The translations under genes and the position numbers were made by a program. The notes under the pieces are model-generated. The model saw only the letters and a list, made by a program, of their open reading frames with translations. It was not told the DNA's origin and ran no database searches. From positions 10,726,001 through 10,790,000 of the forward strand of contig NC_135254.1 in the NCBI RefSeq assembly GCF_964204865.1: a stretch of 64,000 nucleotides of DNA, given 5' to 3'. Origin of the DNA: Styela clava. Taxonomy: Eukaryota. Numbering within the stretch: the first letter of the stretch is position 1; the number at the start of each line of letters is the position of its first letter. Of the stretch, positions 1 to 64,000 are shown piece after piece.

Positions 1-49
1 GCAAATGGGAAGACTATTATGCGGTTAACGTTTCTTGATTTTGTCTAAG
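1..49 (+). CDS. 3' end of an upstream VWA-FN3-like paralog (ANGKTIMRLTFLDFV*), partial
   Basis: Positions 1-600 are near-identical to 52346-52940, the last exon and 3' flank of the VWA gene at 47325-52393. Confidence 0.75.
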
Positions 50-2189
50 TTATATTCCGGATATCAGACATTTTCAAAAAAAAAAATTGTTTTACACATA
101 CCAACTTAAAACACATGTAAATCTATAAATGTGTGCGTGTTTTTTTCATTCAGTCTATCGGTGGAAACCAAATAAACATATTAGGAAAATCCATCTATTA
201 TATGCTGATATAGCCACCACCACATTCAGAGTGTAATAAACTGGGTTAGGAATGCGCAACCGGAAATATTCTTGTCCGCCAAGCTCTGTTCTTTATGTAT
301 TATTTACTACTTCTGGTTTCTTATTCGAGGTGAAAGTGTAGATAACACTTCATAAAAATATTGTCAACTGACTACAGCTCCAAACTTGATTGGAATCCTG
401 ATTCAAATTGATGATACATTCAATTATTCAGGATGTACTTGGGCATTTGATAATGGCAAGGAAAGCCAACATTGCTTCACAACGCAATCGGACTCAGTTC
501 AGATGAATTAAACTAAATGTTCTTTTTTTCATTCAGATTTTAGCTTTGTCAAAAAGTTATCACCATCCAGTGTAAATAGATTGAAATCTTGTTTTCAAAT
601 TTATAAGGAAAATAGGTCGATTTTTTTTTAAATTTCCAAACTCGCTTTCGAGATCAATTTGCTTTGACTCATTCTAATGGAATATTTACTAAGAACTCAT
701 TTCACACTTGGTAAATAAAAACAAAATGAATATAATAAATTTTGATTGTATTTATCGATAGTATTTTAGTCTTGGAGAAATCGTCATTACCAATAATTAA
801 TTTTTAGTACGAGACTAAATCATTTAGTTTATACTTTATCGAATACCTTATTGCCCAACTTAAGGACAGTCAGCTAACTAAAGAAAATCACTCGAGCATG
901 TATGTTTTTACGTGGGGACATTTGTTTTACGTCACAATTCACAAATACCGCAATCGATGTTATGCTACGGTTCACATCATGAGAAAGCGTTTACCAAGAT
1001 TTTATATATATGTGATTTTTGTTTAATTTGGAAAATTTTAGGTCAGGATGGTCCAAGGTTGTCGGCTCCGCGGGCCACAAAATTATTTTTGCATGGTTCG
1101 CGGGCCACAATAGTGCCAAGAATAGGTAAACAGTGCAATACAAAACAAACTCTTTCATTGTGCAAACACATAGTTATCAGGCAAAGCCATTCTAGGCTAA
1201 TAGAAGCCGCATTCGATTTTTAGTTTTCTCTGATGCATATATTCTCGTTAGCATATATTCCCGATCAAATAGTTAAAAACCTGATAATAATTTAGACTGA
1301 CAAGCACATTATTTAACTTCGCTAGTTGACTCAGCTAGCCATAACACTATTTAATTCAGTGACATTATAAACACTTGAGCGAAATCAAGTAATCTTTGAA
1401 GTGATATATATATTCACTATATGGTCGTAAATTCTATTATTCTTGTATGAATATGTCAGTTCAGGATTTCTTGATAGTGTTGATAAAAAATTACAAGAAA
1501 TTCCGTTTAAATGATAACACGCATATCCTCATTCAAATTTATGTTTAATCTGACTACTTTACAAGTCTTTATCAAGAATGTAACTAACTGAAGCGAGTCA
1601 TATGAAAGCATATTATATTTTCTGCTCATCCTTTATTCAAAGTATTGACATGCAATGCAAATAGGAAAGTGTGAACTTATCACTTAGTCCTATAGCATTA
1701 AATAATATGACGATATCACCAAGCTTCAAATTATTAAATAACAATTATTGCAATAAGAATGTCAGTGGCACCTACAAACAAAAAAGAAACAAACTTTACA
1801 AAAATGTGTTTCTAATTTAGAAGGAAACATGGGATGGATGTTATCAGGGTAAAGAAACCATTATAAAAGAAACCATTAGCAGCCTAGATCACGTTATGCG
1901 AGTTATACAAATCCAGATCCATCTTCGCCATATTTAACAAAACGCATCAGCAGATGACGTCACTACACTTGACTTGCCTTTTTAAAACATCCGAATTTTA
2001 CATCTGCGATACTGACGAAAAATAAACGTTCATAATTTGAACAACAGGAAAAACATCAACCAATATGCAATGTTATTTTTGTTTCAATAAATATCAGTTA
2101 ACACAAGCGCAGAAGTTCAAGAACAAGATAGTAATAGTTAAATTCACAACGAAAATAGCAATGAATGATCGCCATTTATATTCAACATG

Positions 2190-2472
2190 TCAAGCATCAT
2201 ATTCATTTTCAGGCATTGAATTGATGTACGGATGTTCTATTGTTTTACCATCATCCATTTCTTCGTATTGATGATCTCTATCTTTTATTTCCTCATAAAT
2301 ATGCGGGATTTCATAATTTCCATCTTTCTCTTCTCTTATCTCATAGTTTCCGGAGTTCAGTTGTGATGTTTGAATTTCATCAAATTTTTCATAAGAACTC
2401 GGGACGTCACTAACAACGTTATTCATCTCTGAAAGACTTTGTGGTTGAGTTGCGATTTTTTGAGAATTCCTT
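2190..2472 (-). CDS. Duplicate of the terminal cytoplasmic exon of receptor A1 (candidate alternative last exon)
   Basis: Intact acceptor (tcttcacag|AAGG) and an open frame to TGA. About 5 aa differ from 4289-4571. No TM exon lies directly upstream; it sits in a ~2.1-kb tandem duplication. Confidence 0.6.
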
Positions 2473-3198
2473 CTGTGAAGAACAATAAGTTAAAGATATT
2501 TTATTTTATAATATTTTTCGAAATCGTTTCCGAGATCAATTTGCTTTGATTCATTTAAATGGAATATTTACTATGAACACATTTCACAATTATATTAGTA
2601 AATTTAAAAAAAAATGAATCTAATAAATTTTGATCGTATTTAGTGATAATATTTACTGCCTTGGAGAAATTACCATTATAATGTTTAGTACAAGGTTATA
2701 TTATTTAGTTTATACTACTGTCGAATAACTCATTCTAAAACGTAAGGGCAGTCAGCTAACTAAGAAAATCATTCGAGCACTATATTTTTACGTTGTTACG
2801 TATGGTTGTTCTCTATTAGTACGAGACTAAATCATTTAGTTTATACTTTGCCGAATAACTTATTTCCCAACTTAAGGACAGTCAGCTAACTAAAGAAAGT
2901 CATTCGAGCATGTATGTTTTTACGTGGTGACGTATGTTTTACGTCACAATTCACAAATACCGCAATTGATGTTATGCTACGGTTCACATCATGAGAAAGC
3001 GTTAACCAAGATTTTATATGTGATTCTTGTTTAATTTGGAAAGATCTAGATCATATTTGAACAAATACATTCAAATCTAATTATTAATTTAAGATTATAT
3101 GGTTACAAACATTATTTATATATAATCTGTTTGACTTATATTCATAGTTTTGCACAAAACAAAAACAATATTGGACCATACAAGTAAGTTCTAAATGT

Positions 3199-3436
3199 TG
3201 GGTGCTCCCGAAGTATGCGAACCAAGATGGCGGACATCGGAACGTAACATGGGTAACAGGTTAGGGTTAGGCAATAATTTTTTTCCAAATTTCCTTATTT
3301 TAGTCCTATCATCAGTTCGAAGACTAGCCAAGAGCCTCCCGTAGTATTTATACTTAAAATTATGGCCTAACCCTAACCTAGTACACATATTACATTCCGA
3401 TGTCCGCCATCTTGGTTCGCATACTTCGGGAGCCCC
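3199..3436. mobile_element. MITE with ~40-bp TIRs and internal telomere-like GGTTAGGGTTAGG / CCTAACCCTAACC motifs
   Basis: TIR gctcccgaagtatgcgaaccaagatggcggacatcggaa and its reverse complement, flanked by a direct repeat aaatgt. Absent at the paralogous site near 53650. Confidence 0.85.
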
Positions 3437-4288
3437 AAATGTAGTTATATTTTAAAGTTTCTATTACAAACACTTGAACGAAATCAGGTAATCTTTGAAG
3501 TGATATATATATTCACTATGTGGTCGTAAATTTTATCATTCTTGTATGAATGTGTCAGTTCAGGATTTCTTGATAGTGTTGATAAAAAATTACAAGAAAT
3601 TCCGTTTTAATGATAACACGCATATCCTCATTCAAATTTATGTTTAATCTGACTACTTGACAAGTCTTTATCAAGAATGTAACTAACTGAAGTGAGTAAA
3701 ATGAAAGCATATTATATTTTCTGCTCATCCTTTATTCAAAGTATTGACATGCAAGGCAAATAGGAAAGTGTGAACTCATCACTTAGTCCTATAGCATTAA
3801 ATAATAAGACGATATCACCAAGCTTCAAATTATTAAATAACAATTATTGCAAAAAGAATGTCAGTGGCACCTACAAACAAAAAAGAAACAAACTTTACAA
3901 AAATGTGTTTCTAATTTAAAAGTAAACATGGGATGGATGTTATCAGGGTAAAGAAACCATTATAAAAGAAACCATTAGCAGCCTAGATCACGTTATGCGA
4001 GTTATACCAATCCAGATACATCTTCGGCATATTTAACAAAACGCACCAGCAGAAGACGTCATAACACTTGACTTGCATTTATTAAAAAATCCGAATTTTA
4101 CATCTGCGATACTGACGAAAAATAAACGTTCATAATTTGAACAACAGAAAAAACATGAACCAATATGCAATGTTATTTTTGTTTCAATAAATATCAGTTA
4201 ACACAAGCGCAGAAATTCAAGAACAAGTAGTAATAGTTAAATTCACAACGAAAATAGCAATGAATGATCGCCATTCATATTCAACATG

Positions 4289-7200
4289 TCAAGCATCATA
4301 TTCATTTTCAGGCATTGAATTAATGTACGGATGTTCTATTGTTTTACCATCATCCATTTCTTCGTATTGATGATCTCTTTCTTTTATTTCCTCATAATTA
4401 TGCGGGATTTCATAATTTCCATCTTTCTCTTCTCTTATCTCATAGTTTCCGGAGTTCAGTTTTGATGTTTGAATTTCATCAAATTGTTCATAAGAACTCG
4501 GGACGTCTTTAACAACGTTATTCATCTCTGAAAGACTTTGTGGTTGAGTTGCGATTTTTTGAGAATTCCTTCTGTGAAGAACAATAAGTTAAAGATATTT
4601 TACATGTAGGCTTTTGAATAAGAAACAATGGATTTTTTTCTTGAATCGCTTCTATTATAGAGGAATTAGGCGTCATTGTGATCGTTGGACACAAAAAACT
4701 AGACGAAAGTGTGAGAGCACATAATCTCAGCCATTATTCCGGACATTGAGATTGGATATGCGGCTGTATAAAAAGTTTCACTTTTCTGACTAAATTTAAA
4801 GGAAATACTAAAAAATTTTAAACATTTTATATACACATTTTATTGTTGTATCGAACAATTCTCACCTCATTACTCTGCATTTACGAATCAGCAAAACAAT
4901 TCCAAATAAAATGGCTGCAAGAATCAATGTGACTATGGATGAGATAATTGCAACCAATAGAATGTTGTGTTCTGCAATATATTTCAATATATAATAAGAA
5001 TCATAAACCTCAATAAATTTATCAGGTGCGACCACAAACAACTACACAACAGTAATGAAAACGGGTAAATATCAGTTGTAAAAACCAGAAAGTCAGTGAG
5101 CATATTGTACCACAAAATAGTAGTTCAGAAAATCGAATTATGCGCACTTGAGACTAATGTCTCTTATAATTTGTAAGCTATATAATCTTACCACTAGAAT
5201 TCGTTGTAGTAGTAGTGATTGCACTGATGGGAGAGAGAATGTTTATCTCCGTAGTTTTTGTGTCATTTGCAATGGCAGACAATGCGGAAGTATGTGTCAT
5301 GTCAGTAGGAGTTGTAAATTCATGATATTTATTTGTTGTTGTCATTTCAACGGTTGAAGGGGTGGGCGTTGTTTCACAGGTAGTGTCTTTTGAACATTTG
5401 GTCGTCTGAAGAAAGTAATTGTGATTTAGCAATATTTCGATTCAATATATGTACGATAATTTTTTATTTATTTCAACGGTTTTTTAAATCTGTATAATGT
5501 TCTTCAAAAAGTTGAACAAATATAAAAATGCTCACAAAAATATTGATTCACATGCTAATGAAAAATATCGAAAGTGAATAATTTAGATGAATCAGAAACC
5601 TTTTTGGTAATTCGTCAATAGCCAGGTCTTGCGACCTGAATCAGAAATATTGAAGATTCACTTTTGAAAGTGCAGCTTATACATTAATATAGTATAAACT
5701 AATAAAAAAACATAGAATGATAATCATTTTTCTTTTAAGCACTTTAGAAGATCAAAAACTATTAAATTACTACAAAAAGTGGCTTTCCCTATTTTTTACC
5801 TCAAAATTAGAACCAATGCAATTATTGGGCCCCATCCTGCTCGAGTCAATGCATGTCCGATTTCTTATTTTCATCATAGAGCTGCAGTAACATAAACTCC
5901 ACGATGACCAGGTTTCCCAGTATTTCCCTACACAGTGTAAACATAATCATACGTACGATTCCTCTTTTTATTGATTTTATTCATGGTCCATATTCCAACT
6001 ATATCATATTCTAAACTTTATGCTCTTTCAATTTGTTGAATCTTACAACTAAATATAGATTCAGAGCCAGGTTTTTTTTGTCATAATTGAAACTAAGTTA
6101 AGTTGGAGTTCGTGTAAATTTATATTCCTTTTCACCGTTTGCGTTATATTAAATCTTATTTTTAACATTTTATACTGTTTTAAGCACACAGCAAAAGTAA
6201 ATTCGCGCTGGAGTTGAATGTATTGAAGCTATGTTGAATAAATATAGCAGTTTGACCTGTCACTTCATCACTTCCTATTTTTTTTTACTTTTATCAGAAA
6301 AATTATGCTAAACATTCGTCTCAACTCGGTTGTCAACAGACATTTTACTCACCGATAATGCGTTGACACACCAATCCTTTCAATCCTGTTGCTCCAGTGT
6401 CACAGTCCATCGTATGCCATAGAAGATTTGCGTCATAAGTTTTTTGTTCACCTATCGATACACAAGTCTGTGTTCCACTATCAGTATCATGATTGTTTGG
6501 TTCCCCTTCATCCCAACGAATGAATGAAAGGTTTGTTCCGTCGTTCCATTTAAACATCGACTTTGATTTGTCATAAACAAGTCCAATGTAGAATGTGTAT
6601 GGTTCTCCTGTAATAAGACATATCATATCGTCACGCTAATAACCGAATTGCGTAAGTCATTTTTGGCGATTTCGAGTTTTTTTTATAAAATAGGTATTTA
6701 TGTAATACTGCGCACCTGTCTGTTAAATCAGATTTTATTTTCAAGAATTCTGAAACCCATAAAAATGGAGATTTAGTATGACATGCACATTTGTGCAATT
6801 GTTTCGTCATAATGAATTATCATTGTTACAACAGGACTATTGTGACGTCACAAAGGAAAATAACCTCAGCGAAGTATTTTCGAGTTTTTGCATCTCGGAT
6901 TCTAGCTTAGCGCGTATTAATTTAAATTTATACTACAGTATAGGAAGACGTGCACTTGTGATATTCACTGTCCGAGTCCAATTCACCTTGGTTGGCTTTT
7001 ATATTGGGTGCATTGCTGTTTTATTCTTTATATTTATTCTTAGTCTAATTTCGGTGGGTGTGCAGGACATGTTATATTGATGAAATATATATTTTTAAAC
7101 ATAAAAAATAATGTAATTGAAACTGATTAGCTATTTTGGGGATTAGACATTGTAGATACTGAGAATTACATTCGTTTTTGGAATGTTTTGTTTTCAGGAC

Positions 7201-10200
7201 TGGTGCATATAGTAAAGTTGCAAAATTGCGTATGTCCCCAAGTCATACACACATTTCTGCCTAAGTCACAGTGCACCATTATGACGTCACTTAACTGCGT
7301 CATACAAATTAACTTAAATCCGGCTACGATCAAAAAATTGAACCATGGCAAATCATTGACTCTCAATGGCATAACAATATCATTAGGAAGTTTTTTACGT
7401 TTTTCTCAAAACTGCTAAAAATGACTTACGCAATTCGGTTATTAGCGTGACGATATTGTTTTATACTGCTAGGGCACGTCTAGACAAGTGTTTTAGCGAT
7501 GATCAATCGGTTGAAGCGTTAGCTCTAACTGTGTTGGCGTAGCAGATTACGCATCTTCGTTTCAACAGCCATCCCACGTCACCCGTGGGTGTAATGAATT
7601 GGTCAGAAAATGCCAAACAGTTATAGAATCTCCCTATATATTGTTAGATATCAGTGGTTTTTGTACAGGTCCGCGTTCGCGTCCTTGTGGGTGTCATATC
7701 CCACAGGGATCGGACTTATTGCATTTCGTTCGTAATGCCATCAACGACCGAAGTTATTATATCGCCGCAATACATACACATTCATTGACTTTCAATACTT
7801 ATAATATTACACGTACCTGATCCATCAAAAATAAGTGTTTTTAGAAATCCTTGAGTAATATCATCCTTTATTAATGCTAATTCACTTTCTTTATTTTTGC
7901 AAAAAGTTTTTGAATCTTTATAAGATCTTGTACTACCACCCGGTGAAACGTAATATTCATAATTTCCATTGGAAAACCAGTTTCCTCGATCTGTTTCACA
8001 AATACATCAAATAATTGAATAATATCAGTAACTTGAAAAATGCACAGTGAAAATGCACGGTGGAACGAGATGGCATCAATTATTGCCGGCACTTACTTCA
8101 ACATACCAAAGTGAAAAATAAAAAGAAACGTTGATATATTAACTCATTTAAATTTTCCGATCATAATCCGTTTTAGCACCTTTCGAATAGAGCGAATAGC
8201 ATAGTAAATAGCACGGCGTGATTCAGTGAAAATATTCGTAACTTTATTACAAAAAGATGTTTGTTTTGACGTGACTTATGTGAAGGAGATTGACCCATTG
8301 TTCATATATATCTTATCTCTTTTTTTGCAACGATTGTAAGAAGTGGTCAGTTTAATGGAAAATGAAGACGTAATAATCTAATTTTAAAATGAGTTATTCA
8401 TTCTCACTCAGTGTAGTCGGAGCTGTGGTCAATGAAGGCATAATTACATTGCAGGAAACGGATGGCGTGCAAATCTAAAAACAACGTTCGATATTTAATC
8501 ATGCATGTAGGTGTTTCAAAACCGAACTAACTATAAGTCCAAAATTCAATATTTCATGTAGAATGATCCAAAAATAGTTTTTCTGCGGCAATGAAATCCA
8601 AATTAATGGGGTCTGGACTGAAGGATTTGCAAGTTACATACAAAATTGGATTATGGAAATATTTTAATACGTCAATCAATCTGTTTAAATAATAACGAAA
8701 TAGACTAAACTGACTTGAATAAATTTACCTGGGTGGCAATGCCAGGTGTAGCTAAATAATATCGTCGATGAAGTTTGAGTACAAAAATCGATCAAACGAT
8801 TGCTATATAATGTAAGCGTGCCTCAACAATGTGTATGAGAAAAAATGTTATTCCCATCTGTTTATTATAGTTTTGGAACGACATGCTAGAACTTTATAAA
8901 ATCCTGAACTTGAATGTAATAGTTATTAATACAGCTAGATAATGAGCAAGAAATTTGATAGGAAACAAATTAATAATGAGTTATATATGTAAATAACGTT
9001 CACTTTGGACTGTGTTGCCGTATCATTGCATGAGTTTGGACCAATCCTTGAGCTGTCAACACAAGTTCGGTTACGCTGCCTTATTCCCGGGCATTCACAA
9101 CTTCCCCAAGATTCCCACGATCCCCAATTCCGGCCTGCAGAAACATACAGAGAAAAAAAGATTTTTATTTTCAACTAATATGATATCAGTAAATTTAAAT
9201 CAAGATAAACTGTTAGCATAGATGTGCGAGGTATAAATAGTGGCAAGATAACAATATTAAAACTTTTAAATCTTATCAGAATCGTTCCTGCACTAATAGG
9301 TAATAGTTAGTTTTGTACTGAATATTTATGATAAAATTCAGCTGGCAGGTTTATAGCATTTTTTTTATTTATCAAAAACTGAAAGTTTTGTTAACAGTAA
9401 ATTAATGATATTGTGCAACTACTTTCTTTAATAAACATAATTTATCCAATTTAAAACATTTAACTATATCTCCAAGTTAGTACCTACACTAAAGTCATAA
9501 GATTTTAACAGGAATGTTTATCTGAGATATCAGGGAGACGCTTTGAGTAATAAAGGCAATGATAATCATATACCAACGCTCACGGGCATACTACAATTCA
9601 AAAGCATTTGAATCAGGGGCCCGCTCACTGCCTCAAATTCGACAATACAAGTGCGAGAATATACTTAGATCGGGTCGGCACGCAGGTTCGAATCAGGGCC
9701 GGATTTAGACGATGTGAATCCCTGGGCCAGGGGCAAGCCCTGTCAAGCGTGCCGAACTTGGCACGCGAGCCCATTTATTCGGCACGCGAGCGAGGCTTCA
9801 GAAACGAAATCATTTTTCTTCCGAAAAAAAGTTTCAATACTCTGAATTATCTGTTGAAACTCTGCTTCCGTTTAATCATTATTGTTTGTTAACAATCCGT
9901 TATTTATTTAAATTCTTTTTGACCATTCATGACATATGGCTTCAAAGAAATATTTTATGACTTCACAACTGAGTGAGCTATCGACAAATTTGGTCGGCAC
10001 GCGGAAGAATTTTGTCATTAAATTCAGTCGATTTTGGCACGCGAGCCGGAAAAGTTGCCCTATGCCTAGGCTATGCTAATTGTAAGGGCCCTCTGTAACA
10101 ATGACGTCACATCAAATCTGTCATAACGACATATAAGTGATTGCAAGTTCTTGTATTATGATATCACAAGTTCAGTTTTTGAATTCTGTGAGTTACAAAC

Positions 10201-13200
10201 GTTTAGCTACCGCCAAGATACTTACGTACAGAACGTCATGGCACCAGAAAAGTCGACTTCATAAAAACTCGTTTATAATGAGCTCTGGCATAGTAAAAAT
10301 TATATGGAATATTACTTACATTCTCGGTTGATTAGATGTATCATTATATACAGAAATATATAGGTATTTTTTTCATAAAATTAAGATATTATTACGTTAA
10401 AAACTGTTCAGGTAGTTAAAAAATTTTTCAAGAGTTTTTCTAAGTTATACATATTCATTTATTCGGTCATATTTCTAATTTTCCAATTTTTCAATCGGTA
10501 AATATTTGGAATTATTACCTTCATTAAAAAAATATGAGAACTATAAAGTTTTAAACTGACATTATTCTGGAACAAGCCTTTACAATTCAAAAACGATTTA
10601 AAATGAATAATAGTTCAAAATTGATTGTCAAGTCCTTCGAAGTTAGAGACCCCAAGACTTTAGCCTACCTTGCCCAATAGTATATTCGGCCCTGGTTCGA
10701 ATCCCATGAGTGATGTGACAATGCGCAAGAGTGTTGGACTTCTCAACGTCATAGGGTGGTTCACGTAATGGCTTATCGGTTGCGTCTTCCTCCGCCGGCC
10801 ACGTTTGCAGACGCCTTGCGCTACAGCCTGAGAAGGCGTGTATGGGCAAGCCATCGATATTTGTGGTGTTTCGACGAGTTTATTGGGAATAAAAAGCAAT
10901 GGCAAGTTTCTACATAAGTTTTTCTTTGTTAGGTTTTAACTTATTAAATACAAAAAAATAACACAGCCATTTTGAACAAAACTGGCAAAAAACTTGACTT
11001 ACAACAATTCTCTTCAAACAAATCTCTGAATATATTGAAGCTATTATGAATAAACATAGCAGTTTTGCCTGTCACCTCATCACCTCATTTATATTTTTAT
11101 TTTTAATATAAGAAAAAAACGCTAAATATTCGTTTTTATTCGCTGTCGCAAGTTATTTCACTCACCGATACGTCGTTGACACACCAATCCTTTTGGTCCT
11201 GTTGCTCCTATGATACAGTCCATCGTATGCCATAGAAGATTTGCGTCATAAGTTTTTTGTTTACCAATCGATACGCAAATCTGTGTTCCACTACCAGAAT
11301 CATGATTGTTTGGTTCTCCTTCATCCCAAAGAGTGAATGAAAGGTTTGTTGCATCATTCCATTGAAACATCGACTTTGATTTGTCATAAACAAGTCCAAT
11401 GTAGAATGTGTATGGTTCTCCTGTAATAAAACATATCATATTGTTTTACAATGCTAGGATATGCTTAGACTAGTGTTTTAGTGAGGGTTAAGCGGTTGAA
11501 GCGTCAGACATAATTGTGATGGCCATGGCATTGCAGGTTATGCATCTCAGTTTCCCGCGCCACCCATGGGTGTAATATTTTGGTCAGACAATACCAAACA
11601 TCAATAGAAGCTCCTTATATATTGTATCTTATAGTTTTGTACAGTGATTTGTTCGAGTAAATAAGCGTTATATCCCGCAAGGAATGAAATTATTGCATTC
11701 CGTTCGTAATGTTATCAACGACCAAAGTTATTATATCGTCGCAGTACAAACATATTTATCGGCTTTAAATACTTAAAAGTAATGCACATACCTGATCCAT
11801 CAGAAATGAGTGTTTTTATAAATCTTTGTGTTATTTCATTCTTTATTAATGCTAGTTCGCCTCCTACATTTTTGCAAAATGTTTTCGAATATTCATAAGA
11901 TCCTGAACTACTACCCGGTGAAACGTAGTATTCATAACTTCCATTAGGAAACCAGTTTCCTCGATCTGTTTCACAAATGAAATATCAAATAAATGAATAA
12001 TATCAGTATCTCGAGAAATTCGCAGTGAAAATGCACGGTGGAACGAGATGGCATCAATTGCAGGCACTTGCTTTAACTTCAATACCGAAGTGAAAAATAA
12101 AGAGAAGCCTTGATATATTCACGCATTTAAATTTTTCGACTTTAAGCCGTTTTAGCACTTTTTGATTAGAGCGAATGGCATAGTAAAAAGCAACGACGTG
12201 ATTCAGTGGAAACATTCGTAACCTAATTACAAAAGAGAAGTTGGCTTCGACGTGACTTATGTGAAAGAGAATAACAAGCCCATTGTTTATATCTCTTTTT
12301 GCAACAATTGTAATAACTGGTCAGTTTGCTTGGAAATGAAGACGCAACAATACAATTTTAAAGTGAAGTTTTCATTCTCACCTGGTGGAGTCGGAGCTGT
12401 GGTCAATGAAGGCATAGTTGCATTACAGGAAGCGTCTGGCGTGCATATCTAAAAGCAACGTTCAATTTGTTCAATCGTACATGTAAGTGTTTGATTGGAA
12501 CTAACCGTAACTCCAGAATTCACGACATTATGAAAAAAGGAAGAATTTTTCCTCAACAATAAAATCGAAATTAATGGTGTCGAGACTGAAGGATTTGCAA
12601 GTCATATTTAAAATTACAATTGGATTATGGGATTATTTTAATACGTTAGTCAATCGGATTCAATTAATAACGAAATACGACTAATAACTGACTTGAATAA
12701 ATTTACCTGAGCGGCAATGCCAAGTGTAGCTTAATATTATTGTTGATGAAATTGAGTACAAAAATCTACCAAACGATAGTGTGCATGCGTAAAAATTTAT
12801 TCTTATTTGTGAGTTATAGTTTTGGAACGAAATCTTAATCAACATGCTACAACTTTATAAAATCCTGAACTTAAATTTAATAGTTATCAATAGAGCTAGG
12901 ATAAGTGCAAGCATTTTGAACGGAAACACAATCAAAATGAGTTATATATGTGAAACAAGTTTACTTCCGACTGTTTTGCCGTATCATTGCATATGTATGG
13001 ACCAATTCTTCCACTGTCAACACAAGTTCGGTTACGCTGCCTTATTCCCGGGCATTCACAACTTCCCCAAGACTCCCATGATCCCCAGTTCCAGCCTGCA
13101 GAAAAATACAGAGTAAAATGAGAGTTAAATTTTTTACAACTAATATGATATCGGTAAATTGTTAATGTAGTATAGACGGTAGAAACAATAGCATAGCTGT

Positions 13201-14535
13201 GCAAAGTATAAATAGTAATAATATGACATTATTGAAACTTTTGAACATTTCCAGAATCTTTCCTACACTCATAACTAATCAAAAGTTGCTAGTTTTGTCC
13301 GAGATACATATGATAAAATTCAGCTGACAGGTTTTGTTCAATTTTCTTCCATCAAAAACAGAAAGTTCTGCTGGCAGTAAATAAATGATATTGTGCAACT
13401 GATTTCTTCAATAAACATAATTTATCTAGTTGAATCTAAAGCATTGGACCTAGATAACCCAATTCTCATTTTCCGTAGAAGAATTTGCCCAAAGAAAAGT
13501 TATAGTCGCACTCACTCGGAATAGGAGATACTCGTATCTTGATTAAAATACGAGGAGTGTAATCTGAAGTAAGGTATTTTGATTTTTGATGGTGCAACAT
13601 ACACTATAGCGAATATCTGTTATATCGAAGTCAATGGCATTAAAATATATAAATAGTTATTTGCATAAAAAGGACATTTTCCACAAATTAAGTATACATT
13701 TATTGCAAACAGAGTTTGTTACCGATTAATCGTTGACAGACAAATCCAGTTGGTGCATTCGCAGCGCATTCGGAGTCATACCACGGTAGATTTGCATGAT
13801 ACGCATGCCACCACCCCATAGCAACACAATGTTCAAGTGGATAACTAGAAGGTTCTCCTGTGTTCCAATTAGTGTAGGTTATTTCTGAATTGTCCTTCCA
13901 TTTGAAGATATTGCTTGTGCCAACTTCCTTCAATCCAATATAAAATCCATATGGTGTTCCTGTAGAAAATAAAATGCTTTGGCGTAATAGAACGTTTTGT
14001 CGTGTGTAATATTTGTTGTGTGGCTGGTTGGGGCTGTTGGACATAATTGAATACATGTGCAAATATACGAAGACTGACGAATTAGAAATATTACGAATTC
14101 AATTAAACAAACGTATGAATGATTCTTGCGCAAATACCAAAACATTTTTATGACTGTGATGGTAAATAACCTTGAGCAAATTCATTTGGAGATTTTGGGT
14201 AAAACGTAAAATGTCCTATTTACCTGAGGTAGCTGAGACTTGATTTTGAATAAACGTTTGAATTTTGCTAGTTTTTATCATTGCCATCTCGCCATCATTG
14301 TTTTTACAGAATAATTTACCATCAGCATTTGATTTTAAATCTCCTTTTCCAGATACGTAGTATTGGTAACTCCCAAGTGCATTCCACTCACCTCTACCTT
14401 GTCGCAAAAATAAACAGTTTATGAATAAGCACATAATTTGAAAGACGTGATGACATATAATATATACCAACCTGCGCTAAGGACGGCAATCGTCCTAGCA
14501 ACTAATCCAATGTATATTAAAAATTTCTCTCTCAT
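4289..14535 (-). CDS. Receptor A1: SP-(CTLD-TSP1)x3-mucin-TM-Tyr-rich activating-type tail, ~819 aa, 15 coding exons
   Basis: Exons 14535-14472 (SP), 14397-14224 + 13959-13723 (CTLD1, EPS/WYD), 13095-12965 (TSP1), 12448-12382 (linker), 11965-11792 + 11420-11166 (CTLD2, EPN), 9134-9004 (TSP1), 8474-8408 (linker), 7990-7817 + 6607-6353 (CTLD3, EPN), 5927-5800 (TSP1), 5405-5192 (Thr-rich), 4971-4866 (TM ILLVAIISSIVTLILAAILFGIVLLI-RKCR), 4571-4289 (tail). All introns are GT-AG with compatible phases; total 2460 nt, no internal stop seen. Confidence 0.88.
6628..7453. mobile_element. Non-autonomous DNA transposon (MITE), TA target duplication
   Basis: TIR tcgtcacgctaataaccgaattgcgtaagtcattttt at both ends with TA on each side. 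The empty site catatcata|ttgtttt is in the paralogous intron near 11440. Confidence 0.9.
10655..10865 (+). mobile_element. tRNA-derived SINE-like element
   Basis: Pol III B-box GGTTCGAATCC at 10694-10704 with an A-box-like motif upstream. GC-richer than the flanks. A second copy is on the opposite strand at ~56035-56245. Confidence 0.6.
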
Positions 14536-15824
14536 TTTCACTGCTAATTATCTAACATTCCTAACTTTTTTCATTAACATTCTAATTTGAATCCGAAAAT
14601 TAAAATAAAACAAGGATAATGTATATTCGCAAGCTAAAAACGTTGTCATCTTCTTCGTCACAAAAATGAGAAAATTCAAAAAAGTTTTTGGGTAAGAACT
14701 AGTATGGAATATTAACGACGTTTTCGATTTTCGATAAATCGATTGGATAGCACTACTAAATTTCTTTCAAAGCTAATAACACAACTGTATGCAATACTTA
14801 TGAATGAATGATTTGATTTCCCACAATAGCATTAAATATAGGTATTCAAAAACCTTCGATCTTATTTTCAGTACACTGCAAATAATTATCAAATTTCTAG
14901 CCGCATTAATTTCAGTTTCGGAAGATTAATGCAGATGAAACCTTAATTCGACTTGCCAGGATGAAATCATAAGTAATATGATCTGACATTTCTTAATTAT
15001 ACAATAATTAGGTCTAATATGAGTAATGGAGTTAACATTTTTACACATGTAAAAATAAAGCGTTTGTGGGGGACAGAAAGAGTAAAACTTACTATCATGA
15101 GTGGGACGTTTCAATAACCTTTTAGTTACAAAGTTTTTGAAATGACAGCAAAGAGATGATTAATGACGAATATGCTGCAGAAGAAGATACCTATTACAAA
15201 GCTACTTAGCAATGTTATGACATTATTCAGTCACTTATGTTCGTGTTATATATTGAGCAAACCTTATTCATACAGAAACATAGTGGCATTTTAAAAAATG
15301 ACAAAACTCGGATATCAAAATGTAAAAATTATAACAGGGTTGGCCTAATGCTATTTAGTTGAGATTTGAACGAAACAATTAGTTTCTATTCTAAAAGAAT
15401 TAAAAATAATATCGTTTAGTGCCATTTCACACACATTTGGTTTTTCTAAATAAATAGTGAGTTGCGAAAATAAAATTGCAAAACTTCTAAATGCAAGTAT
15501 ATACAAGTGTTATAGTGATCACTGGCTCAGAGATATCTTTATGCGGTAATGTAATAAATAAGGATAAGTGTGCTCCTACATTTCATGAAAATGTCTTTTT
15601 ATGCATTATAATAAAACCGTTAAATTTGAGGTGAGATAGCGGGTCCTACAGGATTTAGAGGTAATGTGAAAGACATGATATATATAGACTATGGCATTCT
15701 TGCGGTTTTGCAATCTTCGGGTACTAAGAATCAGAAATCGATTAGTTGGAGTTCAATTACGATAAAATAGCCTATAGGTTCATCACTACAGCATCGACAA
15801 CAACAGTAATTTAGAAAAACGATT

Positions 15825-16698
15825 TATATGTCCATTTCGTGTTCACAATTTGCACGAGGCTCTATTGCATTCAAATAACCATTTTTGATTGTTACTGCAG
15901 ATTTCAAGATTAGACACCGGGCTGTCATCCTCTGTATGCCAACAACAAACGATAATGTTACTTGAGCATAGCGATCAATTAGACTTCTTTTGCCACAATG
16001 ACATATTCATCACCTTTAGGAACAGTAACTGTCCTTTGTATTCTATTCTGACTGCCGTGGTCTTATCAATTTCCTCATATACATCCTGTTCACATGATTT
16101 AAAACTTGGATTGACGGGTGTTTCAACCTTAATGTAGTCATCTTCAAGACTCCCTTCTTCAGCTAGACATTGACGGAGTGCGCTCGAGACTACTTTGATT
16201 GTTGATTCACTTTGTATTTCAGCGAAAATTTCGTTTCGACTATCCACAGGAGAATTTCTATCGTCTATTAATATTGGTATTGTAGGTAAAATCATATTCT
16301 TTATGACAAATTTATTCTTATTTGAAACATTGTTGAGACTTTCTTTAGTTCTCCGGGATTCTTCGGTCTCTGTAGATTTTTGCTCGTATTCTATTGCACT
16401 ATATGGCATAATATCATTTCCTTTTTTTATGCCTGTGGCTTTGGGTAAGGTCGGCAAAGTACTGCGCTACAATATTTTGATTATGCTACTATTTTTGGTC
16501 TTTCTTCTCATTGAATTTTGTTTTGTTAGGATAACTTCCGGCGGCAGTACAACCTATAATGACACAGTTTTCATTTCCGCCATTATTATTGGGTTCTCCA
16601 GTAAAACATTTTTCATAAGATTCAATCTCGCCATCAATCCACGCAAAGAAGTTATTTCTCACTTTTTGTAAACCAATAAAAAAGCCATATGGCATATC
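15825..16698 (-). pseudogene. Remnant of a third receptor class: half CTLD exon (EPN) fused directly to a Tyr-motif cytoplasmic exon
   Basis: Acceptor tgtacag| then MPYGFFIGL...WIDG...GEPNNNGGNENCVIIG, running out of frame into a hydrophilic tail-like ORF (PYSAI, DYIKV, VYEEI) with stops and frameshifts. Paralog at 31660-33790. Confidence 0.7.
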
Positions 16699-16805
16699 TG
16701 TACATTTTTGTTGTTAAGACTTCGTTGATTTTTACAGAAAATTGGTTAAATAAGAATAAACGTTTCACATTTTTAGATAAGGTAAGTATATTTTTAACAA
16801 ATAAA

Positions 16806-17303
16806 TTGGCTTACCATACGTCCCGCTTTAGGCGGGACAGTCCCGCTTTTCAGCGTTTTGTCCCGCCATCCCGATAAGTCTGCCAAAAGTCCCGCTTTTC
16901 CAGCATAATACACAAACATGTTCTCGTTACTGTTGTTTCTGTGTAGCGCAGCGCTAGCCTACTTACTGAAGGTGAATGCGTTCGTTTCCCGCTGATTCCC
17001 ATTGATGGCAGACGTATCGCATGTAAAACCAATACTAATTAGTCTCAATTCGAGTTATTTGTACCGGTATCGTTAACTTCAATTCCTTCCTATTTTTCGA
17101 ACTGAACCCGATATTTGGACAGAGAATATGCGCATGAAATTTCGATAACAATATGGTCAATAAAGACAGTCGAGACAGCTTCAAATGTAGGAATGTAGGC
17201 CTATGTAGTAAAATCGGAAAATGTGAAGTTATAAAATCACAGCTAAGGGGTCGTTGTCTTTCGAGGCGTCCCGATTTGAATACACAAAAATATGGTAACC
17301 CTA
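16806..17303. mobile_element. hAT-type MITE
   Basis: 8-bp TSD caaataaa (16798-16805, 17304-17311). Ends ttggcttaccata...tatggtaacccta. Absent from the paralogous site near 33935. Confidence 0.8.
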
Positions 17304-17541
17304 CAAATAAAATAAATACACCAAGTCGTAGACACAGCTTTGCTTGTTAAAGTTAATTCAAGCTAAATTAATATCCAATAATTCAGAAACTTCAGCTATC
17401 ATCTATCAGCTATATGAAAAAGTTTTCGTCACATTTTCAGAAATTTTATGTCAAACTTATTACTACGCATTTTTAATACTGAATGACGACTACACGAAAA
17501 ACACCAAGAAAGGAGTATTTGCTCAATGTCATAGTCTATAA

Positions 17542-18456
17542 CAGGGCTTCCCAAACTTTTGAGCTCGCGGCCCCTTTTAATATATTAAAATTTTTCGCGG
17601 CCCTTGTCCACGTTAAATAATGCCAAACAGTTCAAATTATGCATTTTTGATGTTTTATTGGCACAGCTAATTCTCGACTTTAACATGTCTACTCAATAAC
17701 AAAAACAAGCACATATTTATTCAGATTAACGATTCTCAATTATTCAGTGTAATGGGTACGAATACTTTTCGCTGCATATACAGGCCTAAATGGTGAATTA
17801 CAATGTCTGGCTACCGACGGCATGGTCCTTATCTCGAATTATTCACTCTTATTGATCAAACTTAGCATAAGGCAGCATTTTGTGCGACGCCAAATTATCA
17901 GGGAAAAAACTCATGGCGCACCTACACGACAAATATACTACCTCGGAACAAAACACAATTTTGTCATCGTTAATATGTACTTAATGTCTTTCTTTTTTTT
18001 TTTCTTTTTTCTATCTCTGCCTGGTTTTTCTTTAAAATGCTAAAAAAATCACTCAAAATTGATGAACTCGGTTTAGCAAATGAATAAACTGCAGCTTATA
18101 TGAAATTGCAGCATGTAGGGTTTATCTCTTATATTACGTAACAATAGACCCTACGTACAGAAAGTAAACACATAGAATGGCAAAATGACTTTGATTCATA
18201 AACACGTCATTTGAAACAATTAAACATTTAGAATAACTATGATATGTAATATGTTTTGAGGAGCACTCAGCAAAACGTCTTCGAAAACCGCTAGCTTAAC
18301 GATTAAAGCCGACATTGTTATGGAAACCGCAAACCGGGTTTCACGATCAGAATATGCATTGTTATGCAAGCGCCATCATTCTACCGTGTTTCTCCGAAGA
18401 TCAGACCAAGCCTGAATTTTAAAAAAGGATTTCAATATAAGCGCTCGCCTTTAATC
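17542..18456. mobile_element. Transposon-derived patch beginning with a hAT-like terminus (cagggcttcccaaactttt); other end not found
   Basis: Homology to the 34-36 kb paralog breaks at 17542 and resumes near 18457. No matching right TIR seen. Confidence 0.5.
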
Positions 18457-20573
18457 AGCTCAAATCGTTTTATCCAGCCTCCTACAAACCCTATCCAATC
18501 GTCTTATTTATTTCACAGACCTACAAAATATTGCATGTTCTGTTACTTCCCTGCATTGCCCTATTTTAAAGATATGACTTTAATCCTTCTCAGCGATTAA
18601 TGAACAGTATTTATGTATGCAAAATGGATATATTTTTTCAGTTTCATGAAGTTTAGACATCCCACTCGTTTACATTATTTGTTTTGACGTGTTTTATATA
18701 CGTGGTTTCTACATCACCACGCTTTCCTATTCTTGCTAATATACGAACATGCATGCAGCTATACGTTATGTTGTTTTGAGTCGATAAATTTATAACAAGA
18801 CATTTACACAATGTGAATTATATGAAAAAAAGATGGTGAAACTTATAGAGATCTTATAGTAAGTTTCTTATTGTTCACACTTGTTCTGGAATATGTAACA
18901 CCAAAGTAATCAATTGTATTGGTGGACAAGAGCCCTCTCCTAAATTTATTGTATGTTTTTCCACATATGTGACTTTTGGTTAAATACAACTATTATAAAA
19001 TTAAACTCAGTTACTTCGTAGCGCTATTCATAAATCGTGGTTGAGCCTAACAAATCTTGTAACATGGCCCTGATTAGGTAACAAAATTTTAGACAAATAA
19101 TGGCTGTGACCTCCAAGTCAAGAAGTTTGATTAAAATTCATATGAATTTACAATGAAAGCTATATATGTGAAGGTAAACTAGTAATATATATTTGCGAAA
19201 TGCGTTTTAAATTCAATGTTCGATAAAAAATAAATTCAAAGTAGTTAGTAAAATTCTCTGACCAAGTTTATTGCATATATATATTTGAATAAATGTCAAA
19301 TTCTAACAGGATTGTCAGCTCTACCACTAGAATCAGATGAAATTTAGTTTTGCATATTTCATACCTTTATTGCGAGATTTGATAGACAAAACGGAAAAGC
19401 TAGATTTGATAAAAATACCCATCGATTAAATAAAATTGGTAGTGTAAATATTTATATATTGGAATGAAATACTGTTACCATGACGAAAAAGGCAATGCTA
19501 TGCATGATTGAAAAGTATGGATTCAACTTTATTTATGGAATCTGTATATAAAATATAAAGCAGTATAAGGCAGAACAGCGTAACATATTCGAAAACTAAA
19601 AAATAGTCAAAATTTACGGTAAAAATAACTTGAAAAACCCTTCCAGATAACCAGACAAATGAATATTGTTCCCAATACATGTTTATATCATGGCATCAAA
19701 GTAGATATAGTTTGGTAAAGATTTTAACAACAAAGGCGTTTTGTCTAATAACCGATCCGGGTCCGATCTGTAAATAGTTAACCAAGTAATCATTGAAGTA
19801 ATCAAATGTTTCATTGAAGAAGAATATCATGACAATTTTCTAAGTTTCGTTCACACCTTCAATGAAAATAACGCTTTGGTAAAGCAGTTTGAATTGGATT
19901 GTTCAAATTCATAATTATTTTACAAAATCAATTAAAGTAAATTCATTGTGAATTTAACTTATATATTGGTACTATGCTGGCCTTTTTGTCAGTTTTCTTT
20001 TATAAATTGTCGACGATGGGGCGAAGTTGTTGAACCTTCATCATTCAATCAATTTAAAACAAGCTTCAAAATTACTATCGTAAAGTTTATTGGGATTAGA
20101 AAATACCTTTTCAAATAACAAAGCAGGAGCAGTTTATAATCAACCCGGGGCGCTCCAGAGGTGTGTGTACCAATATGGAAGTAGTTAATTTTGTTCGCCT
20201 ACTTTACATCAAGTTTTGTGAAGGTACTGAAACCTGTGGGCAGAGGGCATGTTAACTTGACTAACACAGACAATCCCAAGTTCGTAATACAACCAAAATA
20301 AAGGGAAATCGGGATAAAATTATGGCCTAACCCTAACCTGGTACACACCCTACGGAAGTAGCCAACCAGATGTATAATATATTAGATAATCAACAGTTAC
20401 CTCCAGAAGCAACATGGCTCGTAGTAAGCATTAGTAGGTTTATTTATCAGTCTGAACCTGTTTTTCTGCTACTAATCCAATAAATATGTGATATTGATTA
20501 TAGTTTAATTTAACTTTCCCATCCTTATTTATTATTGTCAATATTTGCATATGGATCATCGTTTACTTCAATG

Positions 20574-23500
20574 TCAGCCTTCGGCATCTCCCGTGACATC
20601 GGAATTCTGATCAGTTTCAGGTTTATTGACCGTTGCATAAGTTACTTCATTGAAGTTTGAAGAATCATCTTTTTTGGGTTTCTGTACAACAGCAAGGGTC
20701 ACTTTATTGTCGTCTCCATCTGAAGATATTTCCTTTTCATCAAAGAAGTTTTCTGATTGCGAAATTTTTTTAGAATCCTCAACATTGTGTTTTTGAACCG
20801 TTTCATAAACCACAGGGGAGTTCTCGTCAGGGAAACCAGAAACCTTAATTTTTTCACTCTTTTTTTGCTTATCAACAACAGCGTATTGAGTTTCTGATAC
20901 ATCTACCGCGTCCAAATCTTTTGAGGATTTGGATAACTTTTTCGATTTTGTCTTGATAACAGCAGTATATATAGCATTGTTGTTGCCTTCTGTGGTCACA
21001 TCGTTTATCTGATCTTGATGGTTATCGGCAATGGCGTAGAGGAAATCTTGCCCGTTTAATGAGTCAACTTGATCTTCGGGTAAAAGAGAATTATTGTCTG
21101 CCTGTTCATCAGATTTTACAAACGTCTGATAACGAAGAGTTTCCGTATTTTGAGAATTGTCTCGACTAGATACTACATCTTCGGGATCTATAGCAGTAAA
21201 ACATGTTAGTGATATATAATAATGTAACACCTTATCTTGTTTTATGCTTCTCTGTGTAGTATTCCTATATGCTTTATATTCTCAATATATTTCCACAAAA
21301 TCACTGTTTTTCCTATTAGTCATATAGTTCAAATAAGATAATCATATGGTGCACATAGAAATGAGCATTCCTTTTTGTTTGTCATACATTTACTAGCATG
21401 TGGTAGACAGTAAAGTATAGGAATTCATCAACCCAGATACAATACGTTGACGTAATACTTTAAAGGAAGTTACATTAACTTACGATCTGACATTAGATCC
21501 CTCGGATTGAGATGATCTTCAATTTCCAACCCATGATTGTAATTGCCAAGCTCTGCTGTGTTTATGATTCCTTGTCCTCTTCTGAAAGCAAAACTTTAGA
21601 TTATATACATTCCATGTAAAATGAGTGAACCCTTAAAAGAATATTTGGTATTTGTTCACTATTCATAAGAGATATAATGTCATAATGTGGGATATATTAC
21701 CTTTTTTTGAGTTGCTTTGAAAGTATATAAACAATGATAAGCGCTAAAAGAAGAAATCCGCCGATAGTTCCCACGACTGGTCCGATGATTGATGTTTGTG
21801 CAGCGGGTGTAGATGGACGAAGAATACCAACCGTCGAAATGTCAGGAATTTCTGTGTGAGATAATATAAGAATTAATATATATGATCAGAAATTTGATTT
21901 AATACATTATGTTCATTTAGACAAGCCAACACATTTTCGCGAGCTGAAATTGAATGTAAAATTTTTTGCAACGCGTTGCTTGTTGATTGCTACTATATTC
22001 TGAATTGGTAATGACTGTAGAATTCTGCTCAAAGCATGTAATGTCGTACCTGCGAATGAAGAAGAAGTGCCTTGCAAGTTAAAGGTTGCGTTTGTCACAA
22101 CATACACACCGGCAGTCATGGTAGTCATTGCGTCGGAGGGTTCTTCGTTTGTGGGCGAGGTGGTTAACTCACTAGCAGTCGTAGTTAATGGAAATGTTGT
22201 TTCCGCAACAGTAGTCGTATAACAACTTGGGTCTTTTGTACAATTTGCAGTCTGTATTTTGTAATCAAGTTGTTTACATTATAGAGTCGCAATCGCGTTG
22301 CTCAATTTATTTGTACCCCTTTGTGATGTCGCATCGAGACGTTTCTAGACTTGCCGAAGTCGGCGAGCATCTTTGATTAAGATATGCGCCGTTTGTAACT
22401 GTAATTCCTAGATTATGGTTGTAAATGCAGTAGGTTGCGTATGACTTAGTTCAGTTACCGTGACCATTAGATTTTGTTTTTAGTTGTTTAGGGCTATTGC
22501 ATTTAGAATAGTTATATGTTTATGATGGAATAGGAATTATAGCTCCACTGAATATCCCTTATTGTTATTTATTTGCAGTTAAGTTACTTATCTTAATTGT
22601 GATTTAAGTTGTTCACTTTTGTAAAACCCGTTAGGGTACTCATTACCCGTTACGATACTAGATACCCATTACCCCGGTTTGGACGTATCGTATTTGTTAT
22701 CAAGACGTTATCTACACCTGCAAGTTACCTATATGTTTACTGTCATTATTTCTGGATTTGATGATTAACTTTCGACATTAACATTTAAAGTTCTGTGGAA
22801 CCTTTTCAATATAAGTTTCAAAGCAATTCAGATTGTTTGACAGTGTGGAACTGGGGAGGGATTTTGCAAGGTTCAACTAAGATCGTATCAAATTATTATT
22901 GTTTGCCGAGCAAAAGGTTCGGGGTCTACAGTACGCTAAAGTCAAACGCTAGAACTCTAGTCCAAATATCCAACACCGGCTGGCAAAATATTTGAGTCCC
23001 ACCACTGGTCATATATATATATGTAAAACAATTTTACTTCAAACTGTGATGTCGTATCGTTGCAAGCGTATGGACCAATTCTTCCGCTGTCAACACAAGT
23101 TCGGTTTCGCTGCCTCATTCCCGGGCATTCACAACTTCCCCAAGACTCCCATGATTCCCAATTCCAGCCTGCAGAAACATGCAGATTAAAATAATAGTTA
23201 TATATTTTACAACCGAGTATTTCGAAGCTATATGATATCAGTAAATTAAAATCAAGATGAACTGTTAATACATTATGAGCGGTAGAAAAAATAGCATAGC
23301 TGTGCAAAGTATGAATAGCGATGAGATGACATTATGAAAATTCTAAAACATTATCAAAATCTTTCCTGCACTCATGTCTCATAGCTAATCAAAAAAAGTT
23401 TTGTACTGAATATTTTAGATAAAATTTAGCTGACAGGTTTTTGGCGGTTTTATCGAAAACTGAGAATTCTTCTGACAGTAATTTAATGATATTGCGCAAC

Positions 23501-24925
23501 TGCTTTCTCTAATAAACATAATTTATCCAGTTAAATTTGAAACATCTGACCCAGTTAACCCAATTCTCATTTTTTTTGTAGGAGAATTTACTCAAAGAAA
23601 AGTCAGTCGCAATCACTCGTAAAATGTAAACTAGTGTCTGATTAAAATGCGGGCAGTCACAGAGATGCCAAGTGCTACTGAAATCAAACGGTATTTTGTT
23701 GGTGCAATAAGCAACAGCGAATACCTGATGATGTGATACTTTAAGCACTTTAAATCAATGCTATAATAAACTACGAGGCAGTAAACATGGCATGAATAAA
23801 ATTTACTAAATTGGAGTCAAATGTCATTAAAATATATAAACATTTATTTATATAAAGAAATAGGAATTGAGTGGCAAATTTAGTATACATTTATTACAAA
23901 CAAAGTTTTATACCGATTACTCGTTGACAGACAAATCCAGTTGGCGAATTCGCAGCGCAACTGACGTCATACCACGGTAGATTTGCATGATACGCGTTAA
24001 ACCACCCCATAGCAACACAAGGTTCAGGTTTATCACTAGACGGTTCTCCTGAGTTCCAGTTAGTGTAAGTTAGTTCCGAATTGTCATTCCATATGAAGGT
24101 ATTGTTTGTGCCAACTTCTTTCAATCCAATATAAAATCCATAGGGTTGTCCTGTAGACAATAAAATGCTTTAGAGCAGAATTTCCCAAACTTAGCTTAAT
24201 TGAGCAGTAAAAAGCATTAATGACGTGTGTGTTGCTACATAGATGAAACATTATCCTTCCTCATCCTTTCTCCTGGTTAGACACATAAATTGATTCGGCA
24301 TACGATAGGGGTCCGACAAAACTAAGATTCACAAATAGGGGTACGCGACCTAAAAAGTTTGGGAAACCCTGCTTCAGATTAATGGAAAGTTATGTAAGGT
24401 TGTATGTAAACAAGGCTGATTAGGACTGTTGGACATAATTGAAAACAGGTGCAAATATGTAAAGACTGTCGAATTAAAAATTGTCACACAAACGTATTGA
24501 GAATTCTAACACAAATTCCGAAACGCTTGAACAAAGATAAAGACCATAATGTTAAATAACCTTAAACAAATTCATTTCGGGATTTGGGGTAAAACGTGAA
24601 ATGTCCTGTTTACCTGAGGTAGCTGAGACTTGATTCTGAATAAATGTTTGAATCTCGCTAGTTTTTATCATTGCCATCTCACCATCATTGTTTTTACAGA
24701 ATGTTTCGCCATCAGCATATGGTTTTATATCATCTTTTCCAGATACGTAGTATTGGTAACTTCCAAATGCATTCCACTCACCTCTATCTGGTCGCCAAAA
24801 TAAAGAGTTTGTGAATAAGCACATAATATGAAAGACCGGATGATATATGATATATACCAACCTGCGCTAACGACGGCAACCATCCAAGCAAATATCCCAA
24901 CGAATATCAAAAATTTGTCTTTCAT
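20574..24925 (-). CDS. Receptor I1: SP-CTLD-TSP1-mucin-TM-ITIM/ITSM tail, ~556 aa
   Basis: Exons 24925-24862, 24787-24614, 24150-23914, 23168-23038, 22251-22050, 21851-21701 (TM IIGPVVGTIGGFLLLALIIVYIL-SKQLKKR), 21581-21484, 21187-20574. GT-AG, phases compatible, 1671 nt. Tail motifs AIYTAV, TQYAVV, VVYETV, VTYATV. Confidence 0.85.
22322..22783. mobile_element. Possible solo LTR
   Basis: TGT...ACA ends with an imperfect terminal inverted repeat (tgtgatgtcg / cgacattaaca), ~460 bp, absent from paralog I2. No TSD found. Confidence 0.4.
24176..24371. mobile_element. hAT-type MITE in intron 2, shared by both inhibitory-type genes
   Basis: Ends cagaatttcccaaactt...aagtttgggaaaccctg with a degenerate 8-bp TSD (ctttagag/cttcagat). 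Matching copy at 44171-44356; absent from A1, A2 and the 30-kb pseudogene. Confidence 0.75.
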
Positions 24926-27278
24926 TTCCGCGGTTAATATCTAACATTTCTAACTTTCCCCATAACGTTCTAATTTACATCCAAAAATTGAAATAAAACC
25001 AGGTTGATATATACCAGATAGGGAAACTATCTACATAAACTTTCCCTGACAATATTAAAATAGCAAAAGCTATGAATATATTAGATACCACTACTAAATT
25101 TCTTCAAAGCTTATAATACAATGCATAATACTTTAAGCAATACTTAGAAATGAATGATTTGAATGCCCACAATAGCATTAAGTATAATTATTCGAAAACC
25201 TTCGATATTGTTTTTAGTACACCGCAAATAAGAATCATATTTCTAGCCGCATTACTTTCATTATCAGAAGAGTGATGCAAATAAGACCTTAATTCGACTT
25301 GTCGGGATGAAATCATAAGCAATATGATCTGACAATTCTTACCTTACAATAACTAAGTCTAATATGAGTAATGAAGTTAATAAAGATAACATTTTTATAG
25401 AATACAGAATGAAACTTCCTATTACGAGTGGGATGTTTCAATAACCTCCTAGTCACAACATTTTTGAAATTACAGCAAAGAGATGATTAATGACGGATAT
25501 GCTTCAGAAGAAATACCTATTACAAGACTGATTAGCATTGTTATGCGGTATTCTCTAGTTACTTATGTTTATGTCATGTATAAAGCAATCCTTATTCATA
25601 CAGAAACATAGCGATATTTTAAAAAATGAAGCACTCAGATATCAAAATTTAACAATTAGAACGGAAGAGGATTGGCCTATTTAGTTGAGATTTGAAAGCA
25701 ACAATTGTTTCTTTCCTAAAATTAAATATCTGTTTCATATTTTAATATATGAATTGTTTCTAATATTGGACGAGTTTTTTAATAAGAAATCCTTGATTCT
25801 GGTTTCAGCAATCAACTCAAATTATTCGCTTATGTTGAAAATGATATTTCGATCATATTCTGTTTGTTTTTGTAGTATAAGCAACAATAACTATAATAAA
25901 GTAAATAATATTTATTTCACTACTGACACATGAATAACAGACGGAAAGAATGAATGAATTGTATTGTTTGCTACATTGATTGGCTCATTGGTTGCGTTTT
26001 CCGTTTTGGCTTCTACTACAGAAGCCATACGATAACCATTACTATGGCCTTCTTACTAAGGAAATGCATGTCGAGAAAACAACAACGGAGAATATGACTA
26101 ATCTAAGCAGAACGAAATTGGAAATTATATAAACAACAACTATTAAAGTCATAAATAAATATCATGACAACTTTATAAGCAAAGTCTGGTAAAGCGATGA
26201 ATATTGTGGGCTATACTAGAGTTTTAACCTAATAAAAGTTTAGTAATCTCTTGTGACTGACTGCTGTGCTATCGTAAATGGCAGAAGGATTATTTAACCA
26301 TTATTAAAAATACACTTGATATTTGTAGAAAAACTATTCATTCATAAAATAATAAATCCATGAAATCAAATCAATTGCGTTTTGTGGAACAAAGAAAAAA
26401 TAATCATAAAATTCTGAAATTTTGTTGAAATAAATGAACGATTGTTGATAAATGAGATGAATTCAGGTTTTAAGTTACACAAGAAAAAATTTAAATTATA
26501 TGTAACAACATGATTTCTCGAATATCATTTTTTTCCTAAGGGGTGTAATTAGACACTTTTATTTTCCATTGCAGAAATGAGTGTAACATTACGATGATGA
26601 CTTGTGCAACAAACACTAGTTTCTGAAAGTAGAAGTGTGAGCTACATATTTAGTGACGACTTGTGTTTATTTTTTATGTGTATGTGACTCGTCCAATTTT
26701 ATAGAATTTGAGCCAGTTTTGGGGAAAGTTTAACGAAATTTGATTCAAAATTTACGATTATATATTGTAAACTGTATTTTAGAGATACACTAAAATAACT
26801 GTTAACATTCTGGTATTTGCGAAGATGATTCACTGGAATAATTAGTCATAAAAAACGAACCTTGGTGATCCCCTCGCATTTAATTGATCATAGTATAGTT
26901 AAAGATATGAGCATTTCGCACTGTGACTAAATATCCCCAATCGAAATTAGTACAGCGATACCAAGCAGTGATATGTAAATGGGGCATTGGCGTATGTATC
27001 AAGCGCACGTATTTAACTTATCTATTATACATATGCCTGAAATTATACATATTTTAAATTTCAATAAAATATGAATAAATTAATATACTAGTGGCAGAAG
27101 TAACTGAATGTCAAGTATTTATCAATTCTTTGGAACAAGTTTCTTTAAAATGTTTTGGTATTTTTATTATTCATTTTGTTTAACACGTTTTTCAGAGCTA
27201 ATCATTTTTACTGCTAGTTACATCCGCAAAGCATTACAATCTATATTTGAATTTTGTCAGCTTATATGATTCAGAAGA

Positions 27279-27342
27279 ATGAGAATCGAATTATTATTTT
27301 TGTTGGTTCTTCCTCAATATCCGAGGCCTCTGAACGCAACAG
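27279..27342 (+). pseudogene. Truncated VWA gene copy: signal-peptide exon only
   Basis: MRIELLFLLVLPQYPRPLNAT|gt matches exon 1 at 47325-47388. Homology ends at ggtata (~27409), where the foldback element starts. Confidence 0.8.
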
Positions 27343-27409
27343 GTATTATTTCATTATTATGACTTTTTTTAGAAAATTTACTGAAAATAAGGTTACTCAT
27401 ACAGGTATA

Positions 27410-29015
27410 TGGTGGCCCATCGTTGTCACGTGTAAAATTTAAAAAAAAAATGAAAAAATAAAATGAAAAAGCAAAAATAAAAAAATAGTTGTGAAAAAAC
27501 ACAAAAATAATTGAAAAAAAAGAAATAAAAAAAAATTGAAATTAAAAAAAAAATTGAAAAATAAAACAAAAAATAAAAAATAAAAAATAAATTAAAAAAA
27601 AAAAAAATTAAAAAAAAAAAAAATTGAAAAAAAAATTGGATAAAAAGAAAATAAAAAGGTTGACAACGATGGTCCGCCTCGTGGCCTATCGTTGTCACGC
27701 GTTTTTATTTTTGGAAAATTTGATGCTGCTTGGGACCAACGTTGTCAGGCTTAATCCTACACGCACAAATGTGTTTCCTGGGTTTCTAACTCACTACTGA
27801 TTTTCATGAGCACTATCCAATAAATTCAACATGAAAATGTTCTATAAATTCTCCATGCTACAAGTTCAACCACAAGCAATATATTTATAATAATGATAAG
27901 AGAATATAGAATTGGATACGAAAATTTGTTTTTACGTGTAGAAGGTAATTTAATTGGAAAATGCTGCTTAACTGCTCAGACACTCGTGCGATGCCGGTAC
28001 GGTACCGTCTGACCGTACCCATGCAATCACTCGTGAAAGAATGGGAGATACGGATAGTCTCGTAGAATATAGTCTACTGAAACACTCTCTGCGCCTGCCC
28101 CATACCGTACAGCCGTAACGTACCGATCCAGACAAATGATAAATCGCCCGTGCTCAACCATTTATTTCAATCCATACCTCGACTCACTATATTCTACTAG
28201 GATCGAGGTATGGATTGAAATAAATGGTTGAGCACGGGCGATTTATCATTTGTCTGGATCGGTACGTTACGGCTGTACGGTATGGGGCAGGCGCAGAGAG
28301 TGTTTCCGTATTCTATATTCTACGAGACTATCCGTATCTCCCATTCTTTCATGAGTGATTGTATGGTTAACGGTACGGTCAGACGCAAAGCGACTATAAC
28401 CGACTACCGGTATTTGGTAAGACGGTACGGTACCGGCATCGCGAGTGTTCAGACAACTGAGTAGTTAAGCAGCATTCTCCAATTAAATTACCTTATACAC
28501 GTAAAAACAAATTTTCCGAACTTTCGTATTCAATTCTATATTCTCTTATCATTATTATAAATATATTACTTCTTGTTGAACTTGTAGCATGGAGAATTTA
28601 TAGAACATTTTCATATTGAATATTGCTCAAGAAAATCAGTAGTGAGTTTGAAACCCAGGGAACACATTTGTGCGCGTAGGATTATGCCTGACAACGTTGG
28701 TCCCAAGCAGAAGCAAATTTTCTAAAAATAAAAACGCGTGACAACGATGGGCCACGAGGCGGACCATCGTTGTCAACCTTTTTANNNNNNNNNNNNNNNN
28801 NNNNNNNNNNNNNNNNNNNNNNNNNNNNNNNNNNNNNNNNNNNNNNNNNNNNNNNNNNNNNNNNNNNNNNNNNNNNNNNNNNNNNNNNNNNNNNNNNNNN
28901 NNNNNNNNNNNNNNNNNNNNNATTATTTTTATGTTTTTTCACAACAATTTTTTTATTTTCGGTTTTTTATTTTATTTTTATTTTCAATTTTACGCGTGAC
29001 AACGATGGGCCACCA
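27410..29015. mobile_element. ~1.6-kb foldback (whole-element palindrome) DNA transposon
   Basis: Ends ta|tggtggcccatcgttgtcacg...cgtgacaacgatgggccacca|ta. The arms pair inward to a ~20-nt loop at 28183-28202, with an A-rich tract mirrored by a T-rich tract and repeated ccatcgttgtca subterminal motifs. Confidence 0.88.
28785..28921. other. Assembly gap (N run)
   Basis: 137 Ns, located where the T-rich mirror of the 27434-27657 A-rich tract is expected. Confidence 0.99.
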
Positions 29016-29583
29016 TACATATCATTTAAGTACGGTATTTAAATTATGCGCAAATAATTAAAATTTGATCTAAATTTGTCGCAAATAATGTTACAACATT
29101 CAGGCCGCGAAATGATTTAATGTAAAATGAAGCATGGTAATCGGAATAACGTCAATAAGTCGGCATCAATAATTATTATAAAATGCTGACTAGGTAGTAA
29201 AGTCGAATAATGTTAAAAACGGTGCAATAACAAGTCTTCGTCCCGAAGCAAGCGCAAGTATAATCAAACGAGAGAATACGCTCGTCGTGGCATTGATAAA
29301 TTGGAAACCCGACACGAAATACCTGCGATGCCTGCTGATGCTTTAATACAAGCAGTTCAAATCAATGATATAATGAGCATAATCATGTGCAGTAAATCCT
29401 GACATAGTTACAATTTACTAAATTGGCGTTAAAATATATAAATAGTTATTTGCAAAAAGATTATGACTCTTGTGCTTTACAAAGTTCCGACAACCATTTA
29501 TTGCATAAAAGATTAAGCTGTATTCACAAAAAATACATAATCTACAAATTAAGTATAAATTTATCACAAACAAAGTTTGTTAC

Positions 29584-30400
29584 CGATTGATCGTTGACAG
29601 ACAAATCCAGTTGGCGCATTCGCAGCGCATACCACGTCATACCACGGTAGATTTGCATTGTACGTGAGAAACCACCCAATAGCAACACAAAGTTCAAGTG
29701 CATAATTAGAAGGTTCTCCTGTGTTCCAGATAGTGTAAGTTAGTTCCGAATTGTCATTCCATATGAAGGTATTACTTGTGCCAACTTTCTTCAATACAAT
29801 ATAAAATCCATAGGGTTGTCCTGTGGATAATTAAATGCCTTAGCTTAGAGTAATAATAAGTTTTGTTGTGTGTAATATTTGCCGTATATAACCATGGCTG
29901 ATTGGGGCTGTTGAACATAATTGGAAACATGTGCGAACACTTGTATACTGATGAATTAAGAATTCATAAACCAACGTATGGGGATTTCTCGCGCAAATCC
30001 CCAAACCGATGAGCAAAAGATTCTAATGATCATGATGATAAATAACCTCAAGCAAATTCATTCAGGGATTCAAGATAAAACGTGAAATGTCCTATTTACC
30101 TGAGGTAGCTGAGACTTGATTCTGAATAAACGTTTGAATCTCGCTCGTTTTTTTCATTGCCATCTCACCATCATTGTTTTTACAGAATGTTTCAGCATCA
30201 GCATATGGTTTTATATCATCTTTTCAGGATACGTAGTATTGGTAACTTCCAAATGCATTCCACTCACCTCTACCTGGTTCGCAAAAATAAAGAGTTTATG
30301 AATAAGCACATAATATGAAAGACCGGATGATACACGATATATACCAACCTGCGTTAACGACGGCAATCATCCAAGCAAATATCAAAAGTTGCTCTTTCAT
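29584..30400 (-). pseudogene. Truncated CTLD receptor pseudogene (SP + CTLD1 exons only)
   Basis: Exons 30400-30349 (12-nt deletion in SP), 30273-30100 (in-frame TGA at 30226-30224 where paralogs have GGA) and 29820-29584. Downstream exons are missing beyond the foldback element. Confidence 0.85.
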
Positions 30401-32407
30401 TTCCGCGGCTAATTATCCAACATTTCCAACTTACCCATTAACATTTTAATTTGAATGTAAAAATTAAAATAAAACAAGGATGATATCTATTTGCGAGCTG
30501 AAAACGTTGTAAACTTCTTCGTCACAAAAATGAGAATATTCAAAAAAGTGTTTGCGTAAGAACCAGTATGGAAAACTAACGACATAAACTTTTCTTGACA
30601 ATATTAAAACATCAAAAACTACGGACTGATTTAGCACTCCTCTTTCAAAGCTAATAATACAACATTATGCCATACTTATGAATGAATGATTTGATTGTCC
30701 ACAATAGCATTAAATATAGGTATTCAACAATCTTCGATCTTATTTTCAGTACACTGCAAATAATTATCAAATTTCTAGCCGCATTAATTTTAGTTTCAGA
30801 AGAGTAATGCAGATCGACTTGCCAGAATGAAATCATAAGCAATATGATCTGACATTTCTTATTATAGAATAACTAGGCCTAATGTGAGTAATGAAGTTAA
30901 CATTTTTACACATTTAAAAATAAAGCGTTTGTGGGGGACAGAAAGAGTAAAACTTACTATCATGAGTGGGACATTTCGATAACCTTTTATTACAACGTTT
31001 TTTAAATGACAGCAAAGCGATGATTAATGAAGAATATGCTGCAGAAGAAGATACCTACTACAAAGCTCATCAGCAATGTTATGATATTATCTAGTCACTT
31101 ATGTTCGTGTTATATATTGAGGAAATCTTATTCATACAGAAACATAGTGGCATTTTAAAAAATGACAAAACTCGGATATCAAAATGTAAAAATTATAACA
31201 GGGTTGGCCTAATGCTATTTAGTTGAGATTTGAACGAAACAATTAGTTTCTATTCTAAAAATAAATATATGTATTATATTTTAATGTGAAATAAAAATAA
31301 TATCGTTTAGTGACATTTCACACACATTTGGTTTTCATAAATGAATAGTGAGTTGCGAAAATAAAATTGCAAAACTCCTAAATGCAAGTATATACAAGTG
31401 TTATAGTGATCACTGGCTCGGAGATATCTTTATGCTGTATTGTAATAAATACGGATAAGTGTGTTCCTATATTTCATAAAAATGTCTTTTTATGCATTAT
31501 AATAAAACCGTTAAATTTGAGGTGAGATAGCGGGTTTTGCAATTTTTAGGTACTGGGAATCAGAAATCGATTAGTTGGAGTTCAACTACACCAAATTAGC
31601 CTTGGGTTCATCACTACAACATGGACAACAACAGTAATTTAGAAAAACGATTTATAAGTCCATTTCGTGTTCACAATTTGCACGGGGCTCTATTGCATTC
31701 AAATATTTATTTTTGATTGTTACTTCAGATTTCAAGTTTAGACACCTTGCTGTCATCCTCTGTGTGCCAACAACAAACTGCCCGTCAGGCGATAATGTTA
31801 CTTGAGCATAGCGATCAATTAGACTTCTTTTGTCACAATGACATATTCATCACCATCACCAATAACTCTCCTTTGTATTCTATTCTGCCTTCTGACTGCC
31901 GTGGTCTTATCAATTTCCTGGTATACATCTTGTTCAAATGATTTAAAACTTGGATTGACCGGTGTTGCAACCTTATTAATGTAGTCATCTTCAAGACTCC
32001 CTACTTCAGCTAGAGATGGACGGAGTGCGGTCGAAACTACTTAGATTGTTGATTCACTTTGTATTTCAGCGAAAATTTCGTTTCGACTTTCCACAGAAGA
32101 ATTTCTATCGTCTGTTAATATTGGTATTGCAGGTAAAATCATATTCTGTATGAAAGATTTATTCTTATTTGAATCATTGTTGAAACTTTCTTTAGTTCTC
32201 CGGGATTCTTCGGTCTCTGTAGATTTTTTGCTCGTATTCTATTGCACTGTATTGCATAATATCATTTCCGATTTTTATGCCTGTGGCTTTGGGTGAAGTC
32301 GGCAAAATACTGCGCTACAATATTTTGATTTTGCTAATATTTTTGATCTTACTTCTCATTGAATTTTGTTTTGTTAGGATAACTTAAGGGGGCAGTACAA
32401 CCTATAA

Positions 32408-33665
32408 CAGGGATGGTGAACCTTTTTCGACGAATGGGTCAAAAATTATTTTTTTATCACGGAACAGAAGAGTGTGGGTCACAAATAGTTAATCAATGTT
32501 AGTATCTATAAGAAACTTGCTGCTGCATCCTATCTTTCAAATCTTATAAGCTTCGGTTGGTGTTGTGTAGCTTTGGGCTTTATTTATGCAGCACTTCAAC
32601 CAGAGACTACTGGACTGTTTATGACACTCGATTTTATGAAATTCATGTACAAAAACACGCATATTATGAATTACCCAAAAACGTTTAGAATGAAGCGGCA
32701 AATTATTTTGCGCACCAAAGAGTTTGGAGGGAATTCCACTTTGATAGAGTTATAGTTTTCGATTGGCTTTCAACCAGATTATGGTACTTTCACACTGCCA
32801 CCATTGTTGTTTCAGATTTCTAGGTCCTCATTTTGAGTCTAACAGATTTCGTTTCCTCCACGACATTGTAGGCGAGAAACTAATGAATGCAAAGTAGCAT
32901 CTAGTTTTCGTATACCCTAAACTAAACAGTCTGCAGTGCCTTTTTGGTTCACGTGAATGAACGCTGTAACACAGTGGTTCTCAACCTTTTACTGACCGCG
33001 TACCACTTTTGTGTTTTTACCATGGCCGCATACCACCGACAAAACCGCTTTTGTGGCGGGGAACAATGACACAAGAAACGCTCTATGGTACTATTTTATG
33101 TGGCACTACATCCATTTTTAGAGCTTCGTGCAAAGTTTCAACGTAATAATTATATGCAGTAACAACGTAATAATTGCGTGCAAAATCACGAGAGAATTTG
33201 CGTCGTTTATCGTCGGCTCTAATCATCGTCATCACTGAATTATCGCAAAACTCGGACAAATACACTTCGGTCGGCACTAGCAGCTATCCGGAACTGCCTA
33301 ATCTAGTCTTCAAATTATTTGGACTCAAAAGTCAAGATTATGTCGATCAGCCAATACATACATCAGACAGTAATAGTAACATATTTATGATGTATTTAGG
33401 CAGGGGTGAAAACGTGCGTCCAAGATTGGGAGTTCTGAAATTACCATACCGATCCGGAAATTTGTATTTGGGCGTTCGCAGGCCTGGCTGCCCAACTGAC
33501 GTTACATTATGTAGTTTACTTATTGTTAACTTTGTTTGAAGCCGGTTTTATCAATTTTTATCACTTATAAGTTAGTATGTTTTTATTTCATTCGTGCCTT
33601 GGCGGGTCACCGAAAAACACGGTCGGTCACTTTGTGACCCGCGGGTCAGTGGTTCGCCATCCCTG
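32408..33665. mobile_element. Non-autonomous hAT element (1258 bp), probably with a nested second hAT end at ~32972
   Basis: Perfect 8-bp TSD acctataa; 15-bp TIR cagggatggtgaacc / ggttcgccatccctg; empty site at 16552-16559. Confidence 0.93.
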
Positions 33666-34176
33666 ACCTATAATGACACAGTTTTCATTTCCGCCATTAT
33701 TATTGGGTTCTCCAGTAATTCATGTTTCTTAAGATTCAGCGTTATTTCTCACTTCCTGTAAACTAATCAAAAAGCCATATGGTTTTTCTGTGCAACAAAT
33801 TTTTGTTGTTAAAATTTGGTCGATTATTATGAGCTACAATAAATCTTTGTCGTTAAGACTTCGTTGATTTTTACAGAAAATTGTTTAAAAAAGAATAAAC
33901 GATTCACATTTTTAGGTAAGGTAAGTATATTTATAAAATAAATACACCAAGTCGTAGACACAGCTTTGCTTGTTAAAGTTAGTTCAAGCTAAAATAATAT
34001 CCAATAATTCAGAAACATCAAAATTAAACAAATTTTTATCAGCTATATAACATAGCTTTCGTCACATTTTCAGAAATTTTAGGTCAAATTTATTACTACG
34101 CATTTTCAATACTGAATGACGGCTACACGAAAAACATCAAGAAAGGAGTATTCGCTCAATGTCATAGCCTATACAA

Positions 34177-34503
34177 CAGTGGTAACCAAACTATTTAGTA
34201 CTCATTAGTACTCATAGAGGCGTTTAGTACTCATGGTCCCCTATTTATCGTTCCAGCAGTATTTTATTTTGTAGTGTTATTTTGATTGGTAGATTCCAAA
34301 TCCCATCATGTTCAAACAATTCAAACTCAACAAAGTGAAAATAAAATACCTTGTGAAATACCTTTAACGGTCAATGAAATTAGGAAAAACTTGAAATTTC
34401 CATGTAAAGGAAAAAGTAAAATCAGAGTTGAGTCTAGCATGGTGGCCCCCTCCAACTGCTCTGTAGCCTTTGTAAACCACAGGTCATAGGTTGGAAACTG
34501 CTG
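34177..34503. mobile_element. hAT-type MITE
   Basis: 8-bp TSD ctatacaa; imperfect TIR cagtggtaaccaaac / gttggaaactgctg. Confidence 0.75.
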
Positions 34504-37500
34504 CTATACAATATAATCATGCCTGAGTCCGGGATCACAAGACTAGGAATAAAATTTAGCGTTTCGCTTGTTTTACCAAGAGCATCCCACCCTGTTGTAT
34601 ACAAAAGTTTTTACTTTTGTCGAAACTCCTTATGTCATCAGCTTTAGATACATAATATTCGATATTTTTATAGTCTCTGCCAACTCCCACGACGATCTAT
34701 TTAGAGAAAAAACTTTGGTACACTGGTTGTGTACATTAAAATTTATATAAAAAAAAACTCAATCGTCTTTTGGTTTTCAAAAATTTGAGATTAATATTTT
34801 TGAAAAATCATTTTCTCTGGCTACTGTTTAATAATTTCGTAAACTTTTTCAAATACCTTTGAAAAATACAACATATTTGGAGATGTATTTTTTTTAATTT
34901 TTGAACAACGTTTAATTTTAACATTGTAATTATTTCCATCATCGTTGTTATATTGAGTGTCAAACTGGAACAATTTCTCGAGTGCAGAATACATGTTTTG
35001 AAGAGAATCGACTTACATATATCACGTACCTTGGACAGAAGTAAATTCATAAAGGTTCGTGCTTTGAGTTGTTTTTGTTGATCGGGTTGATATAATGTAT
35101 GTCGATGCCGTTGAAAAGATTTTGTCCACCATATAGTTTGGGAACTGGTTTTATCCGATGTCCATATTGCCTCTAGAGTTGTCTGCTGGACTGATTGGTT
35201 GACGGAAGTGCAAAGCAAAAACAGTCTCCTTATCATAAACTGTTGGGGCGATGTTGTCAGCGTTGGCTGTTGTCGATTCGTCCCACCCAAAACCAGATGA
35301 GCCAAGAACAGCTATTTAAAAAATCACAACAACTAAGCTTCAACATTTTTGATACTTGATTCATTCAGAGTAATTTTTCATAAAAACACGAAAACCCTTT
35401 CCCTTATTTATTATTTATTTCACATCTTCGATTCTAGAAAGTAAATATTTGGTGCTATCTAAATCTATATTCTGCAAATTTTTTGATTTATATTCACAGT
35501 ATTGCAAAACTCTTACTTGTAAATTTCATGACACAGAAGATCCAGTAGCAGAAGAAGAATTTCTACGTTTACGTCAACATATATAATAAAATCTCAATAA
35601 TAACTTGAAATCCCTTTTTATCTTGAACTACCAATCAAAAAATTTGCGCACGTGTATCCAGCTCAAATCGTTTTATCCTGCCTCCTACAAACCCTATCCA
35701 ATCGTCTTATATATTTCACAGACCTACAAAATATTGCATGTCCTGTTACTTCCCTGTATTGCCCTATTTTAAAGATATAACTTTAATCCTTCTCAGCGAT
35801 TAATGAACAGAATTTATGTATGCAAAATGGATATATTTTTTCAGTTTCATGAAGTTTACACATCCCAATCGTTTACATTATTTGTTTTAACGTATTTTCT
35901 ATACGTAGTTTCTACATCACCACGCTTTCCTATTCTTGCTAATATACGTACATGCATGCAGCTATACGTAATGTTTTTTTGAGTCGATAAATTTATAACA
36001 AGACATTTACACAAAGTGAATTATATGAAAAAGAGATGGTAAAATTTTAGAGATCTTACAGTAAGTTTCTTATTGTTCACACTTGTTCTGGCATATGTAA
36101 CACCAAAGTAATCAATTGTATTAGTGGACAAGAGCCCTCTCCTAAATTTATTGTATGTTTTTTCACATATGTGACTTTTGGTCAAATACAACTATATAAA
36201 ATTAAACTCAGTTACTTTGTAGCTTCATTCAACAAATCTTGTAACATGGCCCTGATTAGGTAACAAAATTTTGGACAAATATTGGCTGTGACCTCCAAGT
36301 CAGGAAGTTTGATTAAAATTTATATGAATTTACAACGAAAGCTATATATGTGAAGGTAAACTAGTAATATATATTTGCGAAATGCGTTTTAAATTCAATG
36401 TTAGAATAAAATAAATTCAAATTAGTAAACAATTCTCCGACCAACTTTATCGCATATGTATATTTGAATAAATGTCAAATTTTAACACGATTGTCAGCTC
36501 TACCACTAGAATCAGAGGAAATTGAGTTTTGTATATTTCATACCTTTATTGCGAGATTTAATAGATAAAACGGAAAAATTGGATTTGATAAAAACACCCA
36601 TCGATTAAATAAAATTGGTAGTGTAAATTTTTATATCTTGGAATGAAACATTGTTACCAAGTCGAAAAAGGCAATGTTATGCATGATTGAAAAGTATGGA
36701 TTCAGCTTTATTTATGGAATCTTATGAATCATTTTTTTTTTCTGTTTTATCAGTGTATATATTATATAAAGCGGTATGAGGCAGAACAGCGTAACATATT
36801 CGAAAACTAAAAAATAGACAAAATTTACGGTAAAAATAACTTGAAAAACCCTTCCAGGTAACCAGACAAATTAATATTGCTCCCAATACATGTTTATATC
36901 ATGGTATCAAAGTAGATATAATTTATAAGATTTGAACAACGACGGCGTTTTGTCTAATAACCGATCCGGGTCCGATCTGTAAATAGTTAACCAAGTAATC
37001 GTTCCAAATGCACAACGTGAAAGCAACACGATACTTTCCATTGGATTTGGATCGAAATTCTGCTTTACTGCTTGTTTGTTTCATTGAAGAAGAATATCGT
37101 GACAATTTTTCAAGTTTCGTTCACACCTTCAATGAAAATAACGCTTTGGTAAAGCAGTTTGAATTGGATTGTTCAAATTCATAATTATTTTACAAAATTA
37201 ATTGAAGTAAATTCATTGTGAATTTAACTTATATATTGGTACTATGTTGACCTTTTTGTCAGTTTTCTTTCGTAAATTGTCGACGATGGGGCGAAGTTGT
37301 TGAGCCTTCATCATTCAATCAATTTAAAACAAACTTCAAAATTATTATCGTAAAGTTAATTGGGATTAGAAAATCAAAATACCTTTTCAAAAATCAAAGC
37401 AGGAGCAGTTTATAATCAACCCGGGGCGCTCCATAGGTGTGTGTGTGTATCAATATGGAAGTAGCTGAATTCATTCGGCTACTTTACATAAAGTTGTGTG

Positions 37501-38125
37501 AATGTACTGAAACCTATGGACAGAGGGCATGTTCACTTGGCTAACACAGACAGTCCCAATCTCGCAATAGAACTAAAATAGGGGGAAATCGGAATAATAT
37601 TATGGCCTAACCCTAACCTGGTACACACACTACGGGAGTAGCCAACCAGATGTATAACATAATATTAGATAATCAACAGTTACTTCCAGAAGCAACATGG
37701 CTCGTAGTTGGGTAAGCATTAGTAGGTTTATTCATCAGTCTGAACCTGTTTTTCTGCTACTAATCCAATAAATATGTGATATTGATTATAGTTTAATTTA
37801 ACTTTCCCACCCTTATTTAATATTGTCAATATTTGCATATGGGTCATCGTTTACTTCAATGTCAGCCCCTTCAGCATCTCCTGTGACATCGGAATTCTGA
37901 TCTGTTACAGGTTTATTGACCGTTGCATAAGTTACTTCATTGAAGTTTGAAGAATCATCTTTTTTGGGTTTCTGTACAACAGCAAGGGTCCCTTTATTGA
38001 GTTTCTGATGCATCTGCCGAATCCAAATCTTTTGAGGATTTGGATAACTTTTTCGATTTTGTCTTGTTTACAGCAGTATATATAGCATTGGCGTTGCCTT
38101 CTGGGGTCACATCGTTTATCTGATT

Positions 38126-41100
38126 CTAATGGTTATCGGCAATGACGTAGAGGAAATCTTGCCCGTTTGATGAGTCGACTTGATCTTCGAATAAGAGAGA
38201 ATTATTGTCTGCCTGTCCATCAGGGTTTGCAAACGTCTGATAACGAAGAGTTTCCGTATTTTGAGAATTGTCTCGACCTGATTCCACATCTTCGGGATCT
38301 GTAGCAGTAAAACATGTTAGTGATATATATTAATATGAAGCAGCTGTTTTGACACACTTGAAGCATTTTCGTTTGGAGGAGTTGGAAAATAGGTCGGAGC
38401 CATTCAGATTAACTGACTACAGATTTGAATACGGACTCATACACGCTATTACCTACCCGAGTTACCTATATTAATATAATTACCAAAACTGAATGCATGA
38501 TAAAGTTCATTAGAAACAACAATTCTGAATTTTTACGTGGAAAGATTCTATTTAGTATCGGTTGGTATCGTTGCAACAGGATGTGATTTAAATGTAACAT
38601 CTTATCTTGTTTTACGCTTCTCTGTGTAGTATTCCTATATGCTATATATTCTCAATATATTTCCCACAAAATCACTTTTTTCCCATTAGGCATATAGTTC
38701 AAATAAGATAATCATATGGTGCACATAGAATTGAGTATTCCTTTTTGTTTGTCATACATTTACTAGCATGTGGTAGACAGAAAGTATAAGAATTCATCAA
38801 CCCAGATAGAATACGTTGACGTAATACTTTAAATGAAGCTACATTAACATACGATCTGACATTATATCTCTCGGATTAAGTTGAATTTCCATTTCTAACC
38901 TTTTATTGTAATTGCCGCGCTCTCCTGTGTTTATGATTCCGCGGCCTCTTCTGAAAGCAAAACTTCAGATTATATACATTCTCTGTGAAATGAGCGAACC
39001 CTTAAAAGAATATTTGATATTTGTTCACTATTCATAGGAGATGTAATGTCATAATGTTGGATATATCACCTCTTTTTGAGTTGCTTTAAAAGTATAAAAA
39101 CAACGATAAGCGCTAAAAGAAGAAATCCTCCGATAGTTCCCACGACTGGTCCAATGATTGATGTTTGTGCAGCGGGTGTAGATGGACGAAGAATACCAAT
39201 CGTCGAACTGTCAGGAATTTCTGTGTGAGATAATATAGAAATTGATATCAGTACAATATAAATGATCAGAAATCTAATTTAATACATTATGTTCATTTAG
39301 ACAAGCTAACACATTTTCGCGAGCTGAAATTGAATTTGAAATATTTTGCAACGCTCACATTTGAAAATTATTCGTACGAAAGTTATTTGACTGCTTCATC
39401 TTGATTGTATGTTAACATTTAAGCATTCTAATTGGTTTTTTCAATGATCGAATGTTGGCCACGTTCTCGCGTGCATATTAGTAAAGGACTCAATTCTACA
39501 AAAGGCGAAACTAACCTATAAACTTATGACTTGGTATGCTAAACGATTGCTAATGCCGTTATAATTATCCCACGTTCCGTTTGTTGGTATTATTTAAGTT
39601 TGGTTTCATTGCAGATTTTGCCAATATTAACTCTGATCAAATGTATATTGTTGCTTATTTGCAGCTAATAGTATGAGGTCAAGCCCGTAAAATTATAAAT
39701 CGCAGTTTTTTTGGCGCGATTCTCATTTTTAGAAAGTGACTTGAGTTAAAAGAAAGATATGAATGAAGTATTCCTAATTCTGCTACCGGAGAGTATAAAT
39801 TGATTTTGTCCTCAAAGTGAATTATGACTTCCATGTTTGCGTTTTGTGACATTACATTTATATTGTGACGACCCGTTTACATTTTTACTTAAATAGCGCG
39901 CCTCATATTAAACTCAAATACGCTAATATGTGAATAATATGTAAAAAAAATTTAGATTTTGTAATCTTCTCTGCTTTGAAATATATAATCTTTGTGAAAT
40001 TTACTCGACGTTTCGTCTTCAGTTGACGATTCAAAAGTAGCAATCTTTTGCGTCTTTGTTTGTTCCATAGTGGGTTTCATAGTGCTTTTATGTTCTGTCG
40101 TCGTTGCGGTTGTAACACTAATTGAAGTTGCGTGTTGATTGCTGCTAGATTCTGGATTGGTAGTGATTGTAGACTTATGATCAAAGCTCGTAGTGGCGAC
40201 AGTAGACGTGGAATCAGTTTTTGTGGGAGTGGAAAAAGATTGAGTAATTTTTCCTGTCGTTGTTTCCATTACCGTTGTTGCCGTAGACAAAATTGGCGAT
40301 GTCACTTCGAAATTACTTCCTTGGCTTGTTTCGCTCGTTGATTGTATCATTGTATTTGTAGGGATTGTGGTTTCCAATAAGCTACTTGTTATTCCACCGC
40401 TATCAGAAGATGTCATTTTATTTGCCATCGTCGTTCTACTCTCATTTGTCTGTGCGAGGGACATGGGGGATGGCCCTGTAATCGTCGTGCTTTCTGTATT
40501 AACAAAGTGGCTGTCCATCCCTGTGGTTGTCGTTGGTTCGGGGAGATGAATAGTTGACTGGGTTAAATTTATGCCCATTTCTTCAGGGCTGTTAATTTTA
40601 GTTTCAGATGTGAATTGGAAGGTCACTGTCGTCATTTGGTCTTGTTCAGTTTCTGCGAGTGAAGAAAATGTGCCTTGCAAGTTAGAGGTTGCATTTGTAA
40701 CAACATTATTTTTCTCTGTAGAACCGGTAGTTATTACGTCGGTGGTTAACTTACCAGTTGTAATTAATGAAAATGTTGTTTCCGCAACAGTAGTTGTGTA
40801 ACAAGTTGGGTCTTTTGTACAATTTGCAGTCTGTTAAAAATATTGAATCAAACTAAGGGAAAATTGAAATTGATCACTATTAATAATTCCCAAACATTAC
40901 TTTTAAATGGCAAAAGTTTCTGTATCATACCCGGAAAGCATTAATATTTTCAATATATATACACAGGATATGATATAGTATCACTCTGATTCTTCCACCG
41001 CCAAAACGATTTGATCATGCCGTGGAAATAAGTTCTACGATATATTATTTTGAGGTTCAAGATCATCTCTAACATGCTAAAGTAGATTATTCCGAATGGA

Positions 41101-41880
41101 GAATGCCATCACTTTATAACGTGATTACTCGAGAATGAAAAACTATCATTCAATATAGCTGTGTATAAATTTGACATTGAGTTCAAGCTACACTACAGTA
41201 AAAAATTGCAGATAAAATAAACAACCACGACGACAAGAAAATCATAAAATGTACACGTTAAATATTTAGCTACTTCATACCTCATTGCGACTGCCAGCGC
41301 ATGCATCGGGTCCTGTTCGCGGAGAATTAATGCATGTGCGATTTCTCAATTTGATTATGGTTGAGCAGTTACATTCACTCCAAGAAGACCAGGTTCCCCA
41401 GTATTTACCTATATTGGAACTGTTATTTTTTTATAAATGCAATCAGCTAGATAGTAATATATATAGATATACAAAGGGGGTTTTCAGCAAAGTTCTAACT
41501 TTCTAACAAACTTTTTTGCAAAATGTTCTCGAATCTTCATAAGATCCTGAACTACCACCTGTTGAAACATAGTATTCATAACTCCCATTAGGAAACCAAA
41601 TTCCTCGATCTGTTTCACAAAAGAAATATCAAATAATAGAATAACGAGAATATCGGTCGGAGACCGAAGACTTATCCGTTGAAAGTTAGGGGATCCCCCC
41701 AAACAGCGATCTTACTCCACAGTGACACTTTGTGTCCCGTCACTAAATATTTAATAACTTGCTAATTATACTACATAATTTGCCCAAAATCAATAGGCTT
41801 CTGGTCCGAGATATGATAAACGTACAAGCAAAATCTGAAGCAGATTTAATCTCGCTTTCGTTAGATATCGCGTGCATCTA

Positions 41881-41949
<69 letters not shown>

Positions 41950-42987
41950 TACCTATCAACATACTTACCGATTAAAATCGATAAGTAATGACAGTATCTC
42001 GAAAAATGCGCAGTGAAAATGCGTGAGCTAGTGAAAACATTTGAAAAATAATTAAAAAAAATACGTTGGCTTTGGGGTGACTTATATGGGAGCGAATAAC
42101 AGAGCCCATTGTTCATATCTTATCTCTTTTTCCCGACAATTACGATAAGTGTCGAGTTTGATGGAAAATGAAGACGTAACAATCTAATTTTAAAATGGGT
42201 TTTTCATTCTCACCTTGTGGATTCGGAGCTGTGGTCAATAACAACATAGTTGCATTGCAGGAAGCGGATGGCGTGCATATCTAAAATCAACGTTCAATTT
42301 GTTCAATCGTGAATGTAGGTGTTTTAACCAAACTAAATTTAAGTCAAAAATTTAATATTTAATGTAGAATGATCAAAAAATGATTTTTCTCTGGCAATAA
42401 AATCCGAAATAGTTGGGTCCGGACTGAAGCGTTCGCAAGTCACATTCAAAATTGGATTATGGAAAGATTTTGAGATGTTAATCAATCTGTTTGAATTAGT
42501 AACAAAATACGACTAAACTGACTTGAATAAATTTACCTGGGTGGCAATTCTAGGTGTAGGTATTAATGTCGTCGATGAATTTGGGGACAAAAATCTACAA
42601 AACGGTTGCTATATAACGTAATTGAGTCTCAACATGGATATGTATGGAAATTTTTATTTTATTTTATTGGGAAGTTAGGTTTCAAACGACACACTAATCG
42701 ACATGCTAGGACCCTATAAAATCCTAATTTAAAATGTAATAAATATCAATACAGCCAGGTAATAAGCAAGCATTTCGAGCGGAAACACAATCATAATGAG
42801 TTATATACAGTGGTGGAATTCAGCCGGTTCGCAACGGTTCTATGGAACCGTCTCACGGAATTTTATGAGATCAGCTAACCGGTTAGCATTACTGGTTACT
42901 GTCAATGTTCTGTTTGTACCAGAACCGGCTGAAAAATATGACTTTTGTGAAGGAACTGGCTGAAAAAAAATTTGAATTTCATCACTG

Positions 42988-43029
<42 letters not shown>

Positions 43030-44906
43030 AAACAATTTTACTTCCGACTGTGATGCCGTATCGTTGCAAGCGTATGGACCAATTCTTCCGCTGTCAACAC
43101 AAGTTCGGTTACGCTGCCTCATTCCCGGGCATTCACAACTTCCCCAAGACTCCCATGATCCCCAATTCCAGCCTGCAGAAACATGTAGATTGAAATAATA
43201 GTTATATATTTCACAACCGAGTATTTCGAAGCAGTATGATATCAGTAAATTTAAATCAAGATGAACTGTTGATACAATATGAGCGGTAGAAAAAATAGCA
43301 TAACTGTGCAAAGTATAAATAGCGATGAGATGACATTATGAAAACTTTAAAACATTATCAAAATCTTTCCTGCACTCATAGCTAATCAAAAAAAGTTTTG
43401 TACTAAATATTTTAGATGAAATTCAGCTGACAGGTTTTTGGCGGTTTTATCGAAAACTGAGAATTCTTCTGACAGTAATTTAATGATATTGCGCAACTGC
43501 TTTCTTTAATAAACTTAATTTATCCAGTTTAATTTAAAACATCGGTCCCGGTTAACCCAATTCGCAATTTTTGGTAGGAGAATTTACTCAAAGAAAAGTC
43601 AATCGCAATCACTCGAAAAATGTAAACTAGTGTCTGATTAAAATGCGGGCAGTCGCAGAGATGCCAAGTCCTACTGAAATCAAACGGTATTTTGATGGTG
43701 CAATAAGCAACAGCGAATACCTGATGATGTGATACTTTAAGGACTTTAAATCAATGCTATAATAAACTACGAGGCAGTAAACATGGCATGAATAAAATTT
43801 ACTAAATTGGAGTCAATGTCATTAAAATATATAAATATTTATTTGTATAAAGAAATAGGAAATGAGTGGCAAATTTAGTATACAATAATTACAAACGAAA
43901 TTTTTTACCGATTACTCGTTGACAGACAAATCCAGTTGGCGAATTAGCAGCGCAATTGACGTCATACCACGGTAGATTTAAAAAATAAGCGTTAAACCGC
44001 CCCATAGCAACACAAGGTTCAGGTTTATCACTAGACGGTTCTCCTGAGTTCCAGTTAGTGTAAGTTAGTTCCGAATTGTCATTCCATATGAAGGTATCGT
44101 TTGTGCCAACTTCCTTTAATCCAATATAAAATCCATAGGGTTGTCCTGTAGACAATAAAATGCTTTGTAGCAGAATTTGCTAAATTGAGCAGTAAAAAGC
44201 ATTAATGACGTGTGTGTTGCTACATTGATGAAATATTATCCTCCCTCCTCCTTCCTCCTGGTTCGACACATAAATTGATGCGGCATATGATAGGGGTCCG
44301 ACAAAACCACGATTCACAAATAGGGGTACGCGACTTAAAAAGTTTGGGAAACCCTGCTTCAGATTAATGTAAAGTTATGTAAGGTTGTATGTAAACATGG
44401 CTGGTTAGGACTGTTGTACATAATTGAAAACAGGTGCAAATATGTAATAAATGACGAATTAAAAATTCTCAAACAAACTTATTGAGAATTCTAACCCAAA
44501 TCACGAAACGCATGAACAAAGATAAAGACCATAATGTTAAATAACCATAAGCAATTTCATTTCGGGATTTGGGGTAAAACGTGAAACGTCCTGTTTACCT
44601 GAGGTACCTGAGACTTGATTCTGAATAAATGTTTGAATCTCGATCGTTTTTATCATTGCCATCTCACCATCATTGTTTTTACAGAATGTTTCACCATCAG
44701 CATATGGTTTTATATCATTTTCTCCAGATACGTAGTATTGGTAACTTCCAAATGCATTCCACTCACCTCTATCTTGTCGTAAAATAAAGAGTTTATGAAT
44801 AAGCACATAATTTGAAAGACGTGATATATAATATATACCAACCTGCGTTAACGACAGCAATCATCCAAGCAAATAATTCAGTGTATATCAAAAGTTTCTC
44901 ATTCAT
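38126..44906 (-). CDS. Receptor I2: SP-CTLD-TSP1-linker-TSP1-long mucin-TM with tail truncated before the ITIMs (~682 aa); decoy or pseudogene
   Basis: Exons 44906-44843, 44772-44599, 44145-43909, 43172-43042, 42280-42214, 41408-41281, 40830-40005, 39220-39070, 38950-38853, 38298-38126 (premature TAG). The model requires skipping a broken CTLD exon starting at 41609. Remnant tail sequence continues to 37813. Confidence 0.65.
41881..41947. repeat. (ACAG)n microsatellite inside an intronic insertion (~41658-41987)
   Basis: About 16 perfect units; the surrounding insert is absent from the paralogous intron near 12005. Confidence 0.95.
42808..42987. mobile_element. hAT-type MITE followed by a (TA)n microsatellite (42990-43026)
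   Basis: TIR cagtggtggaattca / tgaatttcatcactg; near-perfect 8-bp TSD gttatata/attatata. Confidence 0.8.
44171..44356. mobile_element. hAT-type MITE, same insertion as 24176-24371
   Basis: Same sequence and same intron position as in I1. Confidence 0.75.
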
Positions 44907-47324
44907 TTCCGCGGCTAAATATATAACATTTCTAACTTTCCCCATAACATTACAATTTGAATACGAAAATTGAAATAAAACAAGAATGGTGTGTATTTGC
45001 GAGCTGCGAACGCTTTCATCTTTCTCTTTAATAAAAAATGAGAATATTTGAATAAGTGTTTGGTTAGGTTTGAAAACTAACAACAAATTTGTCTATATAC
45101 CGTGACTTAACGCCCTGATTGTGAATGCAGCTTTGTTTAATTCAGCAGAGAATCCTGTGGAAAACTAACGTCATAAACTTTTCATGACAACATTAAAACA
45201 TCAAAAGCTATGACCTATTAGATAACACTACTAAATTTCTTCCAAAGCTAATAATACAACTTTATGCAATACTTATGAATGGGTGATTTGTTTGCCCACA
45301 ATAACATTGAATATAATTATTCGAAAATCTTCGATACTATTTTGAGTACACTGCGACTAATTATCAAATTTCTATCCACATTACTTTCAGTATCAGAAGA
45401 ATGATGCAGCTGAAACCTTAATTCGACTCGCCAGGATGAAATCATAAGCAATATGATATAACATTTGTTAGATCAGTCAGTTAGATCTGACAGTTCTTAT
45501 CTTACAATAACTAAGTCTAATATGAGTAATAAAGGTAATATTTTTATAAATGCAAAAATAAATAACATTTTTGTGGGGGACAGAATGAAACTTCCTATTA
45601 CGAGTGGGATGTTTCAATAACCTTTAAAGAAAAGATTAACGACGAATATGCTTCAGAAGACGAAACCTATTACAAAGCTACTTAGCAATGTTATAGCATT
45701 ATTCAGTCACTTATGTTCGTGTTATATATTGAGCAAAGCTTATTCATATAGAAACATCGTGGCATATTAAAAACTGATAACACGCAGATATCGTATTGTG
45801 GAAAATTAACAGGGTTGGCCTAATACTATTTATTGGAATTTCTACGCAACAATTAGTTAATATTCTGAAAATACCTGAATTATATTTTATTATACGAAAT
45901 GTTTCGAATATTGGCCAAATTGTTTTCATATGATATTCTTGATTCTGGTTTCACCAATCAAATCCATTTATTCGCCTATGTTGAAAATAATATTTTTTCA
46001 TCGTCTGTTCGTCTTTGTAGTATATGACTAGGAACTCACAAAATAAATAATATTTATTTCACTACTGACACATATAAACACTTGAATGAATGAATGAATG
46101 AATGAATGAATAGCTTGTTTGCTACATTGATTGGCTCATTAATTGCGCTTTGACTTCTACTGCAGTAGCCACGATAACCATTACTATGGCCTTCTTACTA
46201 AGGAAATGCATGTCGAGAAAACAACAACGAAGAATATGATTAATCTAAGCAGGACGAAGATGGAAATGACACGTACCACAACTATTAGAATAATACATGA
46301 ATATCATGACAACTTTATAAGCAAAGCCAAGTAAAGCGATGAATATTGTGGGCTATACTAGAGTTTTAACCAAATAGATGTATAGTAATCTCTTGTGACC
46401 GACTGCTGTGCTATCGTAAATAGCAGAAGGATTATTGAACCATTATTAAAGATACATTATTTGATATTTGTAGAAAAACTATTCATTCATAAAATATTAA
46501 ATTCATGAGTTCAAATCAATTGCGTTTTGTGGAACAAAAAAAAATATTCATAAAATTCCGAAATTTGTGTTGAAATAAATGAACGATTGTTGGTAAATGA
46601 GATGAATTCAGGTTTTAAGTTACAGAACAAAAAAAATTAAATTATATTTAACAACATGATTTCTCGAATATCATTTTTTTCCTAAGAGGTGTAATTAGAC
46701 ACTTTTATTTTCCATTGCAGAAATGAGTGTAACATTACGATGATGACTTGTGCAACAAACACTATTTTCTGAAAGTAGAAGTGTGAGCTACATATTTAGT
46801 GACGACTTGTGTTTATTTGGTATGTGTATGTGATTCGTTCAATCTATTCGAATTTGAGCCAGTTTTGGGGAAAGTTTAACGAAATTTGATTCCAAATTCA
46901 AGATTATATATCGTGAACTGTATTTTAGAGATACACTAAAATAACTGTTAACGTTCTGGCATTTGCGAAAATGATTCACTGGAATAATTAGTCATAAAAA
47001 CGAACCTTGGTGATCCTCTCGCATTTAATTGATCATAGTATAGTTAAATCTGTATTCAATTTGCATTTGTTCGTTTATCATTGCATCTTAGCCACCTGTG
47101 CTGTATATTTGGAAAATATGAGCATTTCGCACTGTGACTAAATATCCTCAAGTATTTATCAATTCTTTGAAACAAGTTTCTTTAAAATGTTTTGGTATTT
47201 TTATTATTCATTTTGTTTACAGAGCGTTTAACGTTTTTCAGAGCTAATCATTTTTACTGCTAGTTACATCCGCAAAGCATTACAATCTATATTTGAATTT
47301 TGTCAGTTTATATGATTCAGAAGA

Positions 47325-50300
47325 ATGAGAATCGAAACAATATTTTTGTTGGTTCTTCTTCAATACCCGAGGCATCTGAACGCAGCAGGTACTATTTCAT
47401 TGTTATGACTTTGTTTTAGAAAACTTACTGAAAACAAGGTTACTCATACAGGTATAAGGGAGATTGATCTGAACAAAGATTTTGAGTTGGTAAATACCGA
47501 TCGGCACTAAGCTTAAAAATTGTTCATATCAATACAATCAGTAAAAGATGTGTGAGGTATTGAATTCCATATACATGGAGTTTTTGGAATGAACTTAGGA
47601 ATTATAGATACACTAACAGTAAACCGATGAGAGCTCGCAGTCAGTTGTATTTAACGGCTGAAAACTTTTTAGGGGGACAATATTCACATTTTTGAACATT
47701 TGGTAAGCGGTAACAACGGTTACCTGACAATATGAAATGGTAAATTTTGTTTAGATAATATAGGATTACATTACGTTATGTCTCAAATATTAATTTATTT
47801 TGCCAGAATGTCGGGAAACGCCCATGGATCTTGTATTTATGCTGGATGGATCGGGTTCTATCACAAATGTGAATTGGGAGCTTATGAAGTCATGGGTCAA
47901 GTTGGTAGCAGAAAATTATGACTTAGGCGGATTAACACAGATTGGCGTCGTTCAGTTCTCACACTGGTTTTCAAATGAGAAGTAAGCTATAGAAAGAGAT
48001 TTCATTTTATTTAATTAGATTTTAAGTCGCATTTATAAATAATTTATTTAAATTATTTGAAAGCAGCTGCTCTATTAGTCAAGATCAAATTGCCTAGAAA
48101 CAGCTGCCATGACATGTATTTGGCTTAACTTTGTGGCGAAGAATGATTTCTTCTTAAGCGTCAAATGAGATCATCATGATCACCATAGTTGTCAAAATTA
48201 TGTCAACAGTGTTTTAGCTCTGTTGTGTATTTTAGTGCTTTATTAAAAACTAACAAGGAATTAGTTTTGATCGTTTTCCACTTTGTTCCACTTCGCTGCG
48301 AGTGTTTTTACGAATTTTATCTGGGTACAGTAAGACTAAGATACATTCTTCTAAAATCATTTTCCGCGTTTGTTTGTATTTTCAAATTCATTGTTATTCA
48401 ATAAAAAAAATTCGATAAAATAGTTTTCATTTTCTTTTCATAGCACACAGCCATATTTAAAAACTGAAATTCAGCTAGGAAAACTGAAGACCAAAGCCCA
48501 ATTGAAGGTAAAATATTCATCAAGGGTTGAGCAGTCGAGACTGGTACCGTCACGGTAAGATCAGACAGTTCTTGCTGATGAGGTATCGAACATGGCGGAA
48601 TAAAAAGTATTCCTCTCTAATTAAAATACAATAGTAAACTTTCGAGATAATCATTTGGTTCTATATTTTGAAAAAAAAAATTCCTTTCGTAACAACAAAA
48701 AAAACAAAACCCAAAATTTAGCATATTTTAGATTCACATGTACAATAAACGCAGTTGCAAAACAAAGCTAGTGAGATGGTGGGGTCACGTTCTACGCGAA
48801 AAAGAACTAAAGTCATATTTGTCGTATGAATTGTCTTATTTAACGATTTGTTCACAAAATTGTGATACCTTCAGAATTCAAAATGCAATTAGCTTTAAAT
48901 TAATAACTGAGTATTCATTAGGCCGCTGTTGACGAAATATCAATTCATGGGTTCACAACTTACACTGCACATGCTATCAACAAAACAGTGAACGAAGATT
49001 TCATGAGATCTGATCGTTTTTATGATGCTTCAGTGAAGAAAGTCATTATTTTATTTACAGATGGAAGGTAATCTTGTCTAAACAATGTCTGAATACACGC
49101 AAAATGCACCTTTGAATCGTATCGTTAACTGTAGTTAATGTTTTTGTTATTATTGTTAATGTTCACGGTTCATGTAATGGTAGTTAGCAGAGTTCTTTTG
49201 ATATATCCGTATATTTAGCCCCTTTGTTTTTCAACTTGGGTTTCTGCGCGATATATATTATTTTTACACCATCAAGATATTAGTTGTTGAAACTCTAAAT
49301 AAATTTTATTTCAAAGCTGATTACTACTTTATTATTTACCAAATTATTCTAATCTTAGACATCCAAAAATTAAGAAGTAGTATAAAACCGTTTTTGTTTT
49401 GCTCGATTTATTGAAGGTATGCTCGTGTAACAAGTCTTAAATAGGTGTGTAGATTGTAGATGGTTATAGATAATTTTTTATATCTTTTGAAGATCTACCG
49501 ACAGAAATGATTTGCTTTTGTCAGCAAAATATGCTCGGTCAAATGGGATTACTATATTTGCAGTTGGTGCTGGAGGTTATGTAATGGAGGAATTACAGGT
49601 AATCTGAAAAGTTGTAACAAATTGAAATAAGAGAATTTTTATGCATCAATATGGTATAGCTTTTCTATCTTTTGTCTAATCATTATATGTCTGTGTATTA
49701 AAGATTGTTAATCAACAAGACTGAGAAAGTATAACCAAATTAGTTATCAGGATAAAACTCTTTTTGACTGAGATTGATAAGTAACAATGTGGGCTACTGT
49801 AGTTGTTTAAATGTTCTTTCTATTTGGGCATCTGGAGTGAGACCAGCTTCTTTTCTGTTTCTTATATCTGGGATTGGCAAAAAATATTTCATTCAAATAA
49901 TATATTTTATTAAATAATTAGGCATGTTGCACGGAGAAATGACGTATCGCGGGAGCTCGAGCTGATATGCGACTGGCGACGTTCCATTTAATCGCCCAGG
50001 ATCTCCGCTGATACATTAGGCCCGTTCTCCAGAAAAACGTTAAGCCATGCATGCAAAATTGCAGATCAATAACGGCAGTGTATTGCGGAACTGCCAGTTT
50101 ATTTGGACGCTGCGCGGCTCTTCAACATCTCAGCTTGTGCGATTTTCTGTGGCTAATTGTCAAAACATGTTCACTTGAATTCCTAACTTTCAAAGTTTCC
50201 CCAGTTGTGGAATATCGAAGTTAGTTTACGAGAAAATCACCTGGAGCAACATCCAACAAATCGATACATCCATACGTTTGATATCAGAGCATTTTGTTTC

Positions 50301-52393
50301 CTTATTGCAAACGATTGCGGGAGTGCTACCATAATACACTGCATTTGATGAACGATCGTTTGCAATGAATTTTCTTTTTACTTATTATATGGAATATTTA
50401 CTAGTGACGCTCTGATTCGAGTCTTTTGCCACCATTCACGTTTTGCCTGTGCTTGAACTTATTTGAATAAACAGAGCTAGGATTGTGGGCATGGACGTGC
50501 CAAACTTTACTGCTGTCCAGAATGAGGTTATGATAATGATGTCCTCCAACTTCAAAAATAATTCGGGGGATAAACAAGTTAAAGCTGTTGCTATACATGA
50601 GAATGAATAAATTAAAGGTCACGTATGAGGGGAATGTTTGTAAAATTGTGATATATCACTTAATGACCAGACGAGCAAAACGGCGGTCATCCATTGCTGA
50701 TTCATCACAATCAGTTTCACAAATCTATACACGTCATGTCATCTTTTACTTGAATAAAACACATAGAGAAAAATGTGTGATATCGTGAACTCTACAGCTT
50801 GGATTTGCTGCCCGCTCATCCGCTGGCCCGCCTCAGAGTGAGGATGAAATTCACTTAGTCTAAGTTGAATTAAATGTTTCAAGCATGGTCTCTACTGGCA
50901 CAATAAACCACTTCTCAAATATCTCAATACCTGTATCTTAAAAAAACAGAATCGAGCTATGTTCATCTATAGATCATAGTTGAATTATACTCGATGAAAC
51001 TTGAACTCGACCTCGGCAAAAACAACTTTGTGTTGGCATGTAATAAGACTCCGGCATCCCTTTTAATTTAGCATTCACTGGTATCATTGTCTTCATTACG
51101 ATTTTAATATTCATAGTTGTAGCAAATTTTATTTATGTCTTTGTGTTCACGTTTAACGACATAGTTGAATTGGGATCATATGAGTAGGAAGTATCAAATA
51201 AAACGATAACAAAAATATTTTTTTAGTAACGAACAAGACCTAACCTTGTATAGCTTTGCTACATCGGATGTTTAAACCGAAAAATATTAAAAAGTTACCA
51301 CGATAAGTTGTGATTGAAAAAGCAGATTGGGACAGTCGTAAAATGCAACAAGTTTAACCTAACTGACGGATAAATTTCATATACTTTTATTTACAGATTA
51401 TTGCAAATGGCCAGATCAATAACAATGAACGAGTGATTACAGTTTCAAATTTTACTAGGCTGAATACTACAGTAGATATTTTAAAGCAAGGTATATGCGC
51501 TATCCAAGGTAATGTTGATATTAATAGTCAGTATTTATTGAAGCTGCTACGATATGTTAGTAGCATGTAATTTCGAACTACGTTTTCAAAATATTACTAT
51601 ACCTATAATAATTAAATGTTCCCCATCTCGACGTCATAAGCCGAAATGATATTCGATTTTTTTTTTGTTAGAATCAGTGGATTATAAGATGAGATGCTTT
51701 TTGCAGGCTACCACAACACAATCAACGATTGAAATTTATTTTCTCGTTTTCGAAAAGCATTTCGTTCAATGCGCATAGCTAATAATAACTCATTTCCTAC
51801 AGATTTTATAGCATATAATATAGAAATTTACATTCATCAAAAGGTATAACAGCTAAAATGTACAAACTAAAGAGGGAATTATATAAGATTCAAAAAAATA
51901 TTTATATTTGTTTATAGTTCCCTTCATAGTGTCTCGCTACACTTGCACAACCTCATCGCTAGAAGTTCAATGGAAAACAACTACATTTAAGTCGGTCTTC
52001 TCATACAGACTTCAAATTCAGGTTAAATTTATAAATACAATAAAAGTCATTTTATTGGTTTAAACACTTTCACTGTGCGTTATAACATGTAATTTTATGC
52101 TAAATATCACATTTATGTATTTAACTTATAAGGATCTCAAGACCAAAGAAATCAAGGAGACAAGCGTTCAATTACTCATGAAAAAGGAACCAACAATAAA
52201 AATTCACGAAGAAAACACATCTTCGGAGTTTGCTTGCGTCACTACGACAAATTTGTATATTTCAAGCAACTACGAAATCGTTGTTGAGCAAATATCGGCA
52301 AAAACAAACAATCAAATAAAAACCATATCCAAAGTTCTTCACAATGCAAATGGGAAGACTATTATGCGGTTAACGTTTCTTGACTTTGTCTAG
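47325..52393 (+). CDS. Secreted-type VWA (von Willebrand A, MIDAS) + FN3-like protein, ~343 aa; C-terminus uncertain
   Basis: Exons 47325-47388 (SP), 47807-47981 (DLVFMLDGSGSI...IGVVQFS), 48444-48507, 48922-49067 (TYTAHAI...KVIILFTDG), 49493-49598 (GITIFAVG), 51397-51508, 51918-52021 (TTSSLEVQW...YRLQI), 52133-52393 (L...NYEIVV). GT-AG, phases compatible, 1032 nt. Confidence 0.85.
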
Positions 52394-54366
52394 CTTATAT
52401 TCGGGATGTCAGACTTTTCAAAAGAAGATATTTTTTACACATACCAACTTAAAACACATGTAAATCTATATATGTGTGCGTATATTTTTCATTCAGTTCA
52501 AATAAACATATTAGGACAATCCATCTATTATATGCTGATATAGCCACCACCACATTCAGAGTATAATAAACTGGGTTAGGAATGCGGAACCGGAAATATT
52601 CTGGTCCACCAAGTTCTGTTCTTTATGCATTATTTACTACTTCCATGGTTTCTTATTTGGGGTGAAATGGTGAAGAACATTTCATAAAAATAATGCCAAC
52701 TGATTACAGCTCCAAAGTTGATTGGAATCCTGATTCAAAATGATAATACATTCAATTATTCAGGCTCTACTTGGGCATTTGATACTGGCAAGGAAAGCTA
52801 ACACTGCTTGACAACCCAATCAAACTCAGTTCAGGTGAATTAAACTGAATATTCTCTTCTTCATTCAGATTCCAGTTTTGTCAAATAAATTATCACCATG
52901 TAATGTAAATAGATTGAAATCATGTTTTTGAATTTATAAGGAAAATTTATAGAATTTTGTAATATTATTCGAGGACGCTTTCGAGGTCAATTTGCTTTGA
53001 TTCATTTTAATGAAATATTTACTATGCACACATTTTACACTTATATTAGTAAATCAAAAAAAAAATGAATGTAATAAATTTTGATCGTATTTAGTGATAA
53101 TATTTACTGCCTTGGAGAAATTACCATTATTTAAATGTTTAGTACAAGATTATATTATTTAGTTTATACTACTGTCGAATAACTTATTCTCGAACGTAAA
53201 GGCAGTCAGCTAACTAAAGAAAATCATTCGAGCACTATGTTTTTACGTTGTTACGTATGGTTGTTCTCTTTTGGTACGAGACTAAATCATTTAGTTTATA
53301 CTTTGCCGAATAACTTATTGCCCAAAGTAAGGGCAGTCAGCTAACTAAAGAAAATCATTCGAACATGTATGTTTTTACGTGGTGACGTATGTTTTACGTC
53401 ACAACTCACAGATACCGCAATCAATGTTATGCTACGGTTCACATCATGAGAAAGCGTTTACCAAGATTTTATATGTGATACTTGTTTAATTTGGAAAGAT
53501 CTAGTCTAGGTCATAATTGAACAAATACATTCAATTCGAATTATTAATTTAAGATTATATCGTTACAAACCTTATTTATATATAATCTGTTTGACTTATA
53601 TTCATAGTTTTGTACAAGACAAAAACAATAATGGACCATACAAGTATGTTCTGAATTTGGTTATATTTTAAAGTTTCTATAACGAACACTTGAACGAGTG
53701 TGAACTCATCACTTAGTCCTATAGCATTATAAAATAAGACGATTCCACCAAGCTTCAAATTATTGAATACCAATTATTGTAAGAAAAATGTCAGTGGCAC
53801 CTACAAACAAAAAAGAAACACACTTAAAAAAATATGTTACTAATTTAGAAGGAAACAGGATGGATGCTATCAGGGTAAAGCTTTCAACAAAATATGACTT
53901 GAAATTAACAATATTTGTTGAAAACACTTCAGAGTTAGACAATAGTGCTTGTGTACTTGCTTTCATTTATGGTAGGAAATAGAAAACCAAGGAATATCAC
54001 AATACATCCATAATACAATACATCAACTTCATTTATATTACGGGATTCTTAAAAAAGTGGCAAATGTATTGCAAAGAAACCATTACCAGCCTAGATCATG
54101 TTATGCCAGTTATACGAATCCAGATCCACAGTTGCCTTTATAATGAAAGATCCAAATTTTACATCTCCGATATGCAATGTTATTTTTGTTTCAATGAGTA
54201 TCAGCTAATACAAGCGCAGAAGTTCAAGAACAAGTAGTAATGGTTAAAATTACAATGCTTGTATGCGTTTCAGAATGTATAACAAGATTCACGACTAAAC
54301 AGGAGTGGCAATGGATGATTGCTATTTAAAATCAACATGTCAAGAATCATATTCATTTTTAGGCAT

Positions 54367-57300
54367 TTAATTGATGTACGGATGTTCTTTTGTTGTGCTA
54401 TTATTCATTTCTTCGTATTGATGATCTCCGTCTTTTATTTTCTCATAATTATGCGGGATTTCATAATTTTCTTCTTTCTCTTCTCTTAACTCATAATTTC
54501 CGGAGTTCAGTTGTGATGTTTGAATTTCATCAAAGTTTTCATAATAACTCGGGACGTCATTAACAACCCTATTCATCTCTGAAAGACGTTGTGGTTGAGT
54601 TGCGATTTTTTGAGAATTCCTTCAGTAAACAAAAAATAAGTTAGAATTAATTAATAAGTAGGATTTTAAATAAGAAACATTGGATTTGTTTTCGGAATTG
54701 CTTCTACCATAGAGGAGTTAGACAAAACAATCGACGAAAATGTTAGAGCCCAGTATTGCAGACATTGTCCCAGACATTGAGATTGCGCATACAGCTGTAT
54801 AAAGAGACACACCTTACTGATTCAATTAAGAGTGAATACTCCAAATTTTCGGAAAATATACACATTTTGTTGTAGTATCGAACATTTCTCACCTCATTTT
54901 TTTGTTTCTACAAATCAGCGAACCAATTCCAAATAGAATGATTGCAAGAATCAATGTGACTATGGATGAAATAATTGCAACCAATAAATTGTCGTGGCCT
55001 GCAATATATTTCAACATATAGTAAGAAGAAGCATAAACGTTAAAAAAATTATCAGCATTGAACACAGGTTAAACATGAGAATCAGAAAGTCAGTGAGCAT
55101 TTTATGTAACCACAAAATAGTAGTTTTAAAAACTCTGATTTTGTGCACTTAAGACTAATGTCTCTTATAATTTGTAAGCTATATAATCTTACCACAAGAA
55201 GTCGTTGTAGTAGTAGTGATTGCACTAGAGGGAAAGAAAATGTTTATCTTCGTAGATTCTGTGTTATTTGCATTGGCAGACAATGTGGAAGTATGTGTCA
55301 TGTCATTGAGAGTTGTAAATTTATGATAAATATTTGTTGTTGTCATTTCAGCAGGCGCCGCGGTGGACGTTGTACTACAGGCAGTGTCTCTTGAACAATT
55401 GGTCGTCTGAAGAAAGTAATTGTGTTTAGCAATTTTTCGATACAATATATGTACGATAATATTTGTATATTCCAACATTTATTTAAATCCGAAGTTTAAT
55501 GGTTGGACGTTCTTCAAAAAGTTAAACAAATTTAAAAATGCTCACAAAAATATTAATTCACACGCTTATGAAAAATAACGTCGGGCGCCCTGAATAAGAA
55601 CTACTAGATATTCACTTTTACGACTGCGGCTTATACGCTGTGAAATAGTAAAAACTATTCACACAACATAGAATGATGATCCTTTTTTTTTGAACCTTTT
55701 AGAAAATCAGAAATTATTAACTTACTACAAATAATGGCATTTTTTTTATTATTTCTTACCTCAAAATTAGAACCAATGCAAATATTGGGCCCCGTTCTTC
55801 CCGAGTCAATGCATGTTCGATTACGTACTTTCATCATTGAGCTGCAGTTACATGTACTCAACGATGACCAGGTTTCCCAGTATCTTCCTGCACAGTGTAA
55901 AGATTTAAAACAAAAGTTTTTTTGCCTGTTTTGATTAGAATGGCTGTATTTTTGTACGTAGTAAATAGGTTTAAACTTAAATAGGAAAAATTGCCAATTG
56001 CTTCTTATTCGCAATAAACCCTTCGAAACTCTACAAATATCGATGACTTGCCCATACACGCCTTCTCAAGCTGTAGTGCAATACGTCCGCAAACATGGTC
56101 GGCGGAGAAAGACGCAAACGATAAGCCATTAAGTGAACCACTCCGTGTCGACGAGAAGTCCAACACTCTTGCACATTGTCACATCCCTCATGAGATTCGA
56201 ACCAGGGGCGACTATACCATTGGGCAAGGTAGGCTAAAGCCTTGAAGCCTCTAACCTCGTAGGCCTTAACAATCAATTTTAAGCTCATATTCACTGTAAA
56301 TCCTTTTTGAATTGTGAAGCCTTCAGAGTTCCAGAATAATGTCACTTTAAAACTTTATATTTTTATTATTCACGGTAATAATTCCAAATATTTACCGATT
56401 GAAAGATTAAAAAATTTGAAATATGGCCGAATAAATGATTTTGTAATAATACATCAACTTGAAATCCCTATTATGTTATATCCCATGGTTTAAATTTGTC
56501 CCAGATTCGAACCTGCATTCCAGCCGATCTAAGTATATTCTCCATTATTGTATTAATGCACTTGTTTTGTCGAATTTACAAGCGGTGACCGGGCTCCTGA
56601 TGCAAATGTCTTTAGATTGTAGTAGGCCCGTGAGAGATGTTACATGATTTTTCTTTTTTTTTACTCAAAGCGTCTCCCTGATAACTCAGATAAACATTCC
56701 TGTTAAAATCTTACGACTTTAGTGTTGGTACTAAGTTGGCGATATAGTTGCACAATGACAGTGAAACTTGAAGCAAACATTATAATAATCATTTATGCAC
56801 TAATATTTAATCAAGAGTAGTTAGTTTTGAACGGAATATTTATGATAGAATTCATAGTCGCACTCACTAGGAATAAAAAAAAATCGTATCTGATTAAAAT
56901 ACGGGCGGTCGCTGAAATGCCAAGTGCCACTGAAATCATACCGTATTTTGTTGGCGCAAAGAGCAACAGCGAATACCTGTTGATGCGATACTTGAAGTTA
57001 TTTAAATTAATGTTATAAAGTTTAAGTAAAATAACGATCAGTAAACATTGGTATGATTTAAATGAACTAAATTAAAGTCAATGGCATTAAAATACATAAA
57101 TAGTTATTTGTATAAAGAAAAAATGACATAATCTACAAATTAAGTAGACTTATTACATTAAAAGTTTGTTACCGATTAATCGTTGACATACAAATTCAGT
57201 TGGTGCATTCGCAGCGCAATCGACGTCATACCACGGTACATTTGCAAAATACGCGTTAAACCACCCCATAGCACCACAAGATTGGGTACTCTCACTAGAA

Positions 57301-57993
57301 GGTTCTCCTGAGTTCCAGTTAGTGTAGGTTAGTTCTGAATTGTCATTCCATATGAAGGTATTACTTGTGCCAACTTCCTTCAATCCAATATAAAATCCAT
57401 AGGGTTGTCCTGTGCACAATAAAATGCCTTATCTTAGGGTAACGTTTTGTCGTGTGTAATATTTATCCAATATGAACATGGCTGATTGGGGCTGTTGAAC
57501 ATAATTGGAAACATGTGCGAACACTTGAATACTGATGAATTAAGAATTCATAAACCAATGTATGGAGATTTCTCGCGCAAATCCCAAAACCCATGAGCAA
57601 AAGATTCTAATGACCATGATGATAAATAACCTTAAGTAAATTCATTCAGGGATTTGAAATAAAAAGTGAAATGTCCTATTTACCTGAGGTAGCTGAGACT
57701 TGATTCTGAATAAACGTTTGAATCTCGCTCGTTTTAATCATTGCCATCTCACCATCATTGTTTTTACAGAATGTTTCACCATCGGCATATGGTTTTATAT
57801 CATCTTTTCCGGATACGTAATATTGGTAACTTCCAAATGCATTCCACTCACCTCTACCTGGTTCGCAAAAATAAAAAGTTTATGAATAAGCAAATAATTT
57901 GAAAGACATGATATATAGTATATACCAACCTGCGTTAACGACAGCAATCATCCAAGGAAATAATCCAATGTATATAAAAAGTTTCTCCTTCAT
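54367..57993 (-). CDS. Receptor A2: SP-CTLD-TSP1-mucin-TM-activating-type tail, ~391 aa
   Basis: Exons 57993-57930, 57857-57684, 57409-57173, 55887-55760, 55406-55193, 54998-54893 (TM), 54619-54367. The ancestral last acceptor is mutated (cag>ctg); an in-frame aag 3 nt downstream is assumed. The tail is 9 aa shorter than in A1. Confidence 0.75.
56035..56245 (-). mobile_element. tRNA-derived SINE-like element (copy of 10655-10865)
   Basis: Reverse-complement match including the B-box GGTTCGAATC. Confidence 0.6.
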
Positions 57994-60359
57994 TTACGCG
58001 GCTAATTATCTATCATTTCTAACTTTCCCCATAACATTACAATTTGAATACAAAAATTGAAATAAAACAAGAATGGTGTGTATTTGCGAGCTGAGAACGT
58101 TTCCATCTTCTTCATCACAAAATTGAGGATACTCAAAATAGTGTTTGATTAGGTTTAAAAACTAACAACAAATTTGTCTATATACCGTGACTCAACGTCC
58201 TGACTGTAAAGGCAGCTATGTTTTCATGCAGCAGAGAACCCTGTGGAAAACTAACTAAATAAACTATCCATGACAACATTAAAACATCAAAAGCTATGAC
58301 CGATTAGATAACTCTACTAAATTTCTTCCAAAGCTAATAATACAATACACGCAAAACTTATGAATGAATGATTTGATTGCCCATAAGTACATTGAATCTA
58401 ATTATTCGAGAATTTTCATTATTATTATCAGTACACTGCGACTAATTATCAAATTTCTAGCCACATTACTTTCAGTATCAGAAGAATGATGCAGCTGAAA
58501 CCCTAATTCGACTCGCCAGGATGAAATCGTAAGCAATATGATCTAACATTTGTAAGATCAGTCAGTTCTTATCTTACAATGCCTAAGCCTAATATGAGTA
58601 ATAAAGGTAATATTTTTATAAATGTAAAAATAAATAAAGATTTTGTGGGGGACAGAATGAAACTTTCTATTACGAGTGGGATATTTCCATAACCTTTTAG
58701 TTACAACGTTTTTGAAATGACTGCAAAGAGAAGATTAAAGATGAATATGCTCCAAAAGACGATACCTATTACAAAGCTAATTAGCAATGTTATCATATTA
58801 TTCAGTCACTTATGTTGATGTTATTTTCGAGCGAACCTTATTCATACAGAAACATAGCGGTATTCTGAAAACTGACAACACTCAGATATAGGTATGTGAA
58901 AAATTATAACAGGGTTGACCTAATACTATTTATTGGAATTTCTAGCGCAAATAAGATGGTTATTATATTGAAAATACATATCTGAATCAGATTTTAATAT
59001 ACGAATTGTTTTCATATGAAATTCTTGATTCTGGTTTCGCCAATCAAATCGATTTATGCGTTTTGGTTTCTACTGCAGAAGCCATACGATAACCATTACT
59101 ATGGCCTTCTTACTACGGAAATGCATGTCGAAAAAAACAACAACGGAAAATGAAGCAGAACGAAGATGGAAATGACACGTACCACAACTATTAGAATAAT
59201 ACATGAATATCATGACAACTTTATAAGCAAAGCCAAGTAAAGCGATGAATATCGTGGACTATACTAGAGTTTTAATCTAATAAAAGTTTAGTAATCTCTT
59301 GTGACCGACTGCTGTGCTATCGTGAATGTCAAAAAAATTATTTAACCATTATTAAAAAAACACTATTTGATATATGTAAAAAAACTATTCATTCATAAAA
59401 TAATAAATCCATGAGTTCAAATCATTTGCGTTTTGTGGAACAAAAAAAAATAATCATAAAATTCCGAAATTTGTGTTGAAATAAATGAACGATTGTTGGT
59501 AAATGAGATGAATTCAGGTTTTAAGTTACACAAAAAAAAATTAAATTATATGTAACAACATGATTTCTCGAATATCATTTTTTTCCTAAGGGGTGTAATT
59601 AGACACTTTTATTTTCCATTGCAGAAATGAGAGTAACATTACTATGATGACTTGTGCAACAAACACTATTTTCTGAGAGTAGAAGTGTGAGCTACATATT
59701 TAGTGACGACTTGTGTTTATTTTGTATGTGTGTGTGATTCGTTCAATCTATTCGATTTTGAGCCAGTTTTGGGGAAGTTTAACGAAATTTGATTCAAAAA
59801 TTACGATTATATATTGTAAACTGTATTTTAGAGATACACTAAGATAACTGTTTACGTACTGACGTTTGCGCAAATGATTCACTGGAATAATTAGTCATAA
59901 AAAATGAACCTTGGTGATCCCCTCGCATATAATTGATCACAGTATAGTTAAATCTGTATTCAAGTTGCATTTGTTTGCATTTTTGTTTATCAGTGCATAT
60001 TATAGCCACCTGTGCTGTATATTTAAAAATATGAAAATTTCGCATTGTGACTAAATATCTCAAACCGAAATTAGTATAGCGATACCAAACAGTGATATGT
60101 AAATGGGGCATTGGAGTATGTATCAAGCGCACGTATTTAACTTATTAGACATATTTTCAATTTCAATAAAATATGAATGAATAATATACTAGTGGCAGAA
60201 GTAACTGAATGCCAAGGATTTATCAATTCTTTGGAACAAGTTTTTTTTTAATGTTTTGGCATTTTCATTATCATTCTGTTTAACATATTTTTCAGAGCAA
60301 TCATCCGCAAAGCATTACAATCTATATTTGAATTTTGTCAGCTTATAGGATTTAGAAGA

Positions 60360-63011
60360 ATGAGAATTGAATCAATATTTTTGTTTATTCTCCTTCAATA
60401 CCCGAGGCATCTGAACGCAGCAGGTATTATTTTATTGTTATGACTTTTTCAGGAAATTTGCTAGAAACAAAGTCATTCATTCAAGGAAAAGGGAGCTTGA
60501 TCACTGATCAATGTTAGTGCAACCACGAAACGCCATCAAGAAATTTTGAGACGTTAAGAGATTGAAGCATAGAATTGAGCGTTGGTTAATACCGATGGGC
60601 ATGAGGCGTAAAACTAACTGAATTTAACGGCTGAAAACTTTTAGAGGGACAATATTCAAAGATTCAAAAGAAAATTTTAAAAGCGGTAACAACGGTTGTC
60701 TGACAATGTGAATGAGTTTAGAAAATATAGGATTACATTACATCTCAAATATTAATTTATTTTGCCAGCATGTCGTGAAACGCCCATGGATCTTGTATTT
60801 GTGCTGGATGGATCGGGTTCCATCAGAGATGAGAATTGGGAGCTTATTAAGTCATGGGTCAAGTTGGTAGCAGAAAATTATGACTTAGGCGGATTAACAC
60901 AGATTGGCATCGTTCAGTTCTCACACTGGTTTCCAAATGAAAGGTAAGCTTAGAAAGATATAATCATTCAACAAATCAACGTCAATAAAGTAAGATTTTC
61001 ATTTTATTCATTTTGTAAGCCGAATTTATAATTTTTCTTTAAATTATTCAAAGCAACTGCTCAATCAATTAAAATTAATTTACCTATAAACAGCTGCCAT
61101 GCCATGAATGATTTTTTTCAAGCGTCAGACCATGAATGTAGCTTCAAAAATTTTCTGACTTAAGTAATGAGCTGTGTTAAATATTGTAAAATTTTTGGAC
61201 ATGTTAGTGGACATAACGATCGTTTCGTTATTATGTTATTGTTGTTCTTGTTGTTCTTTGTCATAGAAAAAAAAATCGTTTTTCTCTTTGATCACTGGAC
61301 CAATCGCTTTGAAATTTAAGTGCCTAATTTTTTGCTAGAAGGCTATTACTTTGATTTATTTTAAATATTCAAGTGAGCTGTATAAAATTCGTTATTTTGT
61401 GTGCTATGACGTCATCAAAGTTTGCTACCATGTGGCGCTACGTTTCCATATATTGAGCATAGCTCTCTTGTTTTAATTACCCAAAAAGTGTTAATTTTAA
61501 ACTTTGCCATTTTGTTGTTCCACTTCGCTTCGTGTTTTCACTGCTTTTATTTGAGTACAGTCAGCATACATTCTTCCAAAATCATTTTCGGCTTTTCTTT
61601 GGGTTTTCGAATCCATTGTCATTCAAACACAAAATATGATAAAATGATTTTCATTTTTTTTAACAGCGCACAGCCATATTTAAAAACTGAAATACAGCTC
61701 GGAAAACTGAAGTCTGAAGCCCAATTCAAGGTAAAATATTCATCGAGCGTTGAATACCGCTGAGAGGGGCAGCGTCACGGTACGATCAGACGAGAGTGCT
61801 TGCTGATAATGTCTCAAGCATGGTAGAATAAAAAGTATTTTTCTATAGATAAAATACAATGGTGAAATTTCGAGTTAGTTATTAGGCGACATGGGTGTCA
61901 AAAAAAAATTGAAAAAAACAGCAATATCATTCGTAAAATCAAAAATACTAAAAACCAAAATTCAGACGGACTTCTTTTTTTTTTTTTTTTTTTTTTTTTT
62001 ATATATTCATTAATAAATAAAACACAATTGATCGGTACATCTACAACAATCACTAATCATGAACAATACACAATTCATCATATAAAATAATCAGTAAATG
62101 TATCATAAAATTTTCCATTTTTGATCAGACGGACTTCGTGTGTACACGAAATGTAGTTTCCCAACAATGCTATTGAGCTAGTGTGAGTCACCTTCTATGC
62201 AGAATAGAATTTAAAGGAAAATTTGTCGTATGATTTATCTTATTAAAAAGATTTGTTCACAAATGTGTGATATTTAAATATATCAAAATGCAATTAGCTT
62301 CAAAATAATAACTTGAACTGAGTATTCCTTAGGCCGCTGTTGACGAAATATCAATTCATGGATTCACAACTTACACTGCACATGCTATCAACAAAACAGT
62401 GAATGAAGATTTCATGAGATCTGATCGTTTTTATGATGCTTCAGTGAAGAAAGTCATTATTTTATTTACAGATGGAAGGTAATATCTTGTGGGAACAATG
62501 TCTGAATACACGTAAAATGCACCTTTGAATCGTATCGTTAACTGTTGTTAATGTTTTTGTTATTATTGTTAATGTTCACGGTTCATGTAATGGTAGTTAG
62601 CAGAGTTCTTTTGATATATCCGTATATTTAGCCCCTTTGTTTTTCAACTTGGGTTTCTGCGCGATATATATTATTTTTATACCATCAAGATATTAGTTGT
62701 TGAAAATCTAAATAAATGTTATTTCAAAGCTGATTACTACTTTATTATTTACCAAATTATTCTAATCTTAGACATCCAAAAATTAAGAAGTAGTATAAAA
62801 CCGTTTTTGTTTTGCTCGATTTATTGAAGGTATGCTCGTGTAACAAGTCTTAAATATGTATGTAGATTGTAGATGGTTATAGATAATTTTTTAAATCTTT
62901 TGAAGATCTACCGACAGAAATGATTTGCTTTCGTCAGCAAAATATGCTCGGTCAAATGGGATTACTATATTTGCAGTTGGTGCTGGAGGTTATGTAATGG
63001 AGGAATTACAG
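60360..63011 (+). CDS. VWA-domain gene paralog, exons 1-5; continues past the window
   Basis: Exons 60360-60423, 60769-60943, 61667-61730, 62333-62478, 62906-63011, all intact and collinear with the 47325 copy. Confidence 0.85.
61975..62124 (-). mobile_element. Short 5'-truncated retroposed insertion with poly(A) tail
   Basis: T26 run at 61975-62000 and a perfect 13-bp TSD tcagacggacttc (61962-61974, 62125-62137). Confidence 0.85.
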
Positions 63012-64000
63012 GTAATCTGAAAAGTTGTAACAAATTGAAATTAGAGAAATTTTTGGTTTCAATATATTATAGCATTTCTACCTTTTGTCTAATCATTATA
63101 TTTCTGTGTATTAAAGATTGTTCATCAACAAGACTGAGAAAGTATAACTAAATTAGTTATCAGGATAAAACTCTTTTTGACTGAGATTGATAAGTAACAA
63201 TGTAGGCTACTGTACTTGTTTAAATGTTGTTTACATATATGAAAACAAGAATACCTATAAGCCATATTTGCATGATAATTTCTTTCTAACAAAATGTCTA
63301 TAATTCTAGCCATTAATTTGTATTCCGTGATTAGATAAGTTAGAACTCTATTAAGTAGTATTTTAAAATATTGAATAGTCATCATAAGCATTGCATGATT
63401 CACCGATAAATTCAACTAATATGCATATGCAATAAATACATGCACGCGATTTACATATAAAACAAGCCGGTAGACGCCCAGAATCTGCACTGATACTTGA
63501 GGCCGGAGGTTCAGGAAAACGTTACCACACATGCAAAATAACAGATCTATAACGACAGTGTACTGCGGAACTGCCAGTTCATTTGAACGATGCGCGGCTC
63601 TTCAGCATCTCAGCTTTGGCGGTTTTCTGTGTTTAATTGTCAAAACATATTTACTTGTATTCCAAACTCCTGAGGTTTCCCCAGTTGTAAAGTATCGAAA
63701 TTAAATTACGAAATATTCTTCTACAGCAACATCCAGCAACATCAATTTTAAGTGCATTTACTTTCAATCGTTTGATATTAGAGCATTTTGTGCTCTTTGC
63801 AAACGATTGCGGGAGTGCTAGCATAACACACTGCACTTTATGAGTGATTGTCTGTGTTTTCTCGTTTGCAATGAATTTTTCTTTAGGAATATTGACTAGT
63901 GACGCTATGCTTCGCGTCTTTTGCCACCAATCACGTGTTGCCTGTGCTTGAAAATATACAGCGCTAGGATCGAGGGAAGGGACGTGCCAAACTTCTCTGC

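Follow-up and report, generated by a model that had tools for sequence, protein, structure and literature searches.

A candidate paired-receptor array of CTLD-TSP1 proteins with activating-type tyrosine tails in the ascidian Styela clava

A hallmark of vertebrate innate immunity is the paired receptor system, in which activating and inhibitory members stay similar through exon exchange. In the CLR clusters, activating and inhibitory receptors with lectin-type recognition sit together; many CLRs are type II and the activating ones typically have a short tail and a charged transmembrane segment (TM) for DAP12 or FcR-gamma, or a hemITAM. The macrophage mannose receptor family carries a Cys-rich and an FNII domain ahead of 8-10 C-type lectin domains (CTLDs). 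CEACAM3 is a known exception to the activating type with short tail and charged TM (PMC7026191, PMC2832619). In excerpts of PMC7026191, its motif ends in M, is phosphorylated by Src-family kinases and binds Nck, Vav and PI3K; the receptor drives phagocytosis, and Syk is dispensable for uptake. Conversion keeps CEACAM3 similar to CEACAM1, which bears an ITIM (PMC2832619).

Among tunicates, the case described is that of Botryllus, with its Ig-type allorecognition system. An ITAM-bearing haemocyte glycoprotein of Halocynthia, named A74, was reportedly described by Takahashi in 1997. Excerpts of PMC5465252 on Halocynthia roretzi give this protein two ITAMs and a role in phagocytosis and aggregation via PI3K. 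The fester co-receptors (FcoR) of Botryllus schlosseri combine Ig and Sushi domains with ITIM, hemITAM or core motifs, have FF chains as partners and vary in copy number by gene pairs (PMC12582321, in excerpt). No paper describing the Styela array treated here was found in a literature search that reached few subscription papers; in the excerpted S. clava genome paper, the passages on 'lectin' concern MBL and ficolin.

Mapping across 464 kb around the window, a stretch of 64,000 nucleotides of S. clava, revealed an array of ~340 kb (G000:C5:10.51-10.85 Mb) in which 15 class-A and 8 class-B genes are interleaved, plus 1 truncated gene. Class A has the TM and tail on which a preliminary description of the window had focused, whilst class B has a different TM and a tail of 240-285 residues; the two kinds of tail cannot be aligned (E=9). 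We consider it likely, with a probability of about 0.6, that the class-A tail belongs to the activating member of a paired-receptor array and signals by itself, with no adaptor chain. The strongest support for 'activating' comes from neighbours that share the ectodomain but have tails of ITIM/ITSM type; these genes were absent from the preliminary description. The value therefore lies in the array, not in the tail by itself; judged by genomic criteria, the array would be a finding of weight, as paired receptors built on CTLD-TSP1 with adaptor-free activating-type tails.

Human CEACAM3 is the closest working model for the A tail. As in CEACAM3/CEACAM1, an intrinsic ITAM-like motif ending in M is linked to an ITIM/ITSM partner, the ligand domain is kept alike by exchange next to unrelated tail exons, and many genes show birth and death. 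However, CEACAMs have Ig domains and the Styela array has CTLD and TSP1, so the two are not homologous. The spacer is 7 residues in CEACAM3 and 6 in Styela, the tyrosines number two and up to seven, and the Styela tail, unlike that of CEACAM3, lies on one exon; moreover, function has been demonstrated for CEACAM3 and is predicted for the Styela tail. FcoR are likewise clustered type I receptors of a tunicate with ITIM or activating-type tyrosine motifs, and a recurrent class-B, remnant, class-A cassette is the Styela counterpart of their gene pairs (PMC12582321, in excerpt). Unlike FcoR, the Styela receptors are CTLD-TSP1 proteins of a solitary host, have no hemITAM and carry their own recognition domain in both classes; we rejected homology with, or membership of, FcoR given the Ig versus CTLD ectodomain. 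The Halocynthia glycoprotein is also a membrane protein of an ascidian that carries tyrosine motifs of its own, and demonstrates that such signalling exists in ascidian haemocytes (PMC5465252, in excerpt), but it is reported to have two ITAMs and the Styela tail has no canonical one; no Halocynthia-named protein was among the named matches of our ortholog searches. Compared with CLRs, the Styela receptor is type I with an uncharged TM and a long tail. It shares type I topology and tandem CTLDs with the mannose receptors, and its best PDB match is MRC1; it lacks the Cys-rich and FNII domains, has TSP1 repeats, a stalk, 1-3 CTLDs and another tail. Membership of that family was rejected, Pfam and the exon model giving only Lectin_C and TSP_1.

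The tail is encoded by minus-strand exon 4571-4289, the last of 15 exons (14535-4289), every border of which is AG/GT and which end in a single stop. Without exons 9134-9004 and 8474-8408, the model equals XP_077968764.1 of Styela clava (P0006) letter for letter. The latter is thus one splice form, in which these two in-frame exons are skipped; its name, 'macrophage mannose receptor 1-like', was assigned automatically by RefSeq and is a misnomer. Pfam and the exon model give a type I receptor that runs from a signal peptide through CTLD, TSP1, CTLD, the optional TSP1, CTLD, TSP1, Ser/Thr stalk and TM to a 100-residue tail. All on the minus strand, the signal-peptide exon with the start codon (14472-14535) is followed by the N-terminal CTLD on two exons, common to classes A and B (13723-14397), the first TSP1 and linker exons (12382-13095), the second CTLD on two exons (11166-11965), the TSP1 and linker exons omitted from the RefSeq model (8408-9134) and the third CTLD (6353-7990; exons 7990-7817 and 6607-6353, Pfam Lectin_C). 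The class-specific membrane-proximal TSP1 exon (5800-5927) was recognised by Pfam TSP_1 at E=5e-4, narrowly below the cut-off; it precedes the Ser/Thr-rich stalk exon (5192-5405), the TM exon (4866-4971) and the terminal exon (4289-4571). The last has an acceptor reading cacag before its first A, is entered in phase 2, stops with TGA at 4291-4289 and encodes the 93 C-terminal residues, an acidic cytoplasmic stretch. The TM helix comprises 21 residues with no D, E, K or R, in agreement with the first account of the sequence.

Contigs from runs of two studies join these exons at GT-AG: stalk to TM in runs X1 and X2, TSP1 to stalk in X1-X3, and the CTLD exons in 4/4 runs, among them the joints of the N-terminal domain and 11419/11791 of the second. 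RNA-type contigs cover the tail exon (4291-4570) with 8-31 differences, two X6 records having 10 and 31, and may be alleles or paralogues; no TM-to-tail joint was seen among the contig joints listed. Contigs of the same runs cover both classes, and an earlier annotation likewise includes proteins of both (P0007, P0020, P0033). An ESM Atlas search returned generic lectin clusters (best 0.85). Ca2+-dependent sugar-binding C-type lectins have EPN or QPD with WND; CTLD1 has EPS..WYD and CTLD2/3 have EPN..WHT, which are non-canonical, and the AlphaFold model from an 8-row alignment reached a pLDDT of only 31.

A local duplication (1364-2503 versus 3463-4602) copies the terminal exon and 3′ UTR. The duplicate exon (2190-2472, minus strand) retains an intact acceptor and differs in 5/93 residues, NYEEI having become IYEEI; it could be an alternative last exon.

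Translation of exon 4571-4289 bears out the seven tyrosines and flanks first reported: SYEQF (4492-4490), NYEIR (4444-4442), NYEIP (4414-4412), NYEEI (4396-4394), QYEEM (4366-4364), PYINS (4327-4325) and EYDA (4300-4298), and no others. The ITAM spacing with M that had been claimed for YEEI-KERDHQ-YEEM (4355-4396, minus strand) also stands, with 6 residues between two YxxPhi units and CEACAM3 as the precedent for M. The canonical ITAM, (D/E)xxYxx(L/I)x6-8Yxx(L/I) (PMC2832619), was matched in 0/16 copies of the tail, there being M at the last place and PHN before the first tyrosine, with no D/E at -3. The CEACAM3-type pattern, Yxx(L/I)-x6-8-YxxM, was matched in 15/16. Strict patterns for hemITAM (an acidic triad preceding a single YxxL/I), ITIM and ITSM gave no match in the tail of exon 4571-4289, whilst a loose ITIM ending in I was also matched by 3/16 A tails; Pfam found no family in the tail exon, tail B or tail C.

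Vertebrate motif rules assign YxxM to p85, YxN to Grb2 and YxxP to Crk. Further, pYEEI is a Src-family SH2 ligand, and the motif cited for Nck is YDxV (PMC3507883, in excerpt); YEIP is therefore a better fit for Crk than for Nck, to which YxxP had also been assigned. In 100,000 composition-preserving shuffles of the tail, at least five 'YE' (p=0.001), YEEI (p=0.013), a relaxed ITAM (p=0.018) and YxxM, YxN and YxxP jointly (p=0.03) were infrequent; singly, YxxM (p=0.21), YxN (p=0.52) and YxxP (p=0.33) lay within chance. Thus the docking motifs of the preliminary description are present as stated, but each single assignment is weak, and the tail is acidic as it said, but unremarkably so against the shuffles (p=0.54). 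Four of the YE units fall in a degenerate internal repeat and are not independent events, so these p-values carry less weight. By itself, the tail is ordinary: its short motifs belong to a type that ascidians are already known to have.

Genome G000 holds 16 copies of the tail exon, all within C5:10.51-10.81 Mb. Tyrosines Y1-Y7 are retained in 10, 11, 16, 16, 15, 16 and 16 of 16, the last lying behind a stop in 4 copies. YEIP (YxxP; 4403-4414, minus strand) is unchanged in 16/16, as are YE[E/K]I and the YIN of YINS (YxN; 4316-4327, minus strand), directly after which 4 copies stop; YxxM is found in 15/16 and exact YEEI in 10/16. Invariant columns make up 41/86 of the tail alignment. YEIP and YIN are the least variable motifs and YEQF the most, with Y in 10/16. 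This bears on a rather improbable alternative, that the A tail serves mainly in sorting, with unphosphorylated YEQF, YEEI and YEEM acting as YxxPhi signals for AP-2 uptake in a scavenger that recycles as the mannose receptor does, and signalling left to class B. The three YxxPhi matches suit it, such units doubling as endocytosis signals, as do the multi-CTLD ectodomain with MRC1 as best PDB match and excerpts of PMC2832619, according to which the ITAM-like motifs of other CEACAMs may be either internalisation or activation signals. However, the least variable YEIP and YIN are not YxxPhi motifs, the YxxPhi-type YEQF is the most variable, and one signal would be enough for sorting.

Substitution rates count both for and against the activating-type reading. 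Whole-tail dN/dS was 0.63 (interval 0.36-1.20; Nei-Gojobori, 14 distinct copies). In the four motifs named by the preliminary description dN was 0.02 versus 0.10 elsewhere (p=0.008, random windows) and versus 0.11 in the intervening codons; all seven tyrosine windows together gave p=0.33 against random windows, and a null of the best four of seven random windows, which corrects for selection, gave p=0.14. The copies are related, recombining and in some cases broken, and motif conservation is therefore suggestive only. Conservation of the tyrosines among homologues thus holds for the four named motifs but not for Y1 (10/16), Y2 (11/16) or the exact YEEI.

The class-B tails repeat Y[A/T]x[V/I], in which VVYATV and VTYATV fit ITIM and TQYAVV fits ITSM as defined in excerpts of PMC2832619. 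P0016 has six such units, a number reached in 0/100,000 shuffles, and 3 ITIM matches (p=0.007). Of 8 B-type proteins scanned, 7 have an ITIM and the truncated P0021 only an ITSM, at motif level; P0015-P0019 are modelled to the full tail end, and P0014, P0021 and P0022 are cut short. Within the window, the upstream class-B gene (20534-24925, minus strand) reads CTLD-TSP1-stalk-TM (21852-21706)-tail (21185-20534) and carries VVYETV, VTYATV and TQYAVV; the assembly has a frame break near 20577, where contigs of 3/4 runs have two extra bases. A second class-B gene (37816-44906, minus strand) has a tail exon broken by a stop and a deletion, and a second class-A gene (54343-57993, minus strand) has one CTLD and a tail ending at PYIN. 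On the minus strand there are 7 B genes, and in 6 cases the next gene is an A gene; in 5 of these cases the remnant of a third gene lies in between, as at 15978-16421 (minus strand; third tail type, from flanking gene XP_039270223). This recurrent order shows that a cassette of B gene, remnant and A gene was duplicated.

The features by which paired receptors are recognised can be set against this array. The genes are linked, the ectodomain is highly similar and a long-tail member bears ITIMs; similarity through gene conversion or recombination is seen in the per-exon AU tests given below, with a whole-domain AU test and a run test against it. The short tail and charged TM of a typical activating member are not found, the TM being uncharged and the tail 100 aa long.

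At the DNA level, class-A members share an identity of 0.896 in the N-terminal CTLD (91 pairs) and class-B members one of 0.908 (28 pairs), and A-B pairs reach 0.890 (112 pairs), one short A row having been dropped. In the membrane-proximal TSP1 exon, whole in 19/23 genes, the corresponding values are 0.909, 0.946 and 0.658; synonymous distance between the classes is 0.16 in the CTLD versus 0.62 in the proximal TSP1. A tree of the latter separates A from B with 100/100 support. Per-exon CTLD trees (22 rows) reject B monophyly (AU p=0.0022 and 0.0026) and contain mixed A/B clades with support of 97/91 and 95/88, which differ between the two exons, as exon-wise exchange predicts. For the whole CTLD, B monophyly was not rejected (AU p=0.063), and in a run-of-identity test 0/112 A-B pairs passed Bonferroni correction. 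The 1-kb 5′ flank aligns in 120/120 A-B pairs at 81% identity. Lectin exons have thus been exchanged repeatedly between classes, and exchange ends before the proximal TSP1 exon, which leaves the tail linked to that exon. Variation clusters near the sugar site, where 28 codons have a dN/dS of 1.32 (0.82-2.03) versus 0.39 (0.25-0.58) elsewhere; with an interval that includes 1, variation in these loops may be relaxed or diversifying.

These data also weigh on the view that most of the array stems from recent duplication under weak constraint, the motifs being products of the internal repeat and perhaps functionless, and the likeness of the classes due to unselected unequal crossing-over. It can point to the tail dN/dS interval, which takes in 1, to the repeat itself, to several broken copies and identical pairs and to the selection-corrected p. 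Against this, spliced transcripts occur in runs of two studies, dN/dS of the CTLD core and TSP1 exons is 0.31-0.40, and exchange stops short of the proximal TSP1 exon, to which the tail remains coupled; we regard this as the least probable of the explanations considered.

SH2 matches in G000 numbered 50, of which 30 were fetched and 8 queried against PDB. Best matches identified genes for a Syk/ZAP70-like tandem-SH2 kinase, SHP2, Csk, p85 and Crk, and, by best single-domain matches, a Src-family-like SH2 piece; pieces L064 and L076 received no name from PDB, and Grb2, Nck and Vav were not identified among the 8 queried. Aligned with ZAP-70, the Syk-like kinase covers 11-105 and 154-259 with only two residues between, and so lacks interdomain A (~47 residues), the inter-SH2 linker used in canonical ITAM reading. 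Its gene is intronless (L070:262-2133, minus strand; G000:C5:24.185-24.187 Mb). The tandem-SH2 query found this one gene and no second Syk, although split exons might escape it. Amphioxus SYK inhibits NF-kB (PMC13344425, in excerpt), so recruitment of Syk need not mean activation.

By vertebrate motif rules, a ligand on a microbe or cell would cluster the receptor and a Src-family kinase would phosphorylate the distal tail tyrosines. pYEEI may then hold a Src-family SH2 domain and possibly the Syk-like kinase, whilst pYEEM would recruit PI3K p85, pYEIP Crk and pYIN Grb2; with CEACAM3 as model, the output might be actin remodelling with phagocytosis or degranulation. On the class-B partners, Y[A/T]xV motifs would draw in SHP2/Csk and so restrain the response, and exon exchange would keep A and B aimed at the same ligands as the sugar-site loops diversify. 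A bolder version, which we hold to be rather doubtful, is that in a solitary invertebrate chordate CTLD/TSP1 parts gave rise independently to a decoy system like that of CEACAM1 and CEACAM3. In it, A and B would swap ligand-binding exons and so keep following the same ligands, microbial or allogeneic, and the multi-YExx tail would be read by the Syk-like kinase, released by its shortened linker from canonical ITAM spacing. A lectin-based array in a solitary ascidian, with activating tails that need no adaptor, would mean that paired receptors evolve repeatedly from unrelated ectodomains, coupled to a conserved set of Src/Syk/SHP2/Csk effectors; its ready tail pairs could be used to ask which motifs an invertebrate Syk-like kinase recognises.

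The two tails might instead be phosphotyrosine scaffolds with different but non-opposing outputs, serving adhesion, migration, metamorphosis or gamete recognition and not immune balance. TSP1 repeats and mucin-like stalks fit adhesion, and SHP2, which can act positively in signalling, could promote Ras signalling on B tails. Moreover, more distant Styela relatives carry at least 3 further unrelated tyrosine-rich tails (P0023, P0054, P0084), so tail diversity is not binary; P0054 has a Lys inside its predicted TM window. We nevertheless think this unlikely, since birth-and-death expansion, loop-focused change and cross-class exon exchange fit the pattern of pathogen-driven paired receptors (excerpts of PMC2832619 and of PMC13358205, section 8).

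Lastly, we sought the class-A tail beyond this species, where sparse annotation of other ascidians limits the searches. A tail search (5 matches, 18 candidates) found no orthologous tail outside S. clava; among the 15 matches to P0002 (7,987 scored) and the best 150 of 1,766 matches to P0009 (9 looked up by name) the tail occurred only in S. clava. One CTLD-TM protein from Clavelina has no tyrosines in its tail. Older CTLD relatives lie in G000 at C5:10.48-10.49 Mb, C18:15.69-15.70 Mb, C1:27.14 Mb and C3:17.08 Mb.

Several further features of the locus were recorded. The class-A gene at 54343-57993 and its neighbour at G000:C5:10793729-10797379 are identical in the compared CTLD and tail exons, and may have been duplicated very recently or reflect an uncollapsed haplotype. 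A triplicated CTLD-TSP1-stalk-TSP1-stalk block is found in the class-A gene P0005 (1456 aa; G000:C5:10619669-10634938). A further remnant of the third type lies at 31818-32269 (minus strand); the source gene, XP_039270223 (G000:C5:10.849-10.852 Mb), has a 464-aa tyrosine-rich tail. A 167-aa open frame with no Pfam match (34811-35311, minus strand) is situated within a non-duplicated insert. High-copy repeats at ~3195-3440, 6660-7450, 9720-9990 and 20110-20430, some with inverted ends (MITE-like), dominate contig depth.

Follow-up and report, generated by a model that had tools for sequence, protein, structure and literature searches.

Does a tandem gene cluster of the solitary ascidian Styela clava encode a receptor family in which related lectin-like ectodomains are joined to either of two signalling tails? 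Tunicates are the sister group of the vertebrates, but their recognition receptors are not known to have homology to vertebrate ones. The receptors behind the haemocyte contact reactions of solitary ascidians are an old open problem (PMC5465252). Botryllus, which also belongs to the Styelidae, relies for allorecognition on clustered receptors whose tails are of ITIM and hemITAM type, and it expresses homologues of Src, Syk, SHP-1, SHIP, PI3K and Grb2 (PMC12582321). The window analyzed in this study is the whole stretch of 64,000 nucleotides at 10.726-10.790 Mb of the chromosome-scale contig C5 of Styela clava, for which an invertebrate paired-receptor complex had been proposed.

Gene content of the window and the surrounding array

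The minus strand of the window contains four type I receptor genes (A1, I1, I2 and A2), one pseudogene fragment (X) and debris. The genes are built from phase-compatible exon cassettes encoding a signal peptide, one to several CTLDs (two exons each, a short TSP1 following each CTLD), a mucin-like stalk, one transmembrane helix and a tail. This type I architecture had been predicted and is supported by spliced frames, RefSeq mapping and Pfam; the predicted span runs from the stop codon of A1 (4289) to the initiation codon of A2 (57993). The features are the following:

2193..2489, minus strand: orphan second A1 tail exon, 95% identical to the A1 tail exon at the protein level
4289..14535, minus strand: gene A1, three-CTLD A-type, 753 aa, exact spliced mapping of RefSeq P0154; exons 1-7 at 14535-14472, 14397-14224, 13959-13723, 13095-12965, 12448-12382, 11965-11792 and 11420-11166; exons 8-13 at 7990-7817, 6607-6353, 5927-5800, 5405-5192, 4971-4866 and 4571-4289
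15982..16692, minus strand: fragment of a C-class (third class) receptor gene, a partial CTLD directly joined to the end of a long tyrosine-rich tail
20574..24925, minus strand: gene I1, single-CTLD I-type, 556 aa, complete GT-AG spliced frame; exons at 24925-24862 (signal), 24787-24614 (CTLD exon 1), 24150-23914 (CTLD exon 2), 23168-23038 (TSP1, distal type), 22251-22050 (stalk), 21851-21701 (transmembrane), 21581-21484 (juxtamembrane) and 21187-20574 (I tail)
28785..28921, no strand: assembly gap of 137 N, intergenic, in the right arm of an inverted duplication
29584..30460, minus strand: pseudogene fragment X, with signal exon, CTLD exon 1 and CTLD exon 2
37816..38067, minus strand: leftover I-tail coding sequence, from the ORF list and a tail match (query residues 192-235)
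38126..44945, minus strand: gene I2, I-type, exact mapping of RefSeq P0151 and P0015; isoform X1 exons 1-6 at 44945-44843, 44772-44599, 44145-43909, 43172-43042, 42280-42214 and 41408-41281; exons 7-11 at 40830-40755, 40652-40005, 39220-39070, 38950-38853 and 38298-38126
54367..57993, minus strand: gene A2, single-CTLD A-type, 391 aa, complete GT-AG spliced frame; exons at 57993-57930 (signal), 57857-57684 (CTLD exon 1), 57409-57173 (CTLD exon 2), 55887-55760 (TSP1, proximal type), 55406-55193 (Cys pair and mucin stalk), 54998-54893 (transmembrane) and 54619-54367 (A tail)

The spliced models of I1 and A2 were checked by script for frame, stops and splice dinucleotides and were compared with RefSeq paralogues; all introns of both are GT..AG and neither contains an internal stop. 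The small juxtamembrane exon of I1 (21581-21484) had been missed by the original prediction. RefSeq P0172 (430 aa) matches I1 exactly from Met 24010, in CTLD exon 2, through all downstream exons, and RefSeq P0159 (216 aa) corresponds exactly to the last four A2 exons, its start Met lying inside the TSP1 exon. Because RefSeq starts both proteins at an internal Met, the join between CTLD and tail in I1 and A2 rests on the splice reading and on paralogues. Full-length RefSeq paralogues are known for both tail types, and the A2 model, taken over its whole length, is 88% identical to one of them, the A-type P0158. Database searches used single exons or database proteins as queries. The RefSeq model of A1, in which Pfam finds three Lectin_C stretches, leaves out two exons that are present in the DNA, one for a further TSP1 (about 9135-9001) and one for a linker (about 8474-8406). 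In I2, two TSP1 repeats and a long mucin stalk separate the CTLD from the transmembrane segment; its isoforms vary in the stalk and the juxtamembrane exon. Its tail ends before any ITIM or ITSM: stops and a deletion interrupt the tail match, and I2 has lost the inhibitory motifs. Past its stop codon, the leftover tail sequence retains VTYATV and DPYANI, out of frame with I2. An early stop in I1 removes the last ~17 paralogue residues, DPYANI among them.

Among the remnants, the orphan tail exon sits in a 1.1-kb tandem duplication (1364-2503 vs 3463-4602) of 96.5% nucleotide identity. In X, the signal exon has a 12-nt deletion and CTLD exon 1 (30273-30100) an in-frame stop; no exons follow between CTLD exon 2 (29820-29584) and the assembly gap, the expected TSP1 exon (~745 nt below 29584) falls inside the gap, and X is readable only up to it. 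The I1 start codon (24925) and the final exon of X (29584) lie on either side of the gap, which sits in an inverted duplication (27408-28014 vs 29017-28416) and has a ~140-nt low-complexity stretch of the left arm as its counterpart. None of the exon joins of A1, I1, I2 and A2 crosses the gap, and only X is affected. A second C-class fragment was found at 31822-32380; in the first, tblastn aligned RefSeq P0110, a protein of 782 aa with CTLD, mucin, transmembrane segment and long tail, over residues 151-197 and 594-782 only.

The window is part of a ~340-kb array at 10.51-10.85 Mb of contig C5 that has no fewer than 16 tail exons of the A type and 8 of the I type, the parts at 10.700-10.726 Mb and beyond 10.790 Mb being covered by tail matches alone. 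A search of the genome with the tail sequences gave matches on contig C5 only. A and I genes are interspersed in this single tandem cluster and are not paired one to one (~16 A tail exons vs 8 I). One copy, at 10.62-10.63 Mb, has at least four proximal CTLDs. Reading frames are open and splice sites canonical in most copies, and several isoforms per locus are recorded in RefSeq. VWA genes are found in the neighbourhood.

Extracellular domains and their divergence

The Pfam profile Lectin_C (PF00059) scored 53-127 bits (cut-off 22.6) on full-length family proteins; in the window it is split over two exons, exon 1 covering profile positions 3-36 and exon 2 positions 39-106. The four framework cysteines (in ..ETFC.., ..PCVAM.., ..DV(S/E)C.. 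and ..FVCQR..) and the WIGL-type core (FYIGL) are invariant in 17 distal CTLDs. The EPN/QPD and WND residues of calcium site 2 are absent from the distal CTLD, which has EPS (or EPH, EPT, QPS) and WYD instead; the proximal CTLDs of A1 have EPN and lack WND. Sugar binding is therefore doubtful, and the domain is best called lectin-like. The repeats match the TSP_1 profile (PF00090; W-x-x-W layer, R-x-R and six cysteines), the last cysteine pair being encoded in the next exon (ICTPSASC or TxNCxxDxxC). TSP_1 passes its cut-off of 21.6 on the full-length family protein P0014 (32.7 bits, in two stretches, profile positions 2-49 of 49) and is borderline on single exons (20.8 bits), this score and that on P0024 (17.1 bits) both being under the cut-off. 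The TSP1 of complement C7 was aligned at E 1.6e-4, and the nearest solved CTLD relatives are mannose-receptor-family CTLDs (E 2.7e-21). The fold predicted for P0024, an A-type paralogue, from a 14-sequence family alignment had a mean pLDDT of only 46.5, with 73-80 in the CTLD core, <50 in the variable loops and <30 in stalk and tail, and included one long transmembrane helix.

The proposal of a shared ectodomain had been drawn from I1 and A2. CTLD exon 1 of A2 (57857-57684) and of I1 (24787-24614) indeed encodes an identical 57-residue peptide in the same frame; the split codon ahead of it stands for G in A2 but for D in I1. At the nucleotide level 7 sites differ between the exons, each of them synonymous (pS 0.216, pN 0), so their identity reflects purifying selection; recent gene conversion is rejected in view of a synonymous divergence (0.216) at least as high as the family mean. 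A chimeric origin of A2 from I and A genes is likewise unsupported, since the whole CTLD of A2 groups with A genes (91/91) and the synonymous sites of exon 1 are no nearer to I1 than to an A paralogue. Over the complete CTLD, I1 and A2 share 124 of 137 residues (90.5%); their TSP1s, of different types, share 22 of 41 (54%), so that "near-identical ectodomains" was an overstatement. The claimed divergence further downstream is borne out, with 6 of 22 transmembrane residues identical and tails that cannot be aligned.

No CTLD position with different fixed residues in A and I genes was found. Four of the five I-type CTLDs form a clade of their own (support 95/94), and a single clade for all I ectodomains gave p=0.075 in the AU test. 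As the I-type CTLDs mostly keep to their own clade, nothing indicates that A and I genes are still being homogenised. The ligand-binding loop region (GEPSS..WYD), which was defined in advance, had a dN/dS of 1.82 with pN>pS in 100 of 120 gene pairs, compared with 0.37 in the rest of the CTLD, as estimated for 28 loop codons from non-independent paralogue pairs under a model without recombination. The sliding-window peak coincides with this region. A dN/dS of 2.09 for "variable codons" was discarded as circular in favour of the pre-defined region.

Two unrelated classes of tail

Two tail modules, unrelated to each other, occur at the 3' end of the genes. The I tail has ~240-280 residues and up to six conserved Y-A-(T/V)-V repeats, of which 1-4 per protein fit the ITIM consensus (S/I/V/L)xYxx(I/V/L), many proteins also having one ITSM. 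I1 carries AIYTAV, TQYAVV, VVYETV and VTYATV; the last three, which had been pointed out originally, were confirmed and are conserved in paralogous I tails. It has three ITIM/ITSM matches, against an expectation of 0.40 from shuffles that preserve composition (P about 0.005). Among the seven RefSeq I proteins whose tails are complete, six have 1-4 ITIMs and, at the TQYAVV position, a conserved ITSM or ITIM; the seventh (P0167) has one ITIM plus TQYAFV. Most I paralogue tails end in a YxN motif (DPYANI), and I-tail function may therefore be mixed.

The A tail is acidic, has ~90 residues and contains YEIP, YE(E/K)I-x6-YEEM and YIN. These motifs, too, were as predicted, YE(E/K)I-x6-YEEM being found in 13 of 14 A tails and YEIP and YIN in all 14, and they are enriched over shuffles. 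The motif tyrosines are near-invariant in the 14 A tails and the seven full-length I tails, and the tails as a whole show only moderate constraint (dN/dS 0.6). A canonical ITAM, Yxx(L/I)-x6-8-Yxx(L/I), is absent from the A tail, in which the second motif, YEEM, has M for L/I, and neither the A transmembrane segment (LLVAIISSIVTLILA..) nor that of the I genes contains a charged residue for an ITAM adaptor. The label "activating" thus goes no further than motif resemblance. The A tail is ITAM-like only, and its YEEI, YxxM and YxN sites suggest docking of Src, PI3K and Grb2. All tyrosine motifs of both classes also fit the generic YxxPhi sorting signal.

Readings of the family and related receptors

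The pattern of paired receptors, related ectodomains on different tails in one cluster, is found here, with the 54% identity of the TSP1s and the I clade as caveats. The paired-receptor reading of the original prediction stands as far as the two unrelated, interspersed tail classes, the conserved ITIM/ITSM motifs and a loop dN/dS above 1 are concerned; near-identity of the ectodomains and an established activating class do not belong to it, and the proposed role in immunity or self/non-self recognition is putative. Judged from the sequence, there is about an even chance that the locus represents a lineage-restricted, tandemly amplified type I receptor family of Styela clava with two alternative tails of opposing signals. 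The distal CTLD, with EPS and WYD replacing EPN and WND, would then bind a variable and probably non-carbohydrate ligand, its long-loop and beta3-beta4 face being the diversifying side. Upon binding, Src-type kinases would phosphorylate the tails; phosphorylated I tails would recruit phosphatases of the SHP/SHIP type and damp the cell, and phosphorylated A tails would recruit Src-family, PI3K p85 and Grb2-type SH2 proteins, leading to activation, adhesion or uptake. The threshold of a recognition response, most plausibly that of haemocytes, would then depend on the interspersed A and I genes.

It seems unlikely that the proteins are instead mannose-receptor-like lectins for endocytosis or scavenging, whose YxxPhi motifs would make the tail classes different trafficking routes and not opposing signals. 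The closest solved and annotated CTLD relatives do belong to the mannose receptor family (MRC1, MRC2, PLA2R, DEC-205, FcRY), which is also type I with tandem CTLDs, as in A1 with its three and the multi-CTLD copy outside the window; RefSeq names A1 "macrophage mannose receptor 1-like", and YEEI, YEKI, YAVV and YATV each fit YxxPhi. However, identity is only ~35%, Styela proteins have TSP1 between the CTLDs, a mucin stalk and different tails, and the N-terminal ricin-type domain, FNII domain, 8-10 CTLDs and FxNxxY of that family were not found, Pfam giving only Lectin_C and TSP_1 and the genes of the window having 1-3 CTLDs. In the distal CTLD the sugar-site residues EPN/WND are missing, the V/T fixed at -2 in I tails (VxYAxV, TxYAVV) is specific to ITIM/ITSM and unneeded for AP-2 binding, and two discrete, conserved tail classes on interchangeable ectodomains would be unexpected for plain uptake receptors.

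Somewhat less probable still is a non-immune role in gamete self-sterility, larval settlement and gregariousness, or the tunic and matrix, with loops driven by sexual or kin conflict and not by pathogens or allogeneic cells. Single-species, tandemly amplified genes with fast binding loops are also typical of reproductive recognition, and TSP1 and the neighbouring VWA genes are matrix or adhesion modules; against this, known ascidian self-sterility genes are, to our knowledge, of unrelated architecture, combinations of ITIM/ITSM arrays with YEEI/YxxM/YxN are characteristic of immunoreceptor signalling, and the related Botryllus has such tails on vasculature-expressed allorecognition receptors (PMC12582321). 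That the array is mostly a decaying segmental duplication, with coincidental motif likeness and A and I genes lacking a coordinated function, is very improbable: the stop in X, the stops and deletion of the I2 tail, the early stop of I1, the C-class fragments, the orphan tail exon, the truncated RefSeq models of I1 and A2 and the tail dN/dS are set against intact frames and splice sites in most copies, near-invariant motif tyrosines, a CTLD framework under purifying selection with only the binding loops above 1, and several RefSeq isoforms per locus.

Returning to the reading as receptors with opposing tails, the family resembles vertebrate paired immune receptors and appears to be built from different parts. 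As in KIR, LILR, Ly49/NKG2, Siglec-5/-14, CEACAM1/3 and Fc-gamma RIIA/IIB, the genes are tandem and fast-evolving, related binding domains are placed on an ITIM/ITSM tail or on another tyrosine-motif tail, and copy-number expansion, pseudogenes and tail-truncated derivatives occur; CEACAM3 and Fc-gamma RIIA, like the A genes, are non-inhibitory members with their own tyrosine motifs and no adaptor pairing. There is no homology, however: the Styela proteins combine type I topology with CTLD, TSP1 and mucin; Ly49/NKG2 also have a CTLD but are type II, and the other vertebrate paired receptors are Ig-like. The A tail also differs in having neither a canonical ITAM nor a charged transmembrane residue, and vertebrate pairs are recently homogenised, whereas Styela A and I CTLDs (90% identical between I1 and A2) mostly segregate on the tree.

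Within the Styelidae, the Fester family/FcoR of Botryllus schlosseri are likewise clustered, copy-number-variable type I receptors, with canonical ITIMs, activating-type motifs and tails altered by alternative splicing, and their (A/D)VYxxV or YxxI/L/V core motifs resemble VVYATV, TQYAVV and AIYTAV of Styela (PMC12582321). Their ectodomains are Ig-like and sushi, unlike CTLD-TSP1, and their activating motif is a hemITAM (PMC12582321), which is absent from the Styela genes; no sequence homology between the two families was detected in database searches, and Styela clava, unlike Botryllus, is solitary and without colony fusion. The nearest match outside Styela is a Clavelina CTLD-mucin-transmembrane protein without TSP1. 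Clavelina lepadiformis P0134/P0199 and the Styela C-class P0110 share ~50% identity over CTLD exon 2 and a layout of signal peptide, CTLD, mucin stalk and transmembrane segment, but lack TSP1 and have short or unrelated tails without the A and I modules. BsCD94-1 and CiCD94-1, tunicate CD94/NKR-P1-like proteins, are also ascidian blood-cell CTLD receptors thought not to bind sugar (PMC5465252), but are type II with a single CTLD and have no TSP1, mucin stalk, such tails or two-tail cluster. All family matches were from Styela clava and the architecture was not found in other species, with the reservation that proteomes of Botryllus and other styelids may be missing from the databases. The original statement that this is not a named family holds, as database and literature searches for the architecture and the locus names found no description.

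Whichever reading applies, genes so far present only as "uncharacterized" or "mannose receptor-like" RefSeq entries are described, and their exon-cassette structure is a clear example of in-frame variation in domain number. If the reading as receptors with opposing tails is true, an independently assembled CTLD-TSP1 family with inhibitory- and activating-type tails would add to the cases in which paired-receptor logic arose convergently, as the second such case in one ascidian family and on a scaffold other than Botryllus FcoR, and tyrosine-motif tail modules would be the reusable part of such systems. A more specific proposal, to which we give a low probability, is that the cluster encodes the germline receptors of the allogeneic "contact reaction" (haemocyte cytotoxicity) of solitary styelids, with missing-self-type integration of I and A signals on a CTLD-TSP1 scaffold independent of KIR/Ly49 and of Botryllus FcoR. 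On the reading with opposing tails, the family would also provide concrete candidates for the receptors through which haemocytes of solitary ascidians react to contact with allogeneic and xenogeneic cells (PMC5465252).

Receptor genes of the window

Styela clava is a solitary styelid ascidian, and the window is part of contig C5 of its 377-Mb assembly. All receptor exons of the window are on the minus strand, and four RefSeq proteins gave exact spliced matches to it, on the A-type genes A1 and A2 and the I-type genes I1 and I2. The I1 and A2 models were built by reading splice sites and phases; a 98-nt juxtamembrane exon of I1, at 21581-21484, was missing from the exon list of the original prediction.

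Receptor gene models (minus strand) and their RefSeq counterparts
I1: 556 aa, eight exons, uninterrupted ORF, all introns GT..AG; P0172 matches exactly from a Met within CTLD exon 2, then through all downstream exons
A2: 391 aa, seven exons, uninterrupted ORF, all introns GT..AG; P0159 matches the last four exons exactly
A1: P0154, 13 exons, three CTLDs
I2: P0151 and P0015

The RefSeq proteins of I1 and A2 begin at internal Met codons, and the exons upstream of these are intact and in phase. Through the exact matches of P0172 and P0159 the downstream exon joins of both genes are therefore backed by RefSeq, and the same joins were found in full-length RefSeq paralogues of the A type (P0024 and P0158) and of the I type (P0014, P0167, P0169 and P0171).

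Assembly gap and inverted duplication
28785-28921: sole N run of the window, within the right arm of the inverted duplication
27408-27511 versus 29017-28922: first arm pair
27652-28014 versus 28784-28416: second arm pair

The left-arm counterpart of the gap is a low-complexity stretch of ~140 nt. The gap falls between the start codon of I1 (24925) and the last exon still recognisable in X (29584), the pseudogene copy, and is crossed by none of the exon joins of A1, I1, I2 and A2. With I1 as the model, the TSP1 exon of X would be expected inside the gap, so that its 3' end would be unreadable; X is a pseudogene whatever the gap holds, because its CTLD exon 1 is interrupted by an in-frame stop and its signal exon is shortened by a 12-nt deletion.

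Pfam analysis divided Lectin_C between two exons, and TSP_1 passed the cut-off on P0014 and was borderline on the other proteins. At its 3' end the TSP1 exon is in phase 0, and the last two TSP1 cysteines are encoded one exon further on, in some cases in a short linker (ICTPSASC...) and in others at the beginning of the Thr/Ser-rich stalk (TxNCxxDxxC). In a low-confidence AlphaFold model, stalk and tail were predicted to be disordered, with one long transmembrane helix. The distal CTLD has EPS and WYD at the sites of EPN/QPD and WND in sugar-binding C-type lectins. The cassette of CTLD exon 1, CTLD exon 2, TSP1 and linker is phase 1 at both ends. This accounts for variation in CTLD number (one, two, three or more) without loss of frame, and for the skipping of TSP1b and its linker in the RefSeq A1 model. 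One A-type gene of ~15 kb (C5 10619669-10634938) has four proximal CTLD cassettes with repeated TSP1 and stalk exons, a case of ongoing cassette amplification inside a single gene.

Remnants, repeats and neighbouring genes of the window
1364-2503 versus 3463-4602: 1.1-kb tandem duplication, 96.5% identical
2193-2489: intact second copy of the A1 tail exon, downstream of the annotated stop, from this duplication
9462-9654 and 10445-10921 (A1 intron) versus 56749-56558 and 56449-55973 (A2): ~0.7-kb repeat in opposite orientations, its A2 copy inside the 1285-nt intron from CTLD exon 2 to TSP1
15982-16692 and 31822-32380, minus: fragments of a third receptor class, similar to RefSeq P0110
25.5-27.4 kb: matching intergenic region upstream of I1, ending abruptly at the inverted repeat and gap
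41487-41711, minus: frame-broken, degenerate proximal CTLD exon 1 of I2, after the linker exon and before the second TSP1 exon
41793-42119 and 42843-43037, minus: I2 introns with microsatellites, whose translated ORFs show (SVCL)n and (YI)n runs
47794-50500, plus: copy of a gene with a von Willebrand factor A (VWA) domain, head-to-head with I2
60756-64000, plus: VWA-domain gene copy, head-to-head with A2

The second A1 tail exon may serve as an alternative terminal exon, or it may be mere debris. The ~0.7-kb repeat is probably a mobile element, and its longest ORF had no match in Pfam. The CTLD exon 1 remnant of I2 suggests a two-CTLD gene as its ancestor. Pfam VWA was identified on the first exon of the two plus-strand gene copies (38.6 and 40.6 bits), and the I1 unit, judging from the abrupt end of its upstream region, seems to be without this gene. 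RefSeq P0110 comprises a CTLD, mucin, a transmembrane segment and a ~450-residue tail with IYAEI, VYEEI and EYAIV; all that the third-class fragments retain is a partial CTLD and the final ~190 residues of the tail, and both look like pseudogene remnants.

Ectodomains and tails of A and I genes

The first CTLD exon had been predicted to encode the same peptide in A2 (57857-57684) and I1 (24787-24614) except at the first residue. The 57 residues are indeed identical, and the split codon preceding them codes for G (A2) or D (I1). Seven nucleotide differences separate the two exons, all of them synonymous (pN 0), and the identity is therefore attributed to strong purifying selection; at all positions but two the peptide has the commonest residue among 17 distal CTLDs. 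Recent exchange as the source of the identity was ruled out by the synonymous divergence (pS 0.216).

Identity between I1 and A2
CTLD: 124/137
TSP1: 22/41 (I1 of distal type, A2 of membrane-proximal type)
Stalk: 22/54
Transmembrane: 6/22
Tails: not alignable

The predicted dissimilarity of stalk, transmembrane and tail exons was thus recovered. In a maximum-likelihood tree built from the 17 distal CTLDs, all but one of the five I genes formed a clade (95/94) and A2 fell among the A genes (91/91); two tail-type changes are required on this tree, and monophyly of all I genes was not rejected (AU p=0.075). No CTLD position had residues confined to one of the two types. Of the proposal of a shared CTLD-TSP1 ectodomain with alternative tails, the part that stands is a single family of ectodomains joined to two tail types; the genes are not recently homogenised pairs.

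The tail motifs listed in the original prediction for I1 and the A genes were all found in the sequence. Seven RefSeq I proteins have complete tails, which could be aligned over their whole length and contain up to six conserved Y-A-(T/V)-V repeats (AIYTAV, TQYAVV, VVYATV, PTYATV, VT(Y/L)AVV and VTYATV), one to four per protein fitting the ITIM consensus; most copies end in DPYANI. The TQYAVV position is ITSM or ITIM in all seven but P0167 (TQYAFV). The I1 tail has three consensus motifs where shuffles predict 0.40 (P=0.005) and has lost its C-terminal DPYANI through an early stop, and the I2 tail ends ahead of all motifs. Among A tails, YEIP and YIN are present in 14/14 and YE(E/K)I-x6-YEEM in 13/14 (shuffle P 0.018 for the latter pattern); YxxI-x6-YxxM differs from the canonical ITAM. 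By established SH2 specificities, pYEEI is a fit for Src-family SH2 domains, pYxxM for PI3K p85 and pYxN for Grb2. A charged residue was sought in the transmembrane segments of both types and was absent from both.

Selection and genomic distribution

As pairwise counts over non-independent paralogues, with recombination ignored, dN/dS was 1.82 on the ligand-binding face, which had been fixed beforehand (GEPSS...WYD, 28 codons; pN>pS in 100/120 pairs), 0.37 in the remainder of the CTLD, about 0.9 in the stalk and 0.60 in the A tails. Sliding-window values >1 were confined to codons 72-97, with the maximum at codon 93. These values indicate, short of proof, diversifying selection on the ligand-binding face.

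A-tail exon matches were found at 16 places and I-tail exon matches at 8 loci, all on C5 at 10.51-10.85 Mb. The tail could be assigned for 17 distal-CTLD genes in 264 kb (10.50-10.70 Mb and the window), 12 A and 5 I, which are interspersed and lie without exception on the minus strand. The A2 tail exon (C5 10780343-10780633) has an equal-score second match 13.4 kb on, outside the window (10793729-10794019), and an identical 216-aa protein stands under two RefSeq accessions (XP_077969263.1 and XP_077969351.1), which together place A2 within a segmental duplication of very recent origin. The same ectodomain plan recurs in more divergent relatives: P0091, P0174 and P0149, on two other chromosomes, and P0104, on the chromosome of C5. 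Searches of 1.84-billion and 5.8-billion protein sets gave family matches from S. clava alone; the nearest non-family protein was a Clavelina CTLD-mucin-transmembrane protein without TSP1, followed by mannose-receptor-like multi-CTLD proteins at ~35% identity.

Interpretation and precedents

These genes most likely form a recognition-receptor family that would be functionally analogous to the vertebrate paired receptors and would have arisen by independent assembly. I members would recruit SHP/SHIP-type phosphatases, and A members Src, PI3K and Grb2-type effectors. Alternatively, the proteins may be endocytic lectin receptors carrying YxxPhi signals, they may serve non-immune adhesion or gamete recognition, or the array may be partly decaying.

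We know of no receptors identified behind the haemocyte contact reactions of solitary ascidians. Such reactions, allogeneic and xenogeneic, do occur in these animals (PMC5465252). The nearest biological precedent is the FcoR receptors of Botryllus, which belongs to the same ascidian family as S. clava: they combine Ig/sushi ectodomains with tails carrying ITIMs, hemITAMs and '(A/D)VYxxV' core motifs, their genes form copy-number-variable clusters with a role in allorecognition, and downstream signalling proteins were found in Botryllus (PMC12582321). RefSeq labels the S. clava cluster genes 'uncharacterized' or 'mannose receptor 1-like', and our literature search found no description of the family, nor of a CTLD-TSP1-mucin-TM architecture or the two tails. 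We regard the cluster as one of paired-type tyrosine-motif receptors, a known kind, on a new scaffold.

Follow-up and report, generated by a model that had tools for sequence, protein, structure and literature searches.

A tandem cluster of type I lectin-domain receptors with two tail classes in Styela clava, and variation in its predicted distal binding loop

Vertebrate paired receptors, among them DCIR/DCAR, Ly49, NKR-P1 and CD94/NKG2, are defined in the cited part of PMC3533184 by clustered genes and similar ectodomains. The only comparable tunicate family with ITIM or hemITAM tails that we found in print is Ig-based and stems from the colonial ascidian Botryllus (PMC12582321, in the part used here). 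These FcoR genes resemble the locus described below in encoding clustered ascidian type I receptors whose tails are of the ITIM or hemITAM type, and in their diversification through intergenic recombination. They differ in an ectodomain that is Ig-like plus Sushi instead of CTLD plus TSP1, in their pairing with FF genes and in their connection to a colonial fusion locus. According to the same part of that article Botryllus expresses ITIM/ITAM pathway homologs; the word Styela does not occur in its main text. Tunicate hemocytes also carry the CTLD receptors BsCD94-1 and CiCD94-1, but these are type II single genes, and CiCD94-1 is described as non-carbohydrate-binding (PMC5465252, cited part); the term ITIM does not occur in that review. 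The mannose receptor family shares the type I topology and tandem CTLDs with the Styela proteins and is the source of their RefSeq automatic names and top PDB sequence matches. Its members have a Cys-rich domain, FNII and 8-10 CTLDs, whereas the Styela receptors have 1-4 CTLDs and long tails rich in tyrosine, and neither an FNII nor a ricin-type domain is among their listed Pfam families. In Styela plicata, allograft rejection and hemocyte cytotoxicity have reportedly been the subjects of earlier studies, to judge by titles that PMC5465252 cites.

Composition of the cluster

The window, the whole stretch of 64,000 nucleotides of Styela clava DNA that was analysed, lies in a cluster of 24 tandemly arranged lectin-domain receptor genes that extends over ~330 kb. 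By their tails, eight genes belong to class I (ITIM-type) and 15 to class A (ITAM-like), and one is truncated; I and A genes are interspersed and have similar ectodomains. From the N- to the C-terminus the proteins consist of a signal peptide, a CTLD, TSP1, optional CTLD/TSP1 repeats, a mucin-like stalk, a membrane helix and a tail, which makes them type I proteins. The Pfam lists of the cluster proteins contained PF00059 and TSP1 families only. Exact CT..AC joints at exon borders were found in RNA-like contigs, presumed to be RNA. They document splicing of the family rather than of single paralogs, and at this level match the exon borders of gene I1. The CTLD is broken in two of the 24 copies, and two of the eight I tails are truncated. 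No description of this cluster was found in the literature covered, which comprised main texts outside subscription journals. Variation in the binding loop of a CTLD is by itself an expected pattern; of greater interest is the paired-receptor-like cluster that carries it, a lineage-specific, recombining two-tail system in an invertebrate chordate.

It is very improbable that the copies are uncollapsed haplotypes and not paralogs. In line with such an artefact, the twins A_797 and A_783 have an identical CTLD and sit in 8.3 kb blocks that are 99.7% alike. Against it, copies show ~16% synonymous divergence, differ in exon architecture and follow each other in tandem along a single 24.9 Mb contig; moreover, one of the two twins was left out of all codon analyses.

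With the vertebrate paired CTLD receptors, as treated in the cited part of PMC3533184, the cluster has in common clustered genes, similar CTLD ectodomains, and ITIM together with non-ITIM members. The NK-complex receptors Ly49, CD94 and DCIR are type II proteins with a single C-terminal CTLD, whereas the Styela receptors are type I with an N-terminal CTLD and, unlike the vertebrate paired receptors, have a signal peptide, TSP1 repeats and a mucin-like stalk. As sequence identity to the vertebrate receptors is only 20-30%, the layout is probably convergent.

The gene models inside the window are compiled in Table 1. The five motif sets quoted in the initial annotation were recovered letter by letter on the minus strand, and the copy at 29.8 kb was correctly called a pseudogene because it has a stop in its first CTLD exon, which precedes the loop exon, and lacks the downstream exons. 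In I2, a stop follows after 56 codons of the tail exon, upstream of any ITIM. The A2 tail is a shortened ITAM-like tail of 84 aa with YEKI-x6-YEEM.

Table 1. Receptor genes and their parts inside the window (window positions)
Gene	Feature	Positions	Strand	Remarks
A1 (A_740)	gene	4288..14535	-	exon map, Pfam; RefSeq model P0027 translation identical
A1	signal-peptide exon	14535-14472	-	
A1	distal CTLD exons	14397-14224 + 13959-13723	-	
A1	second variable patch	14308..14353, approximate	-	codons 15-30, beta1-alpha1 region, preceding exon; in all copies
A1	variable loop	13766..13855	-	EPS..WYDxxC, codons 93-122, distal CTLD; EPS at 13855
A1	first TSP1	13095-12965	-	
A1	proximal CTLD	11965-11792 + 11420-11166	-	
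A1	TSP1 after proximal CTLD	9134-9004	-	
A1	second proximal CTLD	7990-7817 + 6607-6353	-	
A1	last TSP1	about 5929-5800	-	
A1	stalk	5405-5192	-	
A1	TM	4971-4866	-	
A1	ITAM-like tail	4571-4288	-	
I1 (I_750)	gene	20572..24925	-	exon map
I1	signal-peptide exon	24925-24862	-	
I1	distal CTLD exons	24787-24614 + 24150-23914	-	
I1	variable loop	23957..24046	-	EPS at 24046
I1	TSP1	23168-23038	-	
I1	stalk	about 22255-22050	-	
I1	TM	21851-21701	-	
I1	tail exons	21581-21484 + 21187-20572	-	ITIM-type motifs VVYETV, VTYATV
x_756	truncated pseudogene	29584..30400	-	signal-peptide exon and both distal CTLD exons only
x_756	variable loop	29627..29716	-	EPS at 29716
I2 (I_770)	gene	37683..44906	-	RefSeq models P0009, P0031
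I2	distal CTLD exons	44772-44599 + 44145-43909	-	then TSP1 exons, long stalk
I2	variable loop	43952..44041	-	EPS at 44041
I2	TM	39220-39070	-	
A2 (A_783)	gene	54339..57993	-	exon map
A2	distal CTLD (its single CTLD)	57858-57684 + 57409-57173	-	then TSP1, stalk
A2	variable loop	57216..57305	-	EPS at 57305
A2	TM	54998-54893	-	

Fold, calcium site and tail motifs

The second distal CTLD exon scored above the Pfam cut-off for PF00059, and an AlphaFold2 model was obtained for the paralog P0014 (pLDDT 86, pTM 0.81). A Foldseek search with this model returned CTLDs in all 38 matches listed, and by all three approaches the domain belongs to the C-type lectin-like fold. The third Foldseek match, 5b1w (E 6e-11, 25% identity), and the EPS motif are points of likeness to DCIR, whose EPS motif and Ca ligands are described in the cited part of bioRxiv 10.1101/2024.05.20.594848. 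The region from EPx to WxD had been taken for Ca site 2 and the binding surface. Its location is confirmed by the model, where it covers the long loop, beta3, the beta3-beta4 hairpin and beta4; an intact site is not found. Ligands of Ca site 2 are EPN/QPD (or EPS), the Glu before Cys, and WND (PMC7276794). Among the 24 copies, E93 is present in 21, P94 in 24, S95 in 20, E100 in 16 and D119 in 23, and the position of the WND Asn is occupied by Tyr (22), Ser (1) or Phe (1), never by Asn. At best four of the five ligands are thus present, fewer than Ca-dependent carbohydrate recognition calls for. Judged by these residues, Ca site 2 is non-canonical, and because the WND Asn is missing in 24/24 copies, glycan binding and sugar specificity are only putative. 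With a site lacking this residue, binding may be independent of calcium or directed at a protein.

The canonical ITIM pattern [ILVS]xYxx[ILV] occurs in six of the eight I tail exons, the remaining two being the truncated ones; it also matches 3/15 A tails. YxxI-x6-YxxM is present in 14/15 A genes, whose tails measure 84-94 aa, and a canonical ITAM ending in L/I was found in none of the 15. Charged residues (D/E/K/R) were absent from the membrane helices of the 14 of 15 A proteins that were parsed and from the hydrophobic stretch of the fifteenth. From these motifs, the I tails are predicted to be inhibitory and the A tails activating. ITIMs are known to prefer SHP-type phosphatases, and YEEI-x6-YEEM / YIN motifs Src/Syk-type kinases, PI3K and Grb2. 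In the mechanism that we propose, the five exons would form the ligand-facing half of the outermost CTLD, and the distal domain would bind a variable ligand, which could be the surface of a microbe or an allotypic marker of self. The two tail classes would recruit the partners just named, and their signals would be combined within the cell as in vertebrate paired receptors. If the tails do signal oppositely, this would be another independent origin of paired receptors, built on a lectin fold and adaptor-free. In vertebrate paired receptors, activating members combine a short tail with a charged residue in the membrane, which serves an ITAM adaptor (PMC3533184, cited part). The Styela A class has neither; with its own tyrosine tail of 84-94 residues and an uncharged membrane segment, it would need no adaptor.

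A reading in which selection is real but the receptors are non-immune, serving adhesion or gamete recognition with tyrosine motifs for trafficking or generic docking, is improbable. TSP1 repeats and mucin-like stalks, both present here, are common among adhesion proteins. The uncharged A helices, too, are unlike those of vertebrate activating paired receptors in the cited part of PMC3533184. However, two tail classes on one ectodomain, alternating in the cluster and exchanging sequence (I_687/A_678, p<1/5000), correspond to the layout of paired immune receptors given there.

Distribution of variation in the distal domain

As the initial annotation had suggested, differences among the five copies are concentrated in the loop, where 17 of 30 columns vary compared with 28 of the other 106 (Fisher p=0.0037). 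On average, the copies share 67% of their amino acids within the loop, compared with 90% for the preceding exon and 87% for the framework of exon 2. To call the preceding exon and the framework almost invariant was an overstatement, since the former varies at 14/57 columns in these copies. A second patch was located in codons 15-30 of the preceding exon (pN 0.131; candidate sites 18, 22, 24 and 28), and the hot zone begins upstream of EPS, at codons 86-91. Six of the 30 loop codons are invariant.

Codon analyses were performed on 21 of the 24 copies, leaving out one that has a stop, one that is frameshifted and one identical twin. In this set, pN was 0.174 in the loop and 0.069 elsewhere (permutation p=5e-5; p=0.005 once corrected for scanning any 30-codon window), and the 17 copies outside the window gave 0.171 compared with 0.073. 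With pS included, pN/pS was 0.174/0.110 in the loop and 0.069/0.170 elsewhere; the ratios were 1.53 vs 0.52 for I genes only and 1.71 vs 0.36 for A genes only. The proximal CTLD, examined as a control in 12 unique copies with similar pS, showed no enrichment (loop pN 0.072 vs 0.078). Loop pS was not raised but lower (p=0.07); on this ground, a mutation hotspot and an older genealogy of the loop region were both rejected.

The models P0005 and P0007, which are one locus with one gene ID annotated twice, differ at 12/30 loop and 6/278 tail residues; their proximal loop differs as well (10/32). For the second pair, P0027 and P0028, there was no significant excess in the loop (3/30 vs 7/106, p=0.69).

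Selection tests and gene conversion

Site models were run in our own GY94 implementation, with NEB in place of BEB and with branch lengths that were optimised in part; an IQ-TREE codon run was set aside for its coarse branch lengths. Over the whole domain in the 21 copies, 2dlnL was 37.8 for M2a vs M1a and 39.5 for M8 vs M8a, with an omega of 2.65-2.95 at 13-16% of codons. This result was stable with each of four codon-frequency models and when the window copies were removed (LRT 33.2). Ten of the 21 candidate selected sites fall inside the 30-codon loop of the 136 codons (p=0.0075), and 11 lie outside. With block-specific trees, significance was left only for codons 93-136 (2dlnL 13.0), and with three such trees and scales the joint LRT dropped to 8.0-9.4 and omega to 1.7-1.8. 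With regard to the two outcomes that the initial annotation named as contrary to selection, a dN/dS at or below 1 in the loop or substitutions spread uniformly relative to introns, the data are borderline. As a block, the loop had an omega of 1.46, not significantly above 1 (2dlnL 2.19), and N/S of its singleton changes was 1.04. Its pN of 0.174 is about that of intron 2 (0.178); the other values were 0.122 for intron 1, 0.204 for the upstream region and 0.240 for the poorly aligned intron 3.

Recombination in the family was detected by a PHI-type test (p=0.0005), also when codons 93-136 were taken by themselves (p=0.002). Seven of 210 pairs were listed with conversion tracts, and p<1/5000 was reached only by A_705/A_581 and I_687/A_678, the latter an exchange between the two tail classes. 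In neutral gene-conversion simulations, 23/51 runs exceeded the nominal 5% threshold; the observed whole-domain LRT was reached in 2/51 and the block LRT in 4/51 (empirical p about 0.04-0.08). M7/M8-type tests on such clusters are thus strongly inflated by conversion. Simulated false positives at the observed LRT placed 7-8% of sites in the selected class, compared with 14% in the data. Under divergence-matched neutral conversion, the loop pN/pS ratio was reached in 2/230 runs (null 1) and 8/240 (the harsher null 2); null 2 also yielded the observed loop pN over whole-gene pS in 24/240 runs and the observed top-10 statistic in 12/240. At slightly too high divergence the loop ratio was reached in 2/251 and 2/249 runs.

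Relaxed constraint together with gene conversion, in which the loop drifts freely and conversion inflates the tree tests, would account for these data without diversifying selection, and we regard it as rather unlikely. It agrees with the non-significant block omega, the singleton ratio near 1, the intron-like loop rate, the recombination within codons 93-136 and the neutral runs that reach the LRTs, and truncated I tails (2/8) and broken CTLDs (2/24) are as in birth-and-death turnover. However, the corresponding loop in the proximal CTLD shows no such relaxation. With 6/30 loop codons invariant and a block mean of at least 1, the free codons must average above 1. Moreover, the tree-free loop pN/pS ratio lies in the upper 1-3% of null runs, and the simulated false positives fall short of the observed share of selected sites.

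Diversifying selection on the distal loop, which the initial annotation had proposed, is supported by the site models and is likely but not proven, because the family recombines, 2/51 neutral runs match the LRT and the block evolves at about the intron rate. Our preferred explanation, which we hold to be probable, is a cluster of type I paired-like receptors with two tail classes, whose loop would be diversified by selection at ~10 codons, with gene conversion exchanging the variants between genes. Selection for new specificities is the likely, though not proven, reason for the loop pattern, which can be likened to that of mammalian natural-killer-cell receptors. More tentatively, and with less confidence than even chances would warrant, a solitary tunicate may have independently built an NK-complex-like CTLD-TSP1 system, in which I members and self-signalling A members trade loops by conversion. 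Repertoires would then be haplotype-specific, and the cluster could supply the receptors by which styelid hemocytes discriminate self from non-self. Its genes are named, clonable candidates for self/non-self recognition in solitary ascidians.

Multi-nucleotide mutations were rejected as a major cause of the loop pattern, with 3/10 adjacent singleton pairs and 34/126 singletons in the loop. Two further site-model results count against selection as the preferred explanation has it, an LRT of 14.9 for the proximal CTLD and one of 2.5 for the I-only set.

Organization of the receptor gene cluster

A single exon searched against the S. clava genome had 46 matches; 24 of these are 68-100% identical and lie inside C5:10.51-10.84 Mb (C5 is NC_135254.1). 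Exon mapping across the surrounding 394 kb revealed a cluster of CTLD receptor genes. Each begins with a signal-peptide exon, followed by a distal CTLD of two exons with GT-AG borders, TSP1 exons and at most three proximal CTLDs, sometimes none; a Thr-rich stalk, a membrane helix and a tail complete the gene. Lectin_C was confirmed by Pfam; the single-exon TSP_1 match was weak and below the Pfam cut-off, TSP_1 being given for full-length models. Two tail classes are present: among the 24 copies, eight have a long I tail (predicted inhibitory), 15 a short A tail (predicted activating) and one is truncated. Besides the latter, one copy is frameshifted, and two share an identical CTLD.

Predicted exon borders were found joined, with CT..AC ends, in contigs from presumed RNA runs (three studies), covering CTLD exon 1/2, CTLD/TSP1, stalk/TM and TM/tail; these contigs include a form without the first tail exon. 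Splicing is demonstrated for the family, not for any given paralog.

One to four [ILVS]xYxx[ILV] motifs occur in six of the eight I tail exons, and two of the eight, I2 of this window among them, have an early stop. I2 and I_664, a cluster gene whose tail stops at 117, could be decoy-like or dying copies. A tails carry YxxI-x6-YxxM in 14 of 15 genes and YIN in all 15, and the membrane helices of these genes showed no charged residue. The A-tail motif is ITAM-like, not a canonical ITAM, and a loose ITIM pattern fits three A tails as well; 'inhibitory' and 'activating' are therefore predictions. SH2 preferences are YEEI for Src, YxxM for PI3K and YxN for Grb2. Homologs of Src, SYK, SHP-1, SHIP, PI3K and Grb2 are expressed in Botryllus, according to section 17 of PMC12582321. 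Ligand, immune role and sign of signalling are putative.

The cluster resembles a paired-receptor complex as defined in PMC3533184, but has neither a charged TM nor type II topology. Botryllus FcoR is not homologous to it. No description of this cluster was found in the main texts of freely accessible papers. All 16 homologous proteins found carry Styela clava as species, most being called 'uncharacterized'. Among the best 150 of 2707 profile hits, five further relatives (37-50% identity) are also from S. clava and the remainder are generic CTLD proteins (at most 35%). Since all homologues and nearest relatives bear this name, the family looks lineage-specific within the libraries searched.

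Variation and structure of the distal loop

The five window loops quoted in the initial annotation (codons 93-122, EPS to WYDxxC, of the 136-codon distal CTLD) were all recovered exactly on the minus strand by a six-frame motif scan. Their proposed concentration of variation was borne out, with 17 of 30 columns varying vs 28 of 106 across the remaining domain (p=0.0037), but 'almost invariant' was too strong for the remainder: these copies are 67% identical within the loop, compared with 90% over the preceding exon and 87% over the exon-2 framework. Across the 21 copies that are intact and differ from one another, pN and pS were 0.174 and 0.110 in the loop vs 0.069 and 0.170 elsewhere, and 0.131 and 0.156 in a second variable patch (codons 15-30). 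Loop enrichment held after scan correction (p=0.005), in I and A genes taken separately, and in the 17 copies left once those of the window were dropped (0.171 vs 0.073). The proximal CTLD, examined as a control in 12 unique copies with similar pS, showed no loop enrichment (0.072 vs 0.078). Among paralogs, enrichment is specific to the distal domain. The pN/pS ratio was 0.98 for the signal peptide and 0.37-0.75 for other exons.

Protein models P0005 and P0007 share one gene ID in two accession series, and we infer that each represents a different haplotype. Their tails are 97.5% identical, and no tail of another gene exceeds 73% identity to that of P0007. The two differ at 12/30 residues of the distal loop, 19/106 of the other distal CTLD residues, 10/32 of the proximal loop, 28/356 of TSP/stalk, 0/29 of TM and 6/278 of the tail. 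Thus one locus has a highly variable ectodomain and a stable tail, although the proximal loop, too, differs between these two models. For P0027/P0028, whose orthology is less certain, 3/30 loop vs 7/106 other differences were not significant.

AlphaFold2 predicted a confident CTLD fold (pLDDT 86; paralog P0014, 36-sequence alignment), with codons 93-122 forming the long loop, beta3, the beta3-beta4 hairpin and beta4. The best Foldseek matches were SRCL, DCIR and CD23 (identity 22-30%). Canonical Ca site 2 consists of EPN/QPD and WND (PMC7276794); in DCIR, EPS can serve together with Glu and the WND Asn-Asp (bioRxiv 2024.05.20.594848). Because the WND Asn is absent from the distal CTLD of all 24 copies, while the Glu before Cys is retained in 16 and E93 in 21, it would be premature to assume Ca-dependent sugar binding. 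The hairpin is aromatic-rich, which might fit sugar stacking or a protein ligand alike.

Selection, relaxed constraint and gene conversion

GY94 site models were run in our own implementation, with NEB, rather than in PAML. LRTs were 37.8 (M2a vs M1a), 53.6 (M8 vs M7) and 39.5 (M8 vs M8a), and M2a/M8 assigned omega 2.65-2.95 to 13-16% of codons. The LRT remained stable when codon frequencies were changed (37.8-52.7) and was 33.2 after dropping the window copies. Ten of the 21 sites with posterior >0.5 fall in the loop (p=0.0075), the 11 others being codons 3, 18, 22, 24, 28, 59, 73, 75, 87, 91 and 126. Among singleton changes, N/S was 1.04 inside the loop and 0.44 outside it.

A single omega fitted to the whole loop was 1.46, with no significant excess over 1. 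Set against intron p-distances of 0.122, 0.178 and 0.240 (the last from a poor alignment; upstream 0.204), loop pN shows that the block evolves at intron rate, while top loop codons reach 0.35-0.52. Such a block rate is compatible with the main rival explanation, a loop under relaxed constraint with gene conversion. Conversion does occur within the cluster: a three-tree model was a far better fit than a single tree (lnL -2279 vs -2451, at many more parameters), a PHI-type test gave p=0.0005 overall and 0.002 inside codons 93-136, and one I/A pair has a common identical tract (p <1/5000). With a separate tree per block, exon 1 gave an LRT of 0.0, codons 58-92 one of 1.6 and codons 93-136 one of 13.0 (joint 8.0-9.4).

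In neutral simulations (omega 0.1 and 1, genealogies with gene conversion), the LRT exceeded the nominal 5% threshold in 23/51 runs and reached the observed value in 2/51 for the whole domain and 4/51 for the block. Tree-free statistics were simulated at matched divergence under null 1 and a harsher null 2, in which all variable loop codons are neutral. Observed loop pN / loop pS was reached in 2/230 and 8/240 runs, respectively, loop pN / gene pS in 0/230 and 24/240, and the top-10 codon statistic in 4/230 and 12/240. Given these simulations and statistics, the actual evidence for selection is p about 0.03-0.1, not 1e-8. On balance the probable reading is diversifying selection acting on about ten codons of the loop and some outside it; relaxed constraint with conversion is less likely.

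Duplications and neighbouring relatives

The 3' halves of A2 and A_581, a cluster gene elsewhere on C5, are near-identical but their distal loops differ, indicating that ectodomains and tails have been shuffled. The block shared by A2 and its neighbour is either a haplotype left uncollapsed or the product of a very recent duplication.

Coordinates of individual features in and around the cluster
Feature	Coordinates	Remark
First I tail exon	window 21581-21484 (within 21187-21701)	both kept and skipped in RNA-like contigs
I2 tail exon	window 37683-38298	premature stop 56 codons in; no ITIM in this haplotype
I_838, terminal gene	G000:C5:10837518-10845215 (L060-L061)	sole inverted member; longest, most divergent ITIM tail, 4 motifs
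Orphan second A-type tail exon	window 2189-2472	downstream of A1, inside 1.1 kb 96% duplication
3' halves of A_581 and A2	G000:C5:10570571-10579037 vs 10773148-10781580	8.5 kb block, 98.3% identical
A2 and neighbour	G000:C5:10779696-10787974 vs 10793082-10801360	8.3 kb, 99.7% identity
Decayed P0101 fragments	window 16686-15982 and 33710-31822	minus strand; ~64-71% aa identity; present in 5 or more of the cluster's repeat units
P0101, flanking single-CTLD receptor gene	C5:10.848-10.852 Mb	
Distant relatives flanking cluster	G000:C5:10481293-10491926, C5:10847863-10852310	
Distant relatives, other contigs	C18:15.69-15.70 Mb, C1:27.14 Mb	
Remnant proximal-CTLD first exon	window 41609-41281	example; without partner exon, in several I genes
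Degenerate A-rich tandem tract	window 27439-27657	between I1 and pseudogene

The distant CTLD receptor relatives (P0083, P0092, P0095 and P0101) have other tyrosine-rich tails.

Follow-up and report, generated by a model that had tools for sequence, protein, structure and literature searches.

At a locus of Styela clava, genes for VWA–FN3-like proteins repeatedly stand head-to-head with lectin receptor genes, which raises the question of whether the two encode matched partners or whether one was simply copied along with the other. The window (the whole stretch of 64,000 nucleotides analysed) is part of an array spanning 342 kb, in which we counted 24 receptor starts (C-type lectin–TSP1–mucin–transmembrane) and 16 VWA–FN3-like gene starts. 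We lean, with modest confidence, towards the second answer: the VWA gene is probably a passenger, passively co-duplicated with the receptors by unequal crossing-over, and not their matched ligand.

Layout of the array

Every VWA start faces a receptor start (16 of 16, 1588-2620 bases apart), and two thirds of receptor starts retain a VWA start opposite; among the eight of 24 that face no VWA gene, five are open models with no exon skipped. The array keeps a single orientation, with homologous gaps between the facing genes, and the close VWA copies in the genome (n=14) all occupy the + strand at C5:10.52-10.83 Mb (in the exon compared, the next paralogue reaches 51% identity). Under independent placement the facing of 16 out of 16 starts would have P 4e-6, a null that we rejected as invalid because the VWA copies share one origin; all facing pairs likely descend from a single ancestral junction, and the 16 pairs thus amount to one event. 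The 3' end of the VWA gene converges on an A-type tail in 13 of the 14 copies reaching exon 8, and the convergence described in the earlier note was seen in the window at positions 47 and 52393.

The same note had reported three divergent pairs in the window, and the facing ATGs are indeed found at 24925(-)/27279(+), 44906(-)/47325(+) and 57993(-)/60360(+), separated by 2354, 2419 and 2367 bases. The 27279 copy is reduced to its signal-peptide exon (27279..27342, + strand) with no further VWA exon downstream, which leaves two VWA genes and one relic; a foldback element (long inverted repeat, about 27408..29017, ends approximate) sits at the junction where the remainder of this gene is missing. 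A third, intact VWA–FN3-like gene enters the window by its 3' end only (1..47, + strand), its start lying to the left at C5:10721036. Of the five receptor starts that the window contains, those at 14535 and 30400 face no VWA gene. The one at 14535 belongs to an A-type receptor (4289..14535, - strand; signal, three CTLDs, three TSP1, mucin, TM and a YxxI-x6-YxxM tail) with an open model of 819 aa, and a second copy of its tail exon was noticed at 2190-2472. The other opens a receptor relic (29584..30400, - strand) that retains only the signal and first CTLD and has a stop codon in exon 2. Both B-type receptors (- strand) face a VWA start: 20574..24925 encodes signal, CTLD, TSP1, short mucin, TM and an ITIM tail (VVYETV, VTYATV) in a 556 aa model whose tail end is shortened, and 37813..44906 encodes signal, CTLD, two TSP1, long mucin and TM, with a premature tail stop at 38126 by which all ITIMs are lost. 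Two C-type relics lie on the same strand, at 15975..16682 (a CTLD piece and a tail exon) and 31815..33772; a fuller C gene is found at C5:10848760-10852310. The last receptor (54367..57993, - strand; signal, CTLD, TSP1, mucin, TM and a YEKI-x6-YEEM tail; 391 aa) joins an A tail to VWA-facing upstream DNA and is likely a chimera.

Across the array the receptors are type I proteins with a signal, one to four CTLDs, TSP1, mucin and TM. ITIMs ([ILV]xYxx[ILV]) occur in six of eight type B tails (the remaining two are truncated) and in one of 15 type A tails, YxxI-x6-YxxM in 14 of the 15 A tails and none of the eight B tails, and a strict ITAM or hemITAM in none of the 23 tails. Together with tandem copies, swapping of ectodomains and tails and a variable recognition domain, these features give the receptors the look of a paired activating/inhibitory family, in which variable lectin domains are carried on ITIM (type B) or YxxI-x6-YxxM (type A) tails. 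Variability peaks around the EPS/EPH/QPS loop and in the strand that follows, which, from known CTLD anatomy, points to variable outside ligands. Lectin domains at one locus are 77-81% identical between two assemblies, and there the VWA gene is 98.6% identical versus 77% for CTLD1. Protein searches with receptor pieces (word-limited or clustered) returned only Styela clava proteins. By tblastn, no VWA-type exon was found in the DNA examined near the distant receptor paralogues (two genes on C18, C5:10.48 Mb and the C gene), and no CTLD within 20 kb of the closest VWA paralogue. The outgroup receptor at C5:10.48 Mb is itself opposite a VWA-containing (factor B-like) gene, for which only chance is offered as an account. 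The factor B-like VWA adjoining the array was considered as a source of the VWA gene and dismissed, as tblastn gave no match with the array VWA.

The VWA gene and the intergenic DNA

The intact gene at 47325..52393 (+ strand) has eight exons (47325-47388, 47807-47981, 48444-48507, 48922-49067, 49493-49598, 51397-51508, 51918-52021 and 52133-52393), canonical splice sites and an open frame of 343 codons. The next copy enters the window with exons 1-5 (60296..63011, + strand; ATG at 60360) and runs on to C5:10791508, likewise with 343 aa open. The VWA half of the proposed VWA-FN3 label is firm (Pfam E 5e-33; AlphaFold2 pLDDT >90; fold matches to integrin I and collagen VI A domains at E 1e-15). 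A Rossmann-type VWA fold and a DxSxS...T...D MIDAS are both present, and the retention of the MIDAS asserted by the note was borne out, with D35, S37, S39, T114 and D148 invariant in all eight intact copies. The other half is better called FN3-like: Pfam fn3 scored 19.5-21.6 bits against a cut-off of 25, the top Atlas hits were fn3 (0.85-0.89, TM 0.48-0.57), our own models reached a pLDDT of about 30-45 in this part (41 with an 11-row alignment), and a 343 aa protein has room for one such domain only. The product is predicted to be secreted, with a signal peptide assigned by eye and from the exon pattern and no hydrophobic segment above 1.31 (19-residue window).

With a dN/dS of 0.31 (0.21-0.49) and exons more conserved than introns, the gene is, judging from sequence comparison, under purifying selection and not junk, and its introns are spliced in contigs from three studies (the runs are presumed to be RNA, and only exon-to-exon joints were relied on). 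Half of the copies (8 of 16) are broken. The eight intact proteins are 95% identical, against 83% for the CTLDs of the partner receptors, and they fall into two sequence classes that differ directly after the DxSxS motif (ITNV versus IRDE). The protein most closely related to them, at 55%, is a Styela protein with two VWA domains, encoded on the same contig. The VWA domain is 47-49% identical to ascidian integrin-alpha-like VWA domains, and a HMMER search recovered other ascidian VWA domains at 40-49%, matched over the VWA part only. A protein search with the last VWA exon (word-limited or clustered) returned only Styela clava proteins, and a related FN3-like module terminates CTLD-EGF genes on C2.

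The gap between facing genes consists of a receptor-side module of about 1 kb (44907..45890), also present at receptors lacking a VWA partner, and a VWA-side 5' module (46100..47324, + strand; 92-94% identity among 14 copies). The latter half differs by 5.5-7.8% among copies and contains a GT-AG intron (46331-46720, + strand) whose donor and acceptor are conserved in 14 of 14 copies. VWA-less receptors retain about 1 kb of the common upstream DNA, after which homology ends; at one of them (10526948) scraps of the VWA-side module are left, a sign, in sequence terms, of secondary VWA loss. The gap is also retained by the exon-1-only VWA relics. In one contig the 46331-46720 intron is joined, and in one contig a putative spliced leader attaches 64 bases ahead of the ATG in copies of the 60360 type, which makes 60296 (+ strand) a likely trans-splice acceptor. 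From these two joints it follows that the true VWA transcript start is likely upstream of the ATG and nearer to the receptor than the ATG distance implies. The reading as a leader is based on counts in the genome and on context (our literature search found no publication giving the Styela spliced leader sequence). A 24-base loose end before 47257 has a leader-like length, but it mismatches the leader-like 12-mer and was set aside; it is probably a library adaptor. Shared regulation of the VWA gene and the receptor is possible, since in one contig a spliced transcript on the + strand comes to within about 1.3 kb of the receptor's 5' end. In the same runs, introns of both families are spliced out, although the contigs pool paralogues, cover the gap thinly and are silent on start, strand, level and cell type, and those near the two 3' UTRs place neither ends nor overlap.

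Shared history of facing genes

If each VWA copy were matched to the receptor it faces, the two should carry a common signal. Distances between VWA gene and partner CTLD are uncorrelated (Mantel rho 0.14, p 0.22, n=14), and shared history declines with distance along CTLD–gap–VWA: of 11 tree splits, the CTLD and near gap have five in common, the two gap halves three, and the CTLD and VWA one (p 0.17). In AU tests the CTLD, gap and VWA regions reject each other's trees, the two halves of the gap have different trees, and the VWA tree does not agree with that of its partner; partners were reshuffled. In the upstream tree (21 of 24 rows, three divergent rows excluded) VWA-facing genes with A and B tails are intermixed in two 100/100 clades, and a single clade of A-tail genes is rejected (p-AU 2e-11). 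The copies 10570748 and 10773325 have the same VWA exon sequence, one of them standing opposite an A-tail receptor and the other opposite a B-tail. Breakage of VWA copies showed no dependence on the state of the partner (intact/broken table 7, 5, 1, 3; Fisher p 0.57, odds ratio 4.2, n=16), in a test that has little power and trends towards coupling. We stress that the gain/loss and pairing counts come from one haplotype.

Competing readings and known systems

The earlier note had proposed a co-regulated partner that duplicates with the receptor, after the model of linked pairs such as NKR-P1/Clr. The pair was indeed copied together, and splicing of both families is seen in the same runs; the matched-pair part is not supported, as the VWA protein is nearly invariant, lost or broken independently and reshuffled among receptors, and the passive co-duplication that the note named as its alternative fits the evidence better. 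A cognate relation of each VWA copy, as ligand or co-receptor, to its facing receptor (as in NKR-P1/Clr or Botryllus FF/FcoR) is in our view very unlikely: the tight, repeated head-to-head linkage and the ITNV and IRDE classes would suit it, yet it is opposed by the missing tree congruence and distance correlation, by a nearly invariant VWA facing variable CTLDs, by the same VWA exon sequence opposite both tail types and by the independent decay of the partners. We give even less credit to an assembly artefact, with alleles placed in tandem, as the origin of most of the repeats: one 8.3-kb block does match its neighbour at 99.7% identity, but for other long blocks the value is 97-98%, the copies differ in exon make-up and lesions, and proteins of an older assembly include several of the same gene types. 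A link through regulation only, with the gap serving as shared promoter or enhancer and VWA-facing starts favoured or co-expressed while the proteins never touch, seems improbable to us. The low divergence of the VWA-side half, the conserved intron and likely leader joint that put the VWA start upstream, and the retention of the gap by exon-1-only relics speak for it; against it, VWA-less receptors (several of them open and annotated from the same assembly) manage with the first kilobase only, the gap halves have differing trees and the contigs offer neither start, strand nor level.

The most serious competitor, still unlikely in our estimate, is that all receptors of the family share one nearly invariant partner, the VWA–FN3-like protein, acting as soluble co-ligand, opsonin or self marker; its MIDAS would bind a target, ITIM-bearing and activating receptors would both read it, and linkage would keep dose and expression matched. 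Purifying selection, the full MIDAS, splicing of both families in the same runs and the related FN3-like module at the end of the CTLD-EGF genes agree with it, as do two precedents, namely VWA domains bound by C-type lectin folds in snake venom proteins (PDB 1v7p, 6nd8; PMC6468738) and head-to-head immune pairs in another ascidian (PMC12582321). We note that an invariant common partner would equally lack tree congruence, a point that weakens the passenger reading. On the other hand, once made, a protein that is secreted has no need of cis linkage, eight of 16 VWA copies are broken and eight of 24 receptors do without one, variability at the EPS/EPH/QPS loop points to outside ligands, and tblastn found no such linkage at the outgroup paralogues in the DNA examined.

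Under the favoured passenger reading, a single ancestral head-to-head arrangement would have been copied with the receptors by unequal crossing-over, in a repeat unit of A receptor, C relic and B receptor followed across the junction by VWA. A and B genes resemble each other at their 5' ends, and crossovers there may then have given 13-kb units in which an A tail lies behind a B-type, VWA-facing start, and tail-to-tail convergence would arise because such units were repeated in tandem. The receptors would be selected as a paired activating/inhibitory family whose lectin domains vary, and the VWA product would be under a selection of its own, as a secreted protein that binds through its MIDAS and of which a few intact copies suffice. 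By analogy with integrin I domains, its role may be of the matrix adhesion or opsonin type. Counting against the passenger reading are the purifying selection on the VWA gene with its spliced introns and invariant MIDAS, the large share of receptors that keep a VWA start opposite, the possible shared regulation, the coupling trend of the intact/broken table and the factor B-like gene facing the outgroup receptor.

The nearest parallels differ in instructive respects. The Fester family / fester co-receptor pairs of Botryllus schlosseri (FF/FcoR; PMC12582321) are likewise an ascidian system of head-to-head pairs in tandem clusters, with tyrosine motifs (ITIM or other) confined to one partner, shaped by birth, death and intergenic recombination. 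There, both are Ig-superfamily membrane proteins, diverse, polymorphism-matched and gained or lost as pairs, whereas the Styela partner is a secreted VWA–FN3-like protein that hardly varies, has been reshuffled and is lost by itself: Pfam gives Lectin_C, TSP_1, VWA and a weak fn3, paralogues differ in diversity (95% versus 83% identity), and unpaired receptors, broken VWA copies and incongruent trees (one haplotype) depart from evolution as cognate pairs. NKR-P1/Clr (NKRP1/CLEC2; PMC3819593) shares a lectin-fold receptor with tyrosine motifs tightly linked to a motif-less gene a few kb off. Its members are both type II membrane proteins with one CTLD, bind pair-specifically and, in two human pairs, lie tail-to-tail; the Styela receptor is type I, with 1-4 CTLDs, TSP1 and mucin, and its partner is not a lectin. 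KIR, Ly49 and LILR clusters (see also PMC12582321) resemble the array in placing similar ectodomains on inhibitory or activating-type tails in tandem, with tails swapped by recombination and most variation in the recognition domain, but lack its type I CTLD–TSP1–mucin architecture, its interleaved secreted gene and the in-built YxxI-x6-YxxM (not a strict ITAM) of its activating-type tail. WARP/VWA1 (PMC7509151) is a secreted protein with VWA then FN3, yet a single-copy matrix gene with two FN3 repeats, against one weakly supported FN3-like domain here; integrin alpha I domains share the full MIDAS and, in ascidian integrin-alpha-like proteins, the identity given above.

If the passenger reading is true, the many pairings are copies of a single accident, and tandem copies should not be counted as independent evidence of partnership. 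Our literature search found no publication on the array, which in this solitary ascidian is a candidate for a polymorphic recognition system, with about 24 lectin-TSP1 receptors, ITIM/ITAM-like tails and tail swapping, unrelated to the Ig-type receptors of Botryllus. More speculatively, and with rather low credence, the locus could combine a paired activating/inhibitory lectin-receptor complex with one invariant secreted integrin-I-like protein, alongside which the variable receptors would work. Encoded head-to-head with them under a common control region, this protein would be a soluble MIDAS adaptor tagging self or opsonised surfaces for both receptor classes to read, a design unlike NKR-P1/Clr and FF/FcoR. 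If the VWA protein does bind the receptors, this would be a novel arrangement for innate recognition in the group that is sister to vertebrates.

Layout of the array and its receptors

Flanking DNA (400 kb) was added to the window (C5:10726001-10790000, whose encoded proteins carry the source name Styela clava), and every exon type was mapped by blastn across the resulting 464 kb, which placed the receptor array at C5:10510683 to 10852317. Of its 24 receptor starts, 23 are on the minus strand, and a single inverted one sits at the right-hand border. The 16 VWA starts are without exception on the plus strand, each lying 1588-2620 bases from the start of the receptor it faces (B-tail in 7 cases, A-tail in 9). 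The other 8 of the 24 receptor starts have no facing VWA gene (open models without a skipped exon in 5), among them 14535 and 30400 in the window. The three divergent ATG pairs of the earlier note held in position, but the 27279 copy is exon 1 alone, followed by a foldback element and a receptor-relic intron; the window contains two real VWA-receptor pairs and one relic pair. The foldback element (window 27408-29017) has long AT-rich inverted arms and sits at the relic gene's deletion junction.

All receptors start with common signal and CTLD exons, after which come 1-4 CTLDs, TSP1 repeats, a stalk of mucin type and the transmembrane segment; several models are letter-identical to RefSeq proteins. 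One of 1456 aa (C5:10619666-10635076, equal to RefSeq P0015) has four CTLDs through internal triplication. A motif scan of 15 A tails, using the generally known ITAM pattern, found no strict ITAM or hemITAM. YxxI-x6-YxxM occurs in 14 of these tails and canonical ITIMs in 6 of 8 B tails, the remaining two being truncated (motifs as defined in PMC12582321). The array is thus patterned like a paired activating/inhibitory family, with signalling predicted solely from motifs.

Variation in the first CTLDs peaks around the EPS/EPH/QPS loop and the following strand. For the inverted B gene (C5:10837518), proteins from two assemblies under one LOC number (P0019 and P0022) share 105/137 and 114/141 residues in the CTLDs vs 316/323 across membrane segment and tail; this divergence (19-23% vs 2%) suggests that the recognition domains vary strongly between alleles. 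The A-type tail exon of the 14535 gene has a second copy behind it (window 2190-2472 and 4289-4571, one tyrosine context differing, HIYEEI vs HNYEEI), so that alternative tails could be made. The C type (CTLD, mucin, TM and a 448-aa tyrosine-rich tail exon) is apparently whole only in the inverted unit (C5:10848760-10852310), and relics of it lie within the array (window 15975-16682 and 31815-33772).

Beyond the right border, a separate tandem array of ~290-aa open exons with tyrosine-rich stretches (C5:10857000-10873200) has neighbours that we take to be kelch-like; the exons at the left border (C5:10505206-10508024) presumably resemble aromatic amino acid decarboxylase.

The VWA gene, its product and its transcripts

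Spliced, the 47325 gene gives an open frame of 343 codons encoding a signal-like N-terminus, a VWA domain (Pfam E 5e-33) and an FN3-like domain under the Pfam cut-off, the layout also of P0013 (343 aa, older assembly). The MIDAS proposed before is complete (D35, S37, S39, T114, D148). In a structure model the VWA part resembles the domains of collagen VI and integrin I. The product is probably a genuine secreted MIDAS protein with a separate role, likely binding of matrix or opsonin-type tagging if integrin I domains are a guide.

The nearest relative of the VWA domain is a Styela protein with two VWA domains, encoded on the same contig (55%), followed by ascidian integrin-alpha-like domains (47-49%); protein searches with the receptors and the FN3-like exon matched Styela clava only. 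Considering that EGF/WxxW genes on contig C3 and CTLD-EGF genes on contig C2 likewise terminate in the FN3-like module (30-39% identity), the VWA gene looks assembled from common modules. These tandem CTLD-EGF and EGF-WxxW families lie at C2:11.51-11.62 Mb, C2:12.40-12.56 Mb and C3:18.63-18.65 Mb.

Transcription was assessed from contigs of four runs guessed to be RNA (three studies) at 90% likeness, which pools paralogues and gives a family-level result. VWA exons are joined at GT-AG across at least 6 of 7 introns (among the 15 joints listed of 47), and receptor exons at CT-AC in the same set. A single contig links 46330 to 46721 over a GT-AG intron, the splice sites of which are kept in 14/14 copies; it also shows that transcription of the plus strand begins no later than 46243, ~1.3 kb away from the 5' end of the receptor (near 44941). 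In 60360-type copies, one concatemer contig (depth 6) joins GGTTGTATTAAG to an acceptor 64 bases upstream of the ATG. The 464-kb region lacks this 12-mer; genome-wide it has 1406 occurrences (vs 97 for its control), and in L041, a stretch of genome DNA, GT comes after it. It is likely a spliced leader added to VWA transcripts (window 60296), in which case the real transcription start would be hidden. L041 contains a candidate leader RNA gene, and L042-L044 resemble leader copies without a donor. Shared regulation of VWA and receptor genes is possible; that such coupling is all the pairing means seems improbable.

Origin of the head-to-head pairs

The 14 close VWA copies are restricted to this array, the next paralogue being 51% identical (exon 2). 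The gaps between VWA and receptor starts are homologous along their full length (5.5-7.8% divergence among copies in the VWA-side half), and receptors without a facing VWA gene share at most 1 kb of upstream DNA, beyond which the next gene's tail or C relic begins. A tree built on the first 900 bases upstream places VWA-facing A-tail genes among VWA-facing B-tail genes, within two clades of 100/100 support, and a single clade of all A-tail genes was rejected (p-AU 2e-11, 21 of 24 rows). We infer a repeat unit of A, C relic and B with its facing VWA gene, from which crossovers between the like 5' ends of A and B would have given rise, three times or more, to shorter A'-VWA units. The convergence of VWA 3' ends on A-type tails, already noticed earlier and seen in 13 of 14 copies, would be a by-product of this repetition. 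On the right-hand side of the array, a B and a C gene come after the last VWA gene on the same strand, and given this order the head-to-head junction may have arisen when DNA around the VWA gene was duplicated in inverted orientation. That the copies are an assembly artefact is highly improbable, as 99.7% identity is confined to one 8.3-kb block.

At distant receptor paralogues, tblastn over the surrounding DNA covered revealed no VWA neighbour of this type; upstream of those on contig C18 lie two long open frames (L057:2565-8020), presumably a retrotransposon-like element. At 10.48 Mb on C5, a factor B-like gene (C5:10466890-10478112, minus; 2 LDLa, 4 Sushi, weak VWA, trypsin) stands head-to-head, ~3.2 kb apart, with an outgroup receptor of CTLD-TSP1-TM type whose tail is rich in tyrosine (C5:10481290-10491926, plus). 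This second VWA-containing gene facing the family is possibly there by chance.

Partnership or passive amplification

Eight of the 16 VWA starts encode an intact protein; the others are exon-1 relics (2), copies with single early stops (2) and copies with frameshifts, splice defects or truncations (4). Identity is 95% among the intact proteins (dN/dS 0.31, bootstrap 0.21-0.49; dS 0.07) and 83% among the CTLDs of their partners (dN/dS 0.58, 0.38-0.89). With partner receptors scored as open (12, three B genes by an inferred short mucin donor or a RefSeq model) or damaged (4), receptor/VWA states were open/intact 7, open/broken 5, damaged/intact 1 and damaged/broken 3, a weak test leaning slightly to coupling (Fisher p 0.57). 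Distances of VWA genes and partner CTLDs are uncorrelated (rho 0.14, p 0.22); those of VWA exons 1-2 track the gap (0.41, p 0.002) and those of exons 7-8 the DNA behind them (0.33, p 0.0005). CTLD and near gap share 5 of 11 tree splits, the gap halves 3, CTLD and VWA 1 (p 0.17), and AU tests rejected each region's tree for the others. Shared history thus fades with distance, as expected from linkage alone, and identity, distance-matrix and tree comparisons reveal no VWA-partner co-evolution.

The earlier reading of the VWA gene as a cognate ligand of NKR-P1/Clr type is not supported, since trees and distances of VWA and partner CTLD are incongruent, and cognate pairs are very unlikely. These data are stronger against matched pairs than against an invariant partner common to all receptors, which is a less favoured but tenable reading with a structural precedent in lectin-fold/VWA complexes of venom proteins (PMC6468738). 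Between such a partner and passive amplification we decided on evolutionary evidence only, and somewhat favour a single, passively amplified junction, with the secreted VWA product serving an independent function.

Among known systems, FF/FcoR pairs are head-to-head Ig-type membrane proteins gained and lost as pairs (PMC12582321), and NKRP1/CLEC2 pairs consist of type II lectins that bind in a pair-specific way (PMC3819593); the Styela pairs belong to neither. In layout the VWA gene is similar to WARP (PMC7509151) but with a single FN3-like domain. A tunicate immunity review (PMC5465252) has no passage with ITIM or VWA terms, and a literature search covering few subscription papers found no published account of this cluster. 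Judged by its motifs, the array works like a paired-receptor cluster, and the main importance of the locus lies in the receptor array rather than in the VWA pairing.
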